IMG/VR virus record: IMGVR_UViG_3300005080_000001
Location: 68,519-132,518 of that record
DNA from: a virus
Lineage: Duplodnaviria; Caudoviricetes
Length of the DNA: 64,000 nt
Reading direction: 5' to 3' (one strand)
The first letter of the stretch is position 1. Every line of letters starts with the position of its first letter. Below the pieces are notes generated by a model. The model worked only from the letters and a program-made list of their open reading frames with translations, did not search any database and was not told where the DNA came from. The position numbers and the translations under genes were made by a program. This document shows, one piece after another, positions 1-64,000 of this stretch.

Positions 1-642
1 TTGAATAAACTAGACTCTGTAGCGACTACCTTGGAGAAGGAGAAGGATAAACTCATTTCTCTTCTTCCTAAAAGATTTTCAGAAAGATTAAAACGAGATT
101 TGTTTATAAGTGGTGGATGTATATATAGCCTATATAACAATCAAACTCCAAAGGATATTGATACATTTATCCAAGACAAACATCTTGTAGATGAAGTTAT
201 AGATTTCTTTTCAAAACAGAGGTTGTTTATGGGGAGAAGTAATGGAGTCAAAAGAGGAATGTATAGAAATTTAAATCTTATAGTAACAGATAATGCAATC
301 TCTATTGGGAAATATCAGATAATAACAAAGTGGGTAGGTACTCCACAGGAAGTTGTCTCCCAATTCGACTTTAAGCATAATATGTTCTACCTTCAAGATG
401 GGGTTATAAAGGCAATGACAGATTTAAAACACTTGACTAGTAATAAGCTGTCTTACAACGAAGGCAGGGCAAGGGATATCTGTGGGACTATTATACGAGT
501 ATCTAAGTTTGTAAAACGTGGGATGGAAGTTACGAACGAAGAGGTTGCAAAAATGCTTTTAAAACTTAATGAAGTTGGATTCAATGATAGAGAACTAGAG
601 ATATTGTCTAGCCATCAATATGATAGAGGTTTTGGTTCATAA
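1..642 (+). CDS. Nucleotidyltransferase-like protein (CCA/poly(A) polymerase head-like), possibly 5'-partial
   Basis: FISGGCIYSL...PKDIDTF (GG + DxD) and QFDFKHN motifs. Confidence 0.6.
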   Translation: MNKLDSVATTLEKEKDKLISLLPKRFSERLKRDLFISGGCIYSLYNNQTPKDIDTFIQDKHLVDEVIDFFSKQRLFMGRSNGVKRGMYRNLNLIVTDNAISIGKYQIITKWVGTPQEVVSQFDFKHNMFYLQDGVIKAMTDLKHLTSNKLSYNEGRARDICGTIIRVSKFVKRGMEVTNEEVAKMLLKLNEVGFNDRELEILSSHQYDRGFGS

Positions 643-685
643 ACTAATAAAATCATCATTTTATCAATTCTTAGGAGGAATAGAA

Positions 686-1312
686 ATGAAAGTAACTGAC
701 GAGTTAAAAACTGAATTGATTTACTCTTTACCAAGCAGACGCATATTGGATGTTGTAAGTAATTTAGCTGTAAGAAATCCATATACAAAAGAGTTGATTT
801 TTCTAAAGCAACGACCATATTACGAGAATACTCCAATAGAAGAGTATATCGAATACAATGAGAAACATGATATGCATCATGACTACAGAGAGTTGATTTC
901 AAAGCATGTAATCATAGACATTTCACTGTTGCATCGAAGAGCAAGGGCATTGCTATTTAAAGAACTTATAAAAGCAAACCCACCAAAATGCAACACTTGT
1001 AACACTGTACTAACTATTGGCTTATCAGCGATTATGAGCAAAGCGACTCAAAGGTTAACAGATGTTGACGGCGAGAAAGTTAAAGGGTTTTATTGCAAGT
1101 GTTGTGCTGAGCAGGCTTACAAAGACTTGATAGAAAGTAGACTATTTGAAGAATATAAGGGTAACAAAATCTACCGCAAAGATGATATGTATTTTCCCTA
1201 CTGGAACTGCGCTTATCATTTCAAAACAGTTGAGGAATGTAGAATTAGAATCGATGCCAATATTTCGATTGCGAAGAGTGGGATGATTAATTTAAAAGAG
1301 GTTTTCTCATGA
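686..1312 (+). CDS. Hypothetical phage protein with CxxC zinc-finger motifs
   Basis: AGGAGG RBS before ATG 686; CNTC and CKCC. Confidence 0.65.
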   Translation: MKVTDELKTELIYSLPSRRILDVVSNLAVRNPYTKELIFLKQRPYYENTPIEEYIEYNEKHDMHHDYRELISKHVIIDISLLHRRARALLFKELIKANPPKCNTCNTVLTIGLSAIMSKATQRLTDVDGEKVKGFYCKCCAEQAYKDLIESRLFEEYKGNKIYRKDDMYFPYWNCAYHFKTVEECRIRIDANISIAKSGMINLKEVFS

Positions 1313-1420
1313 GAAGAATCGATATGGTCAAAAACAAGAAGATGAAGAACATAAAGCATGCAGAGATTCTTGATAAGAAGAGAATCAAGATTGTATTCCA
1401 AAACAACGAAGAGATTGTCT

Positions 1421-1748
1421 TGGAAGCAAGACTCCTACTGAAAAGCCAACTGTACCTACATTAGTATTCTTTGTAACAGATGGTGATAACTTCGACAAGG
1501 CAGAGGCTGAAAAGATTATTCGTGAATCATCTAATCAAGCAATCTTTTGGCAGTTTGTAGGAGTTGGTAGAGCAAGCTTTGACTTCTTGCAGAAGCTTGA
1601 TGATATGAATGGAAGATTCCTAGACAACGCAAACTTCTTCCATGTTAATGACCTTCGTCAAATCAGTGACGAAGAGTTTATGGACAGAGTATTAAATGAG
1701 TTTCCGCAGTGGATTAAGGAGGCAAGAGCGAAAGGGGTATTAGCATGA
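1421..1748 (+). pseudogene. C-terminal fragment of a TerF-type vWA domain protein, lacking its start
   Basis: Frame reads PTLVFFVTDGDN...IFWQFVGVG...FLQKLDDMNGRFLDNANFF...LNEFPQW; upstream ORF from ATG 1309 runs into it out of frame. Confidence 0.75.
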
Positions 1749-2242
1749 ACATGACAAAACAAACATTATTTAAAGTGCCTGTAGGAGACTGGTCAAAAGA
1801 TGGTCATAACGTTTCAGAAAATTACTATGTGTACAGCAATTATCCTTTAGAGAAAATGCAACAGGCGTATAAGGATACATGTAAGAAGATTGGACTACAA
1901 ATGAATGATAGCTCAACAAATTATACAGGTTTAGACGATGGGGTGGGGACAAGACGTGGATGGAGATGTTTATTGACTGAATATGAAGAGACTACAATCA
2001 ATAATGAAGCTATTCATATTCTAGCTGAACATGGTTTTGACTTTAATAGTGTTTTCAAGGACGAGAGTGATGGAACTATGTATTTCACATCCAAGGATGT
2101 ATTCAAACTATTCATGTGGTTTATCTCCTATAGCATGCCAAAAGATTTCGAGTGGAAAGAACTGAGTCTTGACGCAGAGGCAATTGTTGGATATTGGTCA
2201 GAATCTTTAAACCATCAAATTGGATATGGAGTATTTTGCTAG
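1745..2242 (+). CDS. Hypothetical phage protein
   Basis: ORF with RBS in co-directional gene run. Confidence 0.7.
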   Translation: MNMTKQTLFKVPVGDWSKDGHNVSENYYVYSNYPLEKMQQAYKDTCKKIGLQMNDSSTNYTGLDDGVGTRRGWRCLLTEYEETTINNEAIHILAEHGFDFNSVFKDESDGTMYFTSKDVFKLFMWFISYSMPKDFEWKELSLDAEAIVGYWSESLNHQIGYGVFC

Positions 2243-2254
2243 GAGGTTATTCTG

Positions 2255-2539
2255 ATGTGCGAGACTACAGTAGTTAACAAGTATCACAAATTACCATATG
2301 ACGTGTATATTGGTCGTGGCTCGAAATGGGGAAACCCTTTCAGCCATCTACCTAATACACAAGCTATATTCAAAGAAGAAGCTATTGAGATGTATCGAAA
2401 ATGGATTATGTATAAACCAAATCTATTAGCAGAGTTGCATGAGCTGAAAGGAAAGACGCTTGGATGTTTCTGTAAACCCAAGTCATGTCATGGCGATGTA
2501 TTAATAGAGTTAATAGATAGATTAGTTAAGGAGGAGTAA
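2255..2539 (+). CDS. DUF4326-like protein
   Basis: DVYIGRGSKWGNPF...LKGKTLGCFCKPKSCHGDVL signature. Confidence 0.85.
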   Translation: MCETTVVNKYHKLPYDVYIGRGSKWGNPFSHLPNTQAIFKEEAIEMYRKWIMYKPNLLAELHELKGKTLGCFCKPKSCHGDVLIELIDRLVKEE

Positions 2540-2541
2540 TA

Positions 2542-2976
2542 GTGAAACTGTTAAAAGAAGGATTCCATTATGTATATCAAAAGAAGAATAAAGGAAAATA
2601 TGTATCATTGCCATGGAATATCATTGACCATCAGCGCAGTGAGCTAAGTGAAAAGATTAGAATTCTACTAAGAGAGTGGGATTGTCCATATATTATTCAA
2701 AGCGACGATGACGCAGAAGGTTTATTAGATGATATTAGTGATAGCGTGAAGTCTTACGATGGTCATTCAGATTGGCTAAATATGCCTTCTGATGGAAGTG
2801 ATGATTATCTACTTCAAGCGTCAGAGAATGTAATAGTCCATGTTTCGGCAAGCGATGAGTATCATGGTAGAGGAGAGACTGAAATATTCGCATGTATCTC
2901 AGGCATTATCGTTACAGATGAGGTAACAAATGGAGAAATTAAAGCAGTTGTTGATTGGATTAAGTCATTTGAATAG
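2542..2976 (+). CDS. Hypothetical phage protein
   Basis: AGGAGG RBS, GTG start. Confidence 0.7.
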   Translation: MKLLKEGFHYVYQKKNKGKYVSLPWNIIDHQRSELSEKIRILLREWDCPYIIQSDDDAEGLLDDISDSVKSYDGHSDWLNMPSDGSDDYLLQASENVIVHVSASDEYHGRGETEIFACISGIIVTDEVTNGEIKAVVDWIKSFE

Positions 2977-2988
2977 GAGGAAGATAAA

Positions 2989-3705
2989 ATGTTAAATTTT
3001 ATCGGTTGTGGAAGTGCGTTTAATACTAAATTAGGAAATAATGGGGCGTTTATAAGAGATAACGACATGTTGTTTTTAATAGATTGTGGAAGCAGTACCT
3101 TTGAGAGAATCCAAAGAGCAGGGCTATTAGAAGGAGTTAATCATATAACGGTGCTGTTGACGCATACACACCCCGACCATGTAGGCTCTTTAGGAGATTT
3201 AATCTTCTATGGATACTATTCGATGGGAGAACCTATGCAACCAAACGTAACTGTATTTGCGCCATATGATTTAAAAATTCGCCATTTATTAGAAATGATG
3301 GGGGTAGAGAAAAAGACATATAGCTTATCTCAGTTTTATGAGAATGGTGGCGTTCATTATGGCGATTTCCATATAAACTTCAAGGCGATACCTATATCGC
3401 ATGTTACAGAATTAGACTGTTTTGGATATCTAATAAGCTACCAAAATAAATTGGTCTACTATAGTGGGGACTCCAATGATATACCACAGCATATTCTACA
3501 TGATTTTGATAAAGGTAAAATCGATTTATTTTATCAAGATACTTGTAAAGCTGATTACGAAGGCAACGTACATCTATCTTTAAGAAAACTAAATGATTTA
3601 ATTTGGGTTAATCGAGATAGGGTTTATTGCATGCACCTAGATAATGGATTTGACGTAAAGGAAGCAGAAGAGTTAGGGTTCAATGTTGTAAAACCGATTA
3701 TCTAA
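2989..3705 (+). CDS. Metallo-beta-lactamase-fold hydrolase, Apyc1 (anti-Pycsar)-like
   Basis: FIGCGSAF, LIDCG, THTHPDH, YYSGDS, HLS and CMHLD motifs. Confidence 0.8.
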   Translation: MLNFIGCGSAFNTKLGNNGAFIRDNDMLFLIDCGSSTFERIQRAGLLEGVNHITVLLTHTHPDHVGSLGDLIFYGYYSMGEPMQPNVTVFAPYDLKIRHLLEMMGVEKKTYSLSQFYENGGVHYGDFHINFKAIPISHVTELDCFGYLISYQNKLVYYSGDSNDIPQHILHDFDKGKIDLFYQDTCKADYEGNVHLSLRKLNDLIWVNRDRVYCMHLDNGFDVKEAEELGFNVVKPII

Positions 3706-3719
3706 AGGGAGGAATCGTA

Positions 3720-3899
3720 GTGATTTATTGCAATCTTTATAACACTAAGTGTGATGTTGAGAAATCAAATGCAGATGAATATCCAACCCCATGTCACTGG
3801 TGCAATAGTGGTAAGGGAGACTCTCATAAAGAGTATTTCGTAAAAGTGGATAAACAAGATTTTTACGAATCAGAACGTCAAGATTCAATCAATGAATAA
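3720..3899 (+). CDS. Small Cys-containing hypothetical protein (59 aa)
   Basis: GGGAGG RBS, GTG start, CHWC; below ORF-track cutoff. Confidence 0.55.
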   Translation: MIYCNLYNTKCDVEKSNADEYPTPCHWCNSGKGDSHKEYFVKVDKQDFYESERQDSINE

Positions 3900-3921
3900 A
3901 AACTACATTTTATGAAGAAGG

Positions 3922-4149
3922 GTGTCTTGTATGAGAAAAGAATTGAACGATTTACTTAGACAGTCAAAGAAAGAGAATCCATGTTTAGAGCCTACTCATA
4001 TTATCATATTCGGAAACAAGGAGGATGAGCAGTTTGAATATGCATTTTGTTTCGAGGAGCAAATTGACCATGCATTAAGTATTTTATATGGAAAAGTTGA
4101 GTTTGCTATTGTTAGAGAAGTTGGGAAAATAGTAGCTAGAATTCAATAA
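3922..4149 (+). CDS. Hypothetical protein
   Basis: ORF track; co-directional. Confidence 0.55.
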   Translation: MSCMRKELNDLLRQSKKENPCLEPTHIIIFGNKEDEQFEYAFCFEEQIDHALSILYGKVEFAIVREVGKIVARIQ

Positions 4150-4175
4150 GGCTACATTTATAAAGGAGGATTACT

Positions 4176-4749
4176 ATGAAGACATTTTTTTACAAGTGAC
4201 ACACATGCTTGGCATAAGAACATCTTAAACTTTGAAAAAAGACCATATGCATCTGTTGAAGAGATGACAAAGGATATGATTAAAAAGTGGAATGAGCAAG
4301 TTAGCAATGAGGATATTGTCTACCATTTAGGCGACCTATGTCTAGGAAACTATGACCCAACAGTTGATGTATTAAAACAACTTAATGGAAAGATTATTCT
4401 AATTAAAGGCAACCACGACCATTCAAAATATTACAAGAAAATCGTTGAAATGGGATTACTACATGAGTATCACGAAGTTGGGATTACCTTAAATTACAAC
4501 AAACATCAGATGTGGCTAACCCATTATCCATTTGAGATTGGATTACGCCCACGTAAATGGTCAATTCATGGTCATATCCATGGAATGGAGTCAACTTGGG
4601 ATAATCAGATTAACGTTGGGGTAGATAGTCCACACTTCAAGCACAAGCCATTTGGCGAGCTAATTACAATTGATGAGCTGTTTGAAGTAATGGAACAGCG
4701 ACTACCTTCAATTGAAGAGAGATATGTGAATCAAAAATGGGATCGATGA
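4176..4749 (+). pseudogene. Calcineurin-like metallophosphoesterase, frameshifted in a T7 run at 4185-4191
   Basis: AGGAGG + ATG 4176; removing one T gives MKTFFTSDTHAWHKN joined to HLGD, KGNHD, THYP, HGHIH motifs. Confidence 0.8.
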
Positions 4750-4764
4750 GAGGAGACATGTACG

Positions 4765-5139
4765 ATGGAAGGATTAAAATTGTATTCACGTTTATTTGGG
4801 GATTATGCGCCTTACGAACTAGAGGATCACGATGAAGTATCTTGCTACGAGGAAGATTTATCCTGTCATGATGGTTGGTATATCATAACTGACATTTCAT
4901 TTAGATACAGAGGAAAGAAATACATTCTTCAAAGAAAAGACCATTCATCTGACAATGTGTCCGACACAGAGTATCTTATGGACGGCTTCCGTGAGGTTGT
5001 TTCGACAAACGAATTGGAAAAAGAGATAGATGAAATCATTAGAAATATCGAAAATGAGATGCACTATGATTCGTTTGAAGAGATTATTCAAGACCTAGAA
5101 GGTTTAAAGAAGAAGTTCAATCATCTAATTGAAGTCTAG
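4765..5139 (+). CDS. Acidic hypothetical protein
   Basis: GAGGAG RBS, ORF. Confidence 0.7.
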   Translation: MEGLKLYSRLFGDYAPYELEDHDEVSCYEEDLSCHDGWYIITDISFRYRGKKYILQRKDHSSDNVSDTEYLMDGFREVVSTNELEKEIDEIIRNIENEMHYDSFEEIIQDLEGLKKKFNHLIEV

Positions 5140-5150
5140 GAGGCAATAGA

Positions 5151-5345
5151 ATGGCAGAGATATATAAGGAATTAAAGCCAGTACAGGTTGATTATGTTTG
5201 TGACACATGTGGAGAAGGCAAGCTAAAGTCTACAGGAGCGATGAAATTATCGTATCCTCCTCTATACACTCATAAATGCAGTAAGTGTAATGAGGTATTT
5301 GACTTGAAGAAGACATATCCTTCGATTGAATATATTACAGAATAA
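5151..5345 (+). CDS. Small zinc-ribbon protein
   Basis: CDTC and CSKC; AGGAGG RBS. Confidence 0.7.
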   Translation: MAEIYKELKPVQVDYVCDTCGEGKLKSTGAMKLSYPPLYTHKCSKCNEVFDLKKTYPSIEYITE

Positions 5346-5361
5346 TAGGAGGTACATTTCA

Positions 5362-5658
5362 ATGAATAAATATGTGAAAGCATTGCTATCGCTATCGGTA
5401 GCAGTGACATTATTAGCAGGATGCGAAGAAGAACAGCCTGTAGCAAAAATAGAAAACGTTACAGTCATTAATAAATCTACGAAAGATTACAGCAGAGCAG
5501 GTAGTGAATATTTTGTCACAGTACAAAAGAATGAGAATACAGCTACATTTGAAGTAGATCAAGAAGTATTTAATGCCGTTACTAACGGAACAATAATCAG
5601 TGGCAATCAGTATCGAACTAATCAGCTGAAAGATGTTACATTCCCTAAATTAAAGTAA
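5362..5658 (+). CDS. Putative lipoprotein
   Basis: Signal peptide with LLAG-C lipobox; AGGAGG RBS. Confidence 0.75.
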   Translation: MNKYVKALLSLSVAVTLLAGCEEEQPVAKIENVTVINKSTKDYSRAGSEYFVTVQKNENTATFEVDQEVFNAVTNGTIISGNQYRTNQLKDVTFPKLK

Positions 5659-5678
5659 TCAATTAATAGGAGGCAGTT

Positions 5679-5888
5679 ATGAGACATAAAGAGTATAGAT
5701 TAGTAGTTTCACGAATTGATGGCAATAAACTTGAATTCTACTATGATACAAAGGTTGAATTAACAGTTGCAGAAATGATGATAGCAAAAGGTCTTAATGG
5801 ATTTGCAGGTGCTACTGCTCAACAATGGATTGACGAAAATCATGTCCGTTACTGCGGAGAGTCAAAGTATATGCACATTATTCTATAA
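5679..5888 (+). CDS. Hypothetical protein
   Basis: AGGAGG RBS. Confidence 0.65.
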   Translation: MRHKEYRLVVSRIDGNKLEFYYDTKVELTVAEMMIAKGLNGFAGATAQQWIDENHVRYCGESKYMHIIL

Positions 5889-5902
5889 CAAGGAGTGTTA
5901 GT

Positions 5903-6031
5903 ATGGATCGTTGGGATTTAGCAGTTGAAATAGTAGAAAGCCTTGATGCGTTTATAAAAGAAGAAGTACCAAGACAAGAACTTGTTGAGATTACTTACAA
6001 GCAAATCAATGAACATATAGAAAAATACTAG
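5903..6031 (+). CDS. Small hypothetical protein (42 aa)
   Basis: AAGGAG RBS, fills the gap between genes. Confidence 0.55.
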   Translation: MDRWDLAVEIVESLDAFIKEEVPRQELVEITYKQINEHIEKY

Positions 6032-6043
6032 GAGGCATAACAG

Positions 6044-6814
6044 ATGGAAAGAGAAGTGTTATTAAAGGCTAATACAGGAAGTTGGAATTACAATCTACAG
6101 CAGACATTACAGGATTTGATCTTACTTGGACTAGAGAATCATACACCGTCCGATAAAGATTACAAGGTGTTTGTTCCCCCAACATTTGAAGAATTATACA
6201 AGGGTAAAACCTATCATCAAGCGATCATCACAAAGGTTGAAGACCAAGATATCCATGATATCCGCAAGCTTCCAGACTTACTTTACAAGTCTAATATCGC
6301 TTACCTAGAATTGCTGTTCTCTCAAGATATTGTATTTAAAGATTGTGAGGAGTTAAACTTCCTATATTCCGTTAGACATGAGATTGCTAGAATGAATCTT
6401 CCACAGCTATTCAAGTCTACAGGCGGTATGTTTAATCAGCGCATGAAGAAGCTAGACCATGCGACAGAAGGTACACAGCATTTAGTAGATGCCTATGGTT
6501 GGAATACAAAGGAAGGTTTACATACTTTTAGATCGGCACAGCTACTTGTAAGATACGAAGAAACTGATTTTAAAGACTTCGAAAAGGCACTACGCTATGA
6601 AGACTATGAGAGACAAGCATTGCTTGATATCAAGAATGGGTCAATGACAAAGGAGGAATTCATTCGTTTTGTTACACAGTATCACGATAATGTATTTACT
6701 CCTTTAAAAGAGAAGTACTGTAGCTATAAACCAAATGAAGAATTGAAGCAAGCGATTGATTACAACATCATGAATCTTGTTGAAAAATCTGTATTAAGCA
6801 AAAGTATTGCATAG
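6044..6814 (+). CDS. Pol beta-superfamily nucleotidyltransferase
   Basis: GSWNYNL...SDKDY motif, N-x-x-LELLF. Confidence 0.75.
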   Translation: MEREVLLKANTGSWNYNLQQTLQDLILLGLENHTPSDKDYKVFVPPTFEELYKGKTYHQAIITKVEDQDIHDIRKLPDLLYKSNIAYLELLFSQDIVFKDCEELNFLYSVRHEIARMNLPQLFKSTGGMFNQRMKKLDHATEGTQHLVDAYGWNTKEGLHTFRSAQLLVRYEETDFKDFEKALRYEDYERQALLDIKNGSMTKEEFIRFVTQYHDNVFTPLKEKYCSYKPNEELKQAIDYNIMNLVEKSVLSKSIA

Positions 6815-6823
6815 GAGGATATT

Positions 6824-7276
6824 ATGAGCAAATTTATTATTTACTGTAACGGTGGATGCCGTGGGAATCAATCTGACGAAAATATTGGTGGTTGGGGTGC
6901 ATTATTAAGTTACAATGACAACGAAAAGGAACTATATGAAGGCGTTCGTAATACAACCAATAATAAGATGGAGTTAACAGCTTGTATAAAGGCGCTTGAA
7001 GCTATTCATGGCAATACAGCAATTCCAGTTGAGATTTATGTTGATTCTGCGTATGTTTGCAATGGCATGAACTCTTGGGTAAAAGGTTGGATAGCAAGAG
7101 GTTGGAAGAAGGCAGATAAGAAGCCAGTAGAGAATCAAGACTTATGGAAACGACTTGTTCATCTAGCTTCAACACACGATGATATCAAGTTTTTAAAAGT
7201 CAAAGGTCATGCTGATAATGAAGGTAATAACCGAGCAGATGCATTGGCAAATAAGGCTATGGATGAAATATCATAA
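6824..7276 (+). CDS. rnhA: Ribonuclease HI (first catalytic Asp replaced by Asn)
   Basis: IYCNGGCRGN, TTNNKMEL, YVDSAYV, KPVENQDLW, VKGHA, NNRADALA. Confidence 0.93.
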   Translation: MSKFIIYCNGGCRGNQSDENIGGWGALLSYNDNEKELYEGVRNTTNNKMELTACIKALEAIHGNTAIPVEIYVDSAYVCNGMNSWVKGWIARGWKKADKKPVENQDLWKRLVHLASTHDDIKFLKVKGHADNEGNNRADALANKAMDEIS

Positions 7277-7315
7277 AACAAAAGTATTGCAATTAAGTTA
7301 ACGATTTAGTATAAT
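7276..7315 (+). promoter_or_regulatory. Repeat motif overlapping sigmaA promoter of primase
   Basis: AAACAAAAGTA-TTGCAA, 17 bp, TATAAT. Confidence 0.75.
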
Positions 7316-7351
7316 AAAGTAGTTAACAAATTGTATTTATGGGTGATAAAA

Positions 7352-8425
7352 ATGAATGCACAATCTCTTAAGGAATATCTTATCGAGGACATCGGTAGAA
7401 TTAAAAAGGTTCTTGAGGCAGTTGGCGTTCATAGAATTTGGGAAACGGGATCAGAACTGAGGGGAGCGCCTGCAGATTCTGAGAATCACACGGCAATAAG
7501 CGTTGATGTTAATACGCTTTTTTGCCGTTATTACAAGCGTGATGAGACTTTCAGAGGAGACATTTTAGAGTTAATTAAACTTCTCCGTGATGAATCATTC
7601 TCTGATAGTTTCAAGTTTGTAAAGTCTTTATTCGGTCTTGGCGGTAAGTTCGTCAAGGAAAACAAGATTGATCCCCTTGCAAAGTTTAAAGGAATCAGAA
7701 AGCAACATAAGCCAATTACTAATTTAGATGACGTAGAAGTACCTAAGTTTGGCATGGAAGCGCTGAGTGATTTCATTATGATACCGCATATCAACCTGTT
7801 CTATGAAGGAATTATGCCTCAGACAGCAGAGTTATTTAAAGTTTGCTACGATCCAAAGTTGGATAGAATTCTATTCCCACATTTCAACTACAATGATAAA
7901 AACGCAATTGTTGGGATTACAGGACGTACAACACGTAGTAAAGAGGAGATAGACCAGTTTCTTATTCCTAAGTACTGGAACTACATTTCTGGATATAAGA
8001 AAATGTATAACTTATATGGACTGGCACATGCTCTCGAATTTGTTAAAAAGTATGGAATGCTTGTTATATTCGAGGCAGAAAAGTCAGTGTTAAAGAACTT
8101 CACGCAAACTAGAAATGAAGGTTACTCATGTAGTGTGGGTGGACACGAAATTAGCGATGTGCAAGTACAGATGTTAATGAGACTTTTACCAACTGACGTA
8201 GAAGTAGTCATAGCATTTGATAGCGATGTTATGAGAATGACAGATAAGAAGACTGGTGAGCATGTTGGTGAAAAGTACTTAATCAGACAGGCTCAAAAGT
8301 TCTCGAAATATCGTAAAGCTAGTTATATTTATGATGAAAACAAGTTACTTGGAGACTTTGAATCTCCCATTGACAGGGGATATAAGGTATTCCATGAGTT
8401 ATTAGAAAGCAGGAGAATAGTATAA
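7352..8425 (+). CDS. DNA primase (TOPRIM, DnaG-like)
   Basis: RILFP, GITGR, IFEAEKSV, IAFDSD. Confidence 0.8.
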   Translation: MNAQSLKEYLIEDIGRIKKVLEAVGVHRIWETGSELRGAPADSENHTAISVDVNTLFCRYYKRDETFRGDILELIKLLRDESFSDSFKFVKSLFGLGGKFVKENKIDPLAKFKGIRKQHKPITNLDDVEVPKFGMEALSDFIMIPHINLFYEGIMPQTAELFKVCYDPKLDRILFPHFNYNDKNAIVGITGRTTRSKEEIDQFLIPKYWNYISGYKKMYNLYGLAHALEFVKKYGMLVIFEAEKSVLKNFTQTRNEGYSCSVGGHEISDVQVQMLMRLLPTDVEVVIAFDSDVMRMTDKKTGEHVGEKYLIRQAQKFSKYRKASYIYDENKLLGDFESPIDRGYKVFHELLESRRIV

Positions 8426-8790
8426 TGAACATTAAGATTGAGAAAATGGAAGATTTATTGTATTGGTATAAAGGTCACATTGACAGAGTAATAGATGGAG
8501 ATACTGTTGTATTTTCAGAATTGGATCTAGGATTCAATCTTTCTCTCAAAAATCCGCATGGTCGATTACTAGGGATTAATGCTCCAGAATTGCATGCAAA
8601 AGAAGCAGATGTCCGCTTTAAAGCAGAGCAGTCGAAAGAGTATCTTGCATCACGATTAACAGGTCAAGATGTAATCATTCGTAGCAAAGAAGTAGATAGC
8701 TTTGGTCGTATCCTATGTGAAGTGTACTTACAAGATGAATTTGTAAACCAAACGATTCTTGCAGAAGGATATGCTGTAGTGTTTGAATAA
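8425..8790 (+). CDS. Thermonuclease (SNase family)
   Basis: RVIDGDT, RLLGINAPE, DSFGRIL. Confidence 0.88.
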   Translation: MNIKIEKMEDLLYWYKGHIDRVIDGDTVVFSELDLGFNLSLKNPHGRLLGINAPELHAKEADVRFKAEQSKEYLASRLTGQDVIIRSKEVDSFGRILCEVYLQDEFVNQTILAEGYAVVFE

Positions 8791-8824
8791 ATAAAACAAA
8801 AGTATTGCAATAAGGAGTGATATT

Positions 8825-9463
8825 ATGGCGAAGATTTATTTCCGCTATGGAACAATGGACTCATCCAAGACAGCACGTCTGTGTATGGATGCTTATGAAT
8901 ATCAACAACGTGGAGAATTTGTATTGCCAATGAAGCCAGTAATCGACACTCGTTCTGCAACGGGCTACATCGAAAGCAGAGCAGGGTTAAAAGTTAAGTG
9001 TCTTGACGTAGAGAAGGGATATAACGTCTTTGCTCATGTCAGCATGCTAGTAAACAATGGAATCAATTTAGCTTGTGTATTCGTAGATGAAGCACAGTTC
9101 TTAACATATTCACAAGTATTACAGTTGCGAATGATTGCTACAGAACTTGATATCCCAGTTATGTGCTACGGCTTGCGTACAGATTTCACGGGACAAATGT
9201 TTGAAGGTTCAAAGACATTATTTGAACTGGCAGAGGTGTTTGAAGAAGTAAAAACAATCTGCCGAGAGGAAGGATGTCGTCATAAGGCTATGTTTAATGT
9301 GCGTTATGAAAATGGCAAACCAACATTTAAAGGTGACTCTGTTAAGATTGGCGACACAAAAGAAGAAGAGAGCAAGGATTATTATGTTGTAAAATGTGCA
9401 ACTCATTTCCTTCACGACTTCCAACAATTCACAAAGGAGCATGCAGATGAGATTAACGTATGA
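8825..9463 (+). CDS. tdk: Thymidine kinase
   Basis: YGTMDSSKT, IDTRS, VDEAQFL, YGLRTDF. Confidence 0.92.
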   Translation: MAKIYFRYGTMDSSKTARLCMDAYEYQQRGEFVLPMKPVIDTRSATGYIESRAGLKVKCLDVEKGYNVFAHVSMLVNNGINLACVFVDEAQFLTYSQVLQLRMIATELDIPVMCYGLRTDFTGQMFEGSKTLFELAEVFEEVKTICREEGCRHKAMFNVRYENGKPTFKGDSVKIGDTKEEESKDYYVVKCATHFLHDFQQFTKEHADEINV

Positions 9464-10742
9464 GCAACTTAATTTAATAAAGGAAAAGATGGGCGTAGAA
9501 AATCTTTGGTCATTCTCCAAAGTGGGAACTTACGATCAATGTAGTTGGCTATATAAGTTAAAGTATATTGATAAGATTCGTGTCAAAGGTGACAACTGCT
9601 ATACTTATTTTGGTTCGATTGCCCATGAAATCATACAGGATTTCTATGACGGCAAGCATGAATTTGGTGGGATGTTGCCTACATTTGATGCAAAAGTTGT
9701 AGAATGGCAAATGAAAGATGATCCGAAGCTTAAATTCAACTCCGATAAGGAACGTGATGGATATATTGAAAATCTTCGTCATTACTTTAAGTTTGTTCAA
9801 ACAATCCCTTATAAAGTAATGAATGAAAGAGCCGTATTAGCTGTATTCCATGGATTAGAGAAGTATGTATTCCAAGGCTATATCGACTCGGAATTTTTGG
9901 ACTCCGATGGAAATTTAGTTATCATGGACTACAAAACGTCTAGTATGTCTGGATTTACTGGCAAAGACTTACTCAAAAAGGCTCGTCAGCTTATTATCTA
10001 TGCTATTGGCATCACTCAGCACGGTCGTATGATTGGTGACGAAATGCGTAAGTTTACTATGGACAAGATTAAAATCCGTTACGATATGATGAAGTATTGC
10101 AATATCACATACACACAGAAGAATGGCAAAGAAACAGTTACCAAAGCAGAACGAAGACTATGGGTGGCTCATTTAGCTAATAAGCTTCGTAAAGACTTAG
10201 AAGACGTAGCTAAAGACATTGAGAAGCTTGAAAAAGAGATTGCCAAGCTAGTCAAGAAAATGAATATGAAGAAGACTACTCCAGAAGATGCAGAAGGATA
10301 TAGTGTGGGAATTGGCGACATTGAACTCGAAATCGAACAGCTTCGTCTCGTAAATTTTGACCCTATTAAAATTAATGAGTTAATTGAGAGCGCAATTGCT
10401 GAGAACAACCTTTCTGTAATGCCTCAATTCATTCAAGATAAGTATGTTGTAACGAATTGTATTATTGATGTGCCATTGACAGATGAAGTAGTAGAAGAGT
10501 GCAAGCAGATACTAGTGGCTACACTTGATACTATTGTTACGAAAAGCAAGGAAGAGGATAAAGAAGAAGCGTTTAACCGCTCTCGTATCGACAATTCTGA
10601 CTCCTATTATTGTGTAAACCTTTGTGATATGAAGGATTACTGTAGTTTCTATAAAGAGTTTAAAGAGCATAATGAAATGTTTGCTACAAAGAAAGAACAG
10701 CCTTCACAGGCAGAAGTACTAGCAATGTTTGGTTTATCTTAA
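9447..10742 (+). CDS. PD-(D/E)XK nuclease, Cas4/AddB-like, with coiled-coil insertion
   Basis: WSFSK...C, GYID, IMDYKT, QLIIYA, C-terminal Cys cluster CVNLCDMKDYC. Confidence 0.82.
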   Translation: MRLTYEQLNLIKEKMGVENLWSFSKVGTYDQCSWLYKLKYIDKIRVKGDNCYTYFGSIAHEIIQDFYDGKHEFGGMLPTFDAKVVEWQMKDDPKLKFNSDKERDGYIENLRHYFKFVQTIPYKVMNERAVLAVFHGLEKYVFQGYIDSEFLDSDGNLVIMDYKTSSMSGFTGKDLLKKARQLIIYAIGITQHGRMIGDEMRKFTMDKIKIRYDMMKYCNITYTQKNGKETVTKAERRLWVAHLANKLRKDLEDVAKDIEKLEKEIAKLVKKMNMKKTTPEDAEGYSVGIGDIELEIEQLRLVNFDPIKINELIESAIAENNLSVMPQFIQDKYVVTNCIIDVPLTDEVVEECKQILVATLDTIVTKSKEEDKEEAFNRSRIDNSDSYYCVNLCDMKDYCSFYKEFKEHNEMFATKKEQPSQAEVLAMFGLS

Positions 10743-10759
10743 AGCAAATGTTTTGCAAT

Positions 10760-10787
10760 GAAGCGTAGAATTTTCTACGCTTTTTTC
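10760..10787 (+). terminator. Intrinsic terminator
   Basis: AAGCGTAGAA/TTCTACGCTT stem followed by T-run. Confidence 0.75.
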
Positions 10788-10854
10788 TTTACATATCTTT
10801 TCTTAAATAGTAGTATAGTATTAAAGTACATACTCTTAAAAACGAGGTATCATT

Positions 10855-10935
10855 ATGAGAATGAAGCATGTTCTGTTTATTATCGCCATGCTTATATGCG
10901 GTTTTTTGTTTGGATCAGTTGGGATTGGAAGTTGA
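10855..10935 (+). CDS. 26-aa hydrophobic membrane peptide
   Basis: GAGGT RBS; MRMKHVLFIIAMLICGFLFGSVGIGS. Confidence 0.5.
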   Translation: MRMKHVLFIIAMLICGFLFGSVGIGS

Positions 10936-10959
10936 AAAAACTTTCTTTCCAAAAAAAAT

Positions 10960-11059
10960 AAACAAAAGTATTGCAATTACAAAAGGTTCATGATATCTTA
11001 TAAGAGTAGCAAGTGGCAGTAAGCCATTAAAAATAAATAACAAAACAAAAGTATTGCAA
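10960..11059 (+). promoter_or_regulatory. Paired repeat motif and promoter upstream of dnaE
   Basis: Motifs at 10960 and 11043; TTGCAA-17-TATCTT with TG extension. Confidence 0.7.
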
Positions 11060-11083
11060 TGACTTATGAGGAGGATTAGGAAA

Positions 11084-14000
11084 TTGACAACAGTATCAAT
11101 TAAAACATCAGATTTACCATCCAATGTATTTAGCGATATGTTCTACACGGCAATTCATTTACACACAGACTTATCAAACCAAAACATGGTTGAGGTAGTT
11201 AATACCTATAAGCAATATATCGACAAAGCAGTTGAAATGGGGCATAAAGCTATCGCCTTCACAGAACACGGTAATGTACTAAGTTGGTATAATAAGAAGA
11301 AGTATGCTGAGTCCAAAGGGTTAAAGTACATTCATGGTTGTGAAGTTTACGTAACACTGACTCTTGAAGAGAAGAAGCGCGACAACTTCCATATGATCTT
11401 ACTTGCCAAGAACCATGAAGGGTTCAAAGAATTAAACAAGATGGTATCAACTGGATTCGATAGAAAGGGCAACAACTTCTATTACAATCCACGTATTTCA
11501 TGGGAAGATATTCAGAACACATCTGACAATATTATCATTTCAACAGCTTGTTTGGGCGGTATTGTCTGGCAGTTACACATGAACCGTGCAGGCAGTGTCT
11601 ATTCAGAAAGGGAACTTGCAAAAGTTATTAAATGGTTTTCTGAGAACAAGCATCGTGTTTTCTTAGAAATTCAGCCTCATAGACATCTTGAACAGATTCA
11701 ATACAACAGATTATTGAAGAAGATTTCTGAACAGACTGGAATCCGCTTAGTAGCAGGATCTGACACACATGCTTTAAATGAAGAGTACGATAAGGCTCGT
11801 AAGGTACTTCAAAAGGCAAAACGTATTACATTCACGGATGAGGACAGTTTTGATTTAAGCTTCCATTCATATGAGAAGATGTTTAAAATGTTCCAAGCGC
11901 AATATACATTTACTGATGAAGAGATTCACCAAGCAATGCAAATGACAAACGTAATTGCAGATATGATTGAGCCATGGGACATTGATTACAGTAAGAAGTA
12001 TCCGCAGTTATACGATAATCCAGAGGAAGTATTCCAACAAAAGATTGCAGAAGGTATCAAGTATCGTGGATTGGATAAGAAGTCTTTAGAAGTAAGAAAG
12101 GCAAATGCAGAACGAATTCAGCATGAATATGAAGTATATAAAGCGAATGAAGCAATTAACTATCTTCTACTTGAGGATGCTGTTAAGTCATATGCACGTA
12201 GCCAAGGTGTACGATATGGATTTGGTCGTGGTTCGGTTTCTGGAAGCCAAATAGCTTATTTACTCCGCATAACTGAAATGAATGCCATTGATAGAAACTT
12301 AAACTTTGCACGTTTCATGTCAAAAGAGCGTATTTCTCTTGCGGATATTGATACTGACTTCCCACCAAATAAGCGACATATTGTACAAGAATGGCTGTTA
12401 AATCATGAAAAGCTACACTGCGCTCACATTATCACCTATAATACAATTGCCCTCAAGGGATGTATCCGTGATGTTGGTCGAGGACTAGATATACCGTTAG
12501 ATGTAGTAGATGAGATTGCAAAAGGTGTAGAGGATAACGAAATGTACTGGAGAGAACGTCATCCAGAACTATTCCATTATGTTGACCTTATTCAAGGAAC
12601 AGTAGTTTCAATTGGCGCTCATGCTTGCGGTATTGCCGTATCTCCAATTCCATTGGATGAAAACATGGGTACAATTACTACAATTGATGCAGAAACTAAG
12701 CAACCAGTTGTATTAACACAAATCAACATGAAAGAAATTGATGCTCAAAACTTCGTAAAACTTGATGTTCTAGGTCTTGATACAGTTGAGTTAATTAGTG
12801 AAGCCGTTGATTTAGCAGGTTTAAAATGGGAAAGTATTCTTCCAGAAAACCTTGATTCAGAAGACAGCGCAGTATGGGAGAGTGTCCTAGATAACAATAT
12901 TGGTATTTTCCAATGGGAATCAGACTTCGCTCATCAGATTTATAAAGACCTATTCAGCAAAGAAACGATTGAAAAGATTAAACAGGTTCATCCTAAGTTC
13001 TCATATATGGACTTATTCTCGCTTGGTAATGCGATTATCCGTCCTGCAGGTGCTTCTTATCGTGATGATGTAGTACAAGGTAACTTCTATGACAATGGTC
13101 ACGAAGTATTAAATAAATTCCTTTCTCCTACACTTGGACGACTTGCTTATCAAGAGCAAATTATCGACTTCCTTGTACAGTTCTGTGGTTACACAGGCGG
13201 TGAAGCGGACGTAATTCGTAGATCGATAGGTAAAAAGGATCGTGAAACATTAGAGAGACTACTACCAGAGATTAAGCAACGATTTATTGATACAATGATT
13301 GAGAAGTACGAGACTCGTAATGTAACGGCAGAGCAAATCTCTGAGCCTTTCATTCAAGTAATCCTTGATGCTAGTAACTACGGTTTCAGTATTAATCACT
13401 CAGATGCGTATAGTTGGTTAGGATATGCTTGTGCATGGTTACGTTATTACTATCCATTGGAGTTCATTACAGCCAATTTAAACGTAAATATCAGTAAACA
13501 GGAGAAGACTGCTAAGTTAGTAGAATATATGAAGTCTAAAGGCATTACTCTAAACGGTATTAAATTCCGTTATTCAAGAGCAGGTTACATGTTTGATAAA
13601 GAAACAAACTCTATTTACCAAGGTGTCGAGCCTATTAAGTTCTTAAATGCTCAAGTAGCAGAAGGACTATATAGCTTAAGAGGTAACCATTATGCAAGCT
13701 TTACAGACTTATTGATTGATATTAAAGATGGTATTACCATTATGATTGATGGCGATCCAGAACGTGTTGCAAGAATCAGAGATGTTTTCACGATCGATCA
13801 TGAAGATTTTAATCCAAAAGTATTGCAAAAGTTAGAGAAGGATGGTAAGATAGAATACGTGGAAGATAGAAGCGTTACTATCAACTCCAGACAAATGAAT
13901 ATACTAATCTCTTTAGGATATTTCAGCGAATTTGGTGGCAACAAAAAACTTCTAAGAATCTTTGAATTCTTCGAGAAGAACTACAAGAAGACACTTAAGC

Positions 14001-14416
14001 TGAAATCTAAAAAAGAACGTTATGCAAAAGTATTGCAATTTGAATTAGAACAAGTAGAGGAAAGTCTTTCATTGGTAGAACAATGTGAGTGTGAGTTAGC
14101 TTATCTCGGACATATCGAGACAAAGGATGTCAAAATGCTACCAAACATTATGATGCTTGTAGAAACACAAAAGAACAAGACGTACACTCGTGCAAAAGCT
14201 TATCAGTTTGCAACTGGTGAAGTTCGTGAATTCAAGATTGGTAGCCGTACATATGCTAACGTGCCATTTGAAGAAAGAGATGTTATCCAGATTATTAATG
14301 CCGAGGTTAAGCCGAAGAAGAAGAAGATTAACGGAGTATGGCAGAATTCAAATGAACAAGAATTATGGTTGAAAGAAGTTAAATTCATTCGAAAAGGTGG
14401 AGTAATTGGTGAGTAG
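11084..14416 (+). CDS. dnaE: DNA polymerase III alpha subunit (family C)
   Basis: PHP motifs HLHT, FTEHG; GRGS; ADIDTD; KLDVLGL; YQEQ; YGFSINHS. Confidence 0.96.
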   Translation: MTTVSIKTSDLPSNVFSDMFYTAIHLHTDLSNQNMVEVVNTYKQYIDKAVEMGHKAIAFTEHGNVLSWYNKKKYAESKGLKYIHGCEVYVTLTLEEKKRDNFHMILLAKNHEGFKELNKMVSTGFDRKGNNFYYNPRISWEDIQNTSDNIIISTACLGGIVWQLHMNRAGSVYSERELAKVIKWFSENKHRVFLEIQPHRHLEQIQYNRLLKKISEQTGIRLVAGSDTHALNEEYDKARKVLQKAKRITFTDEDSFDLSFHSYEKMFKMFQAQYTFTDEEIHQAMQMTNVIADMIEPWDIDYSKKYPQLYDNPEEVFQQKIAEGIKYRGLDKKSLEVRKANAERIQHEYEVYKANEAINYLLLEDAVKSYARSQGVRYGFGRGSVSGSQIAYLLRITEMNAIDRNLNFARFMSKERISLADIDTDFPPNKRHIVQEWLLNHEKLHCAHIITYNTIALKGCIRDVGRGLDIPLDVVDEIAKGVEDNEMYWRERHPELFHYVDLIQGTVVSIGAHACGIAVSPIPLDENMGTITTIDAETKQPVVLTQINMKEIDAQNFVKLDVLGLDTVELISEAVDLAGLKWESILPENLDSEDSAVWESVLDNNIGIFQWESDFAHQIYKDLFSKETIEKIKQVHPKFSYMDLFSLGNAIIRPAGASYRDDVVQGNFYDNGHEVLNKFLSPTLGRLAYQEQIIDFLVQFCGYTGGEADVIRRSIGKKDRETLERLLPEIKQRFIDTMIEKYETRNVTAEQISEPFIQVILDASNYGFSINHSDAYSWLGYACAWLRYYYPLEFITANLNVNISKQEKTAKLVEYMKSKGITLNGIKFRYSRAGYMFDKETNSIYQGVEPIKFLNAQVAEGLYSLRGNHYASFTDLLIDIKDGITIMIDGDPERVARIRDVFTIDHEDFNPKVLQKLEKDGKIEYVEDRSVTINSRQMNILISLGYFSEFGGNKKLLRIFEFFEKNYKKTLKLKSKKERYAKVLQFELEQVEESLSLVEQCECELAYLGHIETKDVKMLPNIMMLVETQKNKTYTRAKAYQFATGEVREFKIGSRTYANVPFEERDVIQIINAEVKPKKKKINGVWQNSNEQELWLKEVKFIRKGGVIGE

Positions 14417-14654
14417 AAGACCAGTCATGTTTATCCCTTTGGGATTTACAATTGATAGCAATACGTCAATCGTGTTTAAAGATTGTAAAATCTTCATGCA
14501 CGAAGGGTGGAATATGCTTCATGCAAATGTATTCAAGGATCACTTTCAAGGTAATGTTGAACTAAAAGGTTGGGACATTTATACGGAAGAGAATCCAATA
14601 ACATTCTTAGATAAAATTGAATCTTTTACAAAACAGGAGGAGCGATTAGTATGA
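14409..14654 (+). CDS. Hypothetical protein
   Basis: ORF overlapping dnaE stop. Confidence 0.55.
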   Translation: MSRRPVMFIPLGFTIDSNTSIVFKDCKIFMHEGWNMLHANVFKDHFQGNVELKGWDIYTEENPITFLDKIESFTKQEERLV

Positions 14655-15013
14655 CAGTTACTACTATTAAATTAAATAAAGAACTACAGGTTACAGAAAT
14701 TCAGAAAGGTACAATCCTTAAGAAGAATGACGATATGTTTATTGTAGCAAAGATATCAGAAGCACAGTTTAACAGCGTAGTTGAAGAAAGCTTATTTGGT
14801 ACAAACTACAACAACTCTCATAATGCAAGACAAACATTCTTACCAAAGAGTCAAGCAGTGCGCAATCCAAGCGAGGCTAAATATGTTTTAATCAGCCTAG
14901 CAACAGGATTGAAATTCTATCCAGAATTCTTAACTCTACAAGATTTGTTTATGCGCATCAGCAAGGCAGGCTTTAAAATTGTAAACAGAATTGAAATTAC
15001 AGAGATCCGATAG
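14651..15013 (+). CDS. Hypothetical protein
   Basis: AGGAGG RBS. Confidence 0.7.
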   Translation: MTVTTIKLNKELQVTEIQKGTILKKNDDMFIVAKISEAQFNSVVEESLFGTNYNNSHNARQTFLPKSQAVRNPSEAKYVLISLATGLKFYPEFLTLQDLFMRISKAGFKIVNRIEITEIR

Positions 15014-15025
15014 GAGGAAAATACA

Positions 15026-15250
15026 TTGAAAAAACGTATTGAAAAGAAGTTTCTTAAGAAGAAGTATGGCAACGAGTATAAAAAGGGATATGGCGTAATC
15101 ATAGGAAACGAGAACCGCTTTCACGGATTTAAAATAGGCGACATCGTTAAGATTGTAGGTACTGAGTACGGTACTTTGAAGTGTACTAAAAAAGATGGCG
15201 AACTCGAACTTATGCAGTACGTAGAACGCAAACATATTAAACAATTATAA
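15026..15250 (+). CDS. Basic hypothetical protein
   Basis: AGGAGG RBS, TTG start. Confidence 0.65.
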   Translation: MKKRIEKKFLKKKYGNEYKKGYGVIIGNENRFHGFKIGDIVKIVGTEYGTLKCTKKDGELELMQYVERKHIKQL

Positions 15251-15276
15251 AACAAAAGTATTGCAACGAGGAGCGA

Positions 15277-15531
15277 TTGACTTTGACAAGGGAAGAAGTT
15301 GCTGACCAAATAGGCGAAGAAGCTATGTTTGCTGACGGCTTTGACGATGCTCTAATTGGACATATTCAGCGATGTGGCACACTAGTTGCCTTATATGATG
15401 CAGAAAAGTGTATTGAAATCTTAATTACAGTTGAGGGAATGAGCGAAGAAGATGCACGAGAACACTTTGATCAGAATGTTCTTCAATCATGGGTAGGAGA
15501 TATGACTCCTGCCTTCGCTTTCCTATCATAA
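15277..15531 (+). CDS. Conserved-looking phage hypothetical protein
   Basis: ADGFDDALIG...YD..KCIEIL...VGDMTP pattern; GAGGAG RBS. Confidence 0.7.
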   Translation: MTLTREEVADQIGEEAMFADGFDDALIGHIQRCGTLVALYDAEKCIEILITVEGMSEEDAREHFDQNVLQSWVGDMTPAFAFLS

Positions 15532-15552
15532 TTACAAAGGAGAATAATTACT

Positions 15553-16131
15553 ATGACTAAACAGGTATATATCGCAGGAGACATGCTTCCGAAAGGTTCT
15601 CAAATGCTTCGTGCATTAGAGCGTGAACAAATCAAAGAGATTGGCTTAGATTTCTATAATCCAATGGATAATAAGGAAATCAATTCGAAAGAAGAAGTAA
15701 GCAACGATGGACTAGCTGAACGAATTGTTAAAGCTGATACAGATGCAATTGAATCAAGTGATGTTATTGTAATCGAGCCACAACCATTCGCTTTAGGAAC
15801 AATGGTCGAACTTGGGCAGGTAAAAGGTCGCAAAGACCTTGCCAAACAAATAATCGCCATGGCTGACGATTTCAATGGTTCTGTCTCAGAATTACTAAAC
15901 CAAATTATTGAATTAGCTGAACAAGTTGATAACCAAAAGGTATTTCCTCATTACGAAGATATTCGTAGATTCCCAAATGCAGGAGCAGATGAAGTAGGGG
16001 ATCGTAGAAGCCTAGGAATCAACCAGTATGTATATGGCGTATGCTTAGACCTCACAGATGGCAAGGGCTTCTATGATTGGGATGAAGTATTGGCAGAACT
16101 TAAGAAAATCAAGAATGACCCAACAATATAA
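15553..16131 (+). CDS. Nucleoside 2-deoxyribosyltransferase family protein
   Basis: VYIAG, FYNP, D-x-x-AI..SD, GTMVELG. Confidence 0.85.
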   Translation: MTKQVYIAGDMLPKGSQMLRALEREQIKEIGLDFYNPMDNKEINSKEEVSNDGLAERIVKADTDAIESSDVIVIEPQPFALGTMVELGQVKGRKDLAKQIIAMADDFNGSVSELLNQIIELAEQVDNQKVFPHYEDIRRFPNAGADEVGDRRSLGINQYVYGVCLDLTDGKGFYDWDEVLAELKKIKNDPTI

Positions 16132-16170
16132 AACAAAAGTATTGCAATTAATATTTGTAGGTGCTACAAT
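16131..16170 (+). promoter_or_regulatory. Repeat motif overlapping sigmaA promoter
   Basis: TTGCAA-17-TACAAT with TG extension. Confidence 0.7.
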
Positions 16171-16199
16171 GTACCTACAAATATTATAGGGGTGAAAGT

Positions 16200-16880
16200 A
16201 TGATCGTTACAGTTAAAGGAATTAACTTCATCATCGATGATGAAGATGCTCACTTATTAGAGAAGTATAAATGGTACGTAGATAGCAAGGGATATCTATG
16301 TCGAAGCGTAAATGAAACACAAGGTAAAATTATGTTTCATAGACAAGTAATGAGCGTTAGTGATAGCAATATATTTGTTGACCACATTGATACAAATCCT
16401 AGAAACAATAGTAAAAGTAATCTTAGGGTAACAAATGTAGTGGGTAATTCACAAAACAGAAACAGAAATAAAAACAAGATTTCATCAAAATACAAAGGGG
16501 TATATCGCAAGCCCAATAATATGTTTCAAGTATTCATACAAGCCAATGGTAACAAGATGGCTTTGGGTACGTTTAATAACGAAGATGTGGCAGGGTATGT
16601 GTATAACATTAACGCCATTAAATACTTTGGAGAGTTTGCATTGCTTAACGATGTAAAATCATTTACAGATGAGCAAATTGAATCACATAGATGCGTTAAA
16701 AGAAGTGCATCGTCAGAATACAAGGGTGTCAATTTTAATAAAACAAAAGGGAAATATCAAGGTAATTTTTATCACAATAAGAAGAGATGTTTCACTAAAT
16801 GTTTTGATACAGCTAAAGAAGCTTACGATGATTTAATAAATATGAAAAGAAAATTGGAGGAAGACAGTGATGACAAATAA
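16200..16880 (+). CDS. HNH homing endonuclease with AP2-like domains
   Basis: VDHIDTNPRNNSKSNLR; SSKYKGV and SSEYKGV; YFGEFALLN. Confidence 0.88.
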   Translation: MIVTVKGINFIIDDEDAHLLEKYKWYVDSKGYLCRSVNETQGKIMFHRQVMSVSDSNIFVDHIDTNPRNNSKSNLRVTNVVGNSQNRNRNKNKISSKYKGVYRKPNNMFQVFIQANGNKMALGTFNNEDVAGYVYNINAIKYFGEFALLNDVKSFTDEQIESHRCVKRSASSEYKGVNFNKTKGKYQGNFYHNKKRCFTKCFDTAKEAYDDLINMKRKLEEDSDDK

Positions 16881-17553
16881 CAACAATACGACAACTACGA
16901 TTTTAAAGAAAGAGGACGAGGTAGTCCTTGTAGCAAACCGCAATAAACTATTTAATTATGGTATGTTAGAGTTCCAAGGAGTTACATCTGATGAGAGTCT
17001 AGTAGATACAATCATGTATCATTTAGATATGTATTACAAATCTATGCGTAGAGGTAGTAAAGATGAAGTAAATACACCTGTAGGCAAGAATGCAGAGTTA
17101 AACTTCGACTACAAACAACCAATTCCGTACATCGTAATCCGTAGAGGAGACGAGTTCTTTGTAACTGAGCGACTACAAGGCGGTGGGGAATCTCGATTAC
17201 ATGGCAAGTTAGCTATGGGCGCAGGCGGTCATATGAATCCATTGAGTGAAACTGAGGAAGAGCCATTCACAAAGGTATTAGAAGAGAATACTAAGCGAGA
17301 ACTGGAAGAAGAACTTGAAATTAATCGTAAAATTGAGATTAAACCAATTGGCTTAATCAATGACGATTCTGATACTACTGGCAAGGTTCACATTGGAATT
17401 CTAGGCATTATTGACTTAGATGTTGAAGCTACTGTTGCTGTAAAAGAAGTGGAGCAATTAGCAGGACACTGGATGACACTAGATGTTCTAAAATCAAAAG
17501 AGATTTACGATCGTTTAGAAAACTGGGGAAAAATTGTAGTAGATATGATGTAA
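16867..17553 (+). CDS. NUDIX-family hydrolase
   Basis: KQPIPY, GAGGHMN, RELEEEL Nudix box. Confidence 0.85.
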   Translation: MMTNNNNTTTTILKKEDEVVLVANRNKLFNYGMLEFQGVTSDESLVDTIMYHLDMYYKSMRRGSKDEVNTPVGKNAELNFDYKQPIPYIVIRRGDEFFVTERLQGGGESRLHGKLAMGAGGHMNPLSETEEEPFTKVLEENTKRELEEELEINRKIEIKPIGLINDDSDTTGKVHIGILGIIDLDVEATVAVKEVEQLAGHWMTLDVLKSKEIYDRLENWGKIVVDMM

Positions 17554-17557
17554 TAAC

Positions 17558-17585
17558 AGGTAGCCAAGAAATTGGCTACTTTTTT
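17558..17585 (+). terminator. Intrinsic terminator
   Basis: GTAGCCAA/TTGGCTAC stem with T-run. Confidence 0.7.
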
Positions 17586-17661
17586 ATTGACTTTCTATTT
17601 TTACTATAATACTATTGAAGTATTAAAGTTAGTATTCAATAACTAGGGAGTGTAGTGTATA

Positions 17662-17832
17662 ATGGAAAAGTATTGGTATGAGTATCGTTTAAGAGGGTTA
17701 AGCCTTGGCGCACAACCAAAAGGATTCGTTGATTCAGATGATACATATGGAAGGTTTGGGGCGGTCGCATATGACAGACCTCTTACTGAAAAGGAAATAA
17801 ACGACTATGAGTTAAGGGTGATTGATAAATGA
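17662..17832 (+). CDS. Stand-alone DarA C-terminal-like domain (56 aa)
   Basis: YWYEYRLRGLSLGAQPKGF...GRFGAVAYDRPLTEKEINDYEL; RBS and upstream TTGACT-17-TACTAT. Confidence 0.75.
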   Translation: MEKYWYEYRLRGLSLGAQPKGFVDSDDTYGRFGAVAYDRPLTEKEINDYELRVIDK

Positions 17833-18185
17833 TTAATGTAACTTTGACAAACAAAGAAAAGATATACGAGATTAGTGATATGGACTTTATCACAACGGTA
17901 GCAATTGCTACAGATGTATATGTACAGTTGGTAGAAGAGGCGCAATTAGAATCACAAGTTCCAGACTTTGCCTTTTCGATAAGAGATAGCTATCCAAGAT
18001 TTATAAATGCACTAGAACAGGCAAGAGAAGAATTAGAGGTAGATGGCAAGGAAGTAGAGGAAAATGCGTTTATTCGCTTTTGGTTTGAGAAGTTGATCTT
18101 TGAGGAATTTAACCTACATGAGAAAACAAATAAAAAAGGGAAGCCGTTAAAACCATTCTTCAAAGCAAAAGATTATATACTATAG
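17829..18185 (+). CDS. Hypothetical protein
   Basis: ATGA overlap with upstream ORF. Confidence 0.65.
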   Translation: MINVTLTNKEKIYEISDMDFITTVAIATDVYVQLVEEAQLESQVPDFAFSIRDSYPRFINALEQAREELEVDGKEVEENAFIRFWFEKLIFEEFNLHEKTNKKGKPLKPFFKAKDYIL

Positions 18186-18234
18186 GTATTAGTCTTTTAT
18201 TATATAAAAATTACATACAAAGGGGATTACGAAA

Positions 18235-18537
18235 ATGGGAGAGCGTAAAAAGAAAGTGTTTCATCATTTATACGGGTTTATTGAAATCAAACGCCAAGGA
18301 GAGATTGAAGTCCATCAATTGTTTGCAAGCGAAGAAGCACTAGAGGCAGAAGAGAAACGATTAGAAGTAAAGTATGGACGTAGCCCTAACTTATTAAATT
18401 TCGATCTTCACCGTGACACATATTCACTTCAAGATTTATTTGGGTTATTTACAGTCAATCAAATATGTGAAGTTGACAAAGGTTTTAAAACTTTTATTGA
18501 ATCAAATCTAGACTTACTTTCTTTAGAAGAATATTAA
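18235..18537 (+). CDS. Hypothetical protein
   Basis: AAGGGG RBS. Confidence 0.65.
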   Translation: MGERKKKVFHHLYGFIEIKRQGEIEVHQLFASEEALEAEEKRLEVKYGRSPNLLNFDLHRDTYSLQDLFGLFTVNQICEVDKGFKTFIESNLDLLSLEEY

Positions 18538-18569
18538 TAAAAGCCATATTTTATTACTTACAGGAACGA

Positions 18570-18854
18570 GTGTTGAAGATGACAAAACAGATGAAGGCTA
18601 TGCCTTATGCAATTAAGCAGAAGCTACGCCAGATAGATAAGTATAATCATAAGGTAATGGCTCTACATCAAGAAGTTGCTGATATGATAGAGGAACATGA
18701 AGTACCGTATGACCATCTAACGGCACAAGCAGATGTATTCAGTAACGAGCCAAAAACAGAGGCGTTAGCTTTTGTTCACAACTGTGAAGGGAATATCGAA
18801 GAGAACATTAAGGAAATTGAAGAGGTATTCCTGTACTTTGCAAATAAACGTTAG
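18570..18854 (+). CDS. Hypothetical protein
   Basis: ORF track. Confidence 0.6.
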   Translation: MLKMTKQMKAMPYAIKQKLRQIDKYNHKVMALHQEVADMIEEHEVPYDHLTAQADVFSNEPKTEALAFVHNCEGNIEENIKEIEEVFLYFANKR

Positions 18855-18865
18855 GAGATTACAAA

Positions 18866-19144
18866 ATGGGACTGTCAACCGATCTAGGAGTCAAGCTATT
18901 TGGTAATGTATCAACCTTATTAGTTATCGTTGGATTTATTTATGGTGGATGGAAAGTCTATCATTCAAGATTCTACAGAGAGTCTTTAGAATCAGAGTTT
19001 CGTGGTGGCGGTTATTCAGCAGGATTCAATCTATTCATTGCTATAATATTGTTTTTAGTGTATACCTTTGTATTCGCAGTCGTAACCGTTCTCCTTCCTT
19101 TGATCGCTCTTTATATCATATGGGGAGTACTTTTCGGATTTTAA
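18866..19144 (+). CDS. Small membrane protein
   Basis: Multiple hydrophobic segments; AGGAG RBS. Confidence 0.65.
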   Translation: MGLSTDLGVKLFGNVSTLLVIVGFIYGGWKVYHSRFYRESLESEFRGGGYSAGFNLFIAIILFLVYTFVFAVVTVLLPLIALYIIWGVLFGF

Positions 19145-19174
19145 AAGGGCTAAATATTTAGTCCTTTTTTCATT

Positions 19175-19271
19175 AAACAAAAGTATTGACATTAATCTAG
19201 TCAATTGCTACAATGATAAAGTATTAAGTTAGGAATTTACTAAAAAATATACTTAAACAAAAGTATTGCAT
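19175..19271 (+). promoter_or_regulatory. Paired repeat motif and sigmaA promoter of recD2
   Basis: AAACAAAAGTA-TTGACA-17-TACAAT; second motif at 19255 abutting AGGAGG. Confidence 0.8.
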
Positions 19272-19284
19272 AGGAGGAAATGAA

Positions 19285-21570
19285 TTGGGAAACATCATTA
19301 AAGGAACAGCTAAACTAAAGCGAATCTTATTTCCAAAGGGTGTATATACAACAGATGGTGGATTTACTATAGCATCATTTGAACCTATCAATGTAGATGA
19401 AGGGGAGTTGGAAGTAAACTCTAGCTACGGCACATTCACAATTAAAGGTGAACTGCCTCCACTTGATCCTAAAGCAACATATTACTTCACTATTGAAGAA
19501 GGCGATCGCCATCCAACATTCGGAGTAAGTTATGAAAATATCTTCATGCGACAAGATGTTAATCTTGATACAAATGATAAAGAATCAGTTAAGAACTTCT
19601 TGCGAATCATCATGACAGAAAAGCAAGTAAAGGCTCTATATGAAGCTTTCGATAACCCAATGGAGATTATTGAATCCAGAGACATCGAGAAGCTTACAGA
19701 AGCAAAGGGTATTGGATATAGAACAGCAGAACGTATCATTAATCACTATGAGTCTCAAAAGGATTATACGTTTGCCTATATGGAACTAGGAGAATATGAA
19801 TTGTCTCCAAAGACGATCAGAAAGATTGTTACTTTCTACGGCAGTCCAGAACTAGCTGTACAAAAGATAAAAGAGAATCCATACGAACTAATGAAGATTG
19901 ATGGCTACGGATTTAAGAAGTGCGATGAAATCTTCTTTAAAACTGGTGGAACTCCAAATGCTCCTATCCGCATTCTTTCATTCCTTGTACATACATTACA
20001 AGAAGAAGCAGGTAAAGGTCATACATGGTCTTCTCCAAATGACATTCTGAATGCTACATTTGAGAAGATTCCTACTGCAGACAAGACTGAAGTAGGTAAA
20101 ATGCTGATTAGTAATCCAGATATATTCTTCTTAAACGAAGATAAGAGCAGAATCTCTCTTAAATCATTTGTGCTACTTGAGGGTCTAGTTTCTACTCAAC
20201 TACATCGTATTCTTAACACTGAAAACACATTTGAATATGAAGGTTGGGAAGAGGATGTCCTAAAGACAGAGGAACACCAAGGTTGGAGTTTTACTGACCA
20301 ACAAAAAGATGGTATGAGTATGATGCTCGACAATAACATATCTATTCTTCAAGGTTATGGCGGTACTGGTAAAACAACTACTCTTAAAGCAGTTCTTGAT
20401 GTATTAGAAGAAAAAGGTTATCTGTATGCACAGTGCGCACTTTCTGGGAAGGCATCAAACAATTTAACATTGGTAACTGGTAAAGATGGCAGTACAATTC
20501 ACCGCTTACTAGGCTTCAATCCATTAGAAGGCAAGTTTATGTATGATCAAAATAACCCGTTGCCCTACGACATTGTCATTGTCGATGAGATTTCAATGGT
20601 AGATGCACGTTTATTTGCTCACTTATTACTTGCTATACGTACTGGTGCAAAGTTAATCATGTTAGGAGATAGTCAACAGTTAGAATCAATTGGTATTCCA
20701 GTTATGATTCCTATGATTACTTCTGGATTAATTCCTACATTAACATTAACTCAGATTCATAGACAGGCTCAAAAGTCTGCTGTGGTAACAGACTCTATTG
20801 CAATTCGTAAAGGTCTACAGGTAGTTAAGGAATCAAAGGGTCGTGTAATCCATGGGGAACTGCAGGACTTGGAGTATGAATTGGTAGAGAATGATGAAGA
20901 AATCTTTGTCCATGTTCTGAGAGAATTTTATAAGTATATGAAGAATGAGGACATTAAAGACATTCAAATTCTTACACAGGTTCGTACTAAAGGCGCTAAC
21001 TCATGTCTAGCAATTAACCGTGCATGTCAGAAGATTTACAATCCTCATGGAGAAGGACAGAAGCAAGTAGAGATTGGTAATAAGGAAAAGGGTACTGATT
21101 ACTTCCTTCGTGAAAGAGATAAAGTTATCAATATCCGAAACAACTATGACTCTGTTGATGAGTATGGAAGAATATGTCCTGTATTCAATGGCAACGTAGG
21201 TATTTTAGAGTCATTTGGCAGTGACGATGATGGCAAATACATGCTGATTGATTTTGAGGGAATTGGTAAAGTTAAGATTTATGAGGACAACTACAATTCT
21301 ATTGAATTAGCATATTGTATCACCGTGCATAAGAGCCAAGGTTCATCAAGCAAGATCATTATCATTGCATTCCCATATCACTATTTACTTAATAGCCGTC
21401 AGCTTATTTACACAGCAATTACTCGTACCAGAGAGCATTGTGTTGTTGTAGCGAGCAAGAAAACGCTTGTACAGGCTATTAACAAGGATGATGTATCCAA
21501 TAAGCGTACTTATTTAGCAGATTACTTAAAAGAACTTGAGGAATCAAGCGTTGCCTCTAATTCAAAATGA
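19285..21570 (+). CDS. recD2: RecD2-like SF1B helicase
   Basis: HhH region, GYGGTGKT, VDEISMVD, LGDSQQL, HRQA, ITVHKSQGS, YTAITR. Confidence 0.92.
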   Translation: MGNIIKGTAKLKRILFPKGVYTTDGGFTIASFEPINVDEGELEVNSSYGTFTIKGELPPLDPKATYYFTIEEGDRHPTFGVSYENIFMRQDVNLDTNDKESVKNFLRIIMTEKQVKALYEAFDNPMEIIESRDIEKLTEAKGIGYRTAERIINHYESQKDYTFAYMELGEYELSPKTIRKIVTFYGSPELAVQKIKENPYELMKIDGYGFKKCDEIFFKTGGTPNAPIRILSFLVHTLQEEAGKGHTWSSPNDILNATFEKIPTADKTEVGKMLISNPDIFFLNEDKSRISLKSFVLLEGLVSTQLHRILNTENTFEYEGWEEDVLKTEEHQGWSFTDQQKDGMSMMLDNNISILQGYGGTGKTTTLKAVLDVLEEKGYLYAQCALSGKASNNLTLVTGKDGSTIHRLLGFNPLEGKFMYDQNNPLPYDIVIVDEISMVDARLFAHLLLAIRTGAKLIMLGDSQQLESIGIPVMIPMITSGLIPTLTLTQIHRQAQKSAVVTDSIAIRKGLQVVKESKGRVIHGELQDLEYELVENDEEIFVHVLREFYKYMKNEDIKDIQILTQVRTKGANSCLAINRACQKIYNPHGEGQKQVEIGNKEKGTDYFLRERDKVINIRNNYDSVDEYGRICPVFNGNVGILESFGSDDDGKYMLIDFEGIGKVKIYEDNYNSIELAYCITVHKSQGSSSKIIIIAFPYHYLLNSRQLIYTAITRTREHCVVVASKKTLVQAINKDDVSNKRTYLADYLKELEESSVASNSK

Positions 21571-21574
21571 TTTA

Positions 21575-21668
21575 AAACAAAAGTATTGCAACTAAAATTA
21601 AAAGGTGGTATAATTGATTTTGTGAGGCACTAAATTTATTTATACCACTTAAAACAAAAGTATTGCAA
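21575..21668 (+). promoter_or_regulatory. Paired repeat motif and promoter of nrdI-nrdE
   Basis: TTGCAA-17-TATAAT; inverted repeat GTGGTATAA/TTATACCAC; second motif at 21652. Confidence 0.8.
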
Positions 21669-21681
21669 AGAAGGCGAGAAA

Positions 21682-22056
21682 ATGATTATTGCATACGCAT
21701 CATTGACAGGGAAAGTAAAGAACTTCACGGAACGGCTACATAAGCAGTTCCCAGACAGTGAAATCATCCATGTCAGAAAAGACACTAAGATAAACGAACC
21801 TTTTGTTCTAATCACTTACACATTTGGCTCTGGAGATATTCCAGTAGAAGTCAAGTCATTCCTAGCTAATAACAGTGATCATATCATTGCTGTAGCAGGA
21901 AGTGGAGAACGGAATTGGGGCGCACATCGATTTTGTAAAGCCTCGATTGATATATCAAAGCAATTCAATGTACCACTGCTTCATACGTTTGAAAAGATGG
22001 GCTTTGATTCTGATGTAGATATCGTGGCAAATAAGCTTAGAGAATTGAAAGGATGA
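21682..22056 (+). CDS. nrdI: Class Ib RNR flavodoxin NrdI
   Basis: YASLTGKV, LITYTFGSG, AGSGERNWG. Confidence 0.93.
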   Translation: MIIAYASLTGKVKNFTERLHKQFPDSEIIHVRKDTKINEPFVLITYTFGSGDIPVEVKSFLANNSDHIIAVAGSGERNWGAHRFCKASIDISKQFNVPLLHTFEKMGFDSDVDIVANKLRELKG

Positions 22057-22060
22057 TATA

Positions 22061-24154
22061 ATGTCACGTTGGATAGAACTAAATAATGAAGTAAAAATTA
22101 AAGATGAGAATGGTCAATTCCAGTTTCATAAAGATAAAGAGGCTGTTAAATCATACTTTGTCGATCATATAAACCAGAACATGCAATTCTTCCATGACTT
22201 AGAAGAGAAGATTGATTACATGTTCAAGCATGATTACTACGACAAAGAAACGTTTAACAAGTACAAATTCCGTCAAGTTAAGGAATTATTTAAGATGATT
22301 TACGCTGAGAAATTCCGCTTCAAATCATTTATGTCTGCATTTAAATTCTATAATAACTATGCTTTAAAAACGAATGATGGGAAACGTTATCTAGAACGAT
22401 ATGAAGATCGATTAGCTGTTAACGCATTGTTCTTAGCAGATGGAAATTATGAACTAGCTAAACGTATTGCTAGACAACTAATTAAGCAGAACTATCAACC
22501 TGCAACTCCAACATTCTTGAATGCAGGTCGTGCTAGAGCAGGGCGATTAGTATCTTGTTTCTTACTAGAAATGCCAGATAGTACAGAAGGAATTATGTAT
22601 GTAAATGAAGCAATAGCACAATTAAGCCGTTTTGGTGGCGGTGTAGCTGTCAATCTATCAAAACTGCGTGGAGCAGGGGAATCGATTAAAGGGATCGAAG
22701 GAGCATCAACATCAATTGTTGGAATTGCGAAGATTATCGAAAACATCCTTTCTAAATTTAATCAGCTTGGACAACGAGAAGGTGCAGGGGCTGTATACAT
22801 TAATGCATTCCACTCTGACTCAAAAGCAATGTTGGCAACGAAGAAAATCAATGCCGATGAAAAAGAGCGTCTTAAGACACTATCTCTTGGATTAATTATC
22901 CCTAGCAAACTATATGAACTAGCTGAATTAGGCGAGAACTGGTTCTCATTCTACCCTTACTCAGTATACAAAGAATATGGCGTTTACTTAGACGACATGG
23001 ACATGAGCCAATGGTATGAAACTCTATTAAACAACCCTAATGTACGTAAGAAATCAATGGGTAGCGCTCGTGAATTCTTAGAAGAAATCGGTCGTACTCA
23101 AATTGAGTCTGGTTATCCATATATCATGAACCGTGACGTAGCAAACAAAGTTCATATTTTACAAGACGTGGGCAACGTAAAAATGTCGAATTTATGTGTG
23201 GAAATCATTCAAATTCAGCTTCCATCAGATGTTCAATCATACAAAGGTGTAGATACGTTTGGATACGATATCAGCTGTAACCTTGGATCATTAAACATTG
23301 CAGGAGTAATGAACAGTAAAGAGTTTGAAGAGGCTGTAACAGTAGCAGTAGATGCTCTTACAACAGTTACATTAAAAACTGAAATCTCAGAAGTTCCTAC
23401 TGTAAAGAACGGTAATGATGCTTTCCATTCTATAGGCCTTGGCGCAATGAACCTTCATGGATACCTTGCAAGCAAAAAGATCTCTTATGAAAGCAAAGAA
23501 GCACTAGACTTCGCTAATACATTCTTTATGATGATGCGATACTATGCATTAAAACGTAGTAATGAAATTGCTATGGAGCATGGAGCATTCAAGTTCTTCG
23601 AGAAATCAGAGTATGCAAAAGGTACAGCTTTACTTAAATATATTGAGAAAAGCTACGCCCCTAAACGACCAAAGGTACAAAAGCTATTTGAAGGTATTTA
23701 TGTACCTACACAAGAAGACTGGGCTAAATTAAATGAATCTATCATGAAACATGGTATTTTCTCAGCTTACTTGATGGCTATCGCTCCTACAGGAAGCATT
23801 TCATACGTATTAAACAGTACACCATCAGTTATGCCCATCACAGAAAAAATAGAAACGAGAACGTACGGAGATTCAACAACGCATTATCCAATGCCTATGA
23901 TGGATGCTTCAAACTTCTTCTACTTCAAAGAAGCGTACGATATGGACATGTTCAAATTAATAGACTTAATGTCTGTTATTCAAGAGCATGTGGATCAGTC
24001 GATTTCAACAACGTTATTCGTTGATGGCGACAGTATTACTGACGGTGACTTAGCACGTTATTACATCTACGCTCATAAGCGTAAACTTAAGACATTGTAT
24101 TACACAAGAACACGATTAACATCTCAAGATGAGTGTTTATCTTGCACAGTTTAA
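22061..24154 (+). CDS. nrdE: Class Ib ribonucleotide reductase alpha subunit
   Basis: QPATPTFLNAG, LVSCFLL, SNLCVEI, APTGSIS, C-terminal ECLSC; uninterrupted. Confidence 0.97.
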   Translation: MSRWIELNNEVKIKDENGQFQFHKDKEAVKSYFVDHINQNMQFFHDLEEKIDYMFKHDYYDKETFNKYKFRQVKELFKMIYAEKFRFKSFMSAFKFYNNYALKTNDGKRYLERYEDRLAVNALFLADGNYELAKRIARQLIKQNYQPATPTFLNAGRARAGRLVSCFLLEMPDSTEGIMYVNEAIAQLSRFGGGVAVNLSKLRGAGESIKGIEGASTSIVGIAKIIENILSKFNQLGQREGAGAVYINAFHSDSKAMLATKKINADEKERLKTLSLGLIIPSKLYELAELGENWFSFYPYSVYKEYGVYLDDMDMSQWYETLLNNPNVRKKSMGSAREFLEEIGRTQIESGYPYIMNRDVANKVHILQDVGNVKMSNLCVEIIQIQLPSDVQSYKGVDTFGYDISCNLGSLNIAGVMNSKEFEEAVTVAVDALTTVTLKTEISEVPTVKNGNDAFHSIGLGAMNLHGYLASKKISYESKEALDFANTFFMMMRYYALKRSNEIAMEHGAFKFFEKSEYAKGTALLKYIEKSYAPKRPKVQKLFEGIYVPTQEDWAKLNESIMKHGIFSAYLMAIAPTGSISYVLNSTPSVMPITEKIETRTYGDSTTHYPMPMMDASNFFYFKEAYDMDMFKLIDLMSVIQEHVDQSISTTLFVDGDSITDGDLARYYIYAHKRKLKTLYYTRTRLTSQDECLSCTV

Positions 24155-24158
24155 TTTA

Positions 24159-24248
24159 AAACAAAAGTATTGCAAAAATAATCAAGCTATGCTATTATTA
24201 AGGGGTCGATAATTTTATATTATCACCTCTTAAACAAAAGTATTGCAT
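24159..24248 (+). promoter_or_regulatory. Paired repeat motif, promoter and leader hairpin
   Basis: TTGCAA-17-TATTAT; hairpin 24198-24233; second motif at 24232. Confidence 0.75.
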
Positions 24249-24264
24249 ATCGGAGGAATAAACA

Positions 24265-24723
24265 TTGAAAATAAACAAAAGAGGTCAATCATTTGACATT
24301 ATAAACAGATTCCAATTACAGGACGAAGACGGTAAGGTAGTACCATATTGCCGAGTTAAATTCTATCAAACAGGTCATGAAGCTGTATTTAAAAACTCAG
24401 TTATTGAGTCACTAAACTTCGAAGATCCTTCTTTAAAATATGAAAATGCTCCAGTAGTCGAGGTAGTTGAACCAACTCCAGAACCAGAACCAGAGCAAGA
24501 ATCTAAAACAGTTCTTGTTATGCCAGTTGTTGAAGAAGTGGCAGAAGAAGTCGTTGAAGATAAAAAGCCTGTAATCATGGCTCACTCTCCAAAAGGTGAA
24601 GACATTGAAGTAACAGACCTTGAAGAGTTCGTAGCTGAACATGACTTAGACATGGAAGCTGTTGAGAGTGTTCTTGAAGGGAAGCAAAAGACTCACAAAA
24701 AATGGGGGTTCACTAGAGCATGA
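24265..24723 (+). CDS. Acidic protein with homing-endonuclease-like DNA-binding modules and no nuclease domain
   Basis: N-terminal VKFYQTG...EDP; PEPEPE linker; C-terminal SPKGE..VTDLEEF..H.L....VLEGKQKTHKKW. Confidence 0.6.
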   Translation: MKINKRGQSFDIINRFQLQDEDGKVVPYCRVKFYQTGHEAVFKNSVIESLNFEDPSLKYENAPVVEVVEPTPEPEPEQESKTVLVMPVVEEVAEEVVEDKKPVIMAHSPKGEDIEVTDLEEFVAEHDLDMEAVESVLEGKQKTHKKWGFTRA

Positions 24724-25763
24724 CAAAAACAAAACCTACATTGAAAGAATTAAGTGACAACATTAACAGCCGTATCAAGGGTGTCTCGGTTCACAAGGCT
24801 GTTAACTGGAATCGACAAGTAGACGGCTTTACATTAGCTTTCTGGGATCAAAACATCAAACAAATGTGGGTTGATACAGAATTCGTACCTAGTAAAGACC
24901 GCAGTGTATGGGAGCGATTAGATCCAAAGGTACAAGAGGCTTATAAGAAAGTACTTGGTGGATTAACTCTATTAGATACGAAACAGGGTACGATTGGAAT
25001 GCCTAAGATTGCTGAACAAGTAGAGGAATTACAGCGTAAAGCGGTTCTATCATTCATGGGAATGATGGAGAATATCCACGCAAAATCTTATTCTACGATC
25101 TTCACAACCTTGTTAACTGAGGTTGAGATTGATGAAGTTTTTGATTGGGTAGAGCAAAACCAGTATTTACAATTCAAAGCAGATCAAGTTACTTATTACT
25201 ATGAAAATATTAAAGATGATAAGACTCTATATCTTGCTATGATGGCATCTGTTTTCCTAGAGTCATTCTTATTCTACAGTGGCTTCTTCTTACCTCTATA
25301 CCTAGCAGGTCAAGGCAAAATGGTTGCAAGCGGAGAGATTATTAAGAAGATTATCATCGATGAATCCATTCATGGTGTATACGTTGGATTACTTGCACAA
25401 GAACTATATGCAAAATTAACTCCAGAAGAGCAGGAAGAAGTAGATTACGAAACTGCTAGTCTAATGGACGAACTAATGGAGAATGAGTTCAAATACACAG
25501 AAGAGGTTTACTCTGAGATTGAACTAGATCATGATGTTAAGAGTTTCCTATATTACAATGCTAATAAAGCACTTATGAACCTTGGCAAAGAGCCTAGATT
25601 CGAAGAAAAACGTATCAACCCAATCGTAGAGAACGGACTAAGCACTGAAACTGCTACACATGATTTCTTCTCTACTAAAGGATCAAGCTATCAAAAGGCT
25701 AAACATCGTAGCTTAGTAGATGAGGACTTTGTATTCCCTAACATTGAAGAGCCATTAGTATAA
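24720..25763 (+). CDS. nrdF: Class Ib ribonucleotide reductase beta subunit
   Basis: AVNWN, GLTLLDT, ENIHAKSYS, LESFLFYSGF, DESIHG, HDFFS. Confidence 0.97.
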   Translation: MTKTKPTLKELSDNINSRIKGVSVHKAVNWNRQVDGFTLAFWDQNIKQMWVDTEFVPSKDRSVWERLDPKVQEAYKKVLGGLTLLDTKQGTIGMPKIAEQVEELQRKAVLSFMGMMENIHAKSYSTIFTTLLTEVEIDEVFDWVEQNQYLQFKADQVTYYYENIKDDKTLYLAMMASVFLESFLFYSGFFLPLYLAGQGKMVASGEIIKKIIIDESIHGVYVGLLAQELYAKLTPEEQEEVDYETASLMDELMENEFKYTEEVYSEIELDHDVKSFLYYNANKALMNLGKEPRFEEKRINPIVENGLSTETATHDFFSTKGSSYQKAKHRSLVDEDFVFPNIEEPLV

Positions 25764-25811
25764 ACCAAAAGTATTGCAATAAACTATAAAACGAAAAGAG
25801 GATTTCTTACT

Positions 25812-26138
25812 ATGCACACTCCTATGAAACTAATTAAATTCGAACAAACAAACTGTACTCCATGCAAAATGCTAGGAAACTACTTACACAACGAACTTGG
25901 TGTAGAAGTAGATGAAGTAGTAAACATCTCAGAAGGAACAATTACTGATATGAAAACTGGAACTCTTGTTAATTCAGATGATCCAGACCAAGCTATGGAA
26001 TTAGCAGGTGAGTTCGGAATCATGAAGACTCCGACAATGGTATTAGTAGATGCAGACACTGGAGAAGAATTAGATCGTTTCTCTGGCGTAGGTCAAACTG
26101 GCGTTAATGCAATCTTAACAAAACGTGGTCTTATCTAA
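25812..26138 (+). CDS. Thioredoxin-like RNR reductant
   Basis: CTPC redox motif, cis-Pro TPT, directly after nrdF. Confidence 0.85.
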   Translation: MHTPMKLIKFEQTNCTPCKMLGNYLHNELGVEVDEVVNISEGTITDMKTGTLVNSDDPDQAMELAGEFGIMKTPTMVLVDADTGEELDRFSGVGQTGVNAILTKRGLI

Positions 26139-26196
26139 ATAAAAGGGGAGAGTTAATCTCCCCAATTACATACAAAAAAACTAGGAGACAATACGA

Positions 26197-26595
26197 ATGA
26201 ATACTGACAAAACAATTTTAAATGATGCTAAAAAGAGAACACCGACTCAAAGAGACCGTTTATTAAGCATATTACGCAAAGCAGGAAGCAATGGCGTGTT
26301 AAATATAGATTTGGTTGGCGTTTGTATTGGATACCGTTCTAGAATAGCCGAGTTGTATCAAATGGGTTATAAAATTGATGTTGAAAATGTAGATAGAGGC
26401 GTATGTATTTATACGCTAAGAGAAGAGCCAGAAGTACCAATCACCAATGTACCAACGGCAATATCTGTTCTTACAAAAGAGATCAGTGAGAAATATAAAG
26501 GTGCAATCACTCCAGAGGCACTAGTTGAATTGCTTCAAGACATGAATTTTAACGTTGTACGAAAAAGTGGCTCTCATAAAACAGCGACAGCGTAA
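26197..26595 (+). CDS. Winged-helix DNA-binding protein
   Basis: TQRDRLLSIL...YRSRIAELYQMGYKI. Confidence 0.6.
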   Translation: MNTDKTILNDAKKRTPTQRDRLLSILRKAGSNGVLNIDLVGVCIGYRSRIAELYQMGYKIDVENVDRGVCIYTLREEPEVPITNVPTAISVLTKEISEKYKGAITPEALVELLQDMNFNVVRKSGSHKTATA

Positions 26596-26663
26596 TAATA
26601 AATGAATTAAATCACTAACACAAATAAAGCAAATGTATTGCAAATAATAGGAGGCAATTAATA

Positions 26664-27740
26664 ATGACACAATCAATTTTAAACGAAGAGACAAAGGTAA
26701 AAGTATTCTCACATAATGACTTAGATGGTATCGGATGTGGTATCGTAGCAAAACTAGCATTTCCAGATGCACATGTAACATACTGCGGTTATAATAACAT
26801 TGACGAAAAGGTAAAAGAGTTTATCGAAACAGAAGCATACAAATCTTATGATCAAATATTTATCACTGACATCTCAGTAAACAAAGAAGTAGAAGAGTTA
26901 ATCAATGCCACAATTGCTGTCGACCCTTATACAAGCATTAAGCTTTTAGACCATCATGCAACGGCTACGCACTTAAATGAAAACTTCTGGGCATTAGTTG
27001 CTCCACGAGGCATTCATGGCAAAAATAGTGGAACGAACATGTTGTACGAATTCTTAGTAACTAATGGATTCCTTAAAGGTTATATTTACAGCGATCCTTT
27101 AGAAATATTCGTTGAAAAGATTCGTAGATACGATTCTTGGGAGTGGAAAGAAGATTATGACGATACAGAGGCATCTTCACTTAATGATCTGCTATGGCTT
27201 CTAGGGCATAAGAATTTCGAGAAAACCTACTTAAAGAGACTTCGTTACCTTAAACATGGTATTGTAAGCTGTGGTTCTTGGATTGGAATGTTTAGCGATG
27301 CTGACAAAGCAGTATTAGACGTTGATCGTGATAAGAAAGCAAATTATATCGATCGCAAAGAAAAGCAAATGATTATTGGTCGATTAGTTGGCAAGAACGT
27401 TGGATATGTATTCGCAGAGCAGTACATCAGTGAACTAGGTAATGCATTATCTGAACGACATGAAGAACTTGATTTCATTGTAATCATCGACATGGGTAGT
27501 AAAAAGGTGTCTTACCGAACTGTAAAAGACAACATTGACCTTGGCAAAGATGTTGCTAGTCACTTCGGAGGCGGTGGACATTCAAAAGCTTCTGGTAGTC
27601 AGCTAGATGTTGATGCAGTTAAGATGACAATCCCAATGCTATTCGGTAGCAAAAAGCTTGTTAAACAGCTTGTACAGCTTATTACACGTAAAGGTTTCAT
27701 TGGCAAGATTGGAAAACTTGTTGACAGATTTACTAAATAA
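26664..27740 (+). CDS. DHH/DHHA1 phosphoesterase (NrnB-like)
   Basis: SHNDLDG, ITD, LLDHH, SYR, GGGGHSKASG. Confidence 0.88.
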   Translation: MTQSILNEETKVKVFSHNDLDGIGCGIVAKLAFPDAHVTYCGYNNIDEKVKEFIETEAYKSYDQIFITDISVNKEVEELINATIAVDPYTSIKLLDHHATATHLNENFWALVAPRGIHGKNSGTNMLYEFLVTNGFLKGYIYSDPLEIFVEKIRRYDSWEWKEDYDDTEASSLNDLLWLLGHKNFEKTYLKRLRYLKHGIVSCGSWIGMFSDADKAVLDVDRDKKANYIDRKEKQMIIGRLVGKNVGYVFAEQYISELGNALSERHEELDFIVIIDMGSKKVSYRTVKDNIDLGKDVASHFGGGGHSKASGSQLDVDAVKMTIPMLFGSKKLVKQLVQLITRKGFIGKIGKLVDRFTK

Positions 27741-27801
27741 GAGTATAATTTAAGGTGAGGTAGGAATCATCCTTACTTCACCTTAAACAAATGTATTGCA
27801 A
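27721..27801 (+). promoter_or_regulatory. Consensus sigmaA promoter, leader hairpin and repeat motif variant
   Basis: TTGACA-17-TATAAT; stem 27749-27787; AAACAAATGTATTGCAA at 27785. Confidence 0.8.
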
Positions 27802-27845
27802 ATGCAAGAGAGTGAGGTGGGAGCAAATACGAAAGGAGAACGATT

Positions 27846-28010
27846 ATGAAAATCGTCAAAAACTGGACAACAGTAGAATTAATAGAGTTCTTAAACACTT
27901 ATAGAACTGCTAAACAAGAGGATAAAGAAAGACATAAAGTATTGCTGAAAGCGGTTCATACCGAATTAACAATTAGACAACCATTGATTGGGATGGCATA
28001 TACAGTATGA
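27846..28010 (+). CDS. Small hypothetical protein (54 aa)
   Basis: AAAGGAG RBS; ATGA overlap with next gene. Confidence 0.6.
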   Translation: MKIVKNWTTVELIEFLNTYRTAKQEDKERHKVLLKAVHTELTIRQPLIGMAYTV

Positions 28011-28369
28011 AGAGACTAATTCAGAATCTAATTCAAAAGCTATTTAAAAAGAAGAAACAAAATAAGAAGATACATGTAATCGTCTTCACTGAAACTCGTG
28101 ATATGGAACGATACTTCAAATTATTCATATATCTGCTTGGAGACAAAGTAGAACATTCCCGTATGTCTATGCATAGACAAGAGATTGTAGCAAGCGACAT
28201 GATAGTGAAATTCCTAAGACCAAATGATAATTCAAGAGGTCATAGAGCGCATTACGTATTTAATTTAACTCAAAATAAAGAGTTTGACATGCTTGTAGCA
28301 AAGCCGATTGAAAGACCTTGGCTTATGGATGATTTTAGGGGCGATCCTAAATTCTCAAAACTATTTTAA
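28007..28369 (+). CDS. Hypothetical protein
   Basis: ORF track. Confidence 0.65.
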   Translation: MKRLIQNLIQKLFKKKKQNKKIHVIVFTETRDMERYFKLFIYLLGDKVEHSRMSMHRQEIVASDMIVKFLRPNDNSRGHRAHYVFNLTQNKEFDMLVAKPIERPWLMDDFRGDPKFSKLF

Positions 28370-28404
28370 AACAAAAGTATTGCAATAACAGGAGGAATTA
28401 CATT

Positions 28405-28716
28405 ATGAAATTAAATTTAGAACTGAAACAAGTTGAACGCACAATTAATAAAGGTGATGTCTTGGTCTTCAAGAAGGATACTAATCAGAAAATTTGTTAC
28501 TACCTTGTTGTTGAAGACATGTTGAATAGGAAGCAATTTGCTCTGGTAAATTTAGCAACGAATAATATTATGGGTATCTTTTCGGATCATTTATACCAAT
28601 TAGTCGACAAAGTTAAAGATAACTTTGAAAATCTTGAATTTGTCGAAGTGATTACTGCAGAAGACTTAGAATTGAAACGTAAATACGTGATTAACAGTGT
28701 GACTAGCAATGACTAA
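28405..28716 (+). CDS. Hypothetical protein
   Basis: AGGAGG RBS. Confidence 0.7.
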   Translation: MKLNLELKQVERTINKGDVLVFKKDTNQKICYYLVVEDMLNRKQFALVNLATNNIMGIFSDHLYQLVDKVKDNFENLEFVEVITAEDLELKRKYVINSVTSND

Positions 28717-28918
28717 CAAAGAAGTCTTTCTCTACTTTTTAGAGCAGTGTTGGTATAGCTTAATGATTTATTGGTTCATAGTGTTCCTTGAATGGTACAC
28801 ACATCAAGGATTGAAATTGTGGATGCCTTCATGCTTCTTATATCTGCTACTGGTGTCATTATTAAATACAGTACTGCAGATGAGAGTTGAAGATAAGAAA
28901 CGAAAACATAGAAACTAA
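28709..28918 (+). CDS. Small two-TM membrane protein
   Basis: Two hydrophobic segments and basic tail. Confidence 0.6.
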   Translation: MTNKEVFLYFLEQCWYSLMIYWFIVFLEWYTHQGLKLWMPSCFLYLLLVSLLNTVLQMRVEDKKRKHRN

Positions 28919-28956
28919 TAAAAGACGGATATTATTAATTATATTAGGAGGCAATT

Positions 28957-29439
28957 ATGGCTAAATATCAAAAAAATGACAAAATCAAATTTGCAAAGGA
29001 TACAAGTGTTCCATTAAGTCCATTTCATTCAATGACTATTCGTAAAGGTAAAGAGTTTGAGGTTATCGGTGTATCAGCTGTTGATTACAAAATCATGAAC
29101 ACTAACAGTTCTACTATGATACTACCTCGTTCTATCGTTGAAGAATCAACTATTTCAATTCGCCCTGCAGAAGTTAGCAACAAGCGATACTCAAAGGTCA
29201 TCGAAACTGGTTTAACTTATGGCAAAGCTGTAGACAAGGCGATCCATGAAGGTAAGAAAGCTACTCGTGCGATTTGGGATGGATACTGGTGTATGCAAAC
29301 TATTGTAGGATTACAAAACGAAGATCTTCCTCAGTGGAATGGTGAATTTCTAGTAGCAGTATTAAAGAATGGTGGATATGCAATTGCAACTCCATATCAA
29401 GAAGATATGCATGCTACTGACTGGATGATAGTAGAATAG
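28957..29439 (+). CDS. DUF2829 / Tad2-like domain fused to an N-terminal domain
   Basis: LTYGKAV...EGKKATRAIW...TPYQEDMHATDWMIVE. Confidence 0.75.
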   Translation: MAKYQKNDKIKFAKDTSVPLSPFHSMTIRKGKEFEVIGVSAVDYKIMNTNSSTMILPRSIVEESTISIRPAEVSNKRYSKVIETGLTYGKAVDKAIHEGKKATRAIWDGYWCMQTIVGLQNEDLPQWNGEFLVAVLKNGGYAIATPYQEDMHATDWMIVE

Positions 29440-29449
29440 GGAGGCAGTT

Positions 29450-29683
29450 ATGAAGATAGCGATCACTCAAATCAAGCAACTAATTCAGTATCATCAAAAC
29501 GAACGAGACAAACAATTGGCTTTCTATGATACAAAAGAATATAAGTCACAGATGCATCCAGAAGCAGATACTGAGTTTATCAAAAAGCACACGGCTTTCA
29601 TCTACAATGAACTAATTGATGAACTAAACAAGGCTATATCTATCCTTGAACAACATGGAGAATTAAATGAAGAAACGATCTAA
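29450..29683 (+). CDS. Hypothetical protein
   Basis: GGGAGG RBS. Confidence 0.65.
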   Translation: MKIAITQIKQLIQYHQNERDKQLAFYDTKEYKSQMHPEADTEFIKKHTAFIYNELIDELNKAISILEQHGELNEETI

Positions 29684-29765
29684 GCGAATACCTTATGGAC
29701 TATTTGAATTCATTTGCGACTTACTTGTCGTCATAGTAGAAATCATAGTGTGGTGGTGAGAAACA

Positions 29766-29942
29766 GTGGAAGAGAAAATAACAATTGAACTAGAAAGCAA
29801 GCTTGATCTAATGTTAATCCTTGGAGCGCTTGCAAAAGCACAACAAGTATACGGCATCGTAGATCCTAGATATGTAGACCTACGAAAAAGACTTAATCAG
29901 CAGGCAATAAAGCTTTCTCCAGAAATAGAAAACGTTGAGTAG
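29766..29942 (+). CDS. Small hypothetical protein (58 aa)
   Basis: GGTG RBS, GTG start, followed by hairpin. Confidence 0.5.
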   Translation: MEEKITIELESKLDLMLILGALAKAQQVYGIVDPRYVDLRKRLNQQAIKLSPEIENVE

Positions 29943-30019
29943 ATGGGGCTTTCCCATCTATTTCATTATATACCCGTTGAGGAGGTTTTAATGAAATTCA
30001 TTAGAACCGAGGGATAATA

Positions 30020-30592
30020 TTGAAAGATAAGTTTATAATACAATATGATGAGTTACCAGTTAGCGTAAACAACTATTTAAAGCCTGCTTCAAGGATTGTT
30101 GCAGGAAGACCTCTTGCATACTTATACGAGACAACAGAGGCAAAGGACTTTAAGAAACGGTTCGGTGCATACCTCAAACGAGAAGTTAAGAAGCAGGAAT
30201 GGGACAAGTCAATTACATCAGAAGGTCACTGGATTTTAGAGTGTATCTTTGTGCAAGCAAGAACGAATCAAGACAACAATAACTACTATAAGATACTATG
30301 CGACACTTTAACGGGGATCGTAATAGAAGACGATAAGAACATACTGGTTCAGACAAAAATGGTCATGTATGATGCTAAAAACCCTAGATTCATAGCAATC
30401 TTAAAGAAAGCACCGTACATAGGAATATTTAAAGACGATGCTAAATATAACGAATTCATTGAGCATAACTGTTTAAATTGCAAGAAGAACCAAGAGAAGT
30501 GTTCGATATTAAAGAAAGCAAGAGAAGGTAGAATACAAGAGGAAGTAGAATTAAATAGTAACCCAATAGTATGTCAGAAGAAGAAACCATAA
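30020..30592 (+). CDS. RusA-like Holliday junction resolvase
   Basis: PVSVNNY, DNNNYYKILCDTL, IEDDK. Confidence 0.72.
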   Translation: MKDKFIIQYDELPVSVNNYLKPASRIVAGRPLAYLYETTEAKDFKKRFGAYLKREVKKQEWDKSITSEGHWILECIFVQARTNQDNNNYYKILCDTLTGIVIEDDKNILVQTKMVMYDAKNPRFIAILKKAPYIGIFKDDAKYNEFIEHNCLNCKKNQEKCSILKKAREGRIQEEVELNSNPIVCQKKKP

Positions 30593-30614
30593 TCGCATGG
30601 TTTCTTCTTCTTTT
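30576..30614 (+). terminator. Intrinsic terminator
   Basis: AGAAGAAGAAACCAT/ATGGTTTCTTCTTCT stem plus T-run. Confidence 0.75.
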
Positions 30615-30677
30615 ATATTCCAGTTGACTTTATATTAATTCATTATTAATATAAATCCATGCATACCCAAAGGAGTT

Positions 30678-31631
30678 TTGACATTGGAAGATGTAGAGAG
30701 ATTGTTTAGAGAAGAGATACGTAATAAGAAGAGGGTTGGTAGTAATATCTTTTCTCGTGTATCAACTAGAAAAGGTGGAAGCAATCAAGCCTTAAGGACT
30801 CCATATCTTTATATGACACGCAAGGAACGTAAGAATCTGAACGGAGAGGTTAGGGTATATAATATGAGTGATATTATCTCTTATGATGAGTTTATAAATA
30901 AAAGCGAAAAAGAACAGCGTGAACTCTTGGTATTTTGGCGCAAGAATTTCAAAACAAAGGAAATAATTGAAGGTATGGGTGTTTCAAAAAATCCAATCTA
31001 CAAACTCTTAGATAAATACGATATTCCTAGAGTTGATGCTAGAGGCAGAGGAAGTAACAATATTGCGATATCACAGGATGAGATTGATCGTTATAAAAAC
31101 GAGATGATCCCATACGAGGAATTTAGAAAGCTAAATTCAGCCCAAAAAGATGAGTTACTTGAGGTATATCTTGATAGATACGTTGCTGTAGCTGAATTGT
31201 CACGAAATTGGACAGGATCTGATGTCGGCTACTTATATAGTATAAAAAACAGAATTGATAAGAAAAAGAAGAAGCTTGAGGCAATTGATGATAATGCTGT
31301 ACAGAATGAAGAGGTAAATGAAGAGGCAGTAATTACTTCACCAGATGAAACAGTAATTAATCCTGTCATTACAGACACAGAGTCTTCTTCAGCTGATAAA
31401 TACGACAATATAGATAATAAAATAGATGAAAAAAGTGATATTATAGATTCTAAAAATGTGACTGCAGATGGTCACGACTTGGACGTAGACATAAAGACAC
31501 AGTCATTCACATTCGATTTAAAGGGTAAATATAGCGCCAAGACAATAATTAAAAGGTTGCAACTTGCTCTTGATCTGCTTGAGGACGAGGACGAATTGCT
31601 GAACTTAGAGATTAAGATAACTAATCAATAA
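30678..31631 (+). CDS. Hypothetical protein with repeated helical (HTH-like) units and acidic linker
   Basis: Two I(S/P)Y(D/E)EF...Q-x-ELL repeats. Confidence 0.6.
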   Translation: MTLEDVERLFREEIRNKKRVGSNIFSRVSTRKGGSNQALRTPYLYMTRKERKNLNGEVRVYNMSDIISYDEFINKSEKEQRELLVFWRKNFKTKEIIEGMGVSKNPIYKLLDKYDIPRVDARGRGSNNIAISQDEIDRYKNEMIPYEEFRKLNSAQKDELLEVYLDRYVAVAELSRNWTGSDVGYLYSIKNRIDKKKKKLEAIDDNAVQNEEVNEEAVITSPDETVINPVITDTESSSADKYDNIDNKIDEKSDIIDSKNVTADGHDLDVDIKTQSFTFDLKGKYSAKTIIKRLQLALDLLEDEDELLNLEIKITNQ

Positions 31632-31859
31632 TAATCATGATAATATTGCGCCAATTACAAAGAATGTGATATATTAAAGCATACGTTAAAAAAGAAGCCG
31701 TGGGGCTTCTTTTTCGTTTTTCCATAAAATAACACATAGAGTGTATTGAGACGTTGTAGTATAATTAAGGAATTAGGGAGAAAAGTCTAACAACAGATAT
31801 TGCGATACTTGCTGATAACATAAAGAGATAATTTAACAAGTATTAAATTAGGAGGTAGT

Positions 31860-32084
31860 TTGGTGTTTGACATTATTGGGAATGGTGAAAAACACGACTT
31901 TAGTTACCCTATTAAACACCTAGAAGAAAGACTATCGTTTTTGCAAACTATAAAGTCTTCAGTGTTAACTTCTTCTAATGTAGGATATGGTTGGGACAAG
32001 TATCTTTACAAAATAGATGAAAAGATAGAACAGTATACAATAGCTATTGAAGTACTAAAGTCGCTTATGAAAGTAACTGGATAA
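31860..32084 (+). CDS. Hypothetical protein
   Basis: AGGAGG RBS; terminator follows near 32096-32122. Confidence 0.6.
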   Translation: MVFDIIGNGEKHDFSYPIKHLEERLSFLQTIKSSVLTSSNVGYGWDKYLYKIDEKIEQYTIAIEVLKSLMKVTG

Positions 32085-32297
32085 TGAGTTTGGGAAGGAG
32101 AGATTATTTCTCTCCTTTTTTTGCGTTTTCTTCTATTATATAAACATTGTAATATTTATAAACTTTCAGAATTTATTTTCTCAAAAAGTATTTACAAAGT
32201 AATTACAATGTAATAACATAATAACCGTGATAGTAATCACTAAGTAATTACTGTGTGACTACTATAAAAAACATATAGGCAAAGGAGATTGATTTGG

Positions 32298-33206
32298 ATG
32301 TCATTATTTTCATCAGCAATTTTTAAGGGAGTTCTAGCAGGGGGAGTAGTTACATTAGGAGGTTTGGGATTACTATTTAATGGTACTGGCACTCTTCAAC
32401 ATGCTACAGATACGGCTAAAGATTTCTCTCATCGTTTAGTACAGTTCTCAGACAATGAGCATAAATTAATTAGCAAAATCGACACTTTAAAAGTTGATGC
32501 TAACGGCAAAATCACAACTGCTAACGGTGTAATTGTAGATCAAAAGCAAGCTATCACTGACTTAGTAGCTAAAAAAGCTGAATTAGAAGCATCTATCGAT
32601 AAACTTAATGAGCAGGTTACAGGTCTACAATCTGACTTAGAAAACTCTAAAAAAGAGTTAGCTTCAACTAAGGAAGCATTGGCTGAAGCTAATAAACAAA
32701 TAGAAAACAACAACAAAGAGTTAGAAAAAGTAAACAAAGAACTTGAAGCAACTAAACAATCATTAGAAGAAACTAAGACAGCACTCGCTCAAAAATCAGA
32801 AGATTACGACAACAAAGTTGCTGAATTAGAAAAAGCTAAACAAGAACAAGAAGCAATCAAGAAAGACCTTGAAGCAAGTCAGAAGGAACTTGAAGCTACT
32901 AAGAACAAACTAGAAGCAACTGTAGCAGAACTTGATAAAAAGACTGAAGACTACAACAAAAAAGTAGCAGAACTAAACAAAGCTAACGACAAAATCAAAT
33001 CTCTAAATGCGATCATTGCTGAAGCAACTGTAAAAGCAAAACAAGGCGATGCTCTTGTAAGCGAATTAGAAGGTCAAGTTAAGAAAGCAAATGCTGAAGT
33101 TGCAGAACATGGTAAAGCAGTGGAAGCTGAGAAAGAAAAAGCTAAAGATGCTCAACCATCTGACGTAGATTCAATCGACACAACTCTAGTGGACGTACAG
33201 AAGTAA
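32298..33206 (+). CDS. N-terminally membrane-anchored or exported long coiled-coil protein
   Basis: Hydrophobic N-terminus, heptad K/E/A-rich body with internal duplication. Confidence 0.75.
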   Translation: MSLFSSAIFKGVLAGGVVTLGGLGLLFNGTGTLQHATDTAKDFSHRLVQFSDNEHKLISKIDTLKVDANGKITTANGVIVDQKQAITDLVAKKAELEASIDKLNEQVTGLQSDLENSKKELASTKEALAEANKQIENNNKELEKVNKELEATKQSLEETKTALAQKSEDYDNKVAELEKAKQEQEAIKKDLEASQKELEATKNKLEATVAELDKKTEDYNKKVAELNKANDKIKSLNAIIAEATVKAKQGDALVSELEGQVKKANAEVAEHGKAVEAEKEKAKDAQPSDVDSIDTTLVDVQK

Positions 33207-33283
33207 TTGCAACTTGTGATATAATGAAGGATAGAGTGGATTTATTCCACTCTATTTCTTTATTAAGGGAGTGCGAGTTTATT

Positions 33284-33508
33284 ATGGAAGTTAAACGTAA
33301 ATTAAGAAGGGTCGGGAATGCGATGGGAGGAGTTACGCTTCCACAGGAAATGATGAAAAGTATGAACCTTACTGAAGGTGACTATGTTTACATAAGTTAT
33401 GAAAATGACACAATTGTTATAAGAAGTCAACCTAAACAGGATCAACATGAAGATGACATATTTCGGCAGAAAGTAATTTCAATAATAGATGAATATATGA
33501 AAAAGTAA
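33284..33508 (+). CDS. AbrB/MazE/SpoVT-family DNA-binding protein
   Basis: RKLRRVGNAMGGVTLPQEMMKSMNLTEGDYV. Confidence 0.85.
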   Translation: MEVKRKLRRVGNAMGGVTLPQEMMKSMNLTEGDYVYISYENDTIVIRSQPKQDQHEDDIFRQKVISIIDEYMKK

Positions 33509-33729
33509 TGAAGTCATTCAATGTGACTTCTTTTTTTTACTTTCTGTCTCAAAAACCAAGATTACTTTTTCTAATGAGATACGAGACTTAAAATGAGGTC
33601 ATTTATAAATATCCATATTATCTCATAAATATAAGTAGTCTTAACTTTATGAGATGGAAATTATTTACTTTTTACAACTACCTATAATAAAGGTTATGTA
33701 AACTAACTAAAAGTAAGTGGGTAAATAAA

Positions 33730-33870
33730 GTAAAAGCCTCCTGTATGAACAGAAAGGCTTTTTTACACTATACACTTTTTATAAGTGATTTGATTTTATG
33801 AATTTATGAAGTGTCATGTTATACCCCTACAACATGAACCTAATCAGAGCGTCCTCTGATGAATCGATTC
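33730..33870 (-). ncRNA. Candidate small RNA / mini-ORF transcript
   Basis: TTGTAC-17-TATAAT promoter (33905-33877), two hairpins, terminator 33732-33762. Confidence 0.45.
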
Positions 33871-33987
33871 CCAAACATTATATCATTTATTGAAGAAGTG
33901 TACAATCCCCTATTTATTGTATTTATTTACCAATAGACAACTTGATATCTCTTGCAATAATCAGAATAAGCATGTTACAATTGACAT

Positions 33988-34130
33988 ATAATAAAAAAGA
34001 ACTCGATGCGCTAACATCGAGTCTTCTTACAACTAGTCACAGCAGAGTGGTTAGTTACCTAATTCACTTATTTGGAATCAGAAGAAGAACCATCATCAGC
34101 TTGGGAGGCATAGTGGTTCTTTTTCTTTTC
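33988..34130 (+). ncRNA. Candidate type I antitoxin antisense RNA
   Basis: TTGCAA-18-TACAAT promoter; ACTCGATG-CGCTAA-CATCGAGT hairpin; terminator inside the opposite-strand peptide gene. Confidence 0.6.
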
Positions 34131-34211
34131 CTGTTTTTCTAGGAACTTCACGGTGAAAAATTGCGTTACACCTTTAGTAATTCCTTCGATAATCCAGTTC
34201 AAGAATTCCAT
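34068..34211 (-). CDS. 47-aa type I toxin-like peptide
   Basis: AAAGGAGGTG RBS; MEFLNWIIEGITKGVTQFFTVKFLEKQEKKKNHYASQADDGSSSDSK; convergent antisense overlap. Confidence 0.65.
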   Translation of the reverse strand: MEFLNWIIEGITKGVTQFFTVKFLEKQEKKKNHYASQADDGSSSDSK

Positions 34212-34430
34212 AGCGGACACCTCCTTTCTCTTATGCGATCATGAGAAAAGGTAGGCAATCCTTCCACCCTGCCAAAAATAGTTGTTAATTAAATTATACC
34301 ATAATATGCTAAGACGTACTATATATTCCCACATGCAATGATATGTAATTATATGGTACAATAAATATAAGTTTCGTCATTTTAGCTACATCATTTAAGG
34401 TGTCCTTTCGAGTCAAGGATGCCTCTTTTT

Positions 34431-34454
34431 ATTTTACAGAATATTCTGAATGAT
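34431..34454 (+). promoter_or_regulatory. Possible tandem overlapping CodY boxes upstream of rap
   Basis: ATTTTACAGAATATT and AATATTCTGAATGAT (3 and 4 mismatches to AATTTTCWGAAAATT), 6-bp overlap. Confidence 0.35.
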
Positions 34455-34545
34455 ATTGAAAAATCTAATCATTACCTCCCCTCTCCATCGTCATACTATA
34501 TAATAGGAAGAAACACAACATATATATATGGATGAGGAGGATACT

Positions 34546-35640
34546 ATGAACGTTCCAGTCAAAGGAAACGAGAAGATTACGCAGTTGTTAAATGAATGGT
34601 ATATTGAGATTCGTGCTAGACGAATTGATCAAGCGCACAGACTAAAAGAAGAGATTGATAATAAGATTGATAATATAGAAAAAGACCAGACTCTACTATT
34701 ATACTACTCTCTCTTAGACTTTAGATTCCAGTATATTGTAGACAATCTAGGAGTCTCTGCAAATAGCTTTGATAAAGTTGAAGAATTTGAAATTCCAACA
34801 AACAACTTTTTAACTTATTACTACCACTTCTTTAAGGCTATTCACGCTTCTGGCATTGGTAACTACATGATAGCAAAAGAACACTTTGACAAGGCTGAAT
34901 CTCTTCTTGAATTAGTCCCAGATGAGATTGAAAAAGCTGAGTTCTACTACAAATTAGGCGCTTTCCACTATGACATCTACGAATCACTCCAATCAATTAA
35001 GTATGTTGAAAAAGCAAAAGAAATCTTTGAACAACATGAAAATTATGAGCGAAATATAGGTTTCTGTGAGAACCTTCTTGGAACTGCTTGTACAAAGCTA
35101 AGAGAGTGGGCTTTGTCAGAAGAACATCTCATTAAAGCCATGGATATTTTCAGTAAGCTTGGCGAAGAAAAGTACGTCCTAATGGTTAGACATAACTTAG
35201 GATATATGTACTCTAGTCAAAACTTATCCCCATTAGCAATCAGATATTTATCAGAAGTAACTACTCACAATCCTAGACATCATAAAGCTTTATTCTTGCA
35301 GGCTAGAGAGCATTACAAATTAGATGAACTCGATATCGCAAAAGATTTAGCCGACAAAGGATACAGCATCTGTGTTGAATTAGGAAATAGCGAATACAAG
35401 CATCTGTTTGCAATCTTAAGGTCACTTATCTCAAATGTCTCTGGAGATGACTTGGAGAAGACTGCTCTTGAAGGAATATCTTACTTTGAAAGCGAATCAC
35501 TATATGAGTACATAGAAGAGAGCCAAGAATATATGGCTGTAAAGTTCTATGAAGAAGGTAACCATACTAAGTCTAGTGAGTACTTCTACCTGTCTTCAAA
35601 AACGAGACAAAAAATAAAGGAGAGGGAGTCTTTAAAATGA
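34546..35640 (+). CDS. rap: Rap family TPR response-regulator aspartate phosphatase
   Basis: LLNEWY, DQTLLLYYSLLDFR, YYYHFFK, EKAEFYY, HNLG TPRs; catalytic Gln retained. Confidence 0.93.
   Translation: MNVPVKGNEKITQLLNEWYIEIRARRIDQAHRLKEEIDNKIDNIEKDQTLLLYYSLLDFRFQYIVDNLGVSANSFDKVEEFEIPTNNFLTYYYHFFKAIHASGIGNYMIAKEHFDKAESLLELVPDEIEKAEFYYKLGAFHYDIYESLQSIKYVEKAKEIFEQHENYERNIGFCENLLGTACTKLREWALSEEHLIKAMDIFSKLGEEKYVLMVRHNLGYMYSSQNLSPLAIRYLSEVTTHNPRHHKALFLQAREHYKLDELDIAKDLADKGYSICVELGNSEYKHLFAILRSLISNVSGDDLEKTALEGISYFESESLYEYIEESQEYMAVKFYEEGNHTKSSEYFYLSSKTRQKIKERESLK
35470..35497 (+). promoter_or_regulatory. Internal sigmaH promoter for phr
   Basis: GAAGGAATA-N12-AGCGAAT inside the 3' end of rap, the usual position for phr promoters. 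Confidence 0.7.
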
Positions 35641-35771
35641 AAAAAATAGCATTGGGCTTAATGGGCATTTTAACCGCTTTGACTTTAATTACAGGCATTC
35701 AGTCTAGTAGCGATCGTGAGCCTGTCTCACCTACTATTATGATGATGGAACATGGAGATCATGGCGGTTGA
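35637..35771 (+). CDS. phr: Phr signalling pro-peptide (44 aa)
   Basis: ATGA overlap with rap; MKK + hydrophobic signal peptide; C-terminus MMMEHGDHGG. Confidence 0.9.
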   Translation: MKKIALGLMGILTALTLITGIQSSSDREPVSPTIMMMEHGDHGG

Positions 35772-35814
35772 TAACATGTTTGACTTTTAAAAAAGACTAA
35801 TTTAAAATGGAATA

Positions 35815-36000
35815 GAATCCATTGGGTCACCTTCTTTCTTTCAGAGAAAGGAAGATACAACCTGCTGAAGAGATGCGCTAACATCTCTTTGGTAAACCGC
35901 CTTTTCGCTTGCCAGCATTTGGGGCGGTATTGGTTATGTCATTTATTTTTTTACGAAACCCACCCTTTTTGCTTTAGACGGCTATCAAGGGTGGGTTTTC
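35815..36000 (+). ncRNA. Candidate antitoxin-like small RNA without an intact toxin partner
   Basis: TTGACT-17-TAAAAT promoter; AAGAGATG-CGCTAA-CATCTCTT hairpin with same loop as at 34001; terminal AAACCCACCCTT/AAGGGTGGGTTT stem. Confidence 0.55.
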
Positions 36001-36024
36001 CTATGCGTATCGTCTCGTGAATTT

Positions 36025-36522
36025 TCAGACCCTATTTTTTGAAATGTACTTTACTAGGTCGTAAAGTTGGTTTGGTGTTAAGTCAATTCCATGACGATAT
36101 GTTTCATTAATTCCTAAATCTCTTAAAATACCTGCCTCTTCAAGAACAACATATATAAGTTCTGAACATATCAAGTTCTTAGGATTATTTAAAAAGTTGT
36201 TTCCGTTTAAATGAAATATCTTTTTCAAACCATACCATATCGTCTGAATGTAATCGTACCTAGTGCCAATGTATTTTAACGATCTATTGTATACTGCTAA
36301 CCGTTGCTCATCTGTTAATCCTAAGTCAATTACTTCTACGTAATCATACTCGCTGTTATCAAAATCTCTAATAGCAACCTTTATATTTATGTTCGCTTCT
36401 ATAACTTTATCTTCACTTACTGCGATGGCACAGTGGCTAAATTTCCCATTGTTATCAAAATATCTAACAATATTTGATATAATCCCCTTACCCTGTACGA
36501 ATACGATGTCTCCACGTTTCAT
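36025..36522 (-). CDS. Permuted papain-like NlpC/P60 (YiiX/YebB-like) protein
   Basis: RGDIVF, FSHCAI, GTRYDY, LICSEL. Confidence 0.82.
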   Translation of the reverse strand: MKRGDIVFVQGKGIISNIVRYFDNNGKFSHCAIAVSEDKVIEANINIKVAIRDFDNSEYDYVEVIDLGLTDEQRLAVYNRSLKYIGTRYDYIQTIWYGLKKIFHLNGNNFLNNPKNLICSELIYVVLEEAGILRDLGINETYRHGIDLTPNQLYDLVKYISKNRV

Positions 36523-36587
36523 AGGCTATTGCCCTTTCTTATATAATTTTTATACAACAAAAGGAGGCTTATGCCCCCTTTTAATTA

Positions 36588-37568
36588 TTACTGATAGTAC
36601 TTAACGAATTCTGCAGAGATGTACTGATTTGCACCAACTGCAAAGAACCCACCTGTATATCCAAAGATTTTGAAGGTTTGGTCTTGAGTAACCTTTCCAA
36701 CAACTGGAGCGTTAACACTTGGTGACTGACGAACGTTTAATACATCTGCTGTCACCTTTACGTATCCAACGAATTCAAGGAATTGACCAGAAACCCACTG
36801 TTTTCCACCAACGTTGTACCATCCGTTTGCTTCACCAAATGTTTGGTACGGCTCGTCCTTGTGGACTTGCTTCACAATAGGATAATTAGCGCCTGCGCCA
36901 GTACGAACGTTTAATACATCTGCTGTTACCTTTGCTACTGCGATATTAAATCCTACTGGTTGTTCCATATATGGTTGATCTGGAGCGATAGGTTGAGGTT
37001 GAGAAGCACCAGTAAACCACTCTAATGTTTTAGATCCGTTTAACACGTCAAGGTCAACGTCACCAACGACTCCTGCTAGAGTTCCAGTTTCTGTAGTTTG
37101 CCATAAGTCACAAGGATATGCAGGTTTTGCACCGTAACGAGGAATCCAAACGAAATCAGCGCTAATTTGTGCTGCTCCAAAATCTTCGTATGTGTGGTGA
37201 CCTACATACAATCCTACTTTCTTAGCACCAAGTCTACGTAACTCGTCAATAAATGCTTGAGTTCCTGCTCTCATATCACCCATTGTTTGTACTTCTACGT
37301 CTGCAACCCAGAATAAAGAGTCTTTGTCACTACGATTCCAGAAGTCTCGTGCTTCTACTTTTGCATCTTCAATAGATACGAATCGGCAGAACGCATAGCT
37401 ACCAAATGGAACGCCATAGTTCTTACAACCTTGAACATATTCTTTGTATCGAGTATCAATAGTTGTAGAACCATCCTGTACTCGTAGAATAGCTAAGTCT
37501 AATTCTTTACTTGCTTGTGACCAGTTAATAGTTTCGTTGTGATGAGATAAGTCTGCGATTTTACCCAA
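36588..37568 (-). CDS. Endolysin: GH25 muramidase (PlyB-like) with two SH3b domains
   Basis: [27 protein letters not shown]; two VTADVLNVR repeats. Confidence 0.93.
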
Positions 37569-37671
37569 TATAATCACCTTTTCTGTTTTATTTGTTTTGT
37601 TTTATATATAATAGGAAGAAACTTGGTTTCTCCCTATCTGAAACCATAGATTAAATTGCAATACTTTTGCT

Positions 37672-38304
37672 TTATTTTTCGTAAGTTATTTTCAATTTTG
37701 GAGCATTGTCACCGTCATTAGCACCACTAAATATACCGTAATACTGCATATCTGTTGTCCAAGCGAACATCGACACTCCCTTGTAAGAACCATCACGAAT
37801 ACCTTCTGCAAAGTTATTTGGCATAGTAATCCATTTTGACTGACCTCTGTAATCAAAGCCTTCTTTAACTGCACCGTATACAACATTTCCAGTATTCGTA
37901 TTTGGTCTATAAGAGTTGTTGTGGTATCCAAGAAGTGCTAGTCCACCTGCATAGTAGTACCAATGCTCATTGTGAAGGAATAGTTCCACACTCTTGATTT
38001 TTGCACCTGCTAATTCAGACTGGATATCTCCAAATCCGATGAATGAACACATGATACCCCAAGGTTCTATTACATATCGACCTTGACAAATTTTTTCTGA
38101 ACGATAGTCGGTACGCTTTGTACCTGCTTCTCTATACGTTTGAGTCCATGTGGCAGTCCATGTTTTCGTGTATGTTTGAGATGCAACAGGAGTCCATATG
38201 CCATTTCTTTTTGCATATGCCTCTCCTTTTACCCATACACCGTTTCTTTTTGTGTAGAGTTCTGCATCAACCCACTGCCCATTTCTCTTTGTTTTAATAT
38301 CCAT
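37672..38304 (-). CDS. Putative minor tail protein
   Basis: N-terminal KRNG-x-W repeats, C-terminal PKLKITY; tail module. Confidence 0.6.
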   Translation of the reverse strand: MDIKTKRNGQWVDAELYTKRNGVWVKGEAYAKRNGIWTPVASQTYTKTWTATWTQTYREAGTKRTDYRSEKICQGRYVIEPWGIMCSFIGFGDIQSELAGAKIKSVELFLHNEHWYYYAGGLALLGYHNNSYRPNTNTGNVVYGAVKEGFDYRGQSKWITMPNNFAEGIRDGSYKGVSMFAWTTDMQYYGIFSGANDGDNAPKLKITYEK

Positions 38305-38315
38305 CTCTACACTCC

Positions 38316-39476
38316 TTAATACTTAATCCAGATGTCGCCATCATCACCTTGAGGGGCTTGCCAATCAAGGAATAGTCGCTTTCCACCTATTTTAATATGG
38401 TTAGCGCCAAACTCAACTGCGCTTCTGTTTCTGTCAGTAGTAAAGAAGAATCTATCATTGTTCCAATCGTAACAACCAAGTTGTCGTGTGGTCTTATTCA
38501 TATAGAACCCCATACCCTTGTCGTTATCATCGGCTCTAAACTTGATATCAGTTTCCTTGTTCTTACTATTAAGTTCGATTCCATAATCAGAAGTAATGAC
38601 TCCATCGCCTCGAACTTTCATATCACCATAGAACTGAGATCGTAAAATTAAACTACCATTAGTAGGATCAACGAATACACGACCAATTTCACCATTTCCA
38701 CCCTCTGCGAACACAAGATCTCCAGAGTTCATAGAACCTTCTGATGCACGAAGGACAATATCTTGACCATTTTGTATAACAACGTTCTTTTGGAAGTTAG
38801 ATTCCACGTCTACTCTAGCAAACTTACTGCCATGGATGCCGTCAACTGTATCAGCATCTAGCCCACTACCAGAACCATCATTGCCAGTGTGGATTATTTT
38901 ATAGGTGTTTGTTCCATCTGTAATCGAAAGATCAGTTGTCTTTGATTGAATAATTGTCTTTGCTGTTTTATCACCAAGGACAACATCGCTAGTAGCATTA
39001 ACCATACCGATATTTAAGTTCTTAGCGCCAGATGAATCCTTACCTGCGAATGACTTACCATTTGCTACTGCTAGAGTATTTGTAAGGTCTCCACCGCTTA
39101 ATTTTACGTAAACAGTGTCATGGTTATGACCTTTAAAAGTTTGAAGGTCTTTGTCTACTCCTGCAATAGCAGTTGTGTTTGTATCTGTCTTCGCCTTTAC
39201 CTCATTAATTGCAGGTACAACTGTTTTAGCAGTCGTTGTAAGAGCGCTTGCAGTTCCAACACTTGCTTTTAACCCACTGATATCAGTGGCATTATTAATA
39301 GTTTTAGCATCAACCACAGTAATGTCTGAATTGATACTATCTAGCTTGCCTTGCAAGTCTCCTGTTACGTTCCCATTCGAATCAAGAACTTTAACTTGCT
39401 TTACTTGTGTTTCATAATGTAGTACGTCATAAGTCGTACCATTGTCATAGTTAGCCTGTGCCGTTTTAATTGCCAA
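38316..39476 (-). CDS. Tail fibre-like protein
   Basis: LTTTAKTVVPAINEV, HNHD, GSGLDADTVDG, GDIWI motifs. Confidence 0.75.
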   Translation of the reverse strand: MAIKTAQANYDNGTTYDVLHYETQVKQVKVLDSNGNVTGDLQGKLDSINSDITVVDAKTINNATDISGLKASVGTASALTTTAKTVVPAINEVKAKTDTNTTAIAGVDKDLQTFKGHNHDTVYVKLSGGDLTNTLAVANGKSFAGKDSSGAKNLNIGMVNATSDVVLGDKTAKTIIQSKTTDLSITDGTNTYKIIHTGNDGSGSGLDADTVDGIHGSKFARVDVESNFQKNVVIQNGQDIVLRASEGSMNSGDLVFAEGGNGEIGRVFVDPTNGSLILRSQFYGDMKVRGDGVITSDYGIELNSKNKETDIKFRADDNDKGMGFYMNKTTRQLGCYDWNNDRFFFTTDRNRSAVEFGANHIKIGGKRLFLDWQAPQGDDGDIWIKY

Positions 39477-39493
39477 GACTTAACATCTCCTTT

Positions 39494-39886
39494 CTATTCT
39501 AGTTCTAATATAACGTCATCGCTAATTTTTCCTGTACTTGGGTCTTCTGTCACATCAACACCACTTACACCCTTGCCAATATCTTGATCGTACATTACAA
39601 ATGAAGTGGGTCTAGATGATCCAACCTTGCCAATTACAGCCTTCTTTGTGTTATCATTGTATAAATCTTGAATGATTACGACATCGTCTTTTTGAACCCA
39701 GTCATGAAGATGCTCTGGTAACGTACAAGAAATCTCGTTATCAGCTAGTTTAACTACACAATTTGGCAATGAGACAGATATGACTTTTCCGATGGAAGAA
39801 GATGTGTAATTCATCTTCTTAATCCGTTCGGAAACCATAATATCAATTGCATCTAATAAGCTGTCTTGAATTGATTTATCCATCAT
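39494..39886 (-). CDS. Hypothetical virion/baseplate protein
   Basis: Position in tail operon. Confidence 0.6.
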   Translation of the reverse strand: MMDKSIQDSLLDAIDIMVSERIKKMNYTSSSIGKVISVSLPNCVVKLADNEISCTLPEHLHDWVQKDDVVIIQDLYNDNTKKAVIGKVGSSRPTSFVMYDQDIGKGVSGVDVTEDPSTGKISDDVILELE

Positions 39887-39897
39887 TTTTCACCAAC

Positions 39898-40590
39898 TTA
39901 CGAATCTGTTTTAATCCAGATTGTTCCTACAGCATGTTTTGCAGGCTGTGTTTTACTTACGATTTGGCGATCCCATAATGTCCATTTTGTTGAAGCAGAT
40001 GGTGTTTCACCTGCAGATACGCTCGTATTTGCATAGTACAGTAAACCATCTGTGAAGCTAACAGCATCACCAAGTACGTATGTTTTCGTATTATCGTATA
40101 AACCTCGATAAGCAAGATTTAAACCAATGTCACCCTTATCCCCTTTTGTAGAGATTTTCTGCCACTTTGTAGCATCTGTAGGTGCTGTTCCTGCAGTTGT
40201 ATCTTGTAAGCAAAGATATAAATCACCATTATATGTGACCATGTTTTGGAACTTATAAGCTTTTGTTGCGCTGTAAACACCAATTAAATGAAAGGCGTTT
40301 ACGTATGATGCCCACTCAGTTTGTTTTTGACCGATGTATCCATCAATCCCAGTCTTGATGAATGTTTGCATGGATACTAGGCTATCTCCGAACTTATTCC
40401 ACGTCTCTGGCGTGATGATAAAATCAGACAACTGAGTTGTGAGACCATTAAGTTCGGTTTGCTCTACTGATGATAAAGTAGGCTTCATCTTTAACTCTTG
40501 ATATCTTTTTGCCTGCGTTACCATAGAGGCAGGTAGATCATATAGATCCTTGAATGAATCTATTTGTTGTGGAAATGTACTTCTACTCAA
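39898..40590 (-). CDS. Virion protein with CBM5/12-like repeats
   Basis: Y..NMVTYNGDLY...P....W and Y.LGDAV....LYY...P....W repeats. Confidence 0.65.
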   Translation of the reverse strand: MSRSTFPQQIDSFKDLYDLPASMVTQAKRYQELKMKPTLSSVEQTELNGLTTQLSDFIITPETWNKFGDSLVSMQTFIKTGIDGYIGQKQTEWASYVNAFHLIGVYSATKAYKFQNMVTYNGDLYLCLQDTTAGTAPTDATKWQKISTKGDKGDIGLNLAYRGLYDNTKTYVLGDAVSFTDGLLYYANTSVSAGETPSASTKWTLWDRQIVSKTQPAKHAVGTIWIKTDS

Positions 40591-40608
40591 AGTTATCTTC
40601 CTTTCTTT

Positions 40609-40704
40609 TTGCAATACTTTTGCTTAATAGTGATTAAGCGTTGCCTCCAGTATCACTCCTATATATCATATCACAAGTTATTTTTATTGTCAATACTTTT
40701 GTTT
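40609..40704 (-). promoter_or_regulatory. Paired repeat motif and sigmaA promoter
   Basis: AAACAAAAGTA-TTGACA-17-TATGAT; second motif 79 bp downstream. Confidence 0.75.
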
Positions 40705-42781
40705 AAGGTTTTTCAAATGTCACATCAAAGCCCGTTGATATAATACCTGCTACAGCCTTTGACTCATCAAATATACTTTCAGCATTTAAAGGAACTGTTC
40801 CTCTATGGTCTGATCCACCAATTGAACCAGTATCTGCTTCGTCAGAGCCAATATTCAATATCACTTTTGTTTTAACATAATTCATAGCATTATTCTTAAA
40901 GTCGTTTACAAAATCAGCGAAAGTCTTGAATGTAGTATTAGCTACAATTGCCTCTTTTACAGCCGTTGTTCCATCACTTCCAGAATTCTTGACCGTAGCC
41001 ATAAAGTCCTTCATTGTTTTTCCAACGACAATCTTCTTATCGATATACTTCATGATTAAGTAACTAGCGCTATATTCATTACTGTCGGCAACCCAACTAT
41101 CAGTTCCATTAAGTAATCCTACTGCACGGTTAATAACAAACTGTAGCATAGCATCATTAATCTTCCCGTTTTCTACAATACTAACTTTTAATCGCTCATC
41201 TGCTCCGTGGATAAATTCTGCACTACCCTCTTTAAACCATATTGGGAGAGTCGATGTTTTACTCATACCCATCGAACTATTCATTACAGCATGAACCACT
41301 TCGTGACCAATTACTCGGTCTGCATAATCACCCTTATTTGTATGATTATCACCATTATCATCTGTTGCATTCCCTAAATCTACAAGGTCAATTGTTAGGG
41401 TTTGTGCAGTCGTGCCAAGATATCCAGTTGTATAAGCTGTCGTTCCACCAATAGCATTATATTCGAAGTTTACAACGAGTTTTGTTCCATTACCTGTCAA
41501 TCCGTAATAATCTGCTATTCTTTGTTCTGGCAATGATAGCCATCCTTTGTTTGTGATGTTGTTAATGATGTAATCAACTTTTTGATCATGAGTGTCAATA
41601 AGAGTATCGTCATAATACAACTTAGTAACCTGTAGCTGTGCAAACTCATTTGGCAATAATCCAAATGTAGTTGCGTAAACAACATACTTCTCCATTTCTT
41701 TTGTAGCAGGATTCCATGCTTCTACAACATGGTTTGCATCTAAGAAGTAGATTGGAAGTGTTGTTATTGTTCCGCTCTCTTGTAGATTGCTTGCCTTGTA
41801 TAGTTCGTATCTTGCCTTTGCTTCACATTGTTCCTTTTTTGTTAAACTTTCTTCAACAAACACCTTTTTCTTAATACCTATATTATCCGCTCCAAATGTT
41901 TCACTTGGAACTAAATCAGCTTGCGACCTAGGTATGAGACCTGTTTTTTCGTCCATTGCTCCAAAAACAACTACCCTGTTCTTTACTCCTTTATAGGTAA
42001 AGTTTTCATTAAATGCAATAACCATTGGAGAATGTTCATCGAATACAAAGTCTGGTTCTACATCTCTGTCAAAAACGAATTTCATTTTACGGAATACGAA
42101 TTTCCCTTCTGTATCATAGAAGCATTCCCAATCCATATACAGACCTACAATTTTTTGAATGGCATCTAAGACATTTGAACCTTGCCCAAATTCAAGATCA
42201 TATGGAACTAATAAGTCGCCAGTGTCTTCAATCATTGATAGTTCAGTTTCTCCAACTAGTGTTAATATAGACTTTAGAGCATCTGATACCTTTACTTCCG
42301 TAGGGATTACGACCTTGTTTTCAAACTCTTCGTCTTCCCATTTTGACATTCTATCTTGAAGTGTAATAGAAATAGAACGATTGTCTTTATTTACTGTTAC
42401 ACTTGGCTCTGATATATAAAATGTTCCCAAACAGAAGTGAGTTGTTGTCATATTCACTGTACTTAAGTCATCAATGCCTGCGTAAATACGAATCTTATTC
42501 GTCATCCATAACAGACTTTTACTGTTAGGAAGCAGGTCGTCAAATAGGACGAAGGACAGAGAACCCGTCCTTCTTATAAAGCTTTTTGCATCGATGCTTA
42601 AATTACCTCCAGTAGAGATGCCTTGTAGAACATCTAGTGTTCTATCATTCTTATCTAGCACCTCTACCGTAACATGAAGCCTACGGATAGATTGTAAGTG
42701 GAGTCTAGTATAGTCAGCTAACTTGCCTTTTGCAGAATAACTGTTCATTACGATATTGCCTTCCATATAGCTATTCACCAC
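40703..42781 (-). CDS. Baseplate hub-like (DUF5048-like) tail protein fused to a flagellinolysin-like zinc metallopeptidase
   Basis: N-terminal hub-like domain; C-terminal DRVIGHEVVHAVM...LPIWFKEGSAEFIHGADERL. Confidence 0.75.
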   Translation of the reverse strand: MVNSYMEGNIVMNSYSAKGKLADYTRLHLQSIRRLHVTVEVLDKNDRTLDVLQGISTGGNLSIDAKSFIRRTGSLSFVLFDDLLPNSKSLLWMTNKIRIYAGIDDLSTVNMTTTHFCLGTFYISEPSVTVNKDNRSISITLQDRMSKWEDEEFENKVVIPTEVKVSDALKSILTLVGETELSMIEDTGDLLVPYDLEFGQGSNVLDAIQKIVGLYMDWECFYDTEGKFVFRKMKFVFDRDVEPDFVFDEHSPMVIAFNENFTYKGVKNRVVVFGAMDEKTGLIPRSQADLVPSETFGADNIGIKKKVFVEESLTKKEQCEAKARYELYKASNLQESGTITTLPIYFLDANHVVEAWNPATKEMEKYVVYATTFGLLPNEFAQLQVTKLYYDDTLIDTHDQKVDYIINNITNKGWLSLPEQRIADYYGLTGNGTKLVVNFEYNAIGGTTAYTTGYLGTTAQTLTIDLVDLGNATDDNGDNHTNKGDYADRVIGHEVVHAVMNSSMGMSKTSTLPIWFKEGSAEFIHGADERLKVSIVENGKINDAMLQFVINRAVGLLNGTDSWVADSNEYSASYLIMKYIDKKIVVGKTMKDFMATVKNSGSDGTTAVKEAIVANTTFKTFADFVNDFKNNAMNYVKTKVILNIGSDEADTGSIGGSDHRGTVPLNAESIFDESKAVAGIISTGFDVTFEKP

Positions 42782-43724
42782 TAATCACCTGCCCATTATC
42801 ATCAAACGTAAACTTAGACATTTCTGCTTTAGATAGTAAATTATGGCTTATGATATTCTCATGATTCAACTTGCCTATCTCAGCATATTCAAAGTTTAGA
42901 CCTGCTAGGTCACGAAGAGCCTCTTCACCCTTATGAGATTCTTTTACACCATGAGTAACAACTAGCATTAGTATTCCGCTATCCATTCGCAATACTTTTG
43001 CTTTACCGTTACTCAAGAAGTCAATCCACTTAGTTCTATTCACATGCTCTGCCATTGGATCAATGCCTGCACCGTACTTATTCACTGTGCTTTCAGATAA
43101 CGGCATGAAAGAAAGACTTCCACTTCTGTACTTGGTATTTCCGATTACGACAACAGGATACTGACCATTCAATGGTTCATTCGTAGCTGATACCATATTA
43201 TAGTTGACATCTCCAAGGTTAATATCATATTCTAACTTCATGTTCTCGTCACGGTCTGTTAAGAAGATACCTTGATACTCAACATGTACTGGGTCAGAAT
43301 AAAGCTTATCCCCTTGAACCTCATTCGCCACTGGAACAACAGCGTATTTATATGTCACTCCGTTTTGAACATACTTATCTAGGTAGTTGTATACGTTGAA
43401 GTCTGGATTGTATTCGAATTCACCAATTACATCCCATTGATCGCTACCTTCAACTGAACGATACAATTGAATATGAGTTACCTTAAATCCGTCTGCTCCG
43501 ATGTCGCCAGAATCTAAGTCTCCCTTAAATTTAGCATCCATGATGGTTTGAATCTTCCACATAAACGGTTTTTCTATAGTGTCTGGGACAGTAGTATCTA
43601 GGTCAACGTATACCTCGTCATACGTTCCTGCTCCCATTCGTAGTTCATCTAAATGATCGGTACAAATTGGCGTGTCGAAAATAGCACCTTCTTCTAATGC
43701 GAAGAAATTATAACCTATAATCAC
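42771..43724 (-). CDS. Distal tail/baseplate protein with FN3-like segment
   Basis: YLDKYVQNGVTYKYAVVPV; downstream of tape measure. Confidence 0.6.
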   Translation of the reverse strand: MIIGYNFFALEEGAIFDTPICTDHLDELRMGAGTYDEVYVDLDTTVPDTIEKPFMWKIQTIMDAKFKGDLDSGDIGADGFKVTHIQLYRSVEGSDQWDVIGEFEYNPDFNVYNYLDKYVQNGVTYKYAVVPVANEVQGDKLYSDPVHVEYQGIFLTDRDENMKLEYDINLGDVNYNMVSATNEPLNGQYPVVVIGNTKYRSGSLSFMPLSESTVNKYGAGIDPMAEHVNRTKWIDFLSNGKAKVLRMDSGILMLVVTHGVKESHKGEEALRDLAGLNFEYAEIGKLNHENIISHNLLSKAEMSKFTFDDNGQVISGE

Positions 43725-43737
43725 GTTATCACCTCTC

Positions 43738-44814
43738 TTATAATAGTTCTAAATTCAAGTCAATACGATGCTCAATTGCCTTCACATATAACATGAATTG
43801 AGCATGAGTTGGAATAGTAAGCTTATTAGAAGTATGTCGTGATGTTACTCCTGCATACTCTTTTACTACTACTACTCTATCTGCAAGTTTCCAAAATTGA
43901 AGAACAATGCCAGACTCATTTTTGGGACTCAACTCCATAAACATAGAGTTGACTGGCACGTCTTTGCACCATACTTTCATAACGAAATCAGATGCTCTGT
44001 TCATTCCAAGACCTTTAAATATTAAAGGATTGTCTGGAGGAACAATGATCCATTCATTATCTTCGTACTGGTAGTTATCGCTGATATATGTGTCATTTGG
44101 ATCTGTTACCCTTACTTGCGTACCAATAAGTTGCTTTAGGTTTGTTGTGATTCGTACAAACCCTTCTTCTTTATCGTTTCTTGTCTGAATGACACCATTG
44201 ATAGAAGGAACTAGATATAAAGGAATGAATTTCTCTCTTTGAGACCAGATGAATCCACTCTTTGTTTCTATCCAACACTCAATAAAGTAGCCCTTGCTTT
44301 TCTCAAGGTTATTTACAGTCTCTGTTAATGTAATACCTGCATCTTCTGGATAGCGCAACGGGAAACTTTGAATTAAGTTTTCATGCTCATCGTACAGTTT
44401 AAATCGATAGTTCTTTACGACTTCTCCGTCAGCTTGAGAATATCTAGCAATGAATGTAACGTCAGAGTTGTAAACATATCCATGCCCATCTATATTCTCT
44501 ATGTCTAGAATAGGCGTTTTAAGCGTTCTAAATTGGATCGAATTAGAATATTGGGAATATGTTCCATCAATGAATTTCGCTCTAATTTTAGCAGTGTATG
44601 TCTTCCCATTTTGCAGTGTAGTAGGTGGAACATGATGAACCTTTTCTACTCCTTGGTAATCAAAGTCATACACAACAAGACCAGTATCCTTATCTGTGAT
44701 TCTCAGATTGTTTGCTTTCGACTGCGCACTGCCTGTATATACGTAATAAATACTCGTGCCAACTAAGGCATCAAAAGGATTTATTTCCAACAGCATAGGT
44801 ACAATCTCTGCCAT
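43738..44814 (-). CDS. Beta-rich tail/baseplate protein (FN3-like)
   Basis: LQNGKTYTAKIRA...YS.YS; GAGGTG RBS at ATG 44814. Confidence 0.6.
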   Translation of the reverse strand: MAEIVPMLLEINPFDALVGTSIYYVYTGSAQSKANNLRITDKDTGLVVYDFDYQGVEKVHHVPPTTLQNGKTYTAKIRAKFIDGTYSQYSNSIQFRTLKTPILDIENIDGHGYVYNSDVTFIARYSQADGEVVKNYRFKLYDEHENLIQSFPLRYPEDAGITLTETVNNLEKSKGYFIECWIETKSGFIWSQREKFIPLYLVPSINGVIQTRNDKEEGFVRITTNLKQLIGTQVRVTDPNDTYISDNYQYEDNEWIIVPPDNPLIFKGLGMNRASDFVMKVWCKDVPVNSMFMELSPKNESGIVLQFWKLADRVVVVKEYAGVTSRHTSNKLTIPTHAQFMLYVKAIEHRIDLNLELL

Positions 44815-44827
44815 ATAAACACCTCTT

Positions 44828-44914
44828 TTGCAATACTTTTGGTTAAGAGGAGTTGATAAAAAACCAAACTCCTCTACCAAAGTTTATTATAATTGAATTA
44901 CATTACTTTGTAAA
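44828..44914 (-). promoter_or_regulatory. Promoter, leader hairpin and repeat motif
   Basis: TTTACA-17-TATAAT; AGAGGAGTT/AACTCCTCT stem; motif next to RBS. Confidence 0.75.
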
Positions 44915-44915
44915 G

Positions 44916-47900
44916 CTAGTTCTTAGACTTCGCTTTTTGCAATGCTAATTGTGGCAATCCTAGAATTGCATCTTGAAGACCTTTTCCATCAGTTACGTTA
45001 GGGAATTCAAGCTTAGAAATACTGATAGCCGTGTTAGCAGATGAAGTTGCCTTTGTTGCATTTACAGATGTATTAGGAAGTTTTGCTGTTATTACATTAG
45101 CAAATATCTCCCCTAGCTGAGAACTGATATCTATAAATGTATTTTTAAGTTCATCTGTCATAGTTTTTGTAGCAGTTACGAGATAAGCATCTGCAGGCGT
45201 ACCTTTAATAATACTATTATTATCGTCAAGGTATTTTGCATACTCTTTTCCTAGTTCATCGATATTAGCGCCTAGTTCTGGATACTTCGAGATGATGCCC
45301 TTGAATGCTTCTCCTAGATCTTTGATAGCATCTTTAAAGTCATTAACATTATCGTATTGACCATTTTGAGCATCCTGCATGATTTTTTCAAGCTGACTTA
45401 GATAATCTTCTTTAGCCTTATCTTCCATTTGCTTTAATTCAATCTGTGCTTGCTTCAAGTCATCTTGAGCCTGCTTAACTTGTGTTGCATCAGCAGTGTA
45501 CGACCAGTCCCAACCGCCATTTGCATTCTTCTGCAATGTTTGAACAGTTCGCTGTTTATTTATGTTGTCAACTTTTTGTTGTAACTCAATAATATCAAGC
45601 TGTTTGTTCAAGTAGTCCATCTCGAATGCGCTAACCTCTTTTTGCTTATCAAGAAGATCAAGTTTCTCCTTGTTAACCGTAGTTCCCAAGTCAGCCATGC
45701 GTTGATACATTTTTTCAAGAGCAAGTTCCTTCTCTAATCCAGACAGCCATAATTGCTGATGAACACTCCAAGCATCATGAGACTTTCCATCAAACAACTG
45801 CTTCTCAATTGATTTCGTAGTAGATTCGAATGAGTTTGCAAGGATGTTCTTGTTCATTTGAACCAACTGCTGATTACTGTCATTTAACTGCTGATTGTAT
45901 TCCTTTAACTTCTCATTGATAGTATTCCATTCGAAGCTTCCTTCGTCTAGTTTCTTCATTTGAGATTGAAGGCTTTCAATATTTTTCTTGATTAAATCGT
46001 GTTTACCTTGCTCTGAACCGAATAGAGCAGTTAGTAATGCACCCTTAGAGCTATAAGAACCAGTTCCAATTGCAGTTACTAAGTCGTATGTTGTCTGTAG
46101 ATCGCTCTGCATATCAGACTGTTTGTTGATTATTTCATCCATCAAGCTAAACTCAAAATCATAACGTGTTTTAATCGTGTCCTTGATTTTGTTTTGAGCA
46201 TCAATATTAGACTGTTCGTACTCAGCGATTTGATCGTTTCTTTTCTGAACATCGTCATCTGTTAATGCATCATTTTTCAGTTCATTTTGAAGTTCTTTGA
46301 TAGCATCATTATTTCCGTTTATCTGTGCCTTGAAATAATCGATATCAATACCAAAGCTACTAATGATATAATCATTTGTAAGCTTTTTACGCTTCTCTGA
46401 ATCTGTTTCCCTAGCTAAATTGTCTTGATATTTCTTCTGTAGTTGAGCCTTCTTCTTCTCTACATCTCCAAAATACTTCTCAAGCTTCTTAGCTGTTTCT
46501 GCGTAGTTTGTGTCAATACCTGCGATACCTGCTAAATCTCCATATTGTGAACTAATAGCTGTATAATTAACATTATTGCCATTTACATAATCCGTCTTCA
46601 TTGTAAACAAGTTTTTATACATTTCACTATGAATTCTTAATGTTTCATTGGCAACTCCGCTTTCACGGTCAATGTTCTTCTTAGCATATGCAGTAAGAGC
46701 ATCGTCAACCTGTTTTTCAAGGGTAATACGTTCTTTCGCTAACTTTTCATAAGCATTGTCTCTACTTAAATCTAGCGTACTATCAGTAGAACTGTAAAGG
46801 TCACCAAGTTTCGTACCGCTTAAAAGACCGTCCCGCAGATTCTGGATATTATTGTCGTTCTTACCAATGTTCTTCTCTAATTCATTATTAAACTTAGCAA
46901 CATCCTGTGTAACTCTATCAAATTCAAGATCGCTAATAGCTTGACGATATTTCAAGATATTATCTGCTTGTGCTTTAATAGAAGAGCCTAGGCTGTCTAA
47001 TGTTTGTTTAAGCTGTTCTCCAGTCTCTTTATGCTGAATACTAGCTTGAGACATAACATTAAACTCATACATGATGTCATTAAGATTTTTCTTAGCCTTA
47101 TCCATTGCCTGCTCATTCATCATAAGAGCAAGTTCTTTATCTCCAGATCCTATCAAGTTAAGCTTCAAATCAAATTGAGAATCTGAATTGGCAATTTGCT
47201 GAGTTAATACATCAATCCACTTAAGCTTATCTTTCCAAGCATCTAATTCGATTTGGATATTGGCAAGGTCTTTCTTTTTGTTAAGATCGGCAATGCTAGA
47301 ATCTATCTCCTTAATTTTGTCATTAATCTGAGACATATCGTTATTGATAGAATGCCATTTATTAAGTAATTCATTAGCCTTGCTTGCGCTATCTCCTTGA
47401 AGATCTCTAGCGTGACCTAGGTTGTATATAGCATTATTAGACGTATCCACATTAAATCCATATCCACTAAGCTGATTAAGAACGGAGTCAATCTCACTAT
47501 TCTTTTGAGAGTAGTATGTTTGAAGATTTGCCTTTTGAGCATTTTCATTAGCTATCTGTCGATTGTAAATACCGATTAATGCTTTTTGATCTTCTCCTGC
47601 ATCAGTGATAGCACGTTCTAGGTCTTTCATAACATCTTCTAGACTTGACTGTCTATCTTCTGTGTTCCAGTATCTCCAAACATTTTCATCTACACGAGCA
47701 GGCGGAGATGTGTCGCCACTCGAAGTGTCTGCATCTACAACAGCGCCTGTATCAGATATTGGAGTAGTTGTACCAGTAGCAACACTTGCCGATGAAACTG
47801 CACCTACACCAACACTTGCTGATGAAATTCCAGTAGCACCAGATGCTTTAGGAGCGCCAGTTCCGATAGCAACAGAAGATCCAAATCCACTTTGAAGGAA

Positions 47901-50900
47901 GTCATGCCCCTTCTTAACCCAATCTGGTACACTGAAGTCAACATTGATTAATTTCGACATCGGTTGACTCATCCATTCGCTAATCTTATCCAACCAACTA
48001 AGATGAGGAACGCTAATATCAACGTCAACGCCTTTCTTTGGAGGAATCTTATTAGCAGATTCTGTAACGCCATCCGTTAATCTAATAGTTTCTGCAGTTT
48101 TACCATTGGTAGAGTCAATCGCTCCTTGAACCATTTCCTCTGCAGTCTTTCTTGTTCCTGCTTGATCCTGTGCGGATGCCTTAGCTTGAGAGTCACCATC
48201 AATCTTCTTAGCAGAAGCCTTTAATGCTTCTTCACCAGTCTTCATTTGCTCTGTTTGCTCTTCTTTAAGCTTACCAACATGTTGTGATATCTCTTCTCGA
48301 AGTTGTTTATCAGAGTTTAGCGTACTTAGTTTAACACCATCAAGTTCTGGATAAAGCGCAGTTAATTTTCTCAACTCTTCACCAGACATTTCTTGACTAC
48401 CATTCAGCTTTCCTTGAAGGTCGTTAAGTTCGCCAACGTTCTGTTTCATCTGAGCGTAAGCAGGTAGCATCGTTTGAAGAGATGTCACCAACTGCTTGCT
48501 ACTCATATCAGCTTTTCCGATAGACTCGCCTTGAGCAAGTAATGCAGTTCCGTTTTCATTAATAGCCTTTGCTTGTGCTTCGTAAGTTGATGTTGAACTC
48601 TTAATCTGAGATGTTAATTCTTCTTCATGTTTCTTCGAACTTTGAACACGACCATCCCACAGTTTATAATCTTCCGAGTTAACTGGGTACTGATCTCTTG
48701 TTTTAGCGAAGTTTTTAGTTACCTGCTCTGCATCTGCTAACTGAGCCTTAAGGCTTCCTATGTCTTTTATGGTAGTCTTGATACCACTCTTACTAGACCC
48801 AAATAAATCACCAGACTTATCTACAATCTTAATGACTGATTTAGCCTTTGTTTTATCAAGTTCTTCTTGAAGAGCCTTAAGTTTATTCAGAATGTCTTTT
48901 GTATCATTGATATCAACTCGGATTTTAACACCATTCTTATCCTTTAATCCTAGGTCTTCTGCCTGTGAATTAAATTGGTCTCGGAATTTAAGGAATTCAC
49001 TCTTATCAAGTTCTCCTTTAACATTACCCTTCTTATCAATAGCGCCACCTTTTTCAAGTTGCTTCTTCATGCTATTGATACCGTTTTGCTCTTTCTCAAC
49101 AGTACCATTGATATACATGTTTCCACCCTTGAACTTTTTCATCATGGTGTCAAATTCTTGTGTTGATATCTTGGTTTTATTTGTAACCTTATCGATTGCA
49201 TCACCAATTTTACCAAACACATCAACGCCCATAAGATCTAGAGCCATTAGGATTTCACCGACATAAGGAATTGCTTTAAGCGCTGTCTTACCTGCTAATT
49301 TAGCGCCACCACCAAGGATTCCTTTAATACCGCCACGTCCTGCCATACTCATAAGAGCGCCTGTTCCTGCTTGAGCGCCACCTGCTCTACCTGCTCTACT
49401 TGCAGAACCGCCTGCTCCACCTGTACCGCCAGTTCCACCGCCTGCTCGTCTACCCATCCTAGTTCCTGCTAAAGCGGAAGCTTCTTCTGCTCTTGTGAAT
49501 GCGCCAACCCTAGTAGTGGCACTATCAATCTGTCTCCCAACGTTTTTCCAAGCAAGTAGAAGTTCACCTGCACCTGCCATAGCGCCTTTAGCGCCAGTAG
49601 CGACAGTGTCAAATAATCTCTTAACCATATTAACACTTGCATGACCAACAATACCTGCACCAAGAAGTTTTAACATGTTCATTAGAGAGTCGTTATGAGC
49701 CAAGTTACTTGCGATTTCAAGACCTTTGATTAAGCCTCCCATTAAGTTAGACATAAGACCCTTTGAATCGCCCAGTGCATTCATAAACTTCATCCACTCT
49801 GACTTAAGTGTTGCAAGCTTGAATTTTAATGAATCAGACTGCTTTGAGAACTCGATATAAGCAGAACCATCGATTCCTTTACCCATCTGTTCTCTAGCTT
49901 CTTTTTCCGCACGAATTACAGTATCCCATTGTGAGATAATACCATTTAATACGTTGGCATGTTCCTTACCTGCTAGGTAGTAAATAGCAGTATTCTTTTG
50001 TTCATCTTTAAGTTGACCCCATTTATCATGAAGTTTTCCAACAGCATCTGTTAAACTCTTAGTTGAGTTAAGATCGATACCGATACTCTTAAAGAAGTCA
50101 AATTTGGTTTGTTGCTGTGGCGTTACTTGAGATTTAATTAAGTTGTAGTTCATCGAAATGGCTTTCATTGCCGTACCGATACGTTCTCCACCCATACGTG
50201 TAGCTTCCTGCGCTCCTGTGATCATACCAGTTAATTCTTGGAATGATACACCTGCAGTTTTTACCGTAGTAGCAGAACGCATATAAGCCTTCCCAAGATC
50301 ATCCATTTCAATAGCGTTGTTATTTGCCGTGTTATTCATGATATTAATAATGTCGTTTGCTTTAACACCTTGTTCCGTAAATGCTTTCAAAGGTACTGAC
50401 ATATATTTAACCATGTCATCTGCAGTGATATTACCAACGAATGCCCCTACTTGAGAGACTTTTGCTAATTCTTGAGACTTTTCGAAAGTTTCACCTGCTG
50501 TTACCCAAGTTTCAACTGCTTTCATATATTCGTCTGCTGTAACACCTAATGAAGATGCAACGTCATATGATGTCTCTTTGAAGCGTTGCAGTGATTCATC
50601 GGAAGCGTTGGCAACCTTTGCAACTAGCGTAAACGCTTCGTCAATCTTTAGCATTGGCTCTAGCATCATCTCAAAGCCCATTCGAGCATTTGCATAAACA
50701 GTGTATGGATCAACTAAACCACCAGTATCATTGAATGATCTGTCTCGTTCACGAGCGATACTTCTACGGCTATTTAATTCAAGCTGTGCATTAGAAGCTT
50801 GCTTAATTTGTTCGATTTCTTTCATTCGTTGCGCTGTAAGCTTCTCTTCCGCAGAAAGAGAGTTTTTTATAGCATTAGCTTTTTGCTCTTCTGCATGTAG

Positions 50901-52490
50901 TGCCTCCATAATAACTTCTCTTTCACGCATTCCTGCAGTGATTAAGTCACGTCTTAAGGTAGCAATATTTTTCTCTGCAGTCATCCACTGTTGGTACTGA
51001 GCCTCAACTTTATCGTTTTGAGCGATAACGTTCTGAACGCTTTGAACACGTTTTTGTTCGGCTTGGTTAATCTCCGACATTGTTCTAAGCTGTTTTTGTG
51101 TTGCTGACGTAATCAATCCTTGGTTAGTTAACGACTGTCTCTCTTCCCGTGCAATCTGAGACATAATCTCAAGTTCACGTTGTAAAGACTCAACTTTCAC
51201 CTTATCGGCTTGACTATATGCACCACCTGCATCTCTTCTACCTTCAATCTCAGCAATCTTTAGGCGAAGTTTGTGAATCTCTTGTAAGTCTGCAATAACC
51301 TTACGACTAGCTTCACGTTGCTCTTGTGCAAGTGCCTTTTCAGCTTCTGCGATTCTTCTGTCGTCTTCTACTTGTTGCTTCTTGGCTCTCGATCTTTCTA
51401 ATTCAAGCTGATTGATATTTCTTAAGTTTCCTAACTCACGTTCTTGTTCAGCAGACATTTTACGCTCTGCATTAAAAGTAGCTTCAATCGCCTTCTGAAT
51501 ATTATAGTAGTGAGTCAACTGCGATCTTAGAGATTCTTTTTCAGCTTGTTCAGCGTTGACAAGCTTCATCTTAATTGCATGTCGCTGATTCTCTAATTGA
51601 GCAATTTTAGAAACATCAGAAGCTATCTTTTTCTGTTCTTGACTAAGTAATTTTTCGGACTGAGCCTGCTCCTTAAGTTCTTTTGTAACAGCTTGTTGAC
51701 GAGCCAGTTCCTTAAGACCATTGTCATCCATAGCATTCATCTTATGCTTTTCAGCATACTGTTGCTTAAGCATTTCTAACTGCTCTTTTTGAAGTTCTTT
51801 TTCCTTCTGGAGAATAGCATTGTATTCACCTTCTGCAGTTATTTGCTGAACATCAATCTGATGAATTCTCTTCATGATGTCTTGGATTTCCTTAAGTCGT
51901 GCTAGGCGGTTTTCAGACTGATCTTCTGTTACACCACTGCCATTAACAGTTCTTGTAGTCTTGACACCCTTGTCATTTGTTTGTTCAGTCTTGACTTGAA
52001 CTAAAGCCTTCTTGCCGTCAATTTCCTTGAATTTACGAACGATTTTATCATAAGCACCAATCTGTTCATTAAGACTGCTAGTTTGCTTTTTGGTATTCTG
52101 GGCAATCTTATTCTGTTCTTCTTCAACTTTTTTACTTGCCATTAGAATTTCTTCAAATGGTTTTTGCAAGTCTTTGGTGTTGAATTGAAGCTTGATTTCT
52201 CTAACTTTGCCAATTCGCTCATCAAGTTGCTTAAGTTCCTTGTCAATCTTATTAATAGATGAGATTGCGTGATTCTGATCTATTTTAATTTCAAAAGTCT
52301 TCTCGCTAAGAAGTTTTTGAATTGTTGATTTCATTTTGTTGAGACTGTTCTTATCAACGTCAACGTTGATTTTCCCAACGAATCCCTCTTTGACACCTCG
52401 CCATTTTTCGGCAAGGTCTGCTTTCATTTGGGATACAGATGGGAATTCAACGGTAACCTTGATGCCAATCTTATTGCTATTATTAGCCAC
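44916..52490 (-). CDS. Tail tape measure protein
   Basis: 2524 aa, helical/coiled-coil, central TP901-type tape-measure core (ANNNAI, GERIGTAMK, LAGKEH). Confidence 0.92.
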   Translation of the reverse strand: MANNSNKIGIKVTVEFPSVSQMKADLAEKWRGVKEGFVGKINVDVDKNSLNKMKSTIQKLLSEKTFEIKIDQNHAISSINKIDKELKQLDERIGKVREIKLQFNTKDLQKPFEEILMASKKVEEEQNKIAQNTKKQTSSLNEQIGAYDKIVRKFKEIDGKKALVQVKTEQTNDKGVKTTRTVNGSGVTEDQSENRLARLKEIQDIMKRIHQIDVQQITAEGEYNAILQKEKELQKEQLEMLKQQYAEKHKMNAMDDNGLKELARQQAVTKELKEQAQSEKLLSQEQKKIASDVSKIAQLENQRHAIKMKLVNAEQAEKESLRSQLTHYYNIQKAIEATFNAERKMSAEQERELGNLRNINQLELERSRAKKQQVEDDRRIAEAEKALAQEQREASRKVIADLQEIHKLRLKIAEIEGRRDAGGAYSQADKVKVESLQRELEIMSQIAREERQSLTNQGLITSATQKQLRTMSEINQAEQKRVQSVQNVIAQNDKVEAQYQQWMTAEKNIATLRRDLITAGMREREVIMEALHAEEQKANAIKNSLSAEEKLTAQRMKEIEQIKQASNAQLELNSRRSIARERDRSFNDTGGLVDPYTVYANARMGFEMMLEPMLKIDEAFTLVAKVANASDESLQRFKETSYDVASSLGVTADEYMKAVETWVTAGETFEKSQELAKVSQVGAFVGNITADDMVKYMSVPLKAFTEQGVKANDIINIMNNTANNNAIEMDDLGKAYMRSATTVKTAGVSFQELTGMITGAQEATRMGGERIGTAMKAISMNYNLIKSQVTPQQQTKFDFFKSIGIDLNSTKSLTDAVGKLHDKWGQLKDEQKNTAIYYLAGKEHANVLNGIISQWDTVIRAEKEAREQMGKGIDGSAYIEFSKQSDSLKFKLATLKSEWMKFMNALGDSKGLMSNLMGGLIKGLEIASNLAHNDSLMNMLKLLGAGIVGHASVNMVKRLFDTVATGAKGAMAGAGELLLAWKNVGRQIDSATTRVGAFTRAEEASALAGTRMGRRAGGGTGGTGGAGGSASRAGRAGGAQAGTGALMSMAGRGGIKGILGGGAKLAGKTALKAIPYVGEILMALDLMGVDVFGKIGDAIDKVTNKTKISTQEFDTMMKKFKGGNMYINGTVEKEQNGINSMKKQLEKGGAIDKKGNVKGELDKSEFLKFRDQFNSQAEDLGLKDKNGVKIRVDINDTKDILNKLKALQEELDKTKAKSVIKIVDKSGDLFGSSKSGIKTTIKDIGSLKAQLADAEQVTKNFAKTRDQYPVNSEDYKLWDGRVQSSKKHEEELTSQIKSSTSTYEAQAKAINENGTALLAQGESIGKADMSSKQLVTSLQTMLPAYAQMKQNVGELNDLQGKLNGSQEMSGEELRKLTALYPELDGVKLSTLNSDKQLREEISQHVGKLKEEQTEQMKTGEEALKASAKKIDGDSQAKASAQDQAGTRKTAEEMVQGAIDSTNGKTAETIRLTDGVTESANKIPPKKGVDVDISVPHLSWLDKISEWMSQPMSKLINVDFSVPDWVKKGHDFLQSGFGSSVAIGTGAPKASGATGISSASVGVGAVSSASVATGTTTPISDTGAVVDADTSSGDTSPPARVDENVWRYWNTEDRQSSLEDVMKDLERAITDAGEDQKALIGIYNRQIANENAQKANLQTYYSQKNSEIDSVLNQLSGYGFNVDTSNNAIYNLGHARDLQGDSASKANELLNKWHSINNDMSQINDKIKEIDSSIADLNKKKDLANIQIELDAWKDKLKWIDVLTQQIANSDSQFDLKLNLIGSGDKELALMMNEQAMDKAKKNLNDIMYEFNVMSQASIQHKETGEQLKQTLDSLGSSIKAQADNILKYRQAISDLEFDRVTQDVAKFNNELEKNIGKNDNNIQNLRDGLLSGTKLGDLYSSTDSTLDLSRDNAYEKLAKERITLEKQVDDALTAYAKKNIDRESGVANETLRIHSEMYKNLFTMKTDYVNGNNVNYTAISSQYGDLAGIAGIDTNYAETAKKLEKYFGDVEKKKAQLQKKYQDNLARETDSEKRKKLTNDYIISSFGIDIDYFKAQINGNNDAIKELQNELKNDALTDDDVQKRNDQIAEYEQSNIDAQNKIKDTIKTRYDFEFSLMDEIINKQSDMQSDLQTTYDLVTAIGTGSYSSKGALLTALFGSEQGKHDLIKKNIESLQSQMKKLDEGSFEWNTINEKLKEYNQQLNDSNQQLVQMNKNILANSFESTTKSIEKQLFDGKSHDAWSVHQQLWLSGLEKELALEKMYQRMADLGTTVNKEKLDLLDKQKEVSAFEMDYLNKQLDIIELQQKVDNINKQRTVQTLQKNANGGWDWSYTADATQVKQAQDDLKQAQIELKQMEDKAKEDYLSQLEKIMQDAQNGQYDNVNDFKDAIKDLGEAFKGIISKYPELGANIDELGKEYAKYLDDNNSIIKGTPADAYLVTATKTMTDELKNTFIDISSQLGEIFANVITAKLPNTSVNATKATSSANTAISISKLEFPNVTDGKGLQDAILGLPQLALQKAKSKN

Positions 52491-52527
52491 TAAATTAACA
52501 CCTCACTTGCAATACTTTTGTTTAATG

Positions 52528-53577
52528 CTACTCTTTGTGTTTCTTAGCTTCTTTTAACTGCTTTAACTTCTCTCGAATCTCTGTTTTAGACTTAGGTTTA
52601 ACGTAATGTTTTGAAGTCGTTGAAATGTCTGAGTGGTTCGCAAGTTCTTGAGCCAGTGTTAAATCTCCTGTAACTTCAACTACTCGGTTAATTGCTGTTT
52701 TACGTAAGCAGTGAGGGTGTAAGTCTTCGATATCAAGGATATATCCAATCTTTCTTACTCGCATATAGATAGATGTTTGAGACATCTTGCGGTATTCTCC
52801 ATCACGTTTAACTACGAAAATAGCATCACATTCTAATCCGTCCATGCTCATACGCATTTCTTTCCATTGTCTTAAGAGGTCAGCAGTCTCTTCTTCAAAA
52901 GCTACTTCTACCATTTTCCCACGTTTTTCCCTTATGTCCTCGAAGATCATATTATCTAAATCTAGGCTAGACCATGTAAGCTTTGCTACAGCACCATTTC
53001 GGTTAGCTGAATCAATCATGATGTGCCAGATTAAAAGATCCTGTATATCGTATTTTCGACCTTTCTCTTTTGCAAGATCTTCGTAAAGAGCCTTTGTAAC
53101 AATATCAACTTGATCTTGAGTTAAGAAGTAATGATTAATTAACTTCTCATCGTTTGCACCCTTCATACGATCTAATTTTCTATCGAATGGATGGATCTCA
53201 ACTGGAATACCATTACGTTTAACAGCCCAGTGGTAATAACTAGATACAGCTGATAACTTCGTATTAATTACCTTCTTGTTATTGCCAAGAGTGTCTTGCA
53301 AGAATCCGATATATCCTTCCATAATATCAACAGCATTTTCAAGATATTCCTCGTCATGAATGTGAATGTTCTCCCACTCTTCTGACAGATAAACCAAGAA
53401 TTGATTGAAGTAGTTTTGATATACTTTATAAGTCGTATCTTTAACATCTTTGTTTTTAATGATGTTGGACTTTAAATACTTCTCGTAGTCCTTAACACTC
53501 TTCTGATTCACCTTGGCTAGTTTATCCTTGGTGAAATATCGTTTATAAACACGTTTTTGTTCTGCCACTATGGACAC
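52528..53577 (-). CDS. Tyrosine recombinase (XerC/D-like, positional equivalent of SPbeta YomM)
   Basis: R (ANRNG), K (REKRGK), HCLR, NHS, HY catalytic set intact. Confidence 0.9.
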   Translation of the reverse strand: MSIVAEQKRVYKRYFTKDKLAKVNQKSVKDYEKYLKSNIIKNKDVKDTTYKVYQNYFNQFLVYLSEEWENIHIHDEEYLENAVDIMEGYIGFLQDTLGNNKKVINTKLSAVSSYYHWAVKRNGIPVEIHPFDRKLDRMKGANDEKLINHYFLTQDQVDIVTKALYEDLAKEKGRKYDIQDLLIWHIMIDSANRNGAVAKLTWSSLDLDNMIFEDIREKRGKMVEVAFEEETADLLRQWKEMRMSMDGLECDAIFVVKRDGEYRKMSQTSIYMRVRKIGYILDIEDLHPHCLRKTAINRVVEVTGDLTLAQELANHSDISTTSKHYVKPKSKTEIREKLKQLKEAKKHKE

Positions 53578-53615
53578 CTTCTTTCCAGTGTCAATAAGTC
53601 GCTAATATTTTCCCC

Positions 53616-54107
53616 TTAAATTACTTCTGTAACGTTCCAACCATGTTCTCTCAACGTCTTTGCTAATTCTAGAGTTAAGCTTGAATCTAATGAGACATAA
53701 GATTGCTCCATGTAATGAGCGCCCTCTCTATCCCATAGAGACCCATGAGTACCATCTTCCACCCACATTGGGATGAATTCACTCACGTCAATTGGGTCAA
53801 TAGAAGCATGTTGATTCCATGCCACGTCATCCGTAACATGTGGATGTATCTTTGTTGCATCCATGTATACTTCGAAACTTGCAATCTTCGTTCCCACTTC
53901 TAGATTGCCGACCGTAACAGAATTTAGTAAATCCATTGTCCGATCGTATGCCCAGTCTCCTTGAGGTATATATGCTTCATAAACAAGTTTATTTAAATTG
54001 TCTAAGACGACTTTTTCGCACATGGTATAAAGTTCAGAAACAATTGCCTTCATTATGTCAGACTTTAATTGTGATTGAAGTCCGCTTAAATCTTCAAATT
54101 TAAGCAT
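53616..54107 (-). CDS. Hypothetical structural protein
   Basis: YDRT..LL.S motif; tail module. Confidence 0.6.
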   Translation of the reverse strand: MLKFEDLSGLQSQLKSDIMKAIVSELYTMCEKVVLDNLNKLVYEAYIPQGDWAYDRTMDLLNSVTVGNLEVGTKIASFEVYMDATKIHPHVTDDVAWNQHASIDPIDVSEFIPMWVEDGTHGSLWDREGAHYMEQSYVSLDSSLTLELAKTLREHGWNVTEVI

Positions 54108-54669
54108 CTTTATTTTCTACTGTTGCTTTCTCTAACTCGGCATCTTCTTTTTTAATTTGAGCCAATGCATCTGTTGTCGCTGTTTGAACAGCTTTTAAGT
54201 TTCCTGCAACCTCTGGGTTACGTTTAGCAGTTTCTTCAACTAAATTCGGAATAGAATTGATTAATTCTGATTGAGCCATAAGTGAATCTGCACTTGCCAA
54301 TTCTGCTTTTAATCGTTCTGCGAATAATTTATTTACTTCTGAAATGATCTGAGCGATAACATTCTGAGCAATTAAAAGATGAACTGTTGGATTTTCAACA
54401 ATCTTTTGTAACTCTTCTTTTGGAAGGTCTTCAAGTTCGATATTCGTTAATAATGGGAATATCTTAGTAACCATCATTACTTCGTCAAATTCTACGATAT
54501 CACTATTGAAATCAAATCCGTTCTCTCGTTGAATATTAAGAATCTCGTTTGCATCAGCTAAACTAGGTTCATACACTTCAATCGTGCCATTAGGCGTATT
54601 GATTCGTTCTCTTGTTTTTCGTTCTTCTCCTGCCTGTGGTAAACCAAGGCTTGAAATATTAATAGTCAA
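54100..54669 (-). CDS. Putative tail assembly chaperone
   Basis: Acidic helical protein upstream of the tape measure gene. Confidence 0.5.
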   Translation of the reverse strand: MTINISSLGLPQAGEERKTRERINTPNGTIEVYEPSLADANEILNIQRENGFDFNSDIVEFDEVMMVTKIFPLLTNIELEDLPKEELQKIVENPTVHLLIAQNVIAQIISEVNKLFAERLKAELASADSLMAQSELINSIPNLVEETAKRNPEVAGNLKAVQTATTDALAQIKKEDAELEKATVENKDA

Positions 54670-54891
54670 TTTTTACACTCTCCCTTGATTGCAATACTTT
54701 TGTTTAATAACTACTTTATAATCTTAACAAAAAAGAGAACAAGTGTCAACACTTATCCTCTGATTTGCAAAACTTTTATTTAACCTAACAGCTTCAACCA
54801 CCCTCTTAAGGGCTGTGGGTTTTTCGGGGATACTGGTTTGTTAAATTCTACTACTATCCCTTGTTCGATTTTTAATAAAACCGCTGTTTTA

Positions 54892-55359
54892 TTAGCTTTC
54901 TTTCTTCTTATTGTCGTAATTAAAGTGACCATCTTTATCAAGTTCAGCAACTTCGCTACTCTTACCTTTAATTACAGCTAGTCGATCAACGACAACTTTC
55001 GGAATTGGTACACCCATCTGAGCCAAGTTCTCAATGACACTGCTTCCTTCTACCCATATATAAAACCATAATGAAATTGTTCGTAGTAATGGAAGACCAT
55101 CTGGCATAAGTCTATCAAGTGTAGTAGCCAGAATAATCACAATAAGATATCCTGCCTTTGTAGCGAATCCTTCTCTCATTCTTCTACTTGAGAAAGTTCC
55201 AGATTTAATACCTTTAATTACACCTGTAAATAGGTCTAGCACAAGACATATACAAAAAGTAGTAAATGCTGTATCCCATCCACCGAATATAAATGTGAAT
55301 GCTGTCATTCCAACTGCGAATATTGCATCAGAATGTGCATGTAAGTAGTCTTTAATCAA
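54892..55359 (-). CDS. Holin (phage holin 4_1-like)
   Basis: FGGWD, DLFTG, SSRRMREG, EGSSVIENLAQMGVPIP. Confidence 0.9.
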   Translation of the reverse strand: MIKDYLHAHSDAIFAVGMTAFTFIFGGWDTAFTTFCICLVLDLFTGVIKGIKSGTFSSRRMREGFATKAGYLIVIILATTLDRLMPDGLPLLRTISLWFYIWVEGSSVIENLAQMGVPIPKVVVDRLAVIKGKSSEVAELDKDGHFNYDNKKKES

Positions 55360-55431
55360 TGTGACACCTCTTCATATTTTGTAGGTGTCATAATATCTGC
55401 AATGTCATTTCGTTAATCCATTTGCGATAGC

Positions 55432-55614
55432 TTACTCAGATTGGCTTTGGCTTTCGCTTTCTCTCTGTAACTGACTGTACTTCAATAAAGCCTTAAGTCC
55501 GATGTTCTCTACAGTTAACTGATGAATCATTTCTTGATACTGTACAATTAATAGTTCTGCAGGAACGCCTTGATTTTGATTTTGATTTTCCAATAATATA
55601 CACCCCTTTTTCAA
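55432..55614 (-). CDS. Small coiled-coil protein
   Basis: Probable TTG start after AGGGGTG; LTVENIGLKA. Confidence 0.55.
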   Translation of the reverse strand: MKKGCILLENQNQNQGVPAELLIVQYQEMIHQLTVENIGLKALLKYSQLQRESESQSQSE

Positions 55615-55669
55615 AAGTCTTTATATCCTATTATAAAGACTTTTGATTTAATTTGCAATACTTTTGTTT
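55611..55669 (-). promoter_or_regulatory. Repeat motif with sigmaA promoter whose -10 lies in a long inverted repeat
   Basis: TTGCAA-17-TATAAT; TCAAAAGTCTTTATA/TATAAAGACTTTTGA. Confidence 0.75.
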
Positions 55670-56168
55670 AATCCCAATTGATAGCAACTATCTCTGCATG
55701 AGTTGTCGCTTGCGCAATCTTCGTCTTTCGTTCGCTATACTTGAATAACTGGGCTTTTTTATGCATAAATGCTTCTCTATACACGTTGTTTAACCACTCA
55801 TCTCGTGTATGGTTAACGTAATCAGCATCTTCCGTCAACCAAGGAACTGTCTCAGTTTCTTTGTCAAAGAAGATCAACTCATGAGCCTGCCCTATAAAGT
55901 TGATTTGATCATCGCCTTTCATTCTATACGTGTGTCCATTCGTTGACTTAAATCCTGTTACAATGACATTGTCGCAACTCTCTGATAAAATAGCGCTCTT
56001 CAACTTCTTATGATAATTTAAAATATACTCATCTGTAATACGTGAAAGAACTGTTCCCTCCTTTCTCGCTAGTGTTGTAATAAGCTGATTCTTTTCATCC
56101 ATCGTCATTTTATCAAAACCAATGTCTACTAGTTGTTTTTCAATTTGAGAATCGAATAACACTATCAA
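55668..56168 (-). CDS. DUF4376-like tail fibre assembly protein
   Basis: C...I..GF.S...H.Y...DDQINF...AINW; follows the fibre gene. Confidence 0.65.
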   Translation of the reverse strand: MIVLFDSQIEKQLVDIGFDKMTMDEKNQLITTLARKEGTVLSRITDEYILNYHKKLKSAILSESCDNVIVTGFKSTNGHTYRMKGDDQINFIGQAHELIFFDKETETVPWLTEDADYVNHTRDEWLNNVYREAFMHKKAQLFKYSERKTKIAQATTHAEIVAINWD

Positions 56169-56176
56169 TCATCTCC

Positions 56177-59100
56177 TTATCTATTGTTTAATTTGTCTTT
56201 CAAGTATCTCACTTGCTCAGATAGTTCTTGAATTGCTTTCCATGCAACAGATACCATTGCATAACTATCAATAGCGTTACCCTCTTTACTCTGAACTTCT
56301 TTCGGTGCATATTCCGCAATAAGCCCAACGTGTGTATGAGGGTTTTCGCTTTCTTCGACATCTGCTTTGTACTTGTATGTCATTATGTTTGTATTTGCAA
56401 TCACATCTAGTGCTGATTTTTCATACTTCTTAATGTCCGTTTTCCAAACTTCTGACGAACCTATGTTGAACGCAGATGCGTAAATAGGAATAAATCCGTT
56501 ATCAGCAGAGTTCTTACATTCAAAGTAGTTGCCACCAGACCAGTACTTAAAGTGGGCTTGTCCATAGAATTGTAGTAGCGTACTATTATCAGCCTTAGTG
56601 TATAAGCCAAGTGCTAATCGTCCGTCATGGTTGAATCTATGTCCACCAGACCATGAGTGATATTCATTACCGCCTGTAGCACCTTTACCAACAGGAAGAA
56701 GGAGTCTCAGACGTCCGTCACCATCTTTGACAGACCAAGTTGCATCAGAAATCATGGTTGAAGGGGATGTGATATTGCCATAGGAATCAAATCTAACAGA
56801 GTTAGCATCAGGGAAATTCAATGCAACCCCTGCGCTATCAACTCCTTGAATTTGCGCTCGCCCTTTCAAGACTATGTCGCTTTGGTTTGACTCTAAAACG
56901 ACCTTACCAACACCCCATAGGCTAAATATGTTCTGACTAGGATCTGAAGTGGGCGCAGTGTAGGTTATGCTACCGTATCCACTTTTTCCTGTTGCACCAA
57001 TAGATAGGTTATCTTCTGAAAGTGATAGCATAGAGACTAATCCTTTTACCCTTACTAACCCTTCGTCAACCCATGTTTCAACAGAAGCAACTTTAGACTT
57101 GGATACGATAGAGCCACCACTCATATAGGAGAATGCATTAGTACCATCTGAGCGAACGTATATACCAAGTAATTGTCCAGTCTTAATCCTAGTTGCATCA
57201 ATATCTTGAGACTTAAGGTTCGTGATGAAACCATTGTCTGCAAATAGATTTGCAACATCAATTTGTTGAGCCTTGATAGATCCATCTACAATCAACTGTC
57301 CAGTGTAACGCTTACGAACTTCTATATCTCTGACGTAGTAATAACCACTACCTGCAGTGCCATCTTTCTCAAAGAATAGATTTACAGCGGTTAATGTCTT
57401 AGTATCATTAGGCGCAACTGTAATCTTTAAGTTCTTGGCAATACGAGTATCAGCCGTTGTAGGAAGTACAGACACTGAGCCTGCATTCTCCCAAGTTCCA
57501 TCACTATAGTAATATCTAAAGATCGCATTTAAGGTTGTTAGACCTGTATCACGATACCCATTGAAGGCAATATAATACTCATCGTTTACTAGGAACTCAA
57601 CATAGGTATTTGCCATAACTGTCATTGGAGCATAAGCGCCATTACCAATCTTGAAATATCTCTTATTGTTTAATAGAACCGTAGGATATCCATTAGGATT
57701 CTTCTCTTCATTAATCTGAGATAAGTTAGTGAAATCACCGATAGCAATCTGTTGAGCGAAGATTGTATTAGTACCAATCATCTGACCATTAATAAATGTT
57801 CCAGACTTCCATGTATCAAGAAGACTCTTTGCACCATTCCAGTTAGTAGCAGAAGAGATTTGTGAATCAAGGATAGCCCCACTCAACTTAGTTGAGTTGA
57901 ATGTTCCATTAGAGTTGATGTTAGATGCTCTATCCCACGTAGCTTTATTATTATTAATAGTAGTGTTAGCTGTATCAGCTTTACCATTTGCAGTATTAGC
58001 TGTAGTATTTGCTGTATTGGCTGTACTATTAATAGCATCCGATATGGCTTTTCTTAACTTTTCTGCTTCTGAATAATAAGTCGTCAATTGATTCTTAAAT
58101 GAATCTCTGGCAGTAGTTGAAGCAAAAGTATATGTTGTCGTCAACGATGCTAAGATCTCTGTAGCAATTTTAGGAGATGTACTATCTAAATTGTTATAGG
58201 CAGTTGTGTATGAAGTCACACTTACGCCTAGTGAAGTCCCCATTGCTGATAACTGAGCATATTCTGCTTTAATTGCTTCCCAATCACGACTAAGCTGATT
58301 CTTCTCAAGAGGAGTAACCTTTAGATCTGATAGCATATCGTTGATAGAGTAGTCCATTTCACTCATATCAAAAACAGTTGCATAAGCAACATTCCATGTT
58401 AATGGCAATGTTCCACCTTGGCTATAGAAGTAGTTCGTTGATGAAAATGTTCCAGTAGCACCGCAAACAACTTTGTAGACATATTCTGTCCAAGTTCCTG
58501 TACCTGCGTTTGGAGTTAGCCATTTAGTTGCGCTACCCGTGCCAGTAGAGTTTGAAGCCCAATTAATAGTTGTCCCAACTGGTAATTTAGCTATGATACG
58601 AATAATAAATGTAGCATTCGCTCTACTCGGAGTAGAGAATGTGAATCCACCGTTCGCAGGACTCGCTCCAGTAGCAGTTGTTTTAATCTCCATGCAGTAA
58701 GGTGATGTTGTAGGACTATCGCTAGGATTTGCAACTCTTGTAAGCGTTACAACTCCTGCAGTTCCATTGTTGTATACAGAAGTGCCGTTATTGCTGTCTC
58801 TGAAGACTGGATCAGCATTAAGCATCTTGCCGTTAGCCATAGCTTGTGCAAGTTCAGTAGCTGAATTAGCCGTATTCTGTGCGCCATCTGCTAGAGCCTT
58901 AGCTTTCGTATTAACAACATTGCCAAATTTAGATGCTTTGTCATAGTAGTCGGCAAAGTAGCTTCTCATCGTAGAACCAGTTATACTACTTGTCGCTGTT
59001 AGGCTTGACAGAAGCGGATTTACATAGTTGTAAAGCGTGTTATAAGAAGCTACGTAGCTAGTGTAGCTTGCATCACTTGTTAAGCCATAAGTTGACGACA

Positions 59101-62100
59101 ATGAATCAGCTTGGGTCTTTTCATTTACAATCTGGTCAAACTCACGTTTTAAAGATTGTTTTTCACTAGAAGTTAACTTATTGTCATTTGACATATCGGT
59201 AACCATTGTATTTGCACTATTCCAAGTATTTGCAGATGCAATTTGAGAGTCTGAAACAGTACCATTTAACTTGGCAGTGTTTAAAGTTCCATCAGTGTTA
59301 AAGTTCGAAGCCTTGTCCCAAGTTGCCTTATTATTTGAGACTGTACCATTTACTGTATTTGCAGTACTATTTGCAGTGTCAGCAGTTGATTGCGCTGACG
59401 TAGCATTGCTCTGTATCTTATCGTTAACCGCTTTTCTCAACTTTTCAGTTTCAGTATAATAAGTATTTATCTTAGTTTTGAAAGTGTCTCTAGTAGTTGT
59501 TGAAGCAAATGTATATGTTGTTGACATATTTACTAGAATCTCAGCGTTGATTTTTGGAGATGTACCATCTAAAGCAGTATAAGCCGATACATAAGAAGTA
59601 TTTGATACTCCTAATGAACTAGCTTGAGCCGATAATTGAGTATACTCTGCTTGAATCGCCTGCCAATCTCTTAATAATTGATTCTTCTCAACAGGTGTCA
59701 CTTTCAAATCTGACATTATATCATTGATACTAGATTGTGCCGAATTAGCATTTGTCAAAGCAGTGTTTGCTGTTGAGTTGGCAGTATTTGCAGTACTTAC
59801 AGCTTGACTAGCATTGGTTGAAGCTGTGCTTGCTGTACTTGATGCTGAATCAGCAGTGCTTTTCGCAGTGTTTGCTGTACTTAAAGCAGTTGATGCGTTT
59901 GTATTAGCAGTTGATGCCGTGCTATTTGCTGTATTAGCAGTACTATTAGCAGTATTTGCGGTTGAAACTGCACTGCTTGCATTGCTATTCGCTGTATTTG
60001 CAGTGCTATTTATGGCATCCGAGATAGCCTTTCTTAACTTTTCAGATTCAGTAAAGTACGTAATCATCTTAGTTTTAAAGTTATCTCTATTTGTTGTTGA
60101 ACCGAAGTCATAAGTGGTTGTCATTGAAGCTAGAATATCTGTTGCAACCTTAGGAGTAACGCCATCTAAATTGTTATAAGAAGTCGTATAGCTTGTAGCA
60201 GATACACTCAATGCAGTCGCTTGTGCAGATAATTGAACGTATTCTGCTTTAATAGATTCCCACTCTCTGCTCAATTGATTCTTTTCCAAAGGAGTGATTT
60301 TCAAGTCACTAACCATATCGTTGACAGAGTTTTTTGCAGTGTTCCAGTTATTTGCGCTTGCAATCTGATTATCAGCTAAAGTACCAGTAATCTTTGTTGC
60401 TCCGACACCTGCTATTTGAGTATCAGCAATTGTTCCATTAAGTTTAGCGGTATTGATTGTTCCATCAGCATTGATATTACCTGCTCTTCCCCAGACAGAT
60501 TGATTGTTTGAAACAGTCGTATTTACTGTGTTGGCAGTTGAGTTAGCTGTATTCGCTACTGATTGCGCAGATGTTGCAGTATTATTAACAGCATCAGTAA
60601 GCGCTTTGCGTAACTTCTCTTTCTCAGAGTAGTACGTTATAAACTTAGTCTTAAAGCTATCTCTTGCTGTCGTTGTGGCAAATGTGTAGCTAGTATTCAT
60701 CGTAGCTAATACTTCCGCAACAATCTTAGGAGTAACTCCGTCAAAAGCATTGTAAGCATTAGTAAAAGCAGTAGCATCTACCTTTAATATAGTTGCTTGT
60801 GCAGATATTTGCGTATACTCTGCTTTGATGTTCTCCCAGTCACGACTCATTTCAATTTTTTCTACTGGAGACACTTTTAAATCTGAAAGGATGTCATCAA
60901 CATTTACTTTAGCGCTATTCCAAGCTGTTGCACTAGCAATTTGTGAATCTGCAATCGTACCATTTAGCTTTCCAGTGTTAAACGTTCCGTCAGCATTAAT
61001 ATTGGTAGATCTATCCCAAGTAGCCTTATTAGATGTGACCGTGTTATTTGCAGTATTACCGTTGTTTGCATTGGCAACAACTGTACTTGCTGATGTTCCA
61101 TTTAATGTAGAACTTGAATCAATAACTAATCCATTAGCATGGATGACACCTGTTGTATCTGTCCAGAACACATCTGTGAAATTAACTCCGTCAGAACTTT
61201 TTTGTATCTTGATACCATCTGTAGCATTGATTTTCGTCTTAACCTTATTGTCGCTTTTCGTAACAACCAAACCGTTTGAAGCATCGATTTTAACACCGTT
61301 GTAAGTAACTGTTGAACTTAATGCGTTGTTAACCAGTGCCTTAGTAGAATCGTCAAGAGCATTGATTGTAACAGCACCAATAAGATCAATCTTTTCAGCC
61401 TTCATCTTAATACCTTCTTGTGAAGCATTAAATGAAGTTATGACATTGTCTTTCTTTACAACATTTAACGAGATGTCATCTTGAGTTTGCTTGATTTGTG
61501 TTGCTTGAGAATCCACTTTCTGCCCTAGTCCATCCACCGTATTACTTACCCCAGATACGGTATTTGAAATAGCATCTGTTGTAATTTTTATCTCTGCTTT
61601 AGCATCAGTAACTGCAGTTGATACTTTGCCGTCAGATTCTGCTTTTGTATAGACATTGGTAGCATCAGCTTTAAGAGAGATTGCTTGATTTGTCTGAGTG
61701 ATTGATGTCTCATTATTAGAAATACGAGTAATCAAGTCAACTGCTAACTCATCAACATGTTTTGTAAATATGCTTGCAAATGAACCTGCTTGAAGCATCG
61801 GACGAGCAACCCATAATCTACCGTTTCTTACGACATGGAATCGTAAAATAACATAAGCAGTATTTGCAGGAGCAGTTCCAGTAACTGTATACCTCTGCCA
61901 ACTTCCGTTTGTTTTTGGTGTTATATCACATACGGTAATTGAAATTTTAGTATTTGTATTATCATAGAAATCCAGTTCCATGGTACATTTACCGCCACTA
62001 AATGCAGTAATATTATCTGAATACGCATAAACAGAACCAGTGAATATATCACCTGCCACACAGTTTACTTTTTCACTTTGTAAAGCATATGCATTGTCTG

Positions 62101-63781
62101 TAGCTTGTCCAGATTGAATCTGTTTCATAGAAAATGCACTTTGAAGCTTAATAGATGTATCTCTTGCCCATCCTGTACCTAAAATCCATTTAGTAGTATC
62201 TGTCTGCCATTCTGTATTGTGAAGTACGTTCATAGCACTCAAAGCATTTAGATCTGCTTGACCAACCTTCAATGCAATTTGGTTAGATTGTGTTGTTATT
62301 GATGCCTCGGCATTTGTAACTCTACCAGTTAATGTATCTAGCGATGACTGACTAGCTTTTAATCCTATTGCCGTAGTATTAGCTGTAATACTAGTCTCTG
62401 CAGTTGATACTCTACCAGTCAATTTATCTACATCAGTCTGGTTAGCCTTCGCTGAAATAGAATTATTTAATTGAGTAATAGATGTTTCAGTCGTAGACAC
62501 TCGTCCATTTAGATTATCAAAATCTGTTTGACCAACCTTTGACTCTATCTTGTTAGATAACTGAACAATAGAACTCTCTGCATCTCCTACTCTCTTAGAA
62601 TAGGCATCGAACGTTTGTTGAGATACTTTTGATGAAATTTGATCACCTTGAACAAGTAATTGTGCCTCAGTGCTAGAAACTCTGTTTCCAAGACTAGTAA
62701 CATCTGACTTATCGGCTTTAATGCTAACAGCTTCCGTTGTTTGCTTTAACTCTGTATCCATCTTCGTTAAGCGAGTATCGTTCTTATTACCAATGCCAAT
62801 TACAGATGTCAATTTATCAACTTGTGCCGACATCTTAGCCCCAATGTTTAATACTGGAGTCCCAGTTTCCTGTCCATGAAGAATTTCAATTGTATTCCAT
62901 CCTGCCCGAAGTGAAATTGATACAGGTGAAGTACCTGTTCCATTGTATTTACTAGAGTAAACACTTGCTCCGTTTACAAATACGGCAAGACCACCTTTGT
63001 GAGCAATATTTAGAGAAAATGTTTTCGGATTTCTCATATTTACATTTGTAAAGAAATGAGTTATCTGATGATCTCCAGATGGAATTGATAAATTGATATC
63101 ATCATTGATATCAACAATACTACTTGCCTGCATTCCTCTAATCAGTTCAAAAGATGGAGGAGTTTGGTTTAAGTCTGTTCCAGAGATAGGATATTTAGAA
63201 GCCACCCATTTATTCAGACCGACAGCACCGTCAAAATCAGTTTGACTCATTTTCGTAGAAACTTCACCTTGAATACTGGTTACAGATTGTTCTACTGTTG
63301 TTACTCTACCCTGTACTCCATCGAATGCTGACTGATCTGCCTTGTCTTTAAGGTTTAATACAATCTGTTCGTACTGAGTTTGATAAGTAGAAGAGTCTAG
63401 TTTGTCTTGCAAGTCAATTGCAAGTTGATCTTGCTTATCCTTTTGTGTTTGAATATCAATCAGAGACTTATCTAAACTTTGCTTTAATGTCGCCTCACTA
63501 GTTTCTAATGTTGTCGTTCTAGTTGTGACATTATTAATAGCAGTTTGTGCCGTACCGAGTTGCGCATTAAGTTCTTGATTTTCACGCTCTAACTTGTCCA
63601 GTTCTGCTTGAACATCTGTAGGTACTCCAGATGCCCCACCATTGTCATATAGCCAGTTAATTGCCGATACAAGATCATCTTTCGCTAGTGTTTTCAGCAT
63701 CGCTAAATTACCTGCATCTTTAATTGATGCGTATTTATATTCGCCATTCTCTAAATAGCGTATTAATCTTGGTTGTGCCAT
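56177..63781 (-). CDS. Large tail fibre / receptor-binding protein with C-terminal S74 intramolecular chaperone
   Basis: Coiled-coil stalk repeats, CBM-like domains, SSEVWKTDI...GLIAE...WKAIQEL. Confidence 0.88.
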   Translation of the reverse strand: MAQPRLIRYLENGEYKYASIKDAGNLAMLKTLAKDDLVSAINWLYDNGGASGVPTDVQAELDKLERENQELNAQLGTAQTAINNVTTRTTTLETSEATLKQSLDKSLIDIQTQKDKQDQLAIDLQDKLDSSTYQTQYEQIVLNLKDKADQSAFDGVQGRVTTVEQSVTSIQGEVSTKMSQTDFDGAVGLNKWVASKYPISGTDLNQTPPSFELIRGMQASSIVDINDDINLSIPSGDHQITHFFTNVNMRNPKTFSLNIAHKGGLAVFVNGASVYSSKYNGTGTSPVSISLRAGWNTIEILHGQETGTPVLNIGAKMSAQVDKLTSVIGIGNKNDTRLTKMDTELKQTTEAVSIKADKSDVTSLGNRVSSTEAQLLVQGDQISSKVSQQTFDAYSKRVGDAESSIVQLSNKIESKVGQTDFDNLNGRVSTTETSITQLNNSISAKANQTDVDKLTGRVSTAETSITANTTAIGLKASQSSLDTLTGRVTNAEASITTQSNQIALKVGQADLNALSAMNVLHNTEWQTDTTKWILGTGWARDTSIKLQSAFSMKQIQSGQATDNAYALQSEKVNCVAGDIFTGSVYAYSDNITAFSGGKCTMELDFYDNTNTKISITVCDITPKTNGSWQRYTVTGTAPANTAYVILRFHVVRNGRLWVARPMLQAGSFASIFTKHVDELAVDLITRISNNETSITQTNQAISLKADATNVYTKAESDGKVSTAVTDAKAEIKITTDAISNTVSGVSNTVDGLGQKVDSQATQIKQTQDDISLNVVKKDNVITSFNASQEGIKMKAEKIDLIGAVTINALDDSTKALVNNALSSTVTYNGVKIDASNGLVVTKSDNKVKTKINATDGIKIQKSSDGVNFTDVFWTDTTGVIHANGLVIDSSSTLNGTSASTVVANANNGNTANNTVTSNKATWDRSTNINADGTFNTGKLNGTIADSQIASATAWNSAKVNVDDILSDLKVSPVEKIEMSRDWENIKAEYTQISAQATILKVDATAFTNAYNAFDGVTPKIVAEVLATMNTSYTFATTTARDSFKTKFITYYSEKEKLRKALTDAVNNTATSAQSVANTANSTANTVNTTVSNNQSVWGRAGNINADGTINTAKLNGTIADTQIAGVGATKITGTLADNQIASANNWNTAKNSVNDMVSDLKITPLEKNQLSREWESIKAEYVQLSAQATALSVSATSYTTSYNNLDGVTPKVATDILASMTTTYDFGSTTNRDNFKTKMITYFTESEKLRKAISDAINSTANTANSNASSAVSTANTANSTANTANSTASTANTNASTALSTANTAKSTADSASSTASTASTNASQAVSTANTANSTANTALTNANSAQSSINDIMSDLKVTPVEKNQLLRDWQAIQAEYTQLSAQASSLGVSNTSYVSAYTALDGTSPKINAEILVNMSTTYTFASTTTRDTFKTKINTYYTETEKLRKAVNDKIQSNATSAQSTADTANSTANTVNGTVSNNKATWDKASNFNTDGTLNTAKLNGTVSDSQIASANTWNSANTMVTDMSNDNKLTSSEKQSLKREFDQIVNEKTQADSLSSTYGLTSDASYTSYVASYNTLYNYVNPLLSSLTATSSITGSTMRSYFADYYDKASKFGNVVNTKAKALADGAQNTANSATELAQAMANGKMLNADPVFRDSNNGTSVYNNGTAGVVTLTRVANPSDSPTTSPYCMEIKTTATGASPANGGFTFSTPSRANATFIIRIIAKLPVGTTINWASNSTGTGSATKWLTPNAGTGTWTEYVYKVVCGATGTFSSTNYFYSQGGTLPLTWNVAYATVFDMSEMDYSINDMLSDLKVTPLEKNQLSRDWEAIKAEYAQLSAMGTSLGVSVTSYTTAYNNLDSTSPKIATEILASLTTTYTFASTTARDSFKNQLTTYYSEAEKLRKAISDAINSTANTANTTANTANGKADTANTTINNNKATWDRASNINSNGTFNSTKLSGAILDSQISSATNWNGAKSLLDTWKSGTFINGQMIGTNTIFAQQIAIGDFTNLSQINEEKNPNGYPTVLLNNKRYFKIGNGAYAPMTVMANTYVEFLVNDEYYIAFNGYRDTGLTTLNAIFRYYYSDGTWENAGSVSVLPTTADTRIAKNLKITVAPNDTKTLTAVNLFFEKDGTAGSGYYYVRDIEVRKRYTGQLIVDGSIKAQQIDVANLFADNGFITNLKSQDIDATRIKTGQLLGIYVRSDGTNAFSYMSGGSIVSKSKVASVETWVDEGLVRVKGLVSMLSLSEDNLSIGATGKSGYGSITYTAPTSDPSQNIFSLWGVGKVVLESNQSDIVLKGRAQIQGVDSAGVALNFPDANSVRFDSYGNITSPSTMISDATWSVKDGDGRLRLLLPVGKGATGGNEYHSWSGGHRFNHDGRLALGLYTKADNSTLLQFYGQAHFKYWSGGNYFECKNSADNGFIPIYASAFNIGSSEVWKTDIKKYEKSALDVIANTNIMTYKYKADVEESENPHTHVGLIAEYAPKEVQSKEGNAIDSYAMVSVAWKAIQELSEQVRYLKDKLNNR

Positions 63782-63803
63782 GTTTTATAATTTCACCCCT
63801 TAC

Positions 63804-63898
63804 TTGCAATACTTTTGATTAATGATTTATTAATTTTGGGCGTAATTAGCCCACATTTATTGTACCACTCCTACATTTTTATTGCAATACTTTTGATT
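63804..63898 (-). promoter_or_regulatory. Paired repeat motif, promoter and leader hairpin of the tail fibre gene
   Basis: TTGCAA-17-TACAAT; TGGGC/GCCCA stem; second motif 78 bp downstream before AAGGGGTG. Confidence 0.8.
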
Positions 63899-64000
63899 AA
63901 TAAAACTTAGATTTTGTCACTTTCTAAATGCACTAATTACTCTAGAAACCATATCGTCAAAAGCATTCACCATACTAGTAACACAAAGAAATATAGCTAT

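Follow-up and report, generated by a model that had tools for sequence, protein, structure and literature searches.

A dense array of co-oriented 19-bp words reaches the late genes of a YonO-less phage and is a candidate operator of an MrpR/SroF-family repressor

Elements of the kind addressed here have already been described as part of the switch known from the phages SPbeta and phi3T. The repeated element of SPbeta, SPBRE (Lazarevic et al. 1999 as cited in PMC10516654), is bound by MrpR in ChAP-seq (PMC10516654), and the single late operon of SPbeta is transcribed by YonO (PMC5467207). In phi3T, SroF binds as a monomer to an asymmetric box, of which it reads 24 of 26 bp, at many genomic sites, and a crystal structure shows monomeric SroF on the 26-bp phi3T box (PDB 9RD5; bioRxiv 10.1101/2025.11.27.690993). 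We found 11 copies of SPBRE in SPbeta, all co-oriented and located at promoters or immediately ahead of a ribosome-binding site (RBS), and 35 copies of the 16-nt core of the phi3T box, likewise all co-oriented and many of them immediately ahead of a Shine-Dalgarno (SD) sequence; the phi3T late operon contained none.

Here, we analyzed a 64,000-nucleotide stretch (“the window”; positions 68,519 to 132,518 of record IMGVR_UViG_3300005080_000001) of an SPbeta-like, Bacillus-type phage (Caudoviricetes). A search for AANCAAAAGTATTGCAA allowing up to 2 mismatches detected 31 copies between positions 6796 and 63898, 20 on the plus strand (6796–28385) and 11 on the minus strand (37656–63898). A preceding sequence-only reading had put their number at about 31, and positions and strand split were reproduced exactly. 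In 100 dinucleotide-preserving shuffles of the window the word occurred 0.19 times on average and twice at most. Searches of the whole phage and of its relatives had also been recommended. The former revealed 68 copies in the entire 132.5-kb genome: those at 1–22 kb are all on the minus strand, those at 24–97 kb are all on the plus strand bar one, and those at 106–132 kb are again all on the minus strand. Hence, 67 of the 68 copies are co-oriented with their own transcription arm, and the earlier claim that orientation follows transcription holds beyond the window. The word extends 2 bp further upstream, where T is present at position -2 in 62 of 68 copies and A or T at position -1. The full-length motif of 19 bp, T-W-AA(A/G)CAAAAGTATTGCAA, amounts to ~27 bits and has TAA built in. 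The word itself is unstructured, and no Rfam-type structure is involved.

The same word is found in three relatives, in 47–59 copies each, at a median protein identity of only 56–61%. The copies reside largely at matching gene junctions, so that not only the word but also its placement ahead of orthologous genes has been retained (odds ratios of 22 and 13). In one relative, G3, most copies carry TTGCAG, a poorer -35. As previously claimed, most copies in the window sit at gene junctions: 28 of 31 are intergenic, and three are inside ORFs (13812, 14022, 42987). They were also said to start often in the stop codon; genome-wide, 21 of 68 copies begin between -3 and +5 nt relative to the upstream stop codon. 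The window copies are the following (“pre-RBS”, ahead of a ribosome-binding site; pairs are given with their spacing).

6796–6812, plus: pre-RBS, AGGAGG directly after, ATG 6824; overlaps upstream ORF end
7276–7292, plus: promoter, starts in upstream TAA; TTGCAA, 17 bp, TATAAT (7310–7315)
8794–8810, plus: pre-RBS, stop 3 nt before, ATG 8825 14 nt after
10742–10758, plus: degenerate (2 mismatches), starts in stop codon; then terminator-like hairpin and T-run
10960–10976, plus: weak promoter, TTGCAA, 17 bp, TATCTT; first of a pair, 83 bp
11043–11059, plus: pre-RBS, ahead of DnaE-type polymerase gene, start 11066
13812–13828, plus: inside polymerase gene, reads N-P-K-V-L-Q; TTGCAA, 17 bp, TAAGAT; perfect copy in relative G1
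14022–14038, plus: inside polymerase gene; kept in G3 with the TTGCAG ending of that lineage (synonymous change)
15250–15266, plus: pre-RBS, start 15277
16131–16147, plus: promoter, starts in stop codon; TTGCAA, 17 bp, TACAAT (16165–16170)
19175–19191, plus: promoter with consensus -35, TTGACA, 17 bp, TACAAT; after terminator; first of a pair, 80 bp
19255–19271, plus: pre-RBS, ahead of RecD-like helicase gene, start 19285
21575–21591, plus: promoter, TTGCAA, 17 bp, TATAAT; first of a pair, 77 bp
21652–21668, plus: pre-RBS, ahead of nrdI, start 21682
24159–24175, plus: promoter, TTGCAA, 17 bp, TATTAT; first of a pair, 73 bp
24232–24248, plus: pre-RBS, start 24265
25763–25779, plus: starts in RNR beta stop codon; next gene start 32 nt on
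26627–26643, plus: pre-RBS (1 mismatch), start 26664
27785–27801, plus: 1 mismatch, immediately past strong hairpin; 44-nt leader before next start
28369–28385, plus: pre-RBS, starts in stop codon; gene start 28405; final copy of the plus arm
37656–37672, minus: starts in stop codon of gene 37672–38304; then hairpin
40609–40625, minus: pre-RBS; second of a pair, 79 bp
40688–40704, minus: promoter, TTGACA, 17 bp, TATGAT (40665–40670); starts in stop codon
42987–43003, minus: inside tail/baseplate gene (1 mismatch), reads K-A-K-V-L-R
44828–44844, minus: pre-RBS, past hairpin; then AGAGGTG, ATG
52507–52523, minus: pre-RBS, fills gap from YomM-like recombinase gene to gene for 2524-aa tape measure
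54689–54705, minus: pre-RBS, start 54669
54765–54781, minus: degenerate (2 mismatches), then terminator-like hairpin embedding TTGACA, 17 bp, TAAGAT
55653–55669, minus: promoter, TTGCAA, 17 bp, TATAAT (55630–55635); starts in stop codon
63804–63820, minus: pre-RBS, ahead of 2534-aa gene, ATG 63781; second of a pair, 78 bp
63882–63898, minus: promoter, TTGCAA, 17 bp, TACAAT (63859–63864)

Two placements prevail. Approximately 40% of the copies provide a sigmaA-type promoter with its -35 hexamer and with an A-rich upstream half. A clear -10 lies exactly 17 bp downstream of the copies at 7276, 16131, 19175, 21575, 24159, 40688, 55653 and 63882 and a weaker one downstream of 10960 and 13812, close to the nine or so such promoters proposed before. 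Genome-wide, ~27 of 68 copies possess a -10 at this distance as compared to a background of 5.5% (p about 7e-17). In the promoter copies, AAACAAAAG occupies positions -46 to -38 and agrees at 8 of 9 positions with the proximal UP consensus, which Estrem and colleagues reportedly defined in 1999 as AAAAAARNR. These features would suit a positive transcription signal, i.e. a half-promoter (UP plus -35) optimised for host RNA polymerase or the target of a sigma-like/LuxR-type protein. The exact 17-bp distance between TTGCAA and good -10 hexamers and the presence of a phage-encoded “sigma factor” (phrog_5767), whose HTH is region-4-like, point in the same direction, and the invariance of the word in diverged phages would be accounted for if its reader came from the host. 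However, ~25 copies lack a -10 at 16–18 bp, and in these the SD starts 0–9 nt past the word end; a transcript begun at such a copy would therefore miss its ribosome site. The prevalence of TTGCAG in G3 also disagrees with a promoter function. The TTGACA variant is limited to copies having a -10, which argues that it is not sigmaA but another reader for which TTGCA is maintained. The sigma-like/LuxR-type protein (346 aa; genome 17,062–18,102, minus strand), which occupies the place of yonO in SPbeta, is a poor candidate for this reader, its recognition helix varying among G0, G1 and G3; Sigma70 region 2 was not found in the phage genome. Altogether, we regard a positive signal as unlikely.

In the second placement, comprising ~35–40% of the copies (about 25), the word fills the gap from a stop codon to the next ribosome site; a few further copies precede terminators or fall within genes. 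A stable hairpin precedes several copies (z-scores -3.3 to -4.5 in 3 of 7 leaders). Such positions raise the question whether the pre-RBS copies act in RNA, in processing, as translation enhancer or operator or in antitermination, with the TTGCAA end being put to secondary use in the promoter copies. The strict polarity, the close spacing to the SD, the 21 copies that start in or adjoin a stop codon and the preceding hairpins, reminiscent of single-stranded A-rich cleavage or standby sites, would all fit. Nevertheless, we consider a role in RNA improbable: the word of promoter copies lies upstream of the start site and yet in exact register with the -10, and structure is lacking. Moreover, the single inverted copy, which directly adjoins the -35 of a LexA-box promoter and is retained in G1, would appear in RNA as the complement. 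This conserved copy at an SOS promoter points to recognition of the word as DNA, and it is also unable to serve as -35, at variance with a positive signal. The pre-RBS placement is shared by the boxes that SPbeta and phi3T repressors bind as DNA and therefore does not demand an RNA role. One RNA-seq run of the host species contained no reads from the phage studied here.

The array resembles SPBRE/MrpR in that an asymmetric repeat is co-oriented with transcription at lytic promoters or pre-RBS, with copies sometimes paired 60–80 bp apart, and in that an MrpR-family integrase-fold protein is encoded, whose operon has its own site. The sequences are unlike (ATACAAAnAATATGTAT against AAACAAAAGTATTGCAA, 10 of 17 identical in the best register), and SPBRE covers spacer and -10, whereas the word covers the UP/-35 region, which upholds the earlier view that the word is not SPBRE itself. 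While SPbeta has its 11 copies in the early arm only and leaves its late genes to YonO, the 68 copies here are spread across all modules including heads and tails, and no YonO homologue was found in the phage. The array is thus unusually dense and extends to the late genes of a YonO-less phage. With the SroF system it shares a long asymmetric, A-tract-containing box, read in phi3T by a monomer, and a LexA-controlled promoter adjoining the repressor region. However, the phi3T box is unrelated in sequence and is 26 rather than 19 bp long. The dissimilarity of the word to both SPBRE and the phi3T box, and its location over UP/-35 instead of spacer and -10, count against a repressor of this family as reader.

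Mycobacteriophages provide further parallels. The stoperators of L5 and other cluster A phages are ~30 or more asymmetric sites in a single orientation relative to transcription, located in both arms where the gaps between genes are short, with one overlapping the -35 of the early promoter; silencing of the entire prophage is their proposed role. The present array is similar, but gp71 of L5 is a small helix-turn-helix repressor with a 13-bp site, in contrast to the integrase fold of the candidate reader here. A polar block of elongation was reportedly demonstrated for L5 by Brown and colleagues in 1997; here, we infer it. Pope and colleagues are said to have described in 2011 the start-associated sequences (SAS/ESAS) of cluster K phages. 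SAS are conserved asymmetric words of putative function just upstream of many start codons, often after an inverted repeat, and would resemble the word in both features. In contrast to the word, SAS contain the ribosome site, and no SAS is known that doubles as -35 or is linked to an integrase-fold repressor.

The candidate reader is an MrpR/SroF homologue of 460 aa with integrase fold, encoded outside the window (genome 47,662–49,044). Its match to Pfam MrpR_N_CB (4.4e-15) passes the curated cut-off, and PDB YopR/MrpR is matched at 2.5e-13. For its AlphaFold2 model, phi3T SroF-DNA (9RD5), SroF-Sar, YopR and MrpR rank above true recombinases. Compared to MrpR it has ~140 aa extra in its N-terminal part, and in the alignment, which is uncertain in this part, it lacks the C-terminal segment holding the phi3T contacts Q300 and K304. 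A degenerate word copy is present in the repressor gene's own promoter in G0 and G1. The MrpR-like proteins of the relatives are 57% and 42% identical overall (50–65% in the CB/CAT core), and the predicted contact position equivalent to Y26 of phi3T SroF varies among the three phages, yet the word is identical or matches at 16 of 17 positions. Repressor and operator usually diverge in step, and the invariance of the word despite diverged proteins counts against a repressor.

We nonetheless consider it rather probable that the 19-bp word serves this master repressor as its dispersed operator. The earlier proposal that one phage protein silences replication, RNR and tail genes through the word, by analogy with SPBRE/MrpR and the L5 stoperators, has become the best-supported reading, owing to the MrpR/SroF homologue, the shared placement rules and the inverted copy; binding and roadblock are its conjectural steps. 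The repressor would bind the long asymmetric box as a monomer, as proteins of its family do. At the ~27 promoter copies bound protein would block host RNA polymerase, and at the ~25 copies between stop codon and RBS it may, clamp-like, halt read-through transcription in the manner of stoperators; alternatively, pre-RBS copies may cooperate with a promoter copy 73–83 bp upstream. Because the phage is without YonO and the replication, nucleotide-metabolism, head and tail modules all have host-type promoters, each module would need direct silencing, which would explain 68 sites instead of 11–35. Also in favour of this reading, sigmaA-like promoters that lack the word are concentrated at 41–46 kb and 96–105 kb of the genome, which we read as putative immunity and accessory-gene regions. 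Pre-terminator copies and tight SD spacing are not required by the repressor model.

As a further alternative, the word could be a recombination linker at module boundaries, serving homologous exchange between co-infecting relatives or a YomM-like tyrosine recombinase (window 52528–53577, minus strand). Homology breakpoints were found at 13 of 32 junctions with the word and 15 of 92 without it in comparison to G1, and at 16 of 34 and 14 of 97, respectively, in comparison to G3; among the phage proteins, the YomM-like one ranks second in conservation (79% and 82% identity), and an accessory region of SPbeta contains one exact word copy. However, the enrichment is mostly gone once the comparison is limited to junctions conserved on one side or both, and 68 direct repeats would lead to deletion of the genome if a recombinase were active on them. 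Furthermore, the word lacks the dyad-and-spacer layout of recombinase core sites, and the exact -35 register is left unexplained, making a linker highly improbable.

Searching both strands of the window with AANCAAAAGTATTGCAA and allowing up to two mismatches, we recovered exactly the 31 copies of the repeat listed in the sequence-only reading, 20 on the + strand (6796 to 28385) and 11 on the - strand (37656 to 63898), where 0.19 copies are expected by chance. The complete record, a single contig of 132,518 bp with 36% G+C whose final 64 kb form the window, holds 68 copies, 67 of which follow their transcription arm: those at 1-22 kb are all on the - strand, those at 24-97 kb all on the + strand except for a copy at 50,267, and those at 106-132 kb again all on the - strand. 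Thus, the proposed coupling of orientation to transcription applies to the window and to the genome alike. Counting bases by position over the copies revealed that the motif, first described as 17 bp, is truly 19 bp long: AA(A/G/c)CAAAAGTATTGCAA is preceded by A or T at position -1 and, in 62/68 copies, by T at -2. This asymmetric word carries ~27 bits of information, conservation is absent beyond it, and a TAA is always present within its first four bases. No second motif of like copy number was detected in a k-mer search of the genome, the runner-up having 6-7 copies.

The copies differ in what surrounds them. In ~27 cases, designated the promoter class, the terminal TTGCAA provides a -35 hexamer with a TATAAT-like hexamer at a spacing of exactly 17 bp, a rule that holds at only 5.5% of positions across the genome (p about 7e-17). 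Four promoter copies carry TTGACA instead of TTGCAA, a variant confined to this class. Here, AAACAAAAG occupies -46 to -38 and resembles the proximal UP-element consensus. In ~25 copies, the pre-RBS class, there is no -10 hexamer at 16-18 bp and the Shine-Dalgarno (SD) sequence starts 0-9 nt past the word. Moreover, 21 copies begin -3 to +5 nt relative to the upstream stop codon, so that some intergenic gaps consist of the word and the ribosome site alone. These counts bear out the earlier remark that copies often begin in a stop codon or end at the ribosome site. The pre-RBS copies also argue against reading the word as a promoter for a sigma factor or RNA polymerase specific to the phage: with no -10 and with the SD sequence so close behind, a transcript begun at one of them would have lost the ribosome site. 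The following window copies are located inside genes, where they are read in one shared frame, (P/A)-K-V-L-(Q/R):

13812-13828, + strand: intragenic copy
14022-14038, + strand: intragenic copy
42987-43003, - strand: intragenic copy

The exact 17-mer recurs within several IMG/VR contigs, and extension of the motif scan to three complete relatives of 126-132 kb detected 47-59 copies in each, which are strand-biased too. G1 and G3, distant complete relatives bearing the word, have about half of their genes in common with the phage studied here (G0), at median protein identities of 61% and 56%, respectively. Despite this distance, G1 carries an identical word, and in G3 only the last base is changed (TTGCAG). 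At junctions upstream of orthologues, comparison of G0 with G1 counted the word as shared at 20, unshared at 14 and absent from 52 (odds ratio 22), and comparison with G3 gave 13, 15 and 50, respectively (odds ratio 13). Among the intragenic copies in the polymerase gene, one is perfect in G1 and the other is present in G3 with the G ending of that lineage, which is a synonymous change. The kept word, its kept junction positions and the intragenic copies in such distant relatives indicate, at the level of sequence comparison, that the word is under selection as a word. Word-bearing junctions are also homology breakpoints towards the relatives ~3x as often as other junctions, but this enrichment weakens once the comparison is restricted to conserved junctions, making it a weak test of mosaic boundaries.

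The candidate reader of the word is a 460-aa MrpR/SroF homologue with an integrase fold, encoded outside the window at genome 47,662-49,044. It matches Pfam family PF22822 MrpR_N_CB (4.4e-15, 56.5 bits; curated cut-off 27) and the YopR/MrpR crystal structures in the PDB (2.5e-13). The best structural matches of its AlphaFold2 model, which has a pLDDT of only 66.5, were 9RD5, 9RGL, 8BJ6 and 8A0A, with phi3T SroF on DNA, the SroF-Sar complex, YopR and MrpR ranking above true recombinases. At the box-I arginine position, G0 has K, G1 has R and G3 has E, and Y replaces the H of HxxR; the register of this alignment depends on 21-25% identity with MrpR. The protein (L231:7662-9044, numbered on a piece of the G0 genome) possesses an additional N-terminal helical part of ~140 aa that is missing from MrpR and SroF. 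It aligns without the C-terminal segment that holds the contact residues Q300 and K304 of phi3T SroF, which might fit the shorter box (19 bp vs 26 bp). A degenerate copy of the word is found in the promoter of the repressor gene itself, in G0 as well as in G1. The predicted recognition helices are largely conserved among G0, G1 and G3; overall, the G1 and G3 proteins are 57% and 42% identical to that of G0, with 50-65% across their CB and CAT domains. With proteins so diverged, an invariant word is somewhat unexpected for a repressor-operator pair; the SPbeta and phi3T SroF proteins share 29.5% identity and their boxes are unrelated. A search for intermediate relatives, addressing co-variation of protein and word, returned the three known types followed by a drop to 24-28% identity.

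A second candidate, a 346-aa protein assigned to PHROG 5767 'sigma factor' (L229:17062-18102 on another piece of the G0 genome, - strand), has a GerE/region-4-like helix-turn-helix and is syntenic to SPbeta yonO. It makes a poor reader candidate, as the recognition helix of its C-terminal helix-turn-helix differs widely among G0, G1 and G3. No Sigma70 region 2 (Sigma70_r2) was found in the genome. Homologues of the 346-aa protein occur in Staphylococcus 6ec/SEP9-like, Enterococcus VPE25-like and large Clostridioides phages.

Is the word read as DNA or as RNA? Seven times in the window a promoter copy is followed by a pre-RBS copy 73-83 bp further on, and the leaders of three of these seven pairs fold clearly better than shuffled sequences. 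Terminator-like hairpins come after a few copies. The pre-RBS copies might act at the RNA level. The sole inverted copy speaks for DNA: at genome 50267-50341 (L231:10267-10341) it adjoins the -35 of a TTGACA-18-TATAAT promoter, which is followed by a LexA box AGAACAGATGTTCT, an arrangement kept in G1. A copy in this orientation can neither supply a -35 nor yield the same RNA, so its placement points to recognition of the word as DNA. The LexA-box promoter is situated 1.2 kb downstream of the repressor gene. The first gene past the LexA box encodes a 169-aa product without Pfam match, a candidate SOS-controlled antirepressor that may be comparable to Sar; prediction of a complex between the repressor core and this product returned no verdict (score 0.00). 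Between paired copies at window 21603-21651 and 24200-24231, some inverted repeats have a left arm that takes in the -10 hexamer, so the full hairpin can form only in read-through RNA and never in a transcript begun at that promoter.

Judged by protein comparison, G0 is a distant SPbeta-like phage. The terminase is 47% identical to that of SPbeta, and matches were also obtained for the DnaE-type polymerase, the RNR genes, the tape-measure protein and the YopP-like and YomM-like tyrosine recombinases; no YonO homologue was found in the G0 genome. In SPbeta, MrpR binds the SPbeta repeated element (SPBRE) in ChAP-seq and represses its promoters (PMC10516654). SroF of phi3T acts as a monomer that reads 24/26 bp of an asymmetric box present at many genomic sites (bioRxiv 10.1101/2025.11.27.690993). 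SPbeta holds 11 SPBRE copies, 11/11 co-oriented, each either within a promoter spacer or immediately ahead of a ribosome site. For the 16-nt core of the crystallised phi3T box (KY030782.1, <=2 mismatches) we counted 35 copies, 35/35 co-oriented with transcription, many of them directly before an SD sequence or as promoter spacer and none in the YonO-driven late operon (1-50 kb). Hence, the SPBRE/MrpR analogy drawn earlier stands as far as the placement rules and the presence of an MrpR homologue are concerned: in all three phages, long asymmetric multi-copy boxes are co-oriented at lytic promoters or directly before ribosome sites. It does not extend to the sequence, as the G0 word differs from both SPBRE and the phi3T box, nor to the promoter part covered, which is UP/-35 in G0 versus spacer/-10 in SPbeta and phi3T. 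With L5-type stoperators the word has in common asymmetric sites, short intergenic gaps inside operons and a single orientation relative to transcription, but the L5 repressor is of the gp71 helix-turn-helix type whereas an integrase-fold protein is the candidate reader in G0.

By analogy, the element probably acts in the manner of SPBRE and the phi3T SroF box, as an operator array of the MrpR/SroF homologue, and its layout recalls that of L5 stoperators. A fuller scheme, which we offer as possible but rather doubtful in its entirety, would assign the word a dual use. The A-tract and TTGCAA would serve host RNA polymerase as half of a promoter, and a monomeric integrase-fold repressor would clamp these very 19 bp. 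At the ~25 promoter-less junctions, the bound repressor would form a polar roadblock, a role suggested by the likeness to L5 stoperators. That the word stays invariant in phages with 56-61% protein identity could be due to a double constraint, as promoter half and as operator. The roadblock network would stand in for the YonO-based late control of SPbeta, where YonO transcribes the 37 late genes as one operon (PMC5467207), so that silencing of the yonO promoter is enough. In G0, word-bearing host-type promoters precede head, tail and baseplate genes (63882, 55653 and 40688 in the window), and the repressor would need to act at each, which rationalizes the high number of sites.

If the fuller scheme is correct, a true stoperator network would exist beyond the actinobacteriophages, in this case based on a recombinase fold. 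If the operator reading holds, a single protein acting through a single word would keep an entire prophage or phage-plasmid of 132 kb silent, together with its late structural genes. The SroF/MrpR switch would then have wider generality and scale further than the 10 sites initially mapped in SPbeta suggest, and the system would offer a natural way to ask whether elongating RNA polymerase is stopped in a single direction by a monomeric integrase-fold clamp. The principle is already known; the case stands out for how dense the sites are, for their extension into late genes and for how well the word is conserved. For annotation of an uncultured or poorly studied clade, the dense array provides a marker of lytic promoters and module boundaries.

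SPbeta (L001, NC_001884) holds just two copies of the word, both in the yokK-yolA accessory region: an exact 17-mer upstream of yokK and a one-mismatch copy upstream of yolA (L001:11256-11272 and L001:12518-12534), the latter being the -35 of a TTATAAT promoter. Their location in an accessory toxin/immunity region hints at past exchange with the clade of G0. Among the matches listed for the exact word in bacterial genomes, each was a single copy, and none of the at least 120 bacterial loci is related to G0; this is consistent with the ~280 chance matches estimated for 596 Gb. No paper describing the word was retrieved by a full-text literature search. The word is absent from Clostridioides phage pCD1602_4, which has the closest polymerase (43% identity). 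This phage (CP069348.1, 132,519 bp) carries a one-strand repeat of its own, CCACTATAAATATTAT, with 9-10 copies and zero on the opposite strand.

G0 is found in assemblies of a ~6-Mb bacterium and encodes a RepA_N initiator and a UvrD helicase. When 10 kb of the window were compared with published phages by megablast, only a short RNR match and no close relative came up. One RNA-seq run of the host species, which is without reads of this phage, gave 0 reads on window 19000-38999. The gene of the YomM-like tyrosine recombinase (window 52528-53577, - strand) is located in the tail operon directly upstream of the tape-measure gene; its product ranks second in conservation across the relatives (79% and 82%), on par with the terminase, and an exact-sequence look-up of it gave no match. 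Word-free sigmaA-like promoters concentrate at 41-46 kb and 96-105 kb of the genome, which we read as putative immunity and accessory-gene regions. Strong promoters of this kind at genome 41381-45640 (L231:1381-5640), three of five with GTGTTGAC(A/T) in common, are positioned just upstream of recombinase and repressor genes and are probably active in lysogeny.

Follow-up and report, generated by a model that had tools for sequence, protein, structure and literature searches.

A repeated, oriented 16-bp motif at promoters and ribosome-binding sites of a large SPbeta-related phage, a candidate operator network for an MrpR-type repressor

Results

Gene content of the phage and its MrpR homolog

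The window analysed here is a 64,000-nucleotide stretch of the 132.5-kb genome of a phage that, as judged by its sequence, is a large and distant relative of SPbeta of Bacillus. Comparison with the SPbeta genome (AF020713) by tblastn revealed homologs, arranged in similar order, of the terminase (47%), YonG, YonN (HU-like), YopP, YopR, YorI/J/L and NrdI/E/F, with helicase and polymerase genes among those shared. The homolog of MrpR (YopR) is encoded by an ORF at genome positions 47662-49044, contains an MrpR_N_CB domain (PF22822, 4.4e-15) and matches the MrpR/YopR structures 8a0a and 8bj6 (2.5e-13). No YonO-sized gene was found in the phage, and the place that yonO occupies in SPbeta is taken by the gene of a protein of 346 aa bearing a helix-turn-helix domain of the GerE / sigma-70 region 4 type.

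A repeated motif in two positional classes

The 16-bp motif AAACAAAAGTATTGCA, with a 13-bp core AAACAAAAGTATT, has 34 matches in the 64-kb window when up to three mismatches are allowed, compared to 2.05 expected, a number that none of 100 shuffled sequences reached. Across the 132.5-kb genome 67 copies were found with two mismatches at most, of which 64 fall outside long ORFs. Nearly every copy has the orientation of the genes, in each of the three genome arms. A 9-kb island bearing rap-phr contains no copy, and a degenerate copy is located at the -35 position of the gene encoding the MrpR homolog itself. A literature search for the motif strings returned nothing relevant. Breaks in DNA contigs fall on motif copies, an effect that the repeat has on assembly.

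Two classes of sites were distinguished, class A at promoters and class B just 5' of ribosome-binding sites (RBSs). Class A motifs provide, with their 3' end, the -35 element of a sigmaA-type promoter (TTGCAA-17-TATAAT), the motif spanning approximately -46 to -31 and its core -46 to -34. In these copies 17 bp separate TTGCAA or TTGACA from a -10 box, and they are the best-scoring promoter-like sites; many are near consensus, with an upstream TG in some. A site centred near -40 would also suit an activator.

Class B sites, about 28 genome-wide, occupy the gap that separates a stop codon from the RBS following it, with the motif 11-27 nt 5' of the start codon and its end 0-12 nt from the Shine-Dalgarno (SD) sequence. 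Where a promoter is present they start at roughly +27 to +37, and many are found within operons with no promoter nearby; for seven operon-internal class B sites of the window, no promoter matching the consensus at more than 8 of 12 positions was found within 130 nt upstream. With its position next to the RBS, a class B site would be just as compatible with an operator acting at the RNA level. The possibility that class B copies are promoters for a phage RNA polymerase was rejected, because no polymerase gene of YonO or T7 size is present and taking TTGCA as the -35 would place the -10 box on the start codon.

Pairs of sites

Seven pairs of motif copies had been described in a first-pass annotation of the window, and all seven were found at the same positions and with the same spacings (Table 1). 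In six of them the upstream copy forms a -35 (TTGCAA or TTGACA) followed after 17 bp by a -10 box, the exception being pair 6, and in standard pairs 33-43 nt separate the -10 box from the downstream site. The RBS-proximal site of pair 2 is retained in relatives, even in those that lack the promoter copy. After the two motif-less promoters of the window (the units at 27721 and 44829), the distance from the -10 box to the class B site is 35 and 41 nt, respectively. The majority of motif sites are unpaired, and the pairs are a subset of a genome-wide site network that the first-pass annotation had missed.

Table 1. Motif copies, promoters and hairpins of the window.
Feature	Position	Strand	Remarks
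Pair 1 upstream, class A	10960-10975	+	-35 TTGCAA 10971-10976; -10 TATCTT 10994-10999
Pair 1 downstream, class B	11043-11058	+	5' of DNA polymerase III alpha gene RBS; spacing 83 bp
Pair 1 stem	11012-11028	+	z -2.9, moderate
Pair 2 upstream	19175-19190	+	-35 TTGACA; -10 TACAAT 19209-19214
Pair 2 downstream	19255-19270	+	2 nt 5' of RecD2-like helicase gene RBS; spacing 80 bp
Pair 2 stem	19219-19254	+	z -1.9, chance level
Pair 3 upstream	21575-21590	+	TTGCAA-17-TGgTATAAT; -10 box 21609-21614
Pair 3 downstream	21652-21667	+	5' of nrdI RBS; spacing 77 bp
Pair 3 hairpin (nrdI leader)	21603-21650	+	z -4.7; 5' arm includes -10 box
Pair 4 upstream	24159-24174	+	TTGCAA-17-TATTAT; -10 box 24193-24198
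Pair 4 downstream	24232-24247	+	5' of an RBS; spacing 73 bp
Pair 4 hairpin	24198-24233	+	z -5.9; begins at -10 box, ends at downstream site
Pair 5 upstream	40689-40704	-	-35 TTGACA; -10 TATGAT 40665-40670
Pair 5 downstream	40610-40625	-	spacing 79 bp
Pair 5 stem, as claimed in first pass	40629-40657	-	z -0.9, chance level
Pair 6 upstream	54766-54781	-	2 mismatches; not a -35
Pair 6 terminator-like hairpin	54736-54759	-	3' of upstream copy
Pair 6 separate promoter	54744-54749, 54721-54726	-	TTGACA (54744-54749), 17 bp, TAAGAT (54721-54726)
Pair 6 downstream	54690-54705	-	starts 15 nt past -10 box; spacing 76 bp; geometry unlike other pairs
Pair 7 upstream	63883-63898	-	TTGCAA-17-TACAAT; -10 box 63859-63864
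Pair 7 downstream	63805-63820	-	5' of RBS of gene for 2534-aa tail-fibre-like protein; spacing 78 bp
Pair 7 stem	63837-63853	-	z -1.9, weak, chance level
Motif-less consensus promoter	27721-27749	+	TTGACA-17-TATAAT, 12/12 consensus match
Hairpin after motif-less promoter	27750-27786	+	z -6.0
Class B site after this promoter and hairpin	27785-27800	+	-10 box distance kept without upstream copy
Hairpin after motif-less promoter	44846-44875	-	z -4.3
Class B site after motif-less promoter	44829-44844	-	promoter TTTACA-17-TATAAT, 11/12 consensus
Class A site	16131-16146	+	no downstream motif copy
Perfect 13-bp inverted repeat	16150-16185	+	-10 TACAAT in loop; 3' arm adjoins RBS
Class A site	55654-55669	-	
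15-bp inverted repeat	55611-55646	-	encloses -10 TATAAT
Operon-internal class B site	6796-6811	+	
Operon-internal class B site	8794-8809	+	
Operon-internal class B site	15250-15265	+	
Operon-internal class B site	25763-25778	+	
Operon-internal class B site	26627-26642	+	
Operon-internal class B site	28369-28384	+	
Operon-internal class B site	52508-52523	-	

Hairpins next to the sites

The leaders between paired copies had been described as usually folding into a stem. When their z scores were calculated against dinucleotide shuffles, strong hairpins were obtained for two of the seven pairs and a moderate one for pair 1, the stems of pairs 2, 5 and 7 being indistinguishable from chance (Table 1). 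Better borne out were the two stem-and-motif units reported after motif-less promoters, both with strong hairpins, and the -10 boxes reported to lie within palindromes at 21605 and 55611; a -10 box is likewise enclosed at 16150-16185 and, weakly (6-bp arms), past the 7276 promoter. Genome-wide, a strong abutting hairpin is present at about 8 of the roughly 28 RBS-proximal sites.

The proposal that structure is conserved without sequence held in two orthologous leaders compared across five relatives, which combine differing stems, strong folds (every z between -3.7 and -6.9) and compensatory changes. The hairpin of the nrdI leader (pair 3) is kept in five relatives with compensatory changes, the pair 4 leader has five different stems in five relatives, and a third leader followed the same pattern by eye in three genomes. 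The covariation that the first-pass annotation had suggested as a check was found in both tested leaders, with values of 0.55 against 0.24 in shuffles (reached by 0 of 500) in one and 0.29 against 0.18 (1 of 500) in the other, and slid controls scored lower.

The predicted transcription start lies inside the 5' arm of the hairpin or in its loop. An RNA run matched by species label alone yielded 0 reads of this phage and carries no weight in this respect. The 5' arm overlaps the -10 box or lies directly next to it, so that only read-through RNA, or DNA, can accommodate the full stem. The G-U pairs of abutting hairpins are mostly on the sense strand (106 vs 44), and the sense fold is the more stable one in 58 of 83 hairpin windows, compared to 139 of 240 control windows.

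Three other origins for the hairpins were considered and rejected. They do not correspond to intrinsic terminators, since they are followed by AAACAAAAG and not by a T run. Termination by the hairpin with the assistance of a roadblock is incompatible with the geometry, as the active site of a blocked polymerase lies about 14 nt upstream of the block and the 3' arm would not yet be transcribed. An antisense promoter as the cause of the inverted repeat is possible in the nrdI leader only (bottom strand TTGCAA-18-TATAAA) and is absent in the other cassettes, and as a general cause it is contradicted by the base after the TG, which co-varies in both arms.

Variation of the motif among relatives

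An asymmetric site with more than 20 copies distributed over both genome arms was found in this phage (G000, 67 copies) and in its relatives G001 (45 copies) and G003 (69 copies). The motif varies in a concerted manner among relatives, with GT changed to CC or to GA: all 45 copies of G001 read ...AAAACCATT... (GT to CC), the motif of the relative L019 reads ...AAAGAATT..., and in L020 its left half is shortened. Such concerted variants imply that the reader is encoded by the phage and not by the host. Class B copies of G001 retain the 13-bp core and have lost the GCA of the -35, indicating that the -35 is not what is read at these sites.

The MrpR homolog of G003 is 36-40% identical to that of this phage, yet G003 has the same motif core, whereas that of G001, the phage with the CC variant, is 44% identical; divergence of the repressor thus does not track the motif change cleanly. 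A comparison of the ORFs of G000 with those of G001 (CC variant) and G003 (same core) singled out no protein that tracks the motif. In the 40 kb around the MrpR homolog of Psychrobacillus phage Perkons only a repeated extended -10 (TATTATAATTAAG) was found and no comparable site network, and the loci fetched for the helicase group of 36-40% identity contained no abundant repeat.

Discussion

Comparison with known operator networks

Asymmetric operators of about 17 bp with many dispersed copies in a large temperate phage genome are exemplified by the C1 sites of phage P1, which mostly overlap promoters; we know of no RBS polarity and no cassette geometry among them. Closer to the phage described here is SPbeta, in which MrpR, a monomer, binds the element SPBRE, as determined by ChAP-seq and EMSA (PMC10516654). 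SPBREs lie at promoters, abut RBSs (yopV, yopM) and occur in pairs (yonX). Both are SPbeta-type phages with an MrpR protein (here the homolog with PF22822; PDB 8a0a) and a co-oriented repeated element that is also present in the operon of the repressor itself. On the other hand, the element reads AAACAAAAGTATTGCA here and roughly ACAAATACAAAWAATATGTATA in SPbeta, where the motif of this phage has only 2 matches (two mismatches at most), and its copies number about 67 compared to about 11 SPBREs. At promoters, the motif of this phage has its end in the -35, SPBRE extending from the -35 to the -10; many copies here are operon-internal and promoterless, the repressor homolog here has an additional N-terminal stretch of about 135 aa, and inspection of SPbeta leaders by eye revealed no hairpins.

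The layout can also be compared to the stoperators of Cluster A mycobacteriophages (L5 gp71, TipsytheTRex repressor; PMC9283540). Both consist of an asymmetric 13-16-bp site with tens of copies in both arms, located at promoters and in short intergenic gaps in a single orientation relative to transcription, and with variants that are phage-specific. In contrast, hosts and phages are unrelated, the candidate reader here has a recombinase fold and not a helix-turn-helix plus stoperator domain, an elongation block is a proposal in the present case, and conserved hairpins adjacent to the sites are not described in PMC9283540.

A candidate repressor network

By analogy with these systems, we judge it reasonably probable that the motif network represents the SPBRE-equivalent operators of an MrpR-type master repressor, which would also be stoperator-like. 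The most likely reader of the motif is the MrpR homolog, a candidate with a tyrosine-recombinase fold whose binding we infer from homology and analogy only. The motif would then be an asymmetric DNA site for this repressor, which, bound at -46 to -31 in class A, would exclude RNA polymerase. Class B sites would constitute orientation-specific, stoperator-like roadblocks to elongation, at which initiating or read-through polymerase would be halted ahead of each gene, and a pair would comprise the promoter site and the RBS-proximal site of the gene driven. A roadblock activity of MrpR is not reported in PMC10516654.

The hairpin would be a separate accessory element, probably acting as sense-strand RNA, with the full stem forming in read-through polycistronic RNA and a truncated stem at the 5' end of the RNA from the promoter itself. 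Its role is most likely that of a decay barrier or insulator ahead of the RBS, and the protected 5' leader proposed in the first-pass annotation is plausible. The 5'-terminal stem-loop mRNA stabilisers of Bacillus (aprE and ermC leaders) have a stable stem near the start of the leader, just 5' of the RBS; here, in contrast, the 5' arm meets the -10 box, the full stem would be confined to read-through RNA, and RNA started at the promoter would have a shortened one. A more ambitious reading, which we regard as doubtful, is that the repeats enclosing a -10 box are a switch that tells read-through from promoter-initiated RNA and, in addition, that the lineage of recombinase-fold repressors independently evolved a stoperator-type, orientation-dependent silencing of a 130-kb phage. 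The full stem, present only in read-through RNA, would in such a switch present the box and the RBS or protect the downstream cistron.

Other explanations assign the sites a different function. Rather unlikely, in our estimation, is that class B copies act as RNA, as an A-rich single-stranded box 5' of the SD sequence, often presented by a hairpin and bound by a phage RNA-binding protein. The box would serve either in translational control, like a RegA operator, or in processing or stability, and the use of the same sequence as DNA in class A would be separate. The short distance from motif to SD sequence, the strict sense polarity, the excess of G-U pairs and of fold stability on the sense strand and the covariation of the stems all agree with such a function. 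However, class A copies precede the start of the transcript that they drive and must act on DNA, SPbeta MrpR was cross-linked to DNA at the RBS-abutting SPBREs of yopV and yopM (PMC10516654), strong hairpins accompany only the minority of class B sites given above, and a candidate RNA-binding protein was not found. We attribute a lower probability to an activator site or phage-specific promoter upstream element, at which a factor located at about -40 would recruit the host RNA polymerase, class B copies being remnants or weak secondary sites. The core lies at -46 to -34, a typical place for class II activators to bind, the left half of the motif (AAACAAAAG) resembles a proximal UP-element subsite, and the 346-aa helix-turn-helix protein in a phage devoid of a YonO-sized gene points in the same direction; but many of the class A promoters come close to the consensus as they stand, for the approximately 28 class B copies no -10 box is suitably spaced, with the start codon so close, and the conserved, oriented operon-internal copies would be left without a role.

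Among the three roles that the first-pass annotation had put forward for the cassette, the double operator fits best insofar as it posits two sites for one phage-specific DNA-binding protein, which agrees with the repressor network that we favour. Its looping part, in which proteins bound cooperatively at both sites would touch and loop or wrap the approximately 78 bp holding the promoter, seems improbable to us. Sixteen of the 26 promoter-type pairs from three genomes are spaced 71-90 bp, with a mode of 77-79, and the phage encodes an HU-like protein, both of which would suit a loop, but the spacings follow no helical phase (R = 0.15-0.23 and Rayleigh p 0.37-0.65 with periods of 10-11 bp), the downstream site stays at a similar distance from the -10 box when an upstream copy is lacking, MrpR is monomeric in solution (PMC10516654) and most sites stand alone. 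We give very little credence to the nut- or put-like antitermination module, in which a nascent hairpin and box would let RNA polymerase pass terminators, in spite of the hairpin beside a conserved box just 3' of promoters and the covariation that keeps its stem. In several cassettes the position of the 5' arm makes the full stem impossible in the transcript of that promoter, and the upstream copy lies outside its own transcript; the copies number 67, and not one or two per operon, many of them being promoterless and operon-internal, no terminator-like site was found on the + strand in 19-29 kb, and no Rfam family matched the window at gathering score.

If the MrpR homolog reads the sites, as proposed in the repressor-operator reading, a recombinase-fold repressor would keep a 130-kb phage silent by way of about 67 polar sites. 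The stoperator strategy, hitherto known from actinobacteriophages alone, would then have been invented a second time, independently, and the SPBRE concept would grow from about 11 promoter sites to a network spanning the genome. The GT, CC and GA variants of the motif in relatives would offer a ready-made system for the evolution of immunity specificity.

A polar network of motif sites spans the phage genome

Sequence read at the positions of the paired elements proposed in the first-pass annotation yielded the motif AAACAAAAGTATTGCA, and all seven proposed pairs were present, with spacings of 83, 80, 77, 73, 79, 76, and 78 bp. Allowing up to three mismatches, 34 matches were found in the window against 2.05 expected, a count that no shuffle approached. 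Copies below 28.4 kb lie on the + strand and those above 37.6 kb on the - strand, in each case as do the genes there, the single strand exception in the window being one 3-mismatch match. The window is the final 64 kb of one 132,518-bp virus record, and the whole genome holds 67 copies (≤2 mismatches), 64 of them outside long ORFs. What had been described as a cassette is one local part of a polar site network spanning the whole genome.

Two classes of site were distinguished. Class A sites supply TTGCAA or TTGACA from the final motif bases together with the base that follows, and a -10 box comes 17 bp later; these were the top promoter-like sites in a consensus scan. A class B copy stops 11-27 nt short of a start codon, immediately 5' of the Shine-Dalgarno sequence, and in many cases starts on the last base of the preceding stop codon. 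For seven class B sites of the window no promoter consensus above 8/12 was found in the 130 nt upstream, placing them inside operons. A pair consists of a class A promoter and, downstream of it, the class B site belonging to the gene driven by that promoter; 54781/54705 deviates in that its two copies flank a terminator-like hairpin and a separate promoter.

The only clearly reverse-oriented copy in the + strand arm lies outside the window at genome position 50283 (- strand), near the MrpR homolog and a ligase region. The two gene arms converge on a motif-free 9-kb island (window 28385-37656) containing a Rap phosphatase gene and small ORFs; the genes of this island are candidates for the set left on in the lysogen. 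Contigs from public assemblies (Logan) break or mis-join exactly at motif copies (window 19278, 21595-21669, 27775-27801, and 28367), the repeat being long enough to tangle assembly graphs.

Coordinates of features discussed in the text (L-handles denote fetched loci; G001 is the genome of a relative)
Feature	Coordinates	Remarks
Inverted repeat enclosing -10 box	window 16150-16185	
Inverted repeat enclosing -10 box	window 55611-55646	
Inverted repeat enclosing -10 box	genome 64994	
Inverted repeat enclosing -10 box	G001 36381	
Class B sites without a good promoter	window 6796, 8794, 15250, 25763, 26627, 28369, 52523	best ≤8/12
Rap phosphatase gene (rap)	window 34528-35640	in motif-free island; RapH_N and TPR domains
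YopR/MrpR homolog ORF	genome 47662-49044 (L006:7662-9044)	outside window; Pfam MrpR_N_CB, 4.4e-15
346-aa GerE / sigma-70 region 4 protein	genome 17062-18102 (L004:17062-18102)	outside window; - strand; HTH domain

The downstream site is fixed relative to the promoter

Spacings of promoter-type pairs from three genomes concentrate between 71 and 90 bp (16 of 26; mode 77-79). In standard pairs the downstream site lies 33-43 nt from the end of the -10 box (spacing minus 40), and after two motif-less promoters the distance is 35 and 41 nt. As it is similar with or without an upstream copy, what stays constant is where the downstream site lies with respect to the promoter (about +27 to +37, just beyond an open-complex footprint) rather than a contact between the two copies. 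A double operator that loops DNA, one of the readings initially offered, is argued against both by this geometry and by the spacings of the three genomes, in which no helical phase was detected (Rayleigh p 0.37-0.65). Such a position is in line with a roadblock near the promoter or with a leader module of fixed form.

A conserved stem is added at some promoters

The further claim that the sequence between paired copies usually folds into a stem was overstated: relative to dinucleotide-shuffled sequence, folding is clearly non-random in two pairs only (21603-21650, z -4.7; 24198-24233, z -5.9), the other claimed pair stems being moderate or indistinguishable from shuffles. The stem and motif units reported after two motif-less promoters do have strong stems (z -6.0 and -4.3), and genome-wide a strong stem abuts about 8 of the 28 class B sites. 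The suggestion that structure is kept without sequence was borne out in the nrdI and 24.2-kb leaders, which fold in five of five relatives (z -3.7 to -6.9) through differing stems. Among these five relatives, compensatory changes affect 5 of 15 pairs in the nrdI leader and 5 of 8 in the 24.2-kb leader, with covariation scores above 499 and 500 of 500 shuffles, respectively, and above all slid controls. A third leader, at 27.75 kb, has a similar compensatory pattern by eye in the relatives G001 and G003. Covariation, the absence of which the first-pass annotation had set against its own proposal, is therefore present.

The 5' arm of the hairpin overlaps or directly adjoins the -10 box; at other promoters, which have no downstream motif, the -10 box sits inside a perfect 13-15-bp inverted repeat, as had been noted at 55611. 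Because of the position of the 5' arm, a transcript starting about 7 nt past the -10 box would have only a truncated stem or only the 3' arm, and the full stem could exist only in RNA from read-through or in DNA. No + strand terminator-like site was found in 19-29 kb, so read-through is expected there. G-U pairs favor the sense strand (106 versus 44), and the sense fold is the more stable in 58 of 83 windows versus 139 of 240 in-gene control windows under symmetric selection, a modest argument for a sense-RNA role over a cruciform. Our best guess is that an intercistronic or leader stem would halt 5'-to-3' decay and insulate the RBS. The conserved RNA stem is an addition, at some promoters only, on top of the site network.

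An MrpR-type repressor is the most likely reader

The genome carries SPbeta homologs in similar order (terminase, YonG, YonN, YopP, YopR, YorI/J/L, and NrdI/E/F; 23-53% identity, tblastn against AF020713), and proteins encoded in the window include a Pol III alpha-type polymerase, a RecD2-like helicase, NrdE, a tape-measure protein, a tail-fibre-like giant protein, and the Rap phosphatase. In SPbeta, the master lysogeny repressor MrpR (YopR), a monomer with a tyrosine-recombinase fold, binds the repeated element SPBRE in ChAP-seq and EMSA assays (PMC10516654). SPBRE copies read from the SPbeta sequence (roughly ACAAATACAAAWAATATGTATA, ~11 copies) differ in sequence from the window motif but share its layout, lying over promoters, abutting the RBS (yopV, yopM), forming a pair at yonX, and being co-oriented with genes. 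The best reading of the motif is therefore as a distant relative's counterpart of SPBRE, grown about six-fold in number and extended into gaps within operons. Stoperators of Cluster A mycobacteriophages are defined by just this expanded pattern: they are asymmetric 13-mers, present in more than 20 copies at promoters and in short intergenic gaps, that share a single orientation and have a monomeric repressor as their reader (PMC9283540). The network is most likely read by the MrpR-type repressor, which would make it SPBRE-like in ancestry and stoperator-like in design.

The YopR/MrpR homolog also matches solved MrpR/YopR structures (2.5e-13). It has an extra N-terminal region of ~135 residues that is absent from SPbeta MrpR, matched no Pfam family, and is weakly common to its two closest homologs, those of G001 and G003. 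It is among the least conserved shared proteins (44% identity in G001, 36-40% in G003). Low conservation is typical of immunity repressors, and the divergence is suggestive of MrpR as the motif reader, although it does not map simply onto motif change. In 40 kb around the MrpR homolog of Psychrobacillus phage Perkons (L083), no such site network was found; what repeats there, in ~20 copies, is TATTATAATTAAG, an extended -10 plus discriminator.

The motif changes in concert among relatives

Loci of relatives were retrieved by searching with the helicase. In L008 (84% helicase identity) motif and pairs are unchanged, L019 (79%) has AAGCAAAAGAATTGCA, G001/L009, a Bacillus gaemokensis scaffold (67%), has AAACAAAACCATT in 45 copies, G003/L022 (66%) has AAACAAAAGTATTGA(C/T)A in 69 copies, and L020 (63%) keeps only (A/T)AAAGTATTGCA. 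That tens of scattered copies change in concert points to a reader encoded by the phage. Copies in G001 end in GCA at promoters and mostly in AAA before RBSs, a pattern showing that reading involves a 13-bp core, the -35 hexamer being needed separately by class A sites. An especially clean cassette occurs at L020:3013-3098, where perfect inverted arms of 15 bp enclosing the -10 box (z -8.1) come after a site and are themselves followed by a second site 75 bp downstream and then the RBS.

Toward its 3' end the Pol III alpha ORF contains two motif copies (window 13812-13827 and 14022-14037, two mismatches each), which encode K-V-L-Q. The latter is retained at that position in relatives and partly tracks each phage's motif variant: G001 has ATACAAAAACATTGCA, changing V to T, with AAAGTATTG preserved in L020 and G003. 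These copies may function as in-gene sites or may just reflect a conserved peptide.

No gene of YonO size was found in the genome; at the place of SPbeta yonO is a gene for a 346-aa protein that ends in a GerE / sigma-70 region 4 helix-turn-helix domain and may be the late-gene regulator. This gene lies downstream of a tandem motif pair (18371/18352).

Follow-up and report, generated by a model that had tools for sequence, protein, structure and literature searches.

A prophage arm-junction island in the Bacillus cereus group as a probable patchwork of rap-phr, a candidate type I toxin-antitoxin module and toxin-antitoxin remnants

The window analysed here is a 64,000-nt stretch of a 132.5-kb B. 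cereus-group prophage. At the junction of its two converging arms, a compact island carries a rap-phr gene pair, a small ORF faced by an antisense unit, and several short promoter-to-terminator units, as follows.

33730 to 33870, minus strand: U1, predicted small non-coding unit with promoter and terminator patterns (fold z = -4.35)
33952 to 33981, plus strand: promoter of the putative antitoxin RNA (TTGCAA, 18-nt spacer, TACAAT, upstream TG)
33988 to 34130, plus strand: putative antitoxin sRNA of ~140 nt (fold -40.1 kcal/mol, z = -3.99; match to covariance model R1)
33990 to 34288, minus strand: predicted toxin mRNA (extended -10 TGgTATAAT at ~34303-34295; terminator 34023-34000 with T-run)
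34068 to 34211, minus strand: 47-aa putative toxin ORF beginning MEFLNW (ORF scan; GGAGG ribosome-binding site (RBS) 8 nt upstream)
34368 to 34434, plus strand: U3, a doubtful short transcript (terminator pattern; fold z only -1.31)
34528 to 35640, plus strand: rap, receptor of the response-regulator aspartate phosphatase family (RapH_N 4.8e-23, TPR_12 6.8e-11, phrog_5208 4e-96)
35637 to 35771, plus strand: phr, 44-aa pro-peptide (hydrophobic signal-like N-terminus, C-terminus HGDHGG, start overlapping the rap stop)
35775 to 36006, plus strand: RNA2, an apparent toxin-less mosaic of toxin-antitoxin (TA) fragments (BLAST to family loci, minus-strand translations, R1)
35780 to 35808, plus strand: promoter-like TTGACT-17-TAAAAT of RNA2 (10/12 promoter match)
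~35852 to 35803, minus strand: toxin start remnant in RNA2, a degraded RBS and MDSIPF-stop (translation)
35868 to 35889, plus strand: SL1 of RNA2, the exact shared hairpin
35896 to 35931, plus strand: L067-type antitoxin terminator in RNA2, its minus strand encoding NTAPNAGKRKGG (BLAST/tblastn)
35931 to 35999, plus strand: L099-type 3' part and terminator in RNA2, encoding KKGGFRKK (BLAST/tblastn)

The inventory given by an earlier note on this DNA is borne out. The rap-phr pair and the small toxin-like ORF on the minus strand are present, as are four promoter-to-terminator patterns, each with a -10 or -35/-10 element followed by a hairpin and T-run. The hairpin said to be shared by the flanking RNAs is real, its 14 nt (GATGCGCTAACATC) occurring exactly at 34005 and 35872 in a scan of the window (3 matches at <=2 mismatches, 0.40 expected), and beyond this core the stem extends in both copies by differing yet paired bases; the two RNAs are also related to each other as proposed, both carrying SL1 of one sRNA family. 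The 17-bp motif (AAACAAAAGTATTGCAA) has 33 copies in the window at <=3 mismatches against 0.75 expected, each on the strand of its local arm, and the same scan found none between 28386 and 37655, confirming the reported gap of 28.4-37.6 kb and an island that has promoter and terminator patterns of its own and lacks the phage-wide motif.

Terminator-like sites are enriched between 33000 and 36800 (8 versus 1.8 +/- 1.6 in shuffles), promoter-like sites in the same interval are not (19 versus 14.5 +/- 3.2), and three of the four units fold better than their shuffles (z = -3.6 to -4.4). A single RNA run carrying the same species label placed 0 reads on the stretch and is informative for no unit. 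Megablast and blastn of the island (33500-36100) against phage sequences gave no match, an Rfam search over 30-40 kb at E <= 1 returned nothing relevant, and a check for SPbeta membership of the phage brought up no more than a remote resemblance to YomI (24-26% identity over 15% of a 2524-aa protein). U1 comprises an extended -10 TGaTATAAT at 33885-33877, a 5' hairpin (ATCAGAGGACGCTCTGAT) and a terminator at 33756-33737; the -10 box, hairpin and terminator are kept in the related loci L012, L013 and L014 around a variable middle with a 22-nt indel, and there is no Rfam match to the unit. U3 has a TGgTACAAT -10 (34354-34362), a hairpin at 34398-34424 and a T-run that is broken in L014; its hairpin straddles the cassette junction, with homology to L012 and L013 starting at 34424. 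When U1, U3 and RNA2 were paired with the toxin mRNA and with the rap 5' region by a crude unrestricted duplex method, no prediction rose clearly above shuffles. A 38-aa ORF at 34419-34535 (start MPLFILQNIL) was considered as a second toxin and rejected, being cut to 14 aa in L014 and having no counterpart ORF in L012.

As a quorum-sensing operon complete in itself, the rap-phr pair belongs to a type already familiar from prophages and plasmids of Bacillus. Rap, whose start is probably at 34546 after GAGGAGG, has the N-terminal three-helix RapH_N domain and TPR repeats, and its gene is followed by that of a small secreted-type pro-peptide. Full-length PDB matches were obtained to RapF, RapI, RapJ, RapH, Rap105 and Rap3T (RapF at 3e-34 over residues 14-365), and the DQ of the conserved EDQ stretch, catalytic in RapH, aligns with RapF. 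The domain search gave RapH_N and TPR only, with no HTH domain, and Rap therefore cannot activate the promoter of a downstream RNA in the manner of AimR. The C-terminal 14 residues of Phr (SPTIMMMEHGDHGG) are identical in L012 and L170. Free Rap would block a host response regulator of the Spo0F or ComA type, and imported Phr would end the block by binding the Rap TPR domain.

Upstream of rap, the left RNA and the 47-aa ORF make up a candidate type I TA module. The ORF was listed as 34220-34068, with its real start probably the ATG at 34211, and encodes a peptide with an amphipathic N-terminal half followed by a Lys-rich and then an Asp/Ser-rich tail. At the sequence level it combines a length of <60 aa with a dedicated promoter, a strong RBS and an intrinsic terminator, the last being the SL1 hairpin read on the minus strand. 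Facing it is a convergent cis-encoded sRNA with promoter and terminator, consisting of SL1 (34001-34022), SL2 (34031-34056), a linker and a terminator (34080-34126) with T-run, which overlaps the predicted mRNA by ~140 nt and is fully complementary to its last 21 codons and 3' UTR. Structure in the mRNA is predicted to limit translation, with a fold of -93.1 kcal/mol (z = -4.64), a modelled long-range 5'-3' helix, and the RBS paired with an upstream CCUACCUUUU in both the MFE fold and the centroid. In the comparison with L014, conservation is higher in the ORF and sRNA than in the sequence around them: the sRNA is ~90% identical, both promoter hexamers are conserved, and an in-frame 3-nt indel leaves the ORF open. 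Model R1 also matches this sRNA position in 8 related prophages.

Homologues of the peptide form three clusters (46 aa, 85-91% identity), all recorded as 'hypothetical protein [Bacillus]'. It has no match in Pfam, NCBIfam or PHROG, and specifically none to Hol_Tox (PF16935) in Pfam/NCBIfam; tblastn against phage sequences found nothing, and the region of the left RNA (33900-34400) has no match in Rfam, including RatA and BsrG, at E <= 10. The layout points to the left RNA being the antisense antitoxin of the adjacent ORF, not a partner of rap, and makes the 47-aa peptide a putative toxin, against which stand its acidic Ser-rich tail and a hydrophobicity lower than that of classical type I toxins.

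The shared hairpin is SL1 of a large family of type I TA sRNAs in B. cereus-group genomes, plasmids and prophages. Scanning viral contigs with the bare 14-mer gave mostly chance matches, which were filtered by BLAST against the flanks; among the matches listed, all exact-hairpin loci show SL1, SL2, linker and terminator converging on a 46-63-aa ORF after GGAGGTG. Model R1, a covariance model built from 8 exact-hairpin loci with the window left out, matches the left RNA over its full length (window 33994-34062, 29.4 bits, E = 5e-6) and RNA2 at SL1 alone (35868-35889, 27.3 bits). The left RNA has the arrangement of the family, with SL1 followed by SL2, a convergent small ORF, and SL1 serving as the ORF terminator; RNA2 counts only as a fragment of a member. 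The structure of SL1 and SL2 is backed by covariation across 39 distinct sequences, in which 93.8% of cells pair and 11 of 20 pairs have compensatory changes, with none of 500 shuffles as high and slid controls far lower. Of 71 species genomes in the B. gaemokensis genus, R1 matches 50, and a single genome can hold as many as 8 copies; the L067-type module occurs on 406 Bacillus plasmids by BLAST, and a convergent small ORF is found at 24 of the 31 loci examined under our own filter.

Pfam, NCBIfam and Rfam yielded no model matching the family, the literature searched has no description of it, and genome records label the family ORFs hypothetical proteins. One member with the same SL1, L080, encodes a Hol_Tox toxin (PF16935, 3e-13). 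In Rfam it scores against BsrG (34.2 bits, E = 1.5e-6) and weakly against RatA (26.9 bits); a GCuuuAAC loop caps the 5' hairpin in the RatA consensus. Membership of the window peptide in the M-D/E-x-L-F... Lys/Arg-tailed peptide family was rejected at the protein level: an HMM of 28 such peptides gave E = 0.96, and BLASTP against the family peptides gave no alignment. A language-model search (Protein Atlas) returned the same three top clusters for the window and family peptides, all unnamed and scoring <0.9, with the window peptide at only 0.76, a mere lead.

RNA2 lies directly after phr. It has neither an intact toxin nor SL2, the T-run of the toxin-side terminator is lost, and two toxin C-terminal remnants are recognisable by tblastn (E = 3.6e-8 and 5e-4). 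It is also the sole terminator region after phr; there is no terminator between the two, and rap-phr transcripts should therefore run into RNA2. Judged by its pieces, RNA2 is most probably the wreck of two further family modules, serving at least as the rap-phr terminator region.

Comparison with relatives separates these parts. Only rap-phr is present in L012 and L013; L014 and L015 carry the TA module as well, and all three cassettes occur in the window, in contigs X3 and X7, and in L170. The TA cassette is absent from the two closest rap relatives (93-94% Rap identity), which have an XRE-regulator cassette in place of the whole of it. Of 12 related rap-phr loci, 11 (L012-L015, L166-L169 and L171-L173) lack RNA2 and the diverged L170 has a variant form, keeping the promoter-like site, SL1 and the last terminator around a different middle; retention of RNA2 in this second lineage hints that it may not be pure junk. 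Among relatives sharing rap-phr, the three cassettes have thus been gained and lost independently. In prophages found via the window toxin subtype, the TA module lies ~300 nt from rap in 8 of 8, which is most simply explained by shared descent, with a functional tie possible.

Because its RNAs appear to be the antitoxin of an adjacent TA module and a TA wreck, the island is best explained as a patchwork in which rap-phr, a type I TA module and a TA wreck are mutually independent accessory cassettes, without a new receptor-peptide-RNA circuit, a reading to which we assign a probability of roughly 0.7. The arm junction is a recombination-prone spot at which Rap-Phr, the type I TA module and TA debris are stacked. 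In the TA module, the GATG-CGCTAA-CATC hairpin would be the intrinsic terminator of the toxin mRNA on one strand and the 5' stem-loop of the antitoxin on the other. On the model of txpA/RatA and bsrG/SR4, loop-loop contact would start duplex formation and RNase III would then degrade the toxin mRNA, whose 5' UTR is predicted to hide the RBS in addition.

Among the alternatives, RNA2 may be a functional orphan antitoxin, expressed from a promoter of its own or cleaved out of the rap-phr 3' UTR, that neutralises related toxin mRNAs in trans; we hold this to be unlikely. Its promoter match, SL1 and two terminators are kept, it is complementary to L067-type toxin mRNAs (23 nt at 100% and 52 nt at 86.5%) and to the L099 type (75% over 134 nt), modules of this kind abound in the host genus, and the promoter-like site, SL1 and last terminator persist in L170; against this, SL2 and the toxin-side T-run are gone, the piece order resembles deletion scars, and most relatives have no RNA2. 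Equally doubtful is a role for such an orphan as an anti-addiction or anti-abortive-infection decoy against co-resident plasmids or competing prophages, comparable to phage pseudo-ToxI. The more specific proposal of a retained chimeric orphan antitoxin, perhaps released from the rap-phr 3' UTR, in which SL1 and two antitoxin 3' parts pair with two toxin subtypes, is quite improbable; if true, RNA2 would make the phage or lysogen immune to the addiction or abortive-infection effect of rival plasmids and prophages. On the same improbable line, with SL1 near-invariant and up to 8 modules in a genome, paralogous type I modules could engage in cross-talk.

The 47-aa ORF could instead encode a commonplace small peptide, of phage or membrane type, with an antisense RNA adjusting its expression; the TA layout would then be inherited from an ancestor, with toxicity lost. 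YhzE-2 offers a precedent, being non-toxic when overproduced in B. subtilis though an antisense sRNA exists (PMC2887945), and the window peptide, with no significant similarity to the Lys/Arg-tailed family or Hol_Tox, an acidic tail and only moderate hydrophobicity, would fit. We nevertheless think this reading rather improbable, given the predicted RBS sequestration and 5'-3' lock typical of toxin mRNAs, the conservation of ORF and sRNA above their flanks relative to L014, and the R1 match that places the left RNA in the family.

The circuit favoured by the earlier note, a Rap-based counterpart of aimR-aimP-aimX in which Rap, sensing its peptide, would steer the two hairpin RNAs and by way of them toxin, lysogeny or sporulation, is very improbable. 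In its favour, the parts are packed into 2.3 kb that the 17-bp motif network does not reach, read-through into RNA2 is expected, and the TA subtype adjoins rap in every prophage found via the toxin. Against it, Rap lacks an HTH domain, RNA2 is built of broken toxin and antitoxin pieces and is missing at most of the related rap-phr loci, the TA cassette is missing from the closest rap relatives, the duplex predictions against the rap 5' region have no clear signal, and the search for the hairpin beside rap-phr loci placed a Rap homologue at only 1 of 44 family loci, ~7 kb away (most loci having only 1.5-kb flanks).

Under the patchwork reading the island itself is ordinary and holds no new peptide-receptor-RNA switch. 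The family to which its left RNA belongs extends to plasmids and prophages of B. anthracis, B. cereus and B. thuringiensis, and a covariance model and peptide alignment now exist for annotating it; both could serve in tests of its role in plasmid or prophage maintenance or in phage defence.

The order of parts in the window (receptor, peptide, short non-coding unit, in a temperate Bacillus phage) is the same as in arbitrium. AimR contacts DNA ahead of the downstream regulator gene through an N-terminal HTH and activates the promoter there, whereas the window receptor has no N-terminal HTH and the unit downstream of it appears to be a TA wreck, absent from most relatives and not conserved with the receptor-peptide pair. 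The resemblance is one of gene order, and lysogeny control finds no support here. Another counterpart is Rap-phi/Phr-phi of phi3T, a rap-phr operon that likewise has two genes, sits on a large temperate phage and has intrinsic terminators on both sides (PMC8027211). Intrinsic terminators are also predicted to flank the window rap-phr, which differs from phi3T-type cassettes in its B. cereus host group and in a pro-peptide ending HGDHGG, its Rap being only 26-30% identical to B. subtilis phage Raps.

For the TA module, yonT/SR6 of SPbeta likewise has a 3'-overlapping antitoxin on a large prophage, a likeness in layout. In YonT a hydrophobic N-terminus leads into a long Lys/Arg tail, a make-up resembling that of the cereus-group family peptides, whereas the window peptide has no basic tail. 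The B. subtilis type I systems txpA/RatA, of the skin element, and bsrG/SR4, of the SPbeta prophage, are also close counterparts. Both are prophage-borne and consist of a small ORF and a convergent cis-antisense sRNA with a 3' overlap of ~100 nt or more, a multi-stem-loop antitoxin and a sequestered toxin RBS (PMC6562991). The window module differs in that its peptide has no Hol_Tox match, shows no clear transmembrane stretch and is acidic and Ser-rich at its end, and its RNAs fall below every Rfam threshold. It is alike in layout, 3' overlap, stem-loops and predicted RBS sequestration, and L080, through its Hol_Tox toxin, its BsrG and weak RatA matches and the same SL1, bridges the SL1 family to these two systems.

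On sequence evidence, the island reads as an ordinary mosaic, made up of a Rap-Phr cassette, a putative type I toxin-antitoxin (TA) module and TA debris. Everything the earlier note had listed here (rap-phr, a toxin-like peptide, four small units, a shared hairpin and a motif gap) was found in the sequence, while its interpretation as an arbitrium-like circuit, with Rap-Phr and two related small RNAs in the manner of aimR-aimP-aimX, is largely unsupported. Plus-strand genes extend as far as phr, which ends at 35771, and minus-strand tail and lysis genes follow from 36025 onward.

Features of the island and its right border (window positions; SL1 and SL2, stem-loops of the sRNA family; L067 and L099, loci typifying TA modules)
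33870-33730, minus: unit U1, no ORF; strong extended -10, 5' hairpin, variable middle, terminator
33988-34130, plus: left RNA, predicted antitoxin; promoter TTGCAA-18-TACAAT with upstream TG, terminator 34080-34126 plus T-run
ATG at 34211, minus: 47-aa ORF, GGAGG 8 nt upstream of this most likely start
34368-34434, plus: U3, weak unit (fold z = -1.3; T-run broken in the rap relative L014)
35775-36006, plus: RNA2, the right RNA, comprising the next four pieces
35814-35852: matches L067-type toxins at their RBS and start; minus strand reads degraded RBS, then MDSIPF-stop
after this toxin start remnant: SL1
35896-35931: L067-type antitoxin terminator; minus strand encodes NTAPNAGKRKGG, that toxin type's C-terminus (tblastn E = 3.6e-8)
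35931-35999: L099-type antitoxin 3' part and terminator; minus strand encodes KKGGFRKK
from 36025, minus: C92/NlpC-like peptidase; GH25+SH3 endolysin; tail proteins; 2524-aa YomI-like protein

The rap product carries RapH_N and TPR domains and is matched over its full length by solved Rap structures, and its likely start is 34546. The 44-aa pro-peptide is the product of phr, which overlaps the stop codon of rap; a domain search found no HTH domain in Rap. Its nearest relatives lie in three other viral contigs (120–127 kb) and Bacillus gaemokensis, which marks the host as a member of the B. cereus group. The phage's likeness to SPbeta is limited to size and layout, the YomI-like protein matching at just 24–26% identity over 15% of its length. 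Comparison of rap-phr loci gave the following distribution.

Cassettes at rap-phr loci
Window and contigs X3 and X7 (99% identical): TA module, rap-phr and RNA2 all present
L012, L013 (Rap 93–94% identical): TA module replaced by a 1-kb XRE-regulator cassette; rap-phr present; RNA2 absent
L014, L015 (Rap 73% identical): TA module present, ~90% identical; rap-phr present; RNA2 absent
L166-L169, L171-L173 (found via toxin): TA module present, ~300 nt from rap; rap-phr present; RNA2 absent
L170 (found via toxin): TA module and rap-phr present; RNA2 in variant form

This pattern, in which the TA module and RNA2 vary independently among rap-phr relatives, fits independent cassettes within a common phage lineage and, together with a Rap lacking an HTH domain, argues against an arbitrium-like circuit. 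Nor was the proposed linkage of the hairpin to rap-phr borne out by a search elsewhere, as only 1 of the 44 loci in the broader hairpin family had a Rap homologue, ~7 kb off, with flanks of just 1.5 kb at most loci. That sole Rap (L067:10293-11393, viral contig) is 40% identical to the window's and lies ~7 kb from the L067-type TA module. Because the homology junction with L012 and L013 coincides with the exact end of the 34398-34424 hairpin, cassette exchange is suggested to take place at terminators, and the TA slot is a probable hot spot of such exchange. The replacing cassette (L012:1893-2830) encodes a 53-aa ORF, a 117-aa XRE-type HTH protein and a 97-aa protein, and an integrase gene adjoins the TA module in L170 and L171. 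Between 33.0 and 36.8 kb, terminator-like hairpins are about four-fold enriched relative to shuffles and promoter-like sites show no enrichment. The extended -10, 5' hairpin and terminator of U1 were kept in every relative examined.

The 17-bp motif AAACAAAAGTATTGCAA has 33 copies with up to three mismatches, all following the local arm's strand; between 28386 and 37655 there are none, so its reported absence across the island holds. The whole 132.5-kb IMG/VR virus record, of which the window is bases 68519-132518, contains 25 exact copies of this polar motif (span 6796-63898 in the window) and ~50 of its core CAAAAGTATTGC, each oriented with the local arm. Upstream of the island, the motif-free stretch encodes a Tad2-like (Thoeris anti-defence 2) domain in a protein of 160 aa (28957-29439, plus; E = 3.7e-8), followed by a RusA resolvase (30020-30592). 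Within 33224-33655, the gene of a 94-aa AbrB/MazE-fold protein (PF04014, 3e-8) precedes nested palindromes (ATCTCATAAA...TTTATGAGAT at 33620-33655, plus 33558-33581/33619-33642), which are conserved in L012-L014 and look like operator sites.

The hairpin shared by the two flanking RNAs is real: the 14-nt GATGCGCTAACATC has exactly two perfect copies in the window, 1867 nt apart, and both stems are extended by bases that differ between copies yet still pair. On the opposite strand, the left hairpin (34023-34000) with its T-run was called a minus-strand terminator by the scan, and would end a predicted toxin mRNA whose TGgTATAAT box lies near 34300. Given its promoter and terminator positions, the predicted left RNA shows complete complementarity to the final 21 codons and the 3' UTR of this mRNA. 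In the predicted mRNA fold (z = -4.64) the RBS is sequestered and a long-range 5'-3' helix forms. This ~20-bp helix, pairing the 5' end (AACAAC...GGCAGGGUGG) with the SL2-complementary region of mRNA 33990-34288 (minus), has both arms conserved in L014, without covariation, and is similar to the 5'-3' locks that further type I toxin mRNAs have.

Compared with L012-L015, in which only 40–80 nt separate phr from the peptidase gene, RNA2 is inserted sequence. Its mosaic pieces, and the absence from 35775-36006 of SL2, a minus-strand T-run after SL1 and an intact toxin ORF, argue that it is debris of at least two TA modules. The L170 variant, which differs in the middle, keeps the promoter-like site, toxin start remnant, SL1 and final terminator, as a retained orphan antitoxin might; against the missing parts we consider this improbable and favour debris. 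No terminator was found between phr and RNA2, and transcription of rap-phr would thus be expected to stop within the latter.

Viral contigs were scanned for the 14-mer and matches filtered by flank similarity; at least about a dozen loci among the matches listed share one architecture, with SL1 (a conserved stem carrying a CGCUAA loop), SL2, an AU-rich linker and a terminator. At every such locus the RNA is convergent with a 46–63-aa ORF after GGAGGTG, and SL1 doubles as the ORF's terminator. A covariance model built from eight of these loci, excluding the window, matched the left RNA from end to end (29.4 bits, E = 5e-6) and the right copy at SL1 only. Within the genus of B. gaemokensis it matched 50 of 71 species genomes, with a maximum of 8 matches in one genome, and a convergent small ORF was present in 24 of 31 loci examined under our filter. 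Across 39 distinct RNA sequences, in an alignment fitted to, and hence biased toward, the model, 93.8% of cells were paired and 11 of 20 pairs showed compensatory changes, a level equalled by 0 of 500 shuffles and collapsing in slid controls. The SL1 loop is not invariant, since some members carry CUCCAA, CUGGUA or CUCGAC. The family's peptides begin M-D/E-x-L-F and have a Lys/Arg-rich C-terminal tail; no sequence tie to them was found for the window's 47-aa peptide, whose membership would rest on RNA and layout.

The L067-type module occurs on 406 Bacillus plasmids, there always as 'hypothetical protein' or unannotated, and a non-exhaustive search of reviews and surveys (including PMC6562991 and PMC2887945) found no description of the cereus-group family, which is thus apparently unnamed; bringing it to light is a small but genuine contribution to annotation. 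One member, L080 (800-1100 of a 164.7-kb viral contig), connects it to the known type I systems BsrG/RatA: its toxin is Hol_Tox (3e-13), its toxin mRNA matches Rfam BsrG (E = 1.5e-6, local search) and its antisense RNA is a weak match to RatA, a family with GCuuuAAC as the loop of the consensus 5' hairpin. The terminator hairpin of this BsrG/RatA-like module contains the family's 14-nt core, which suggests that the hairpin is an old feature common to Bacillales type I modules.
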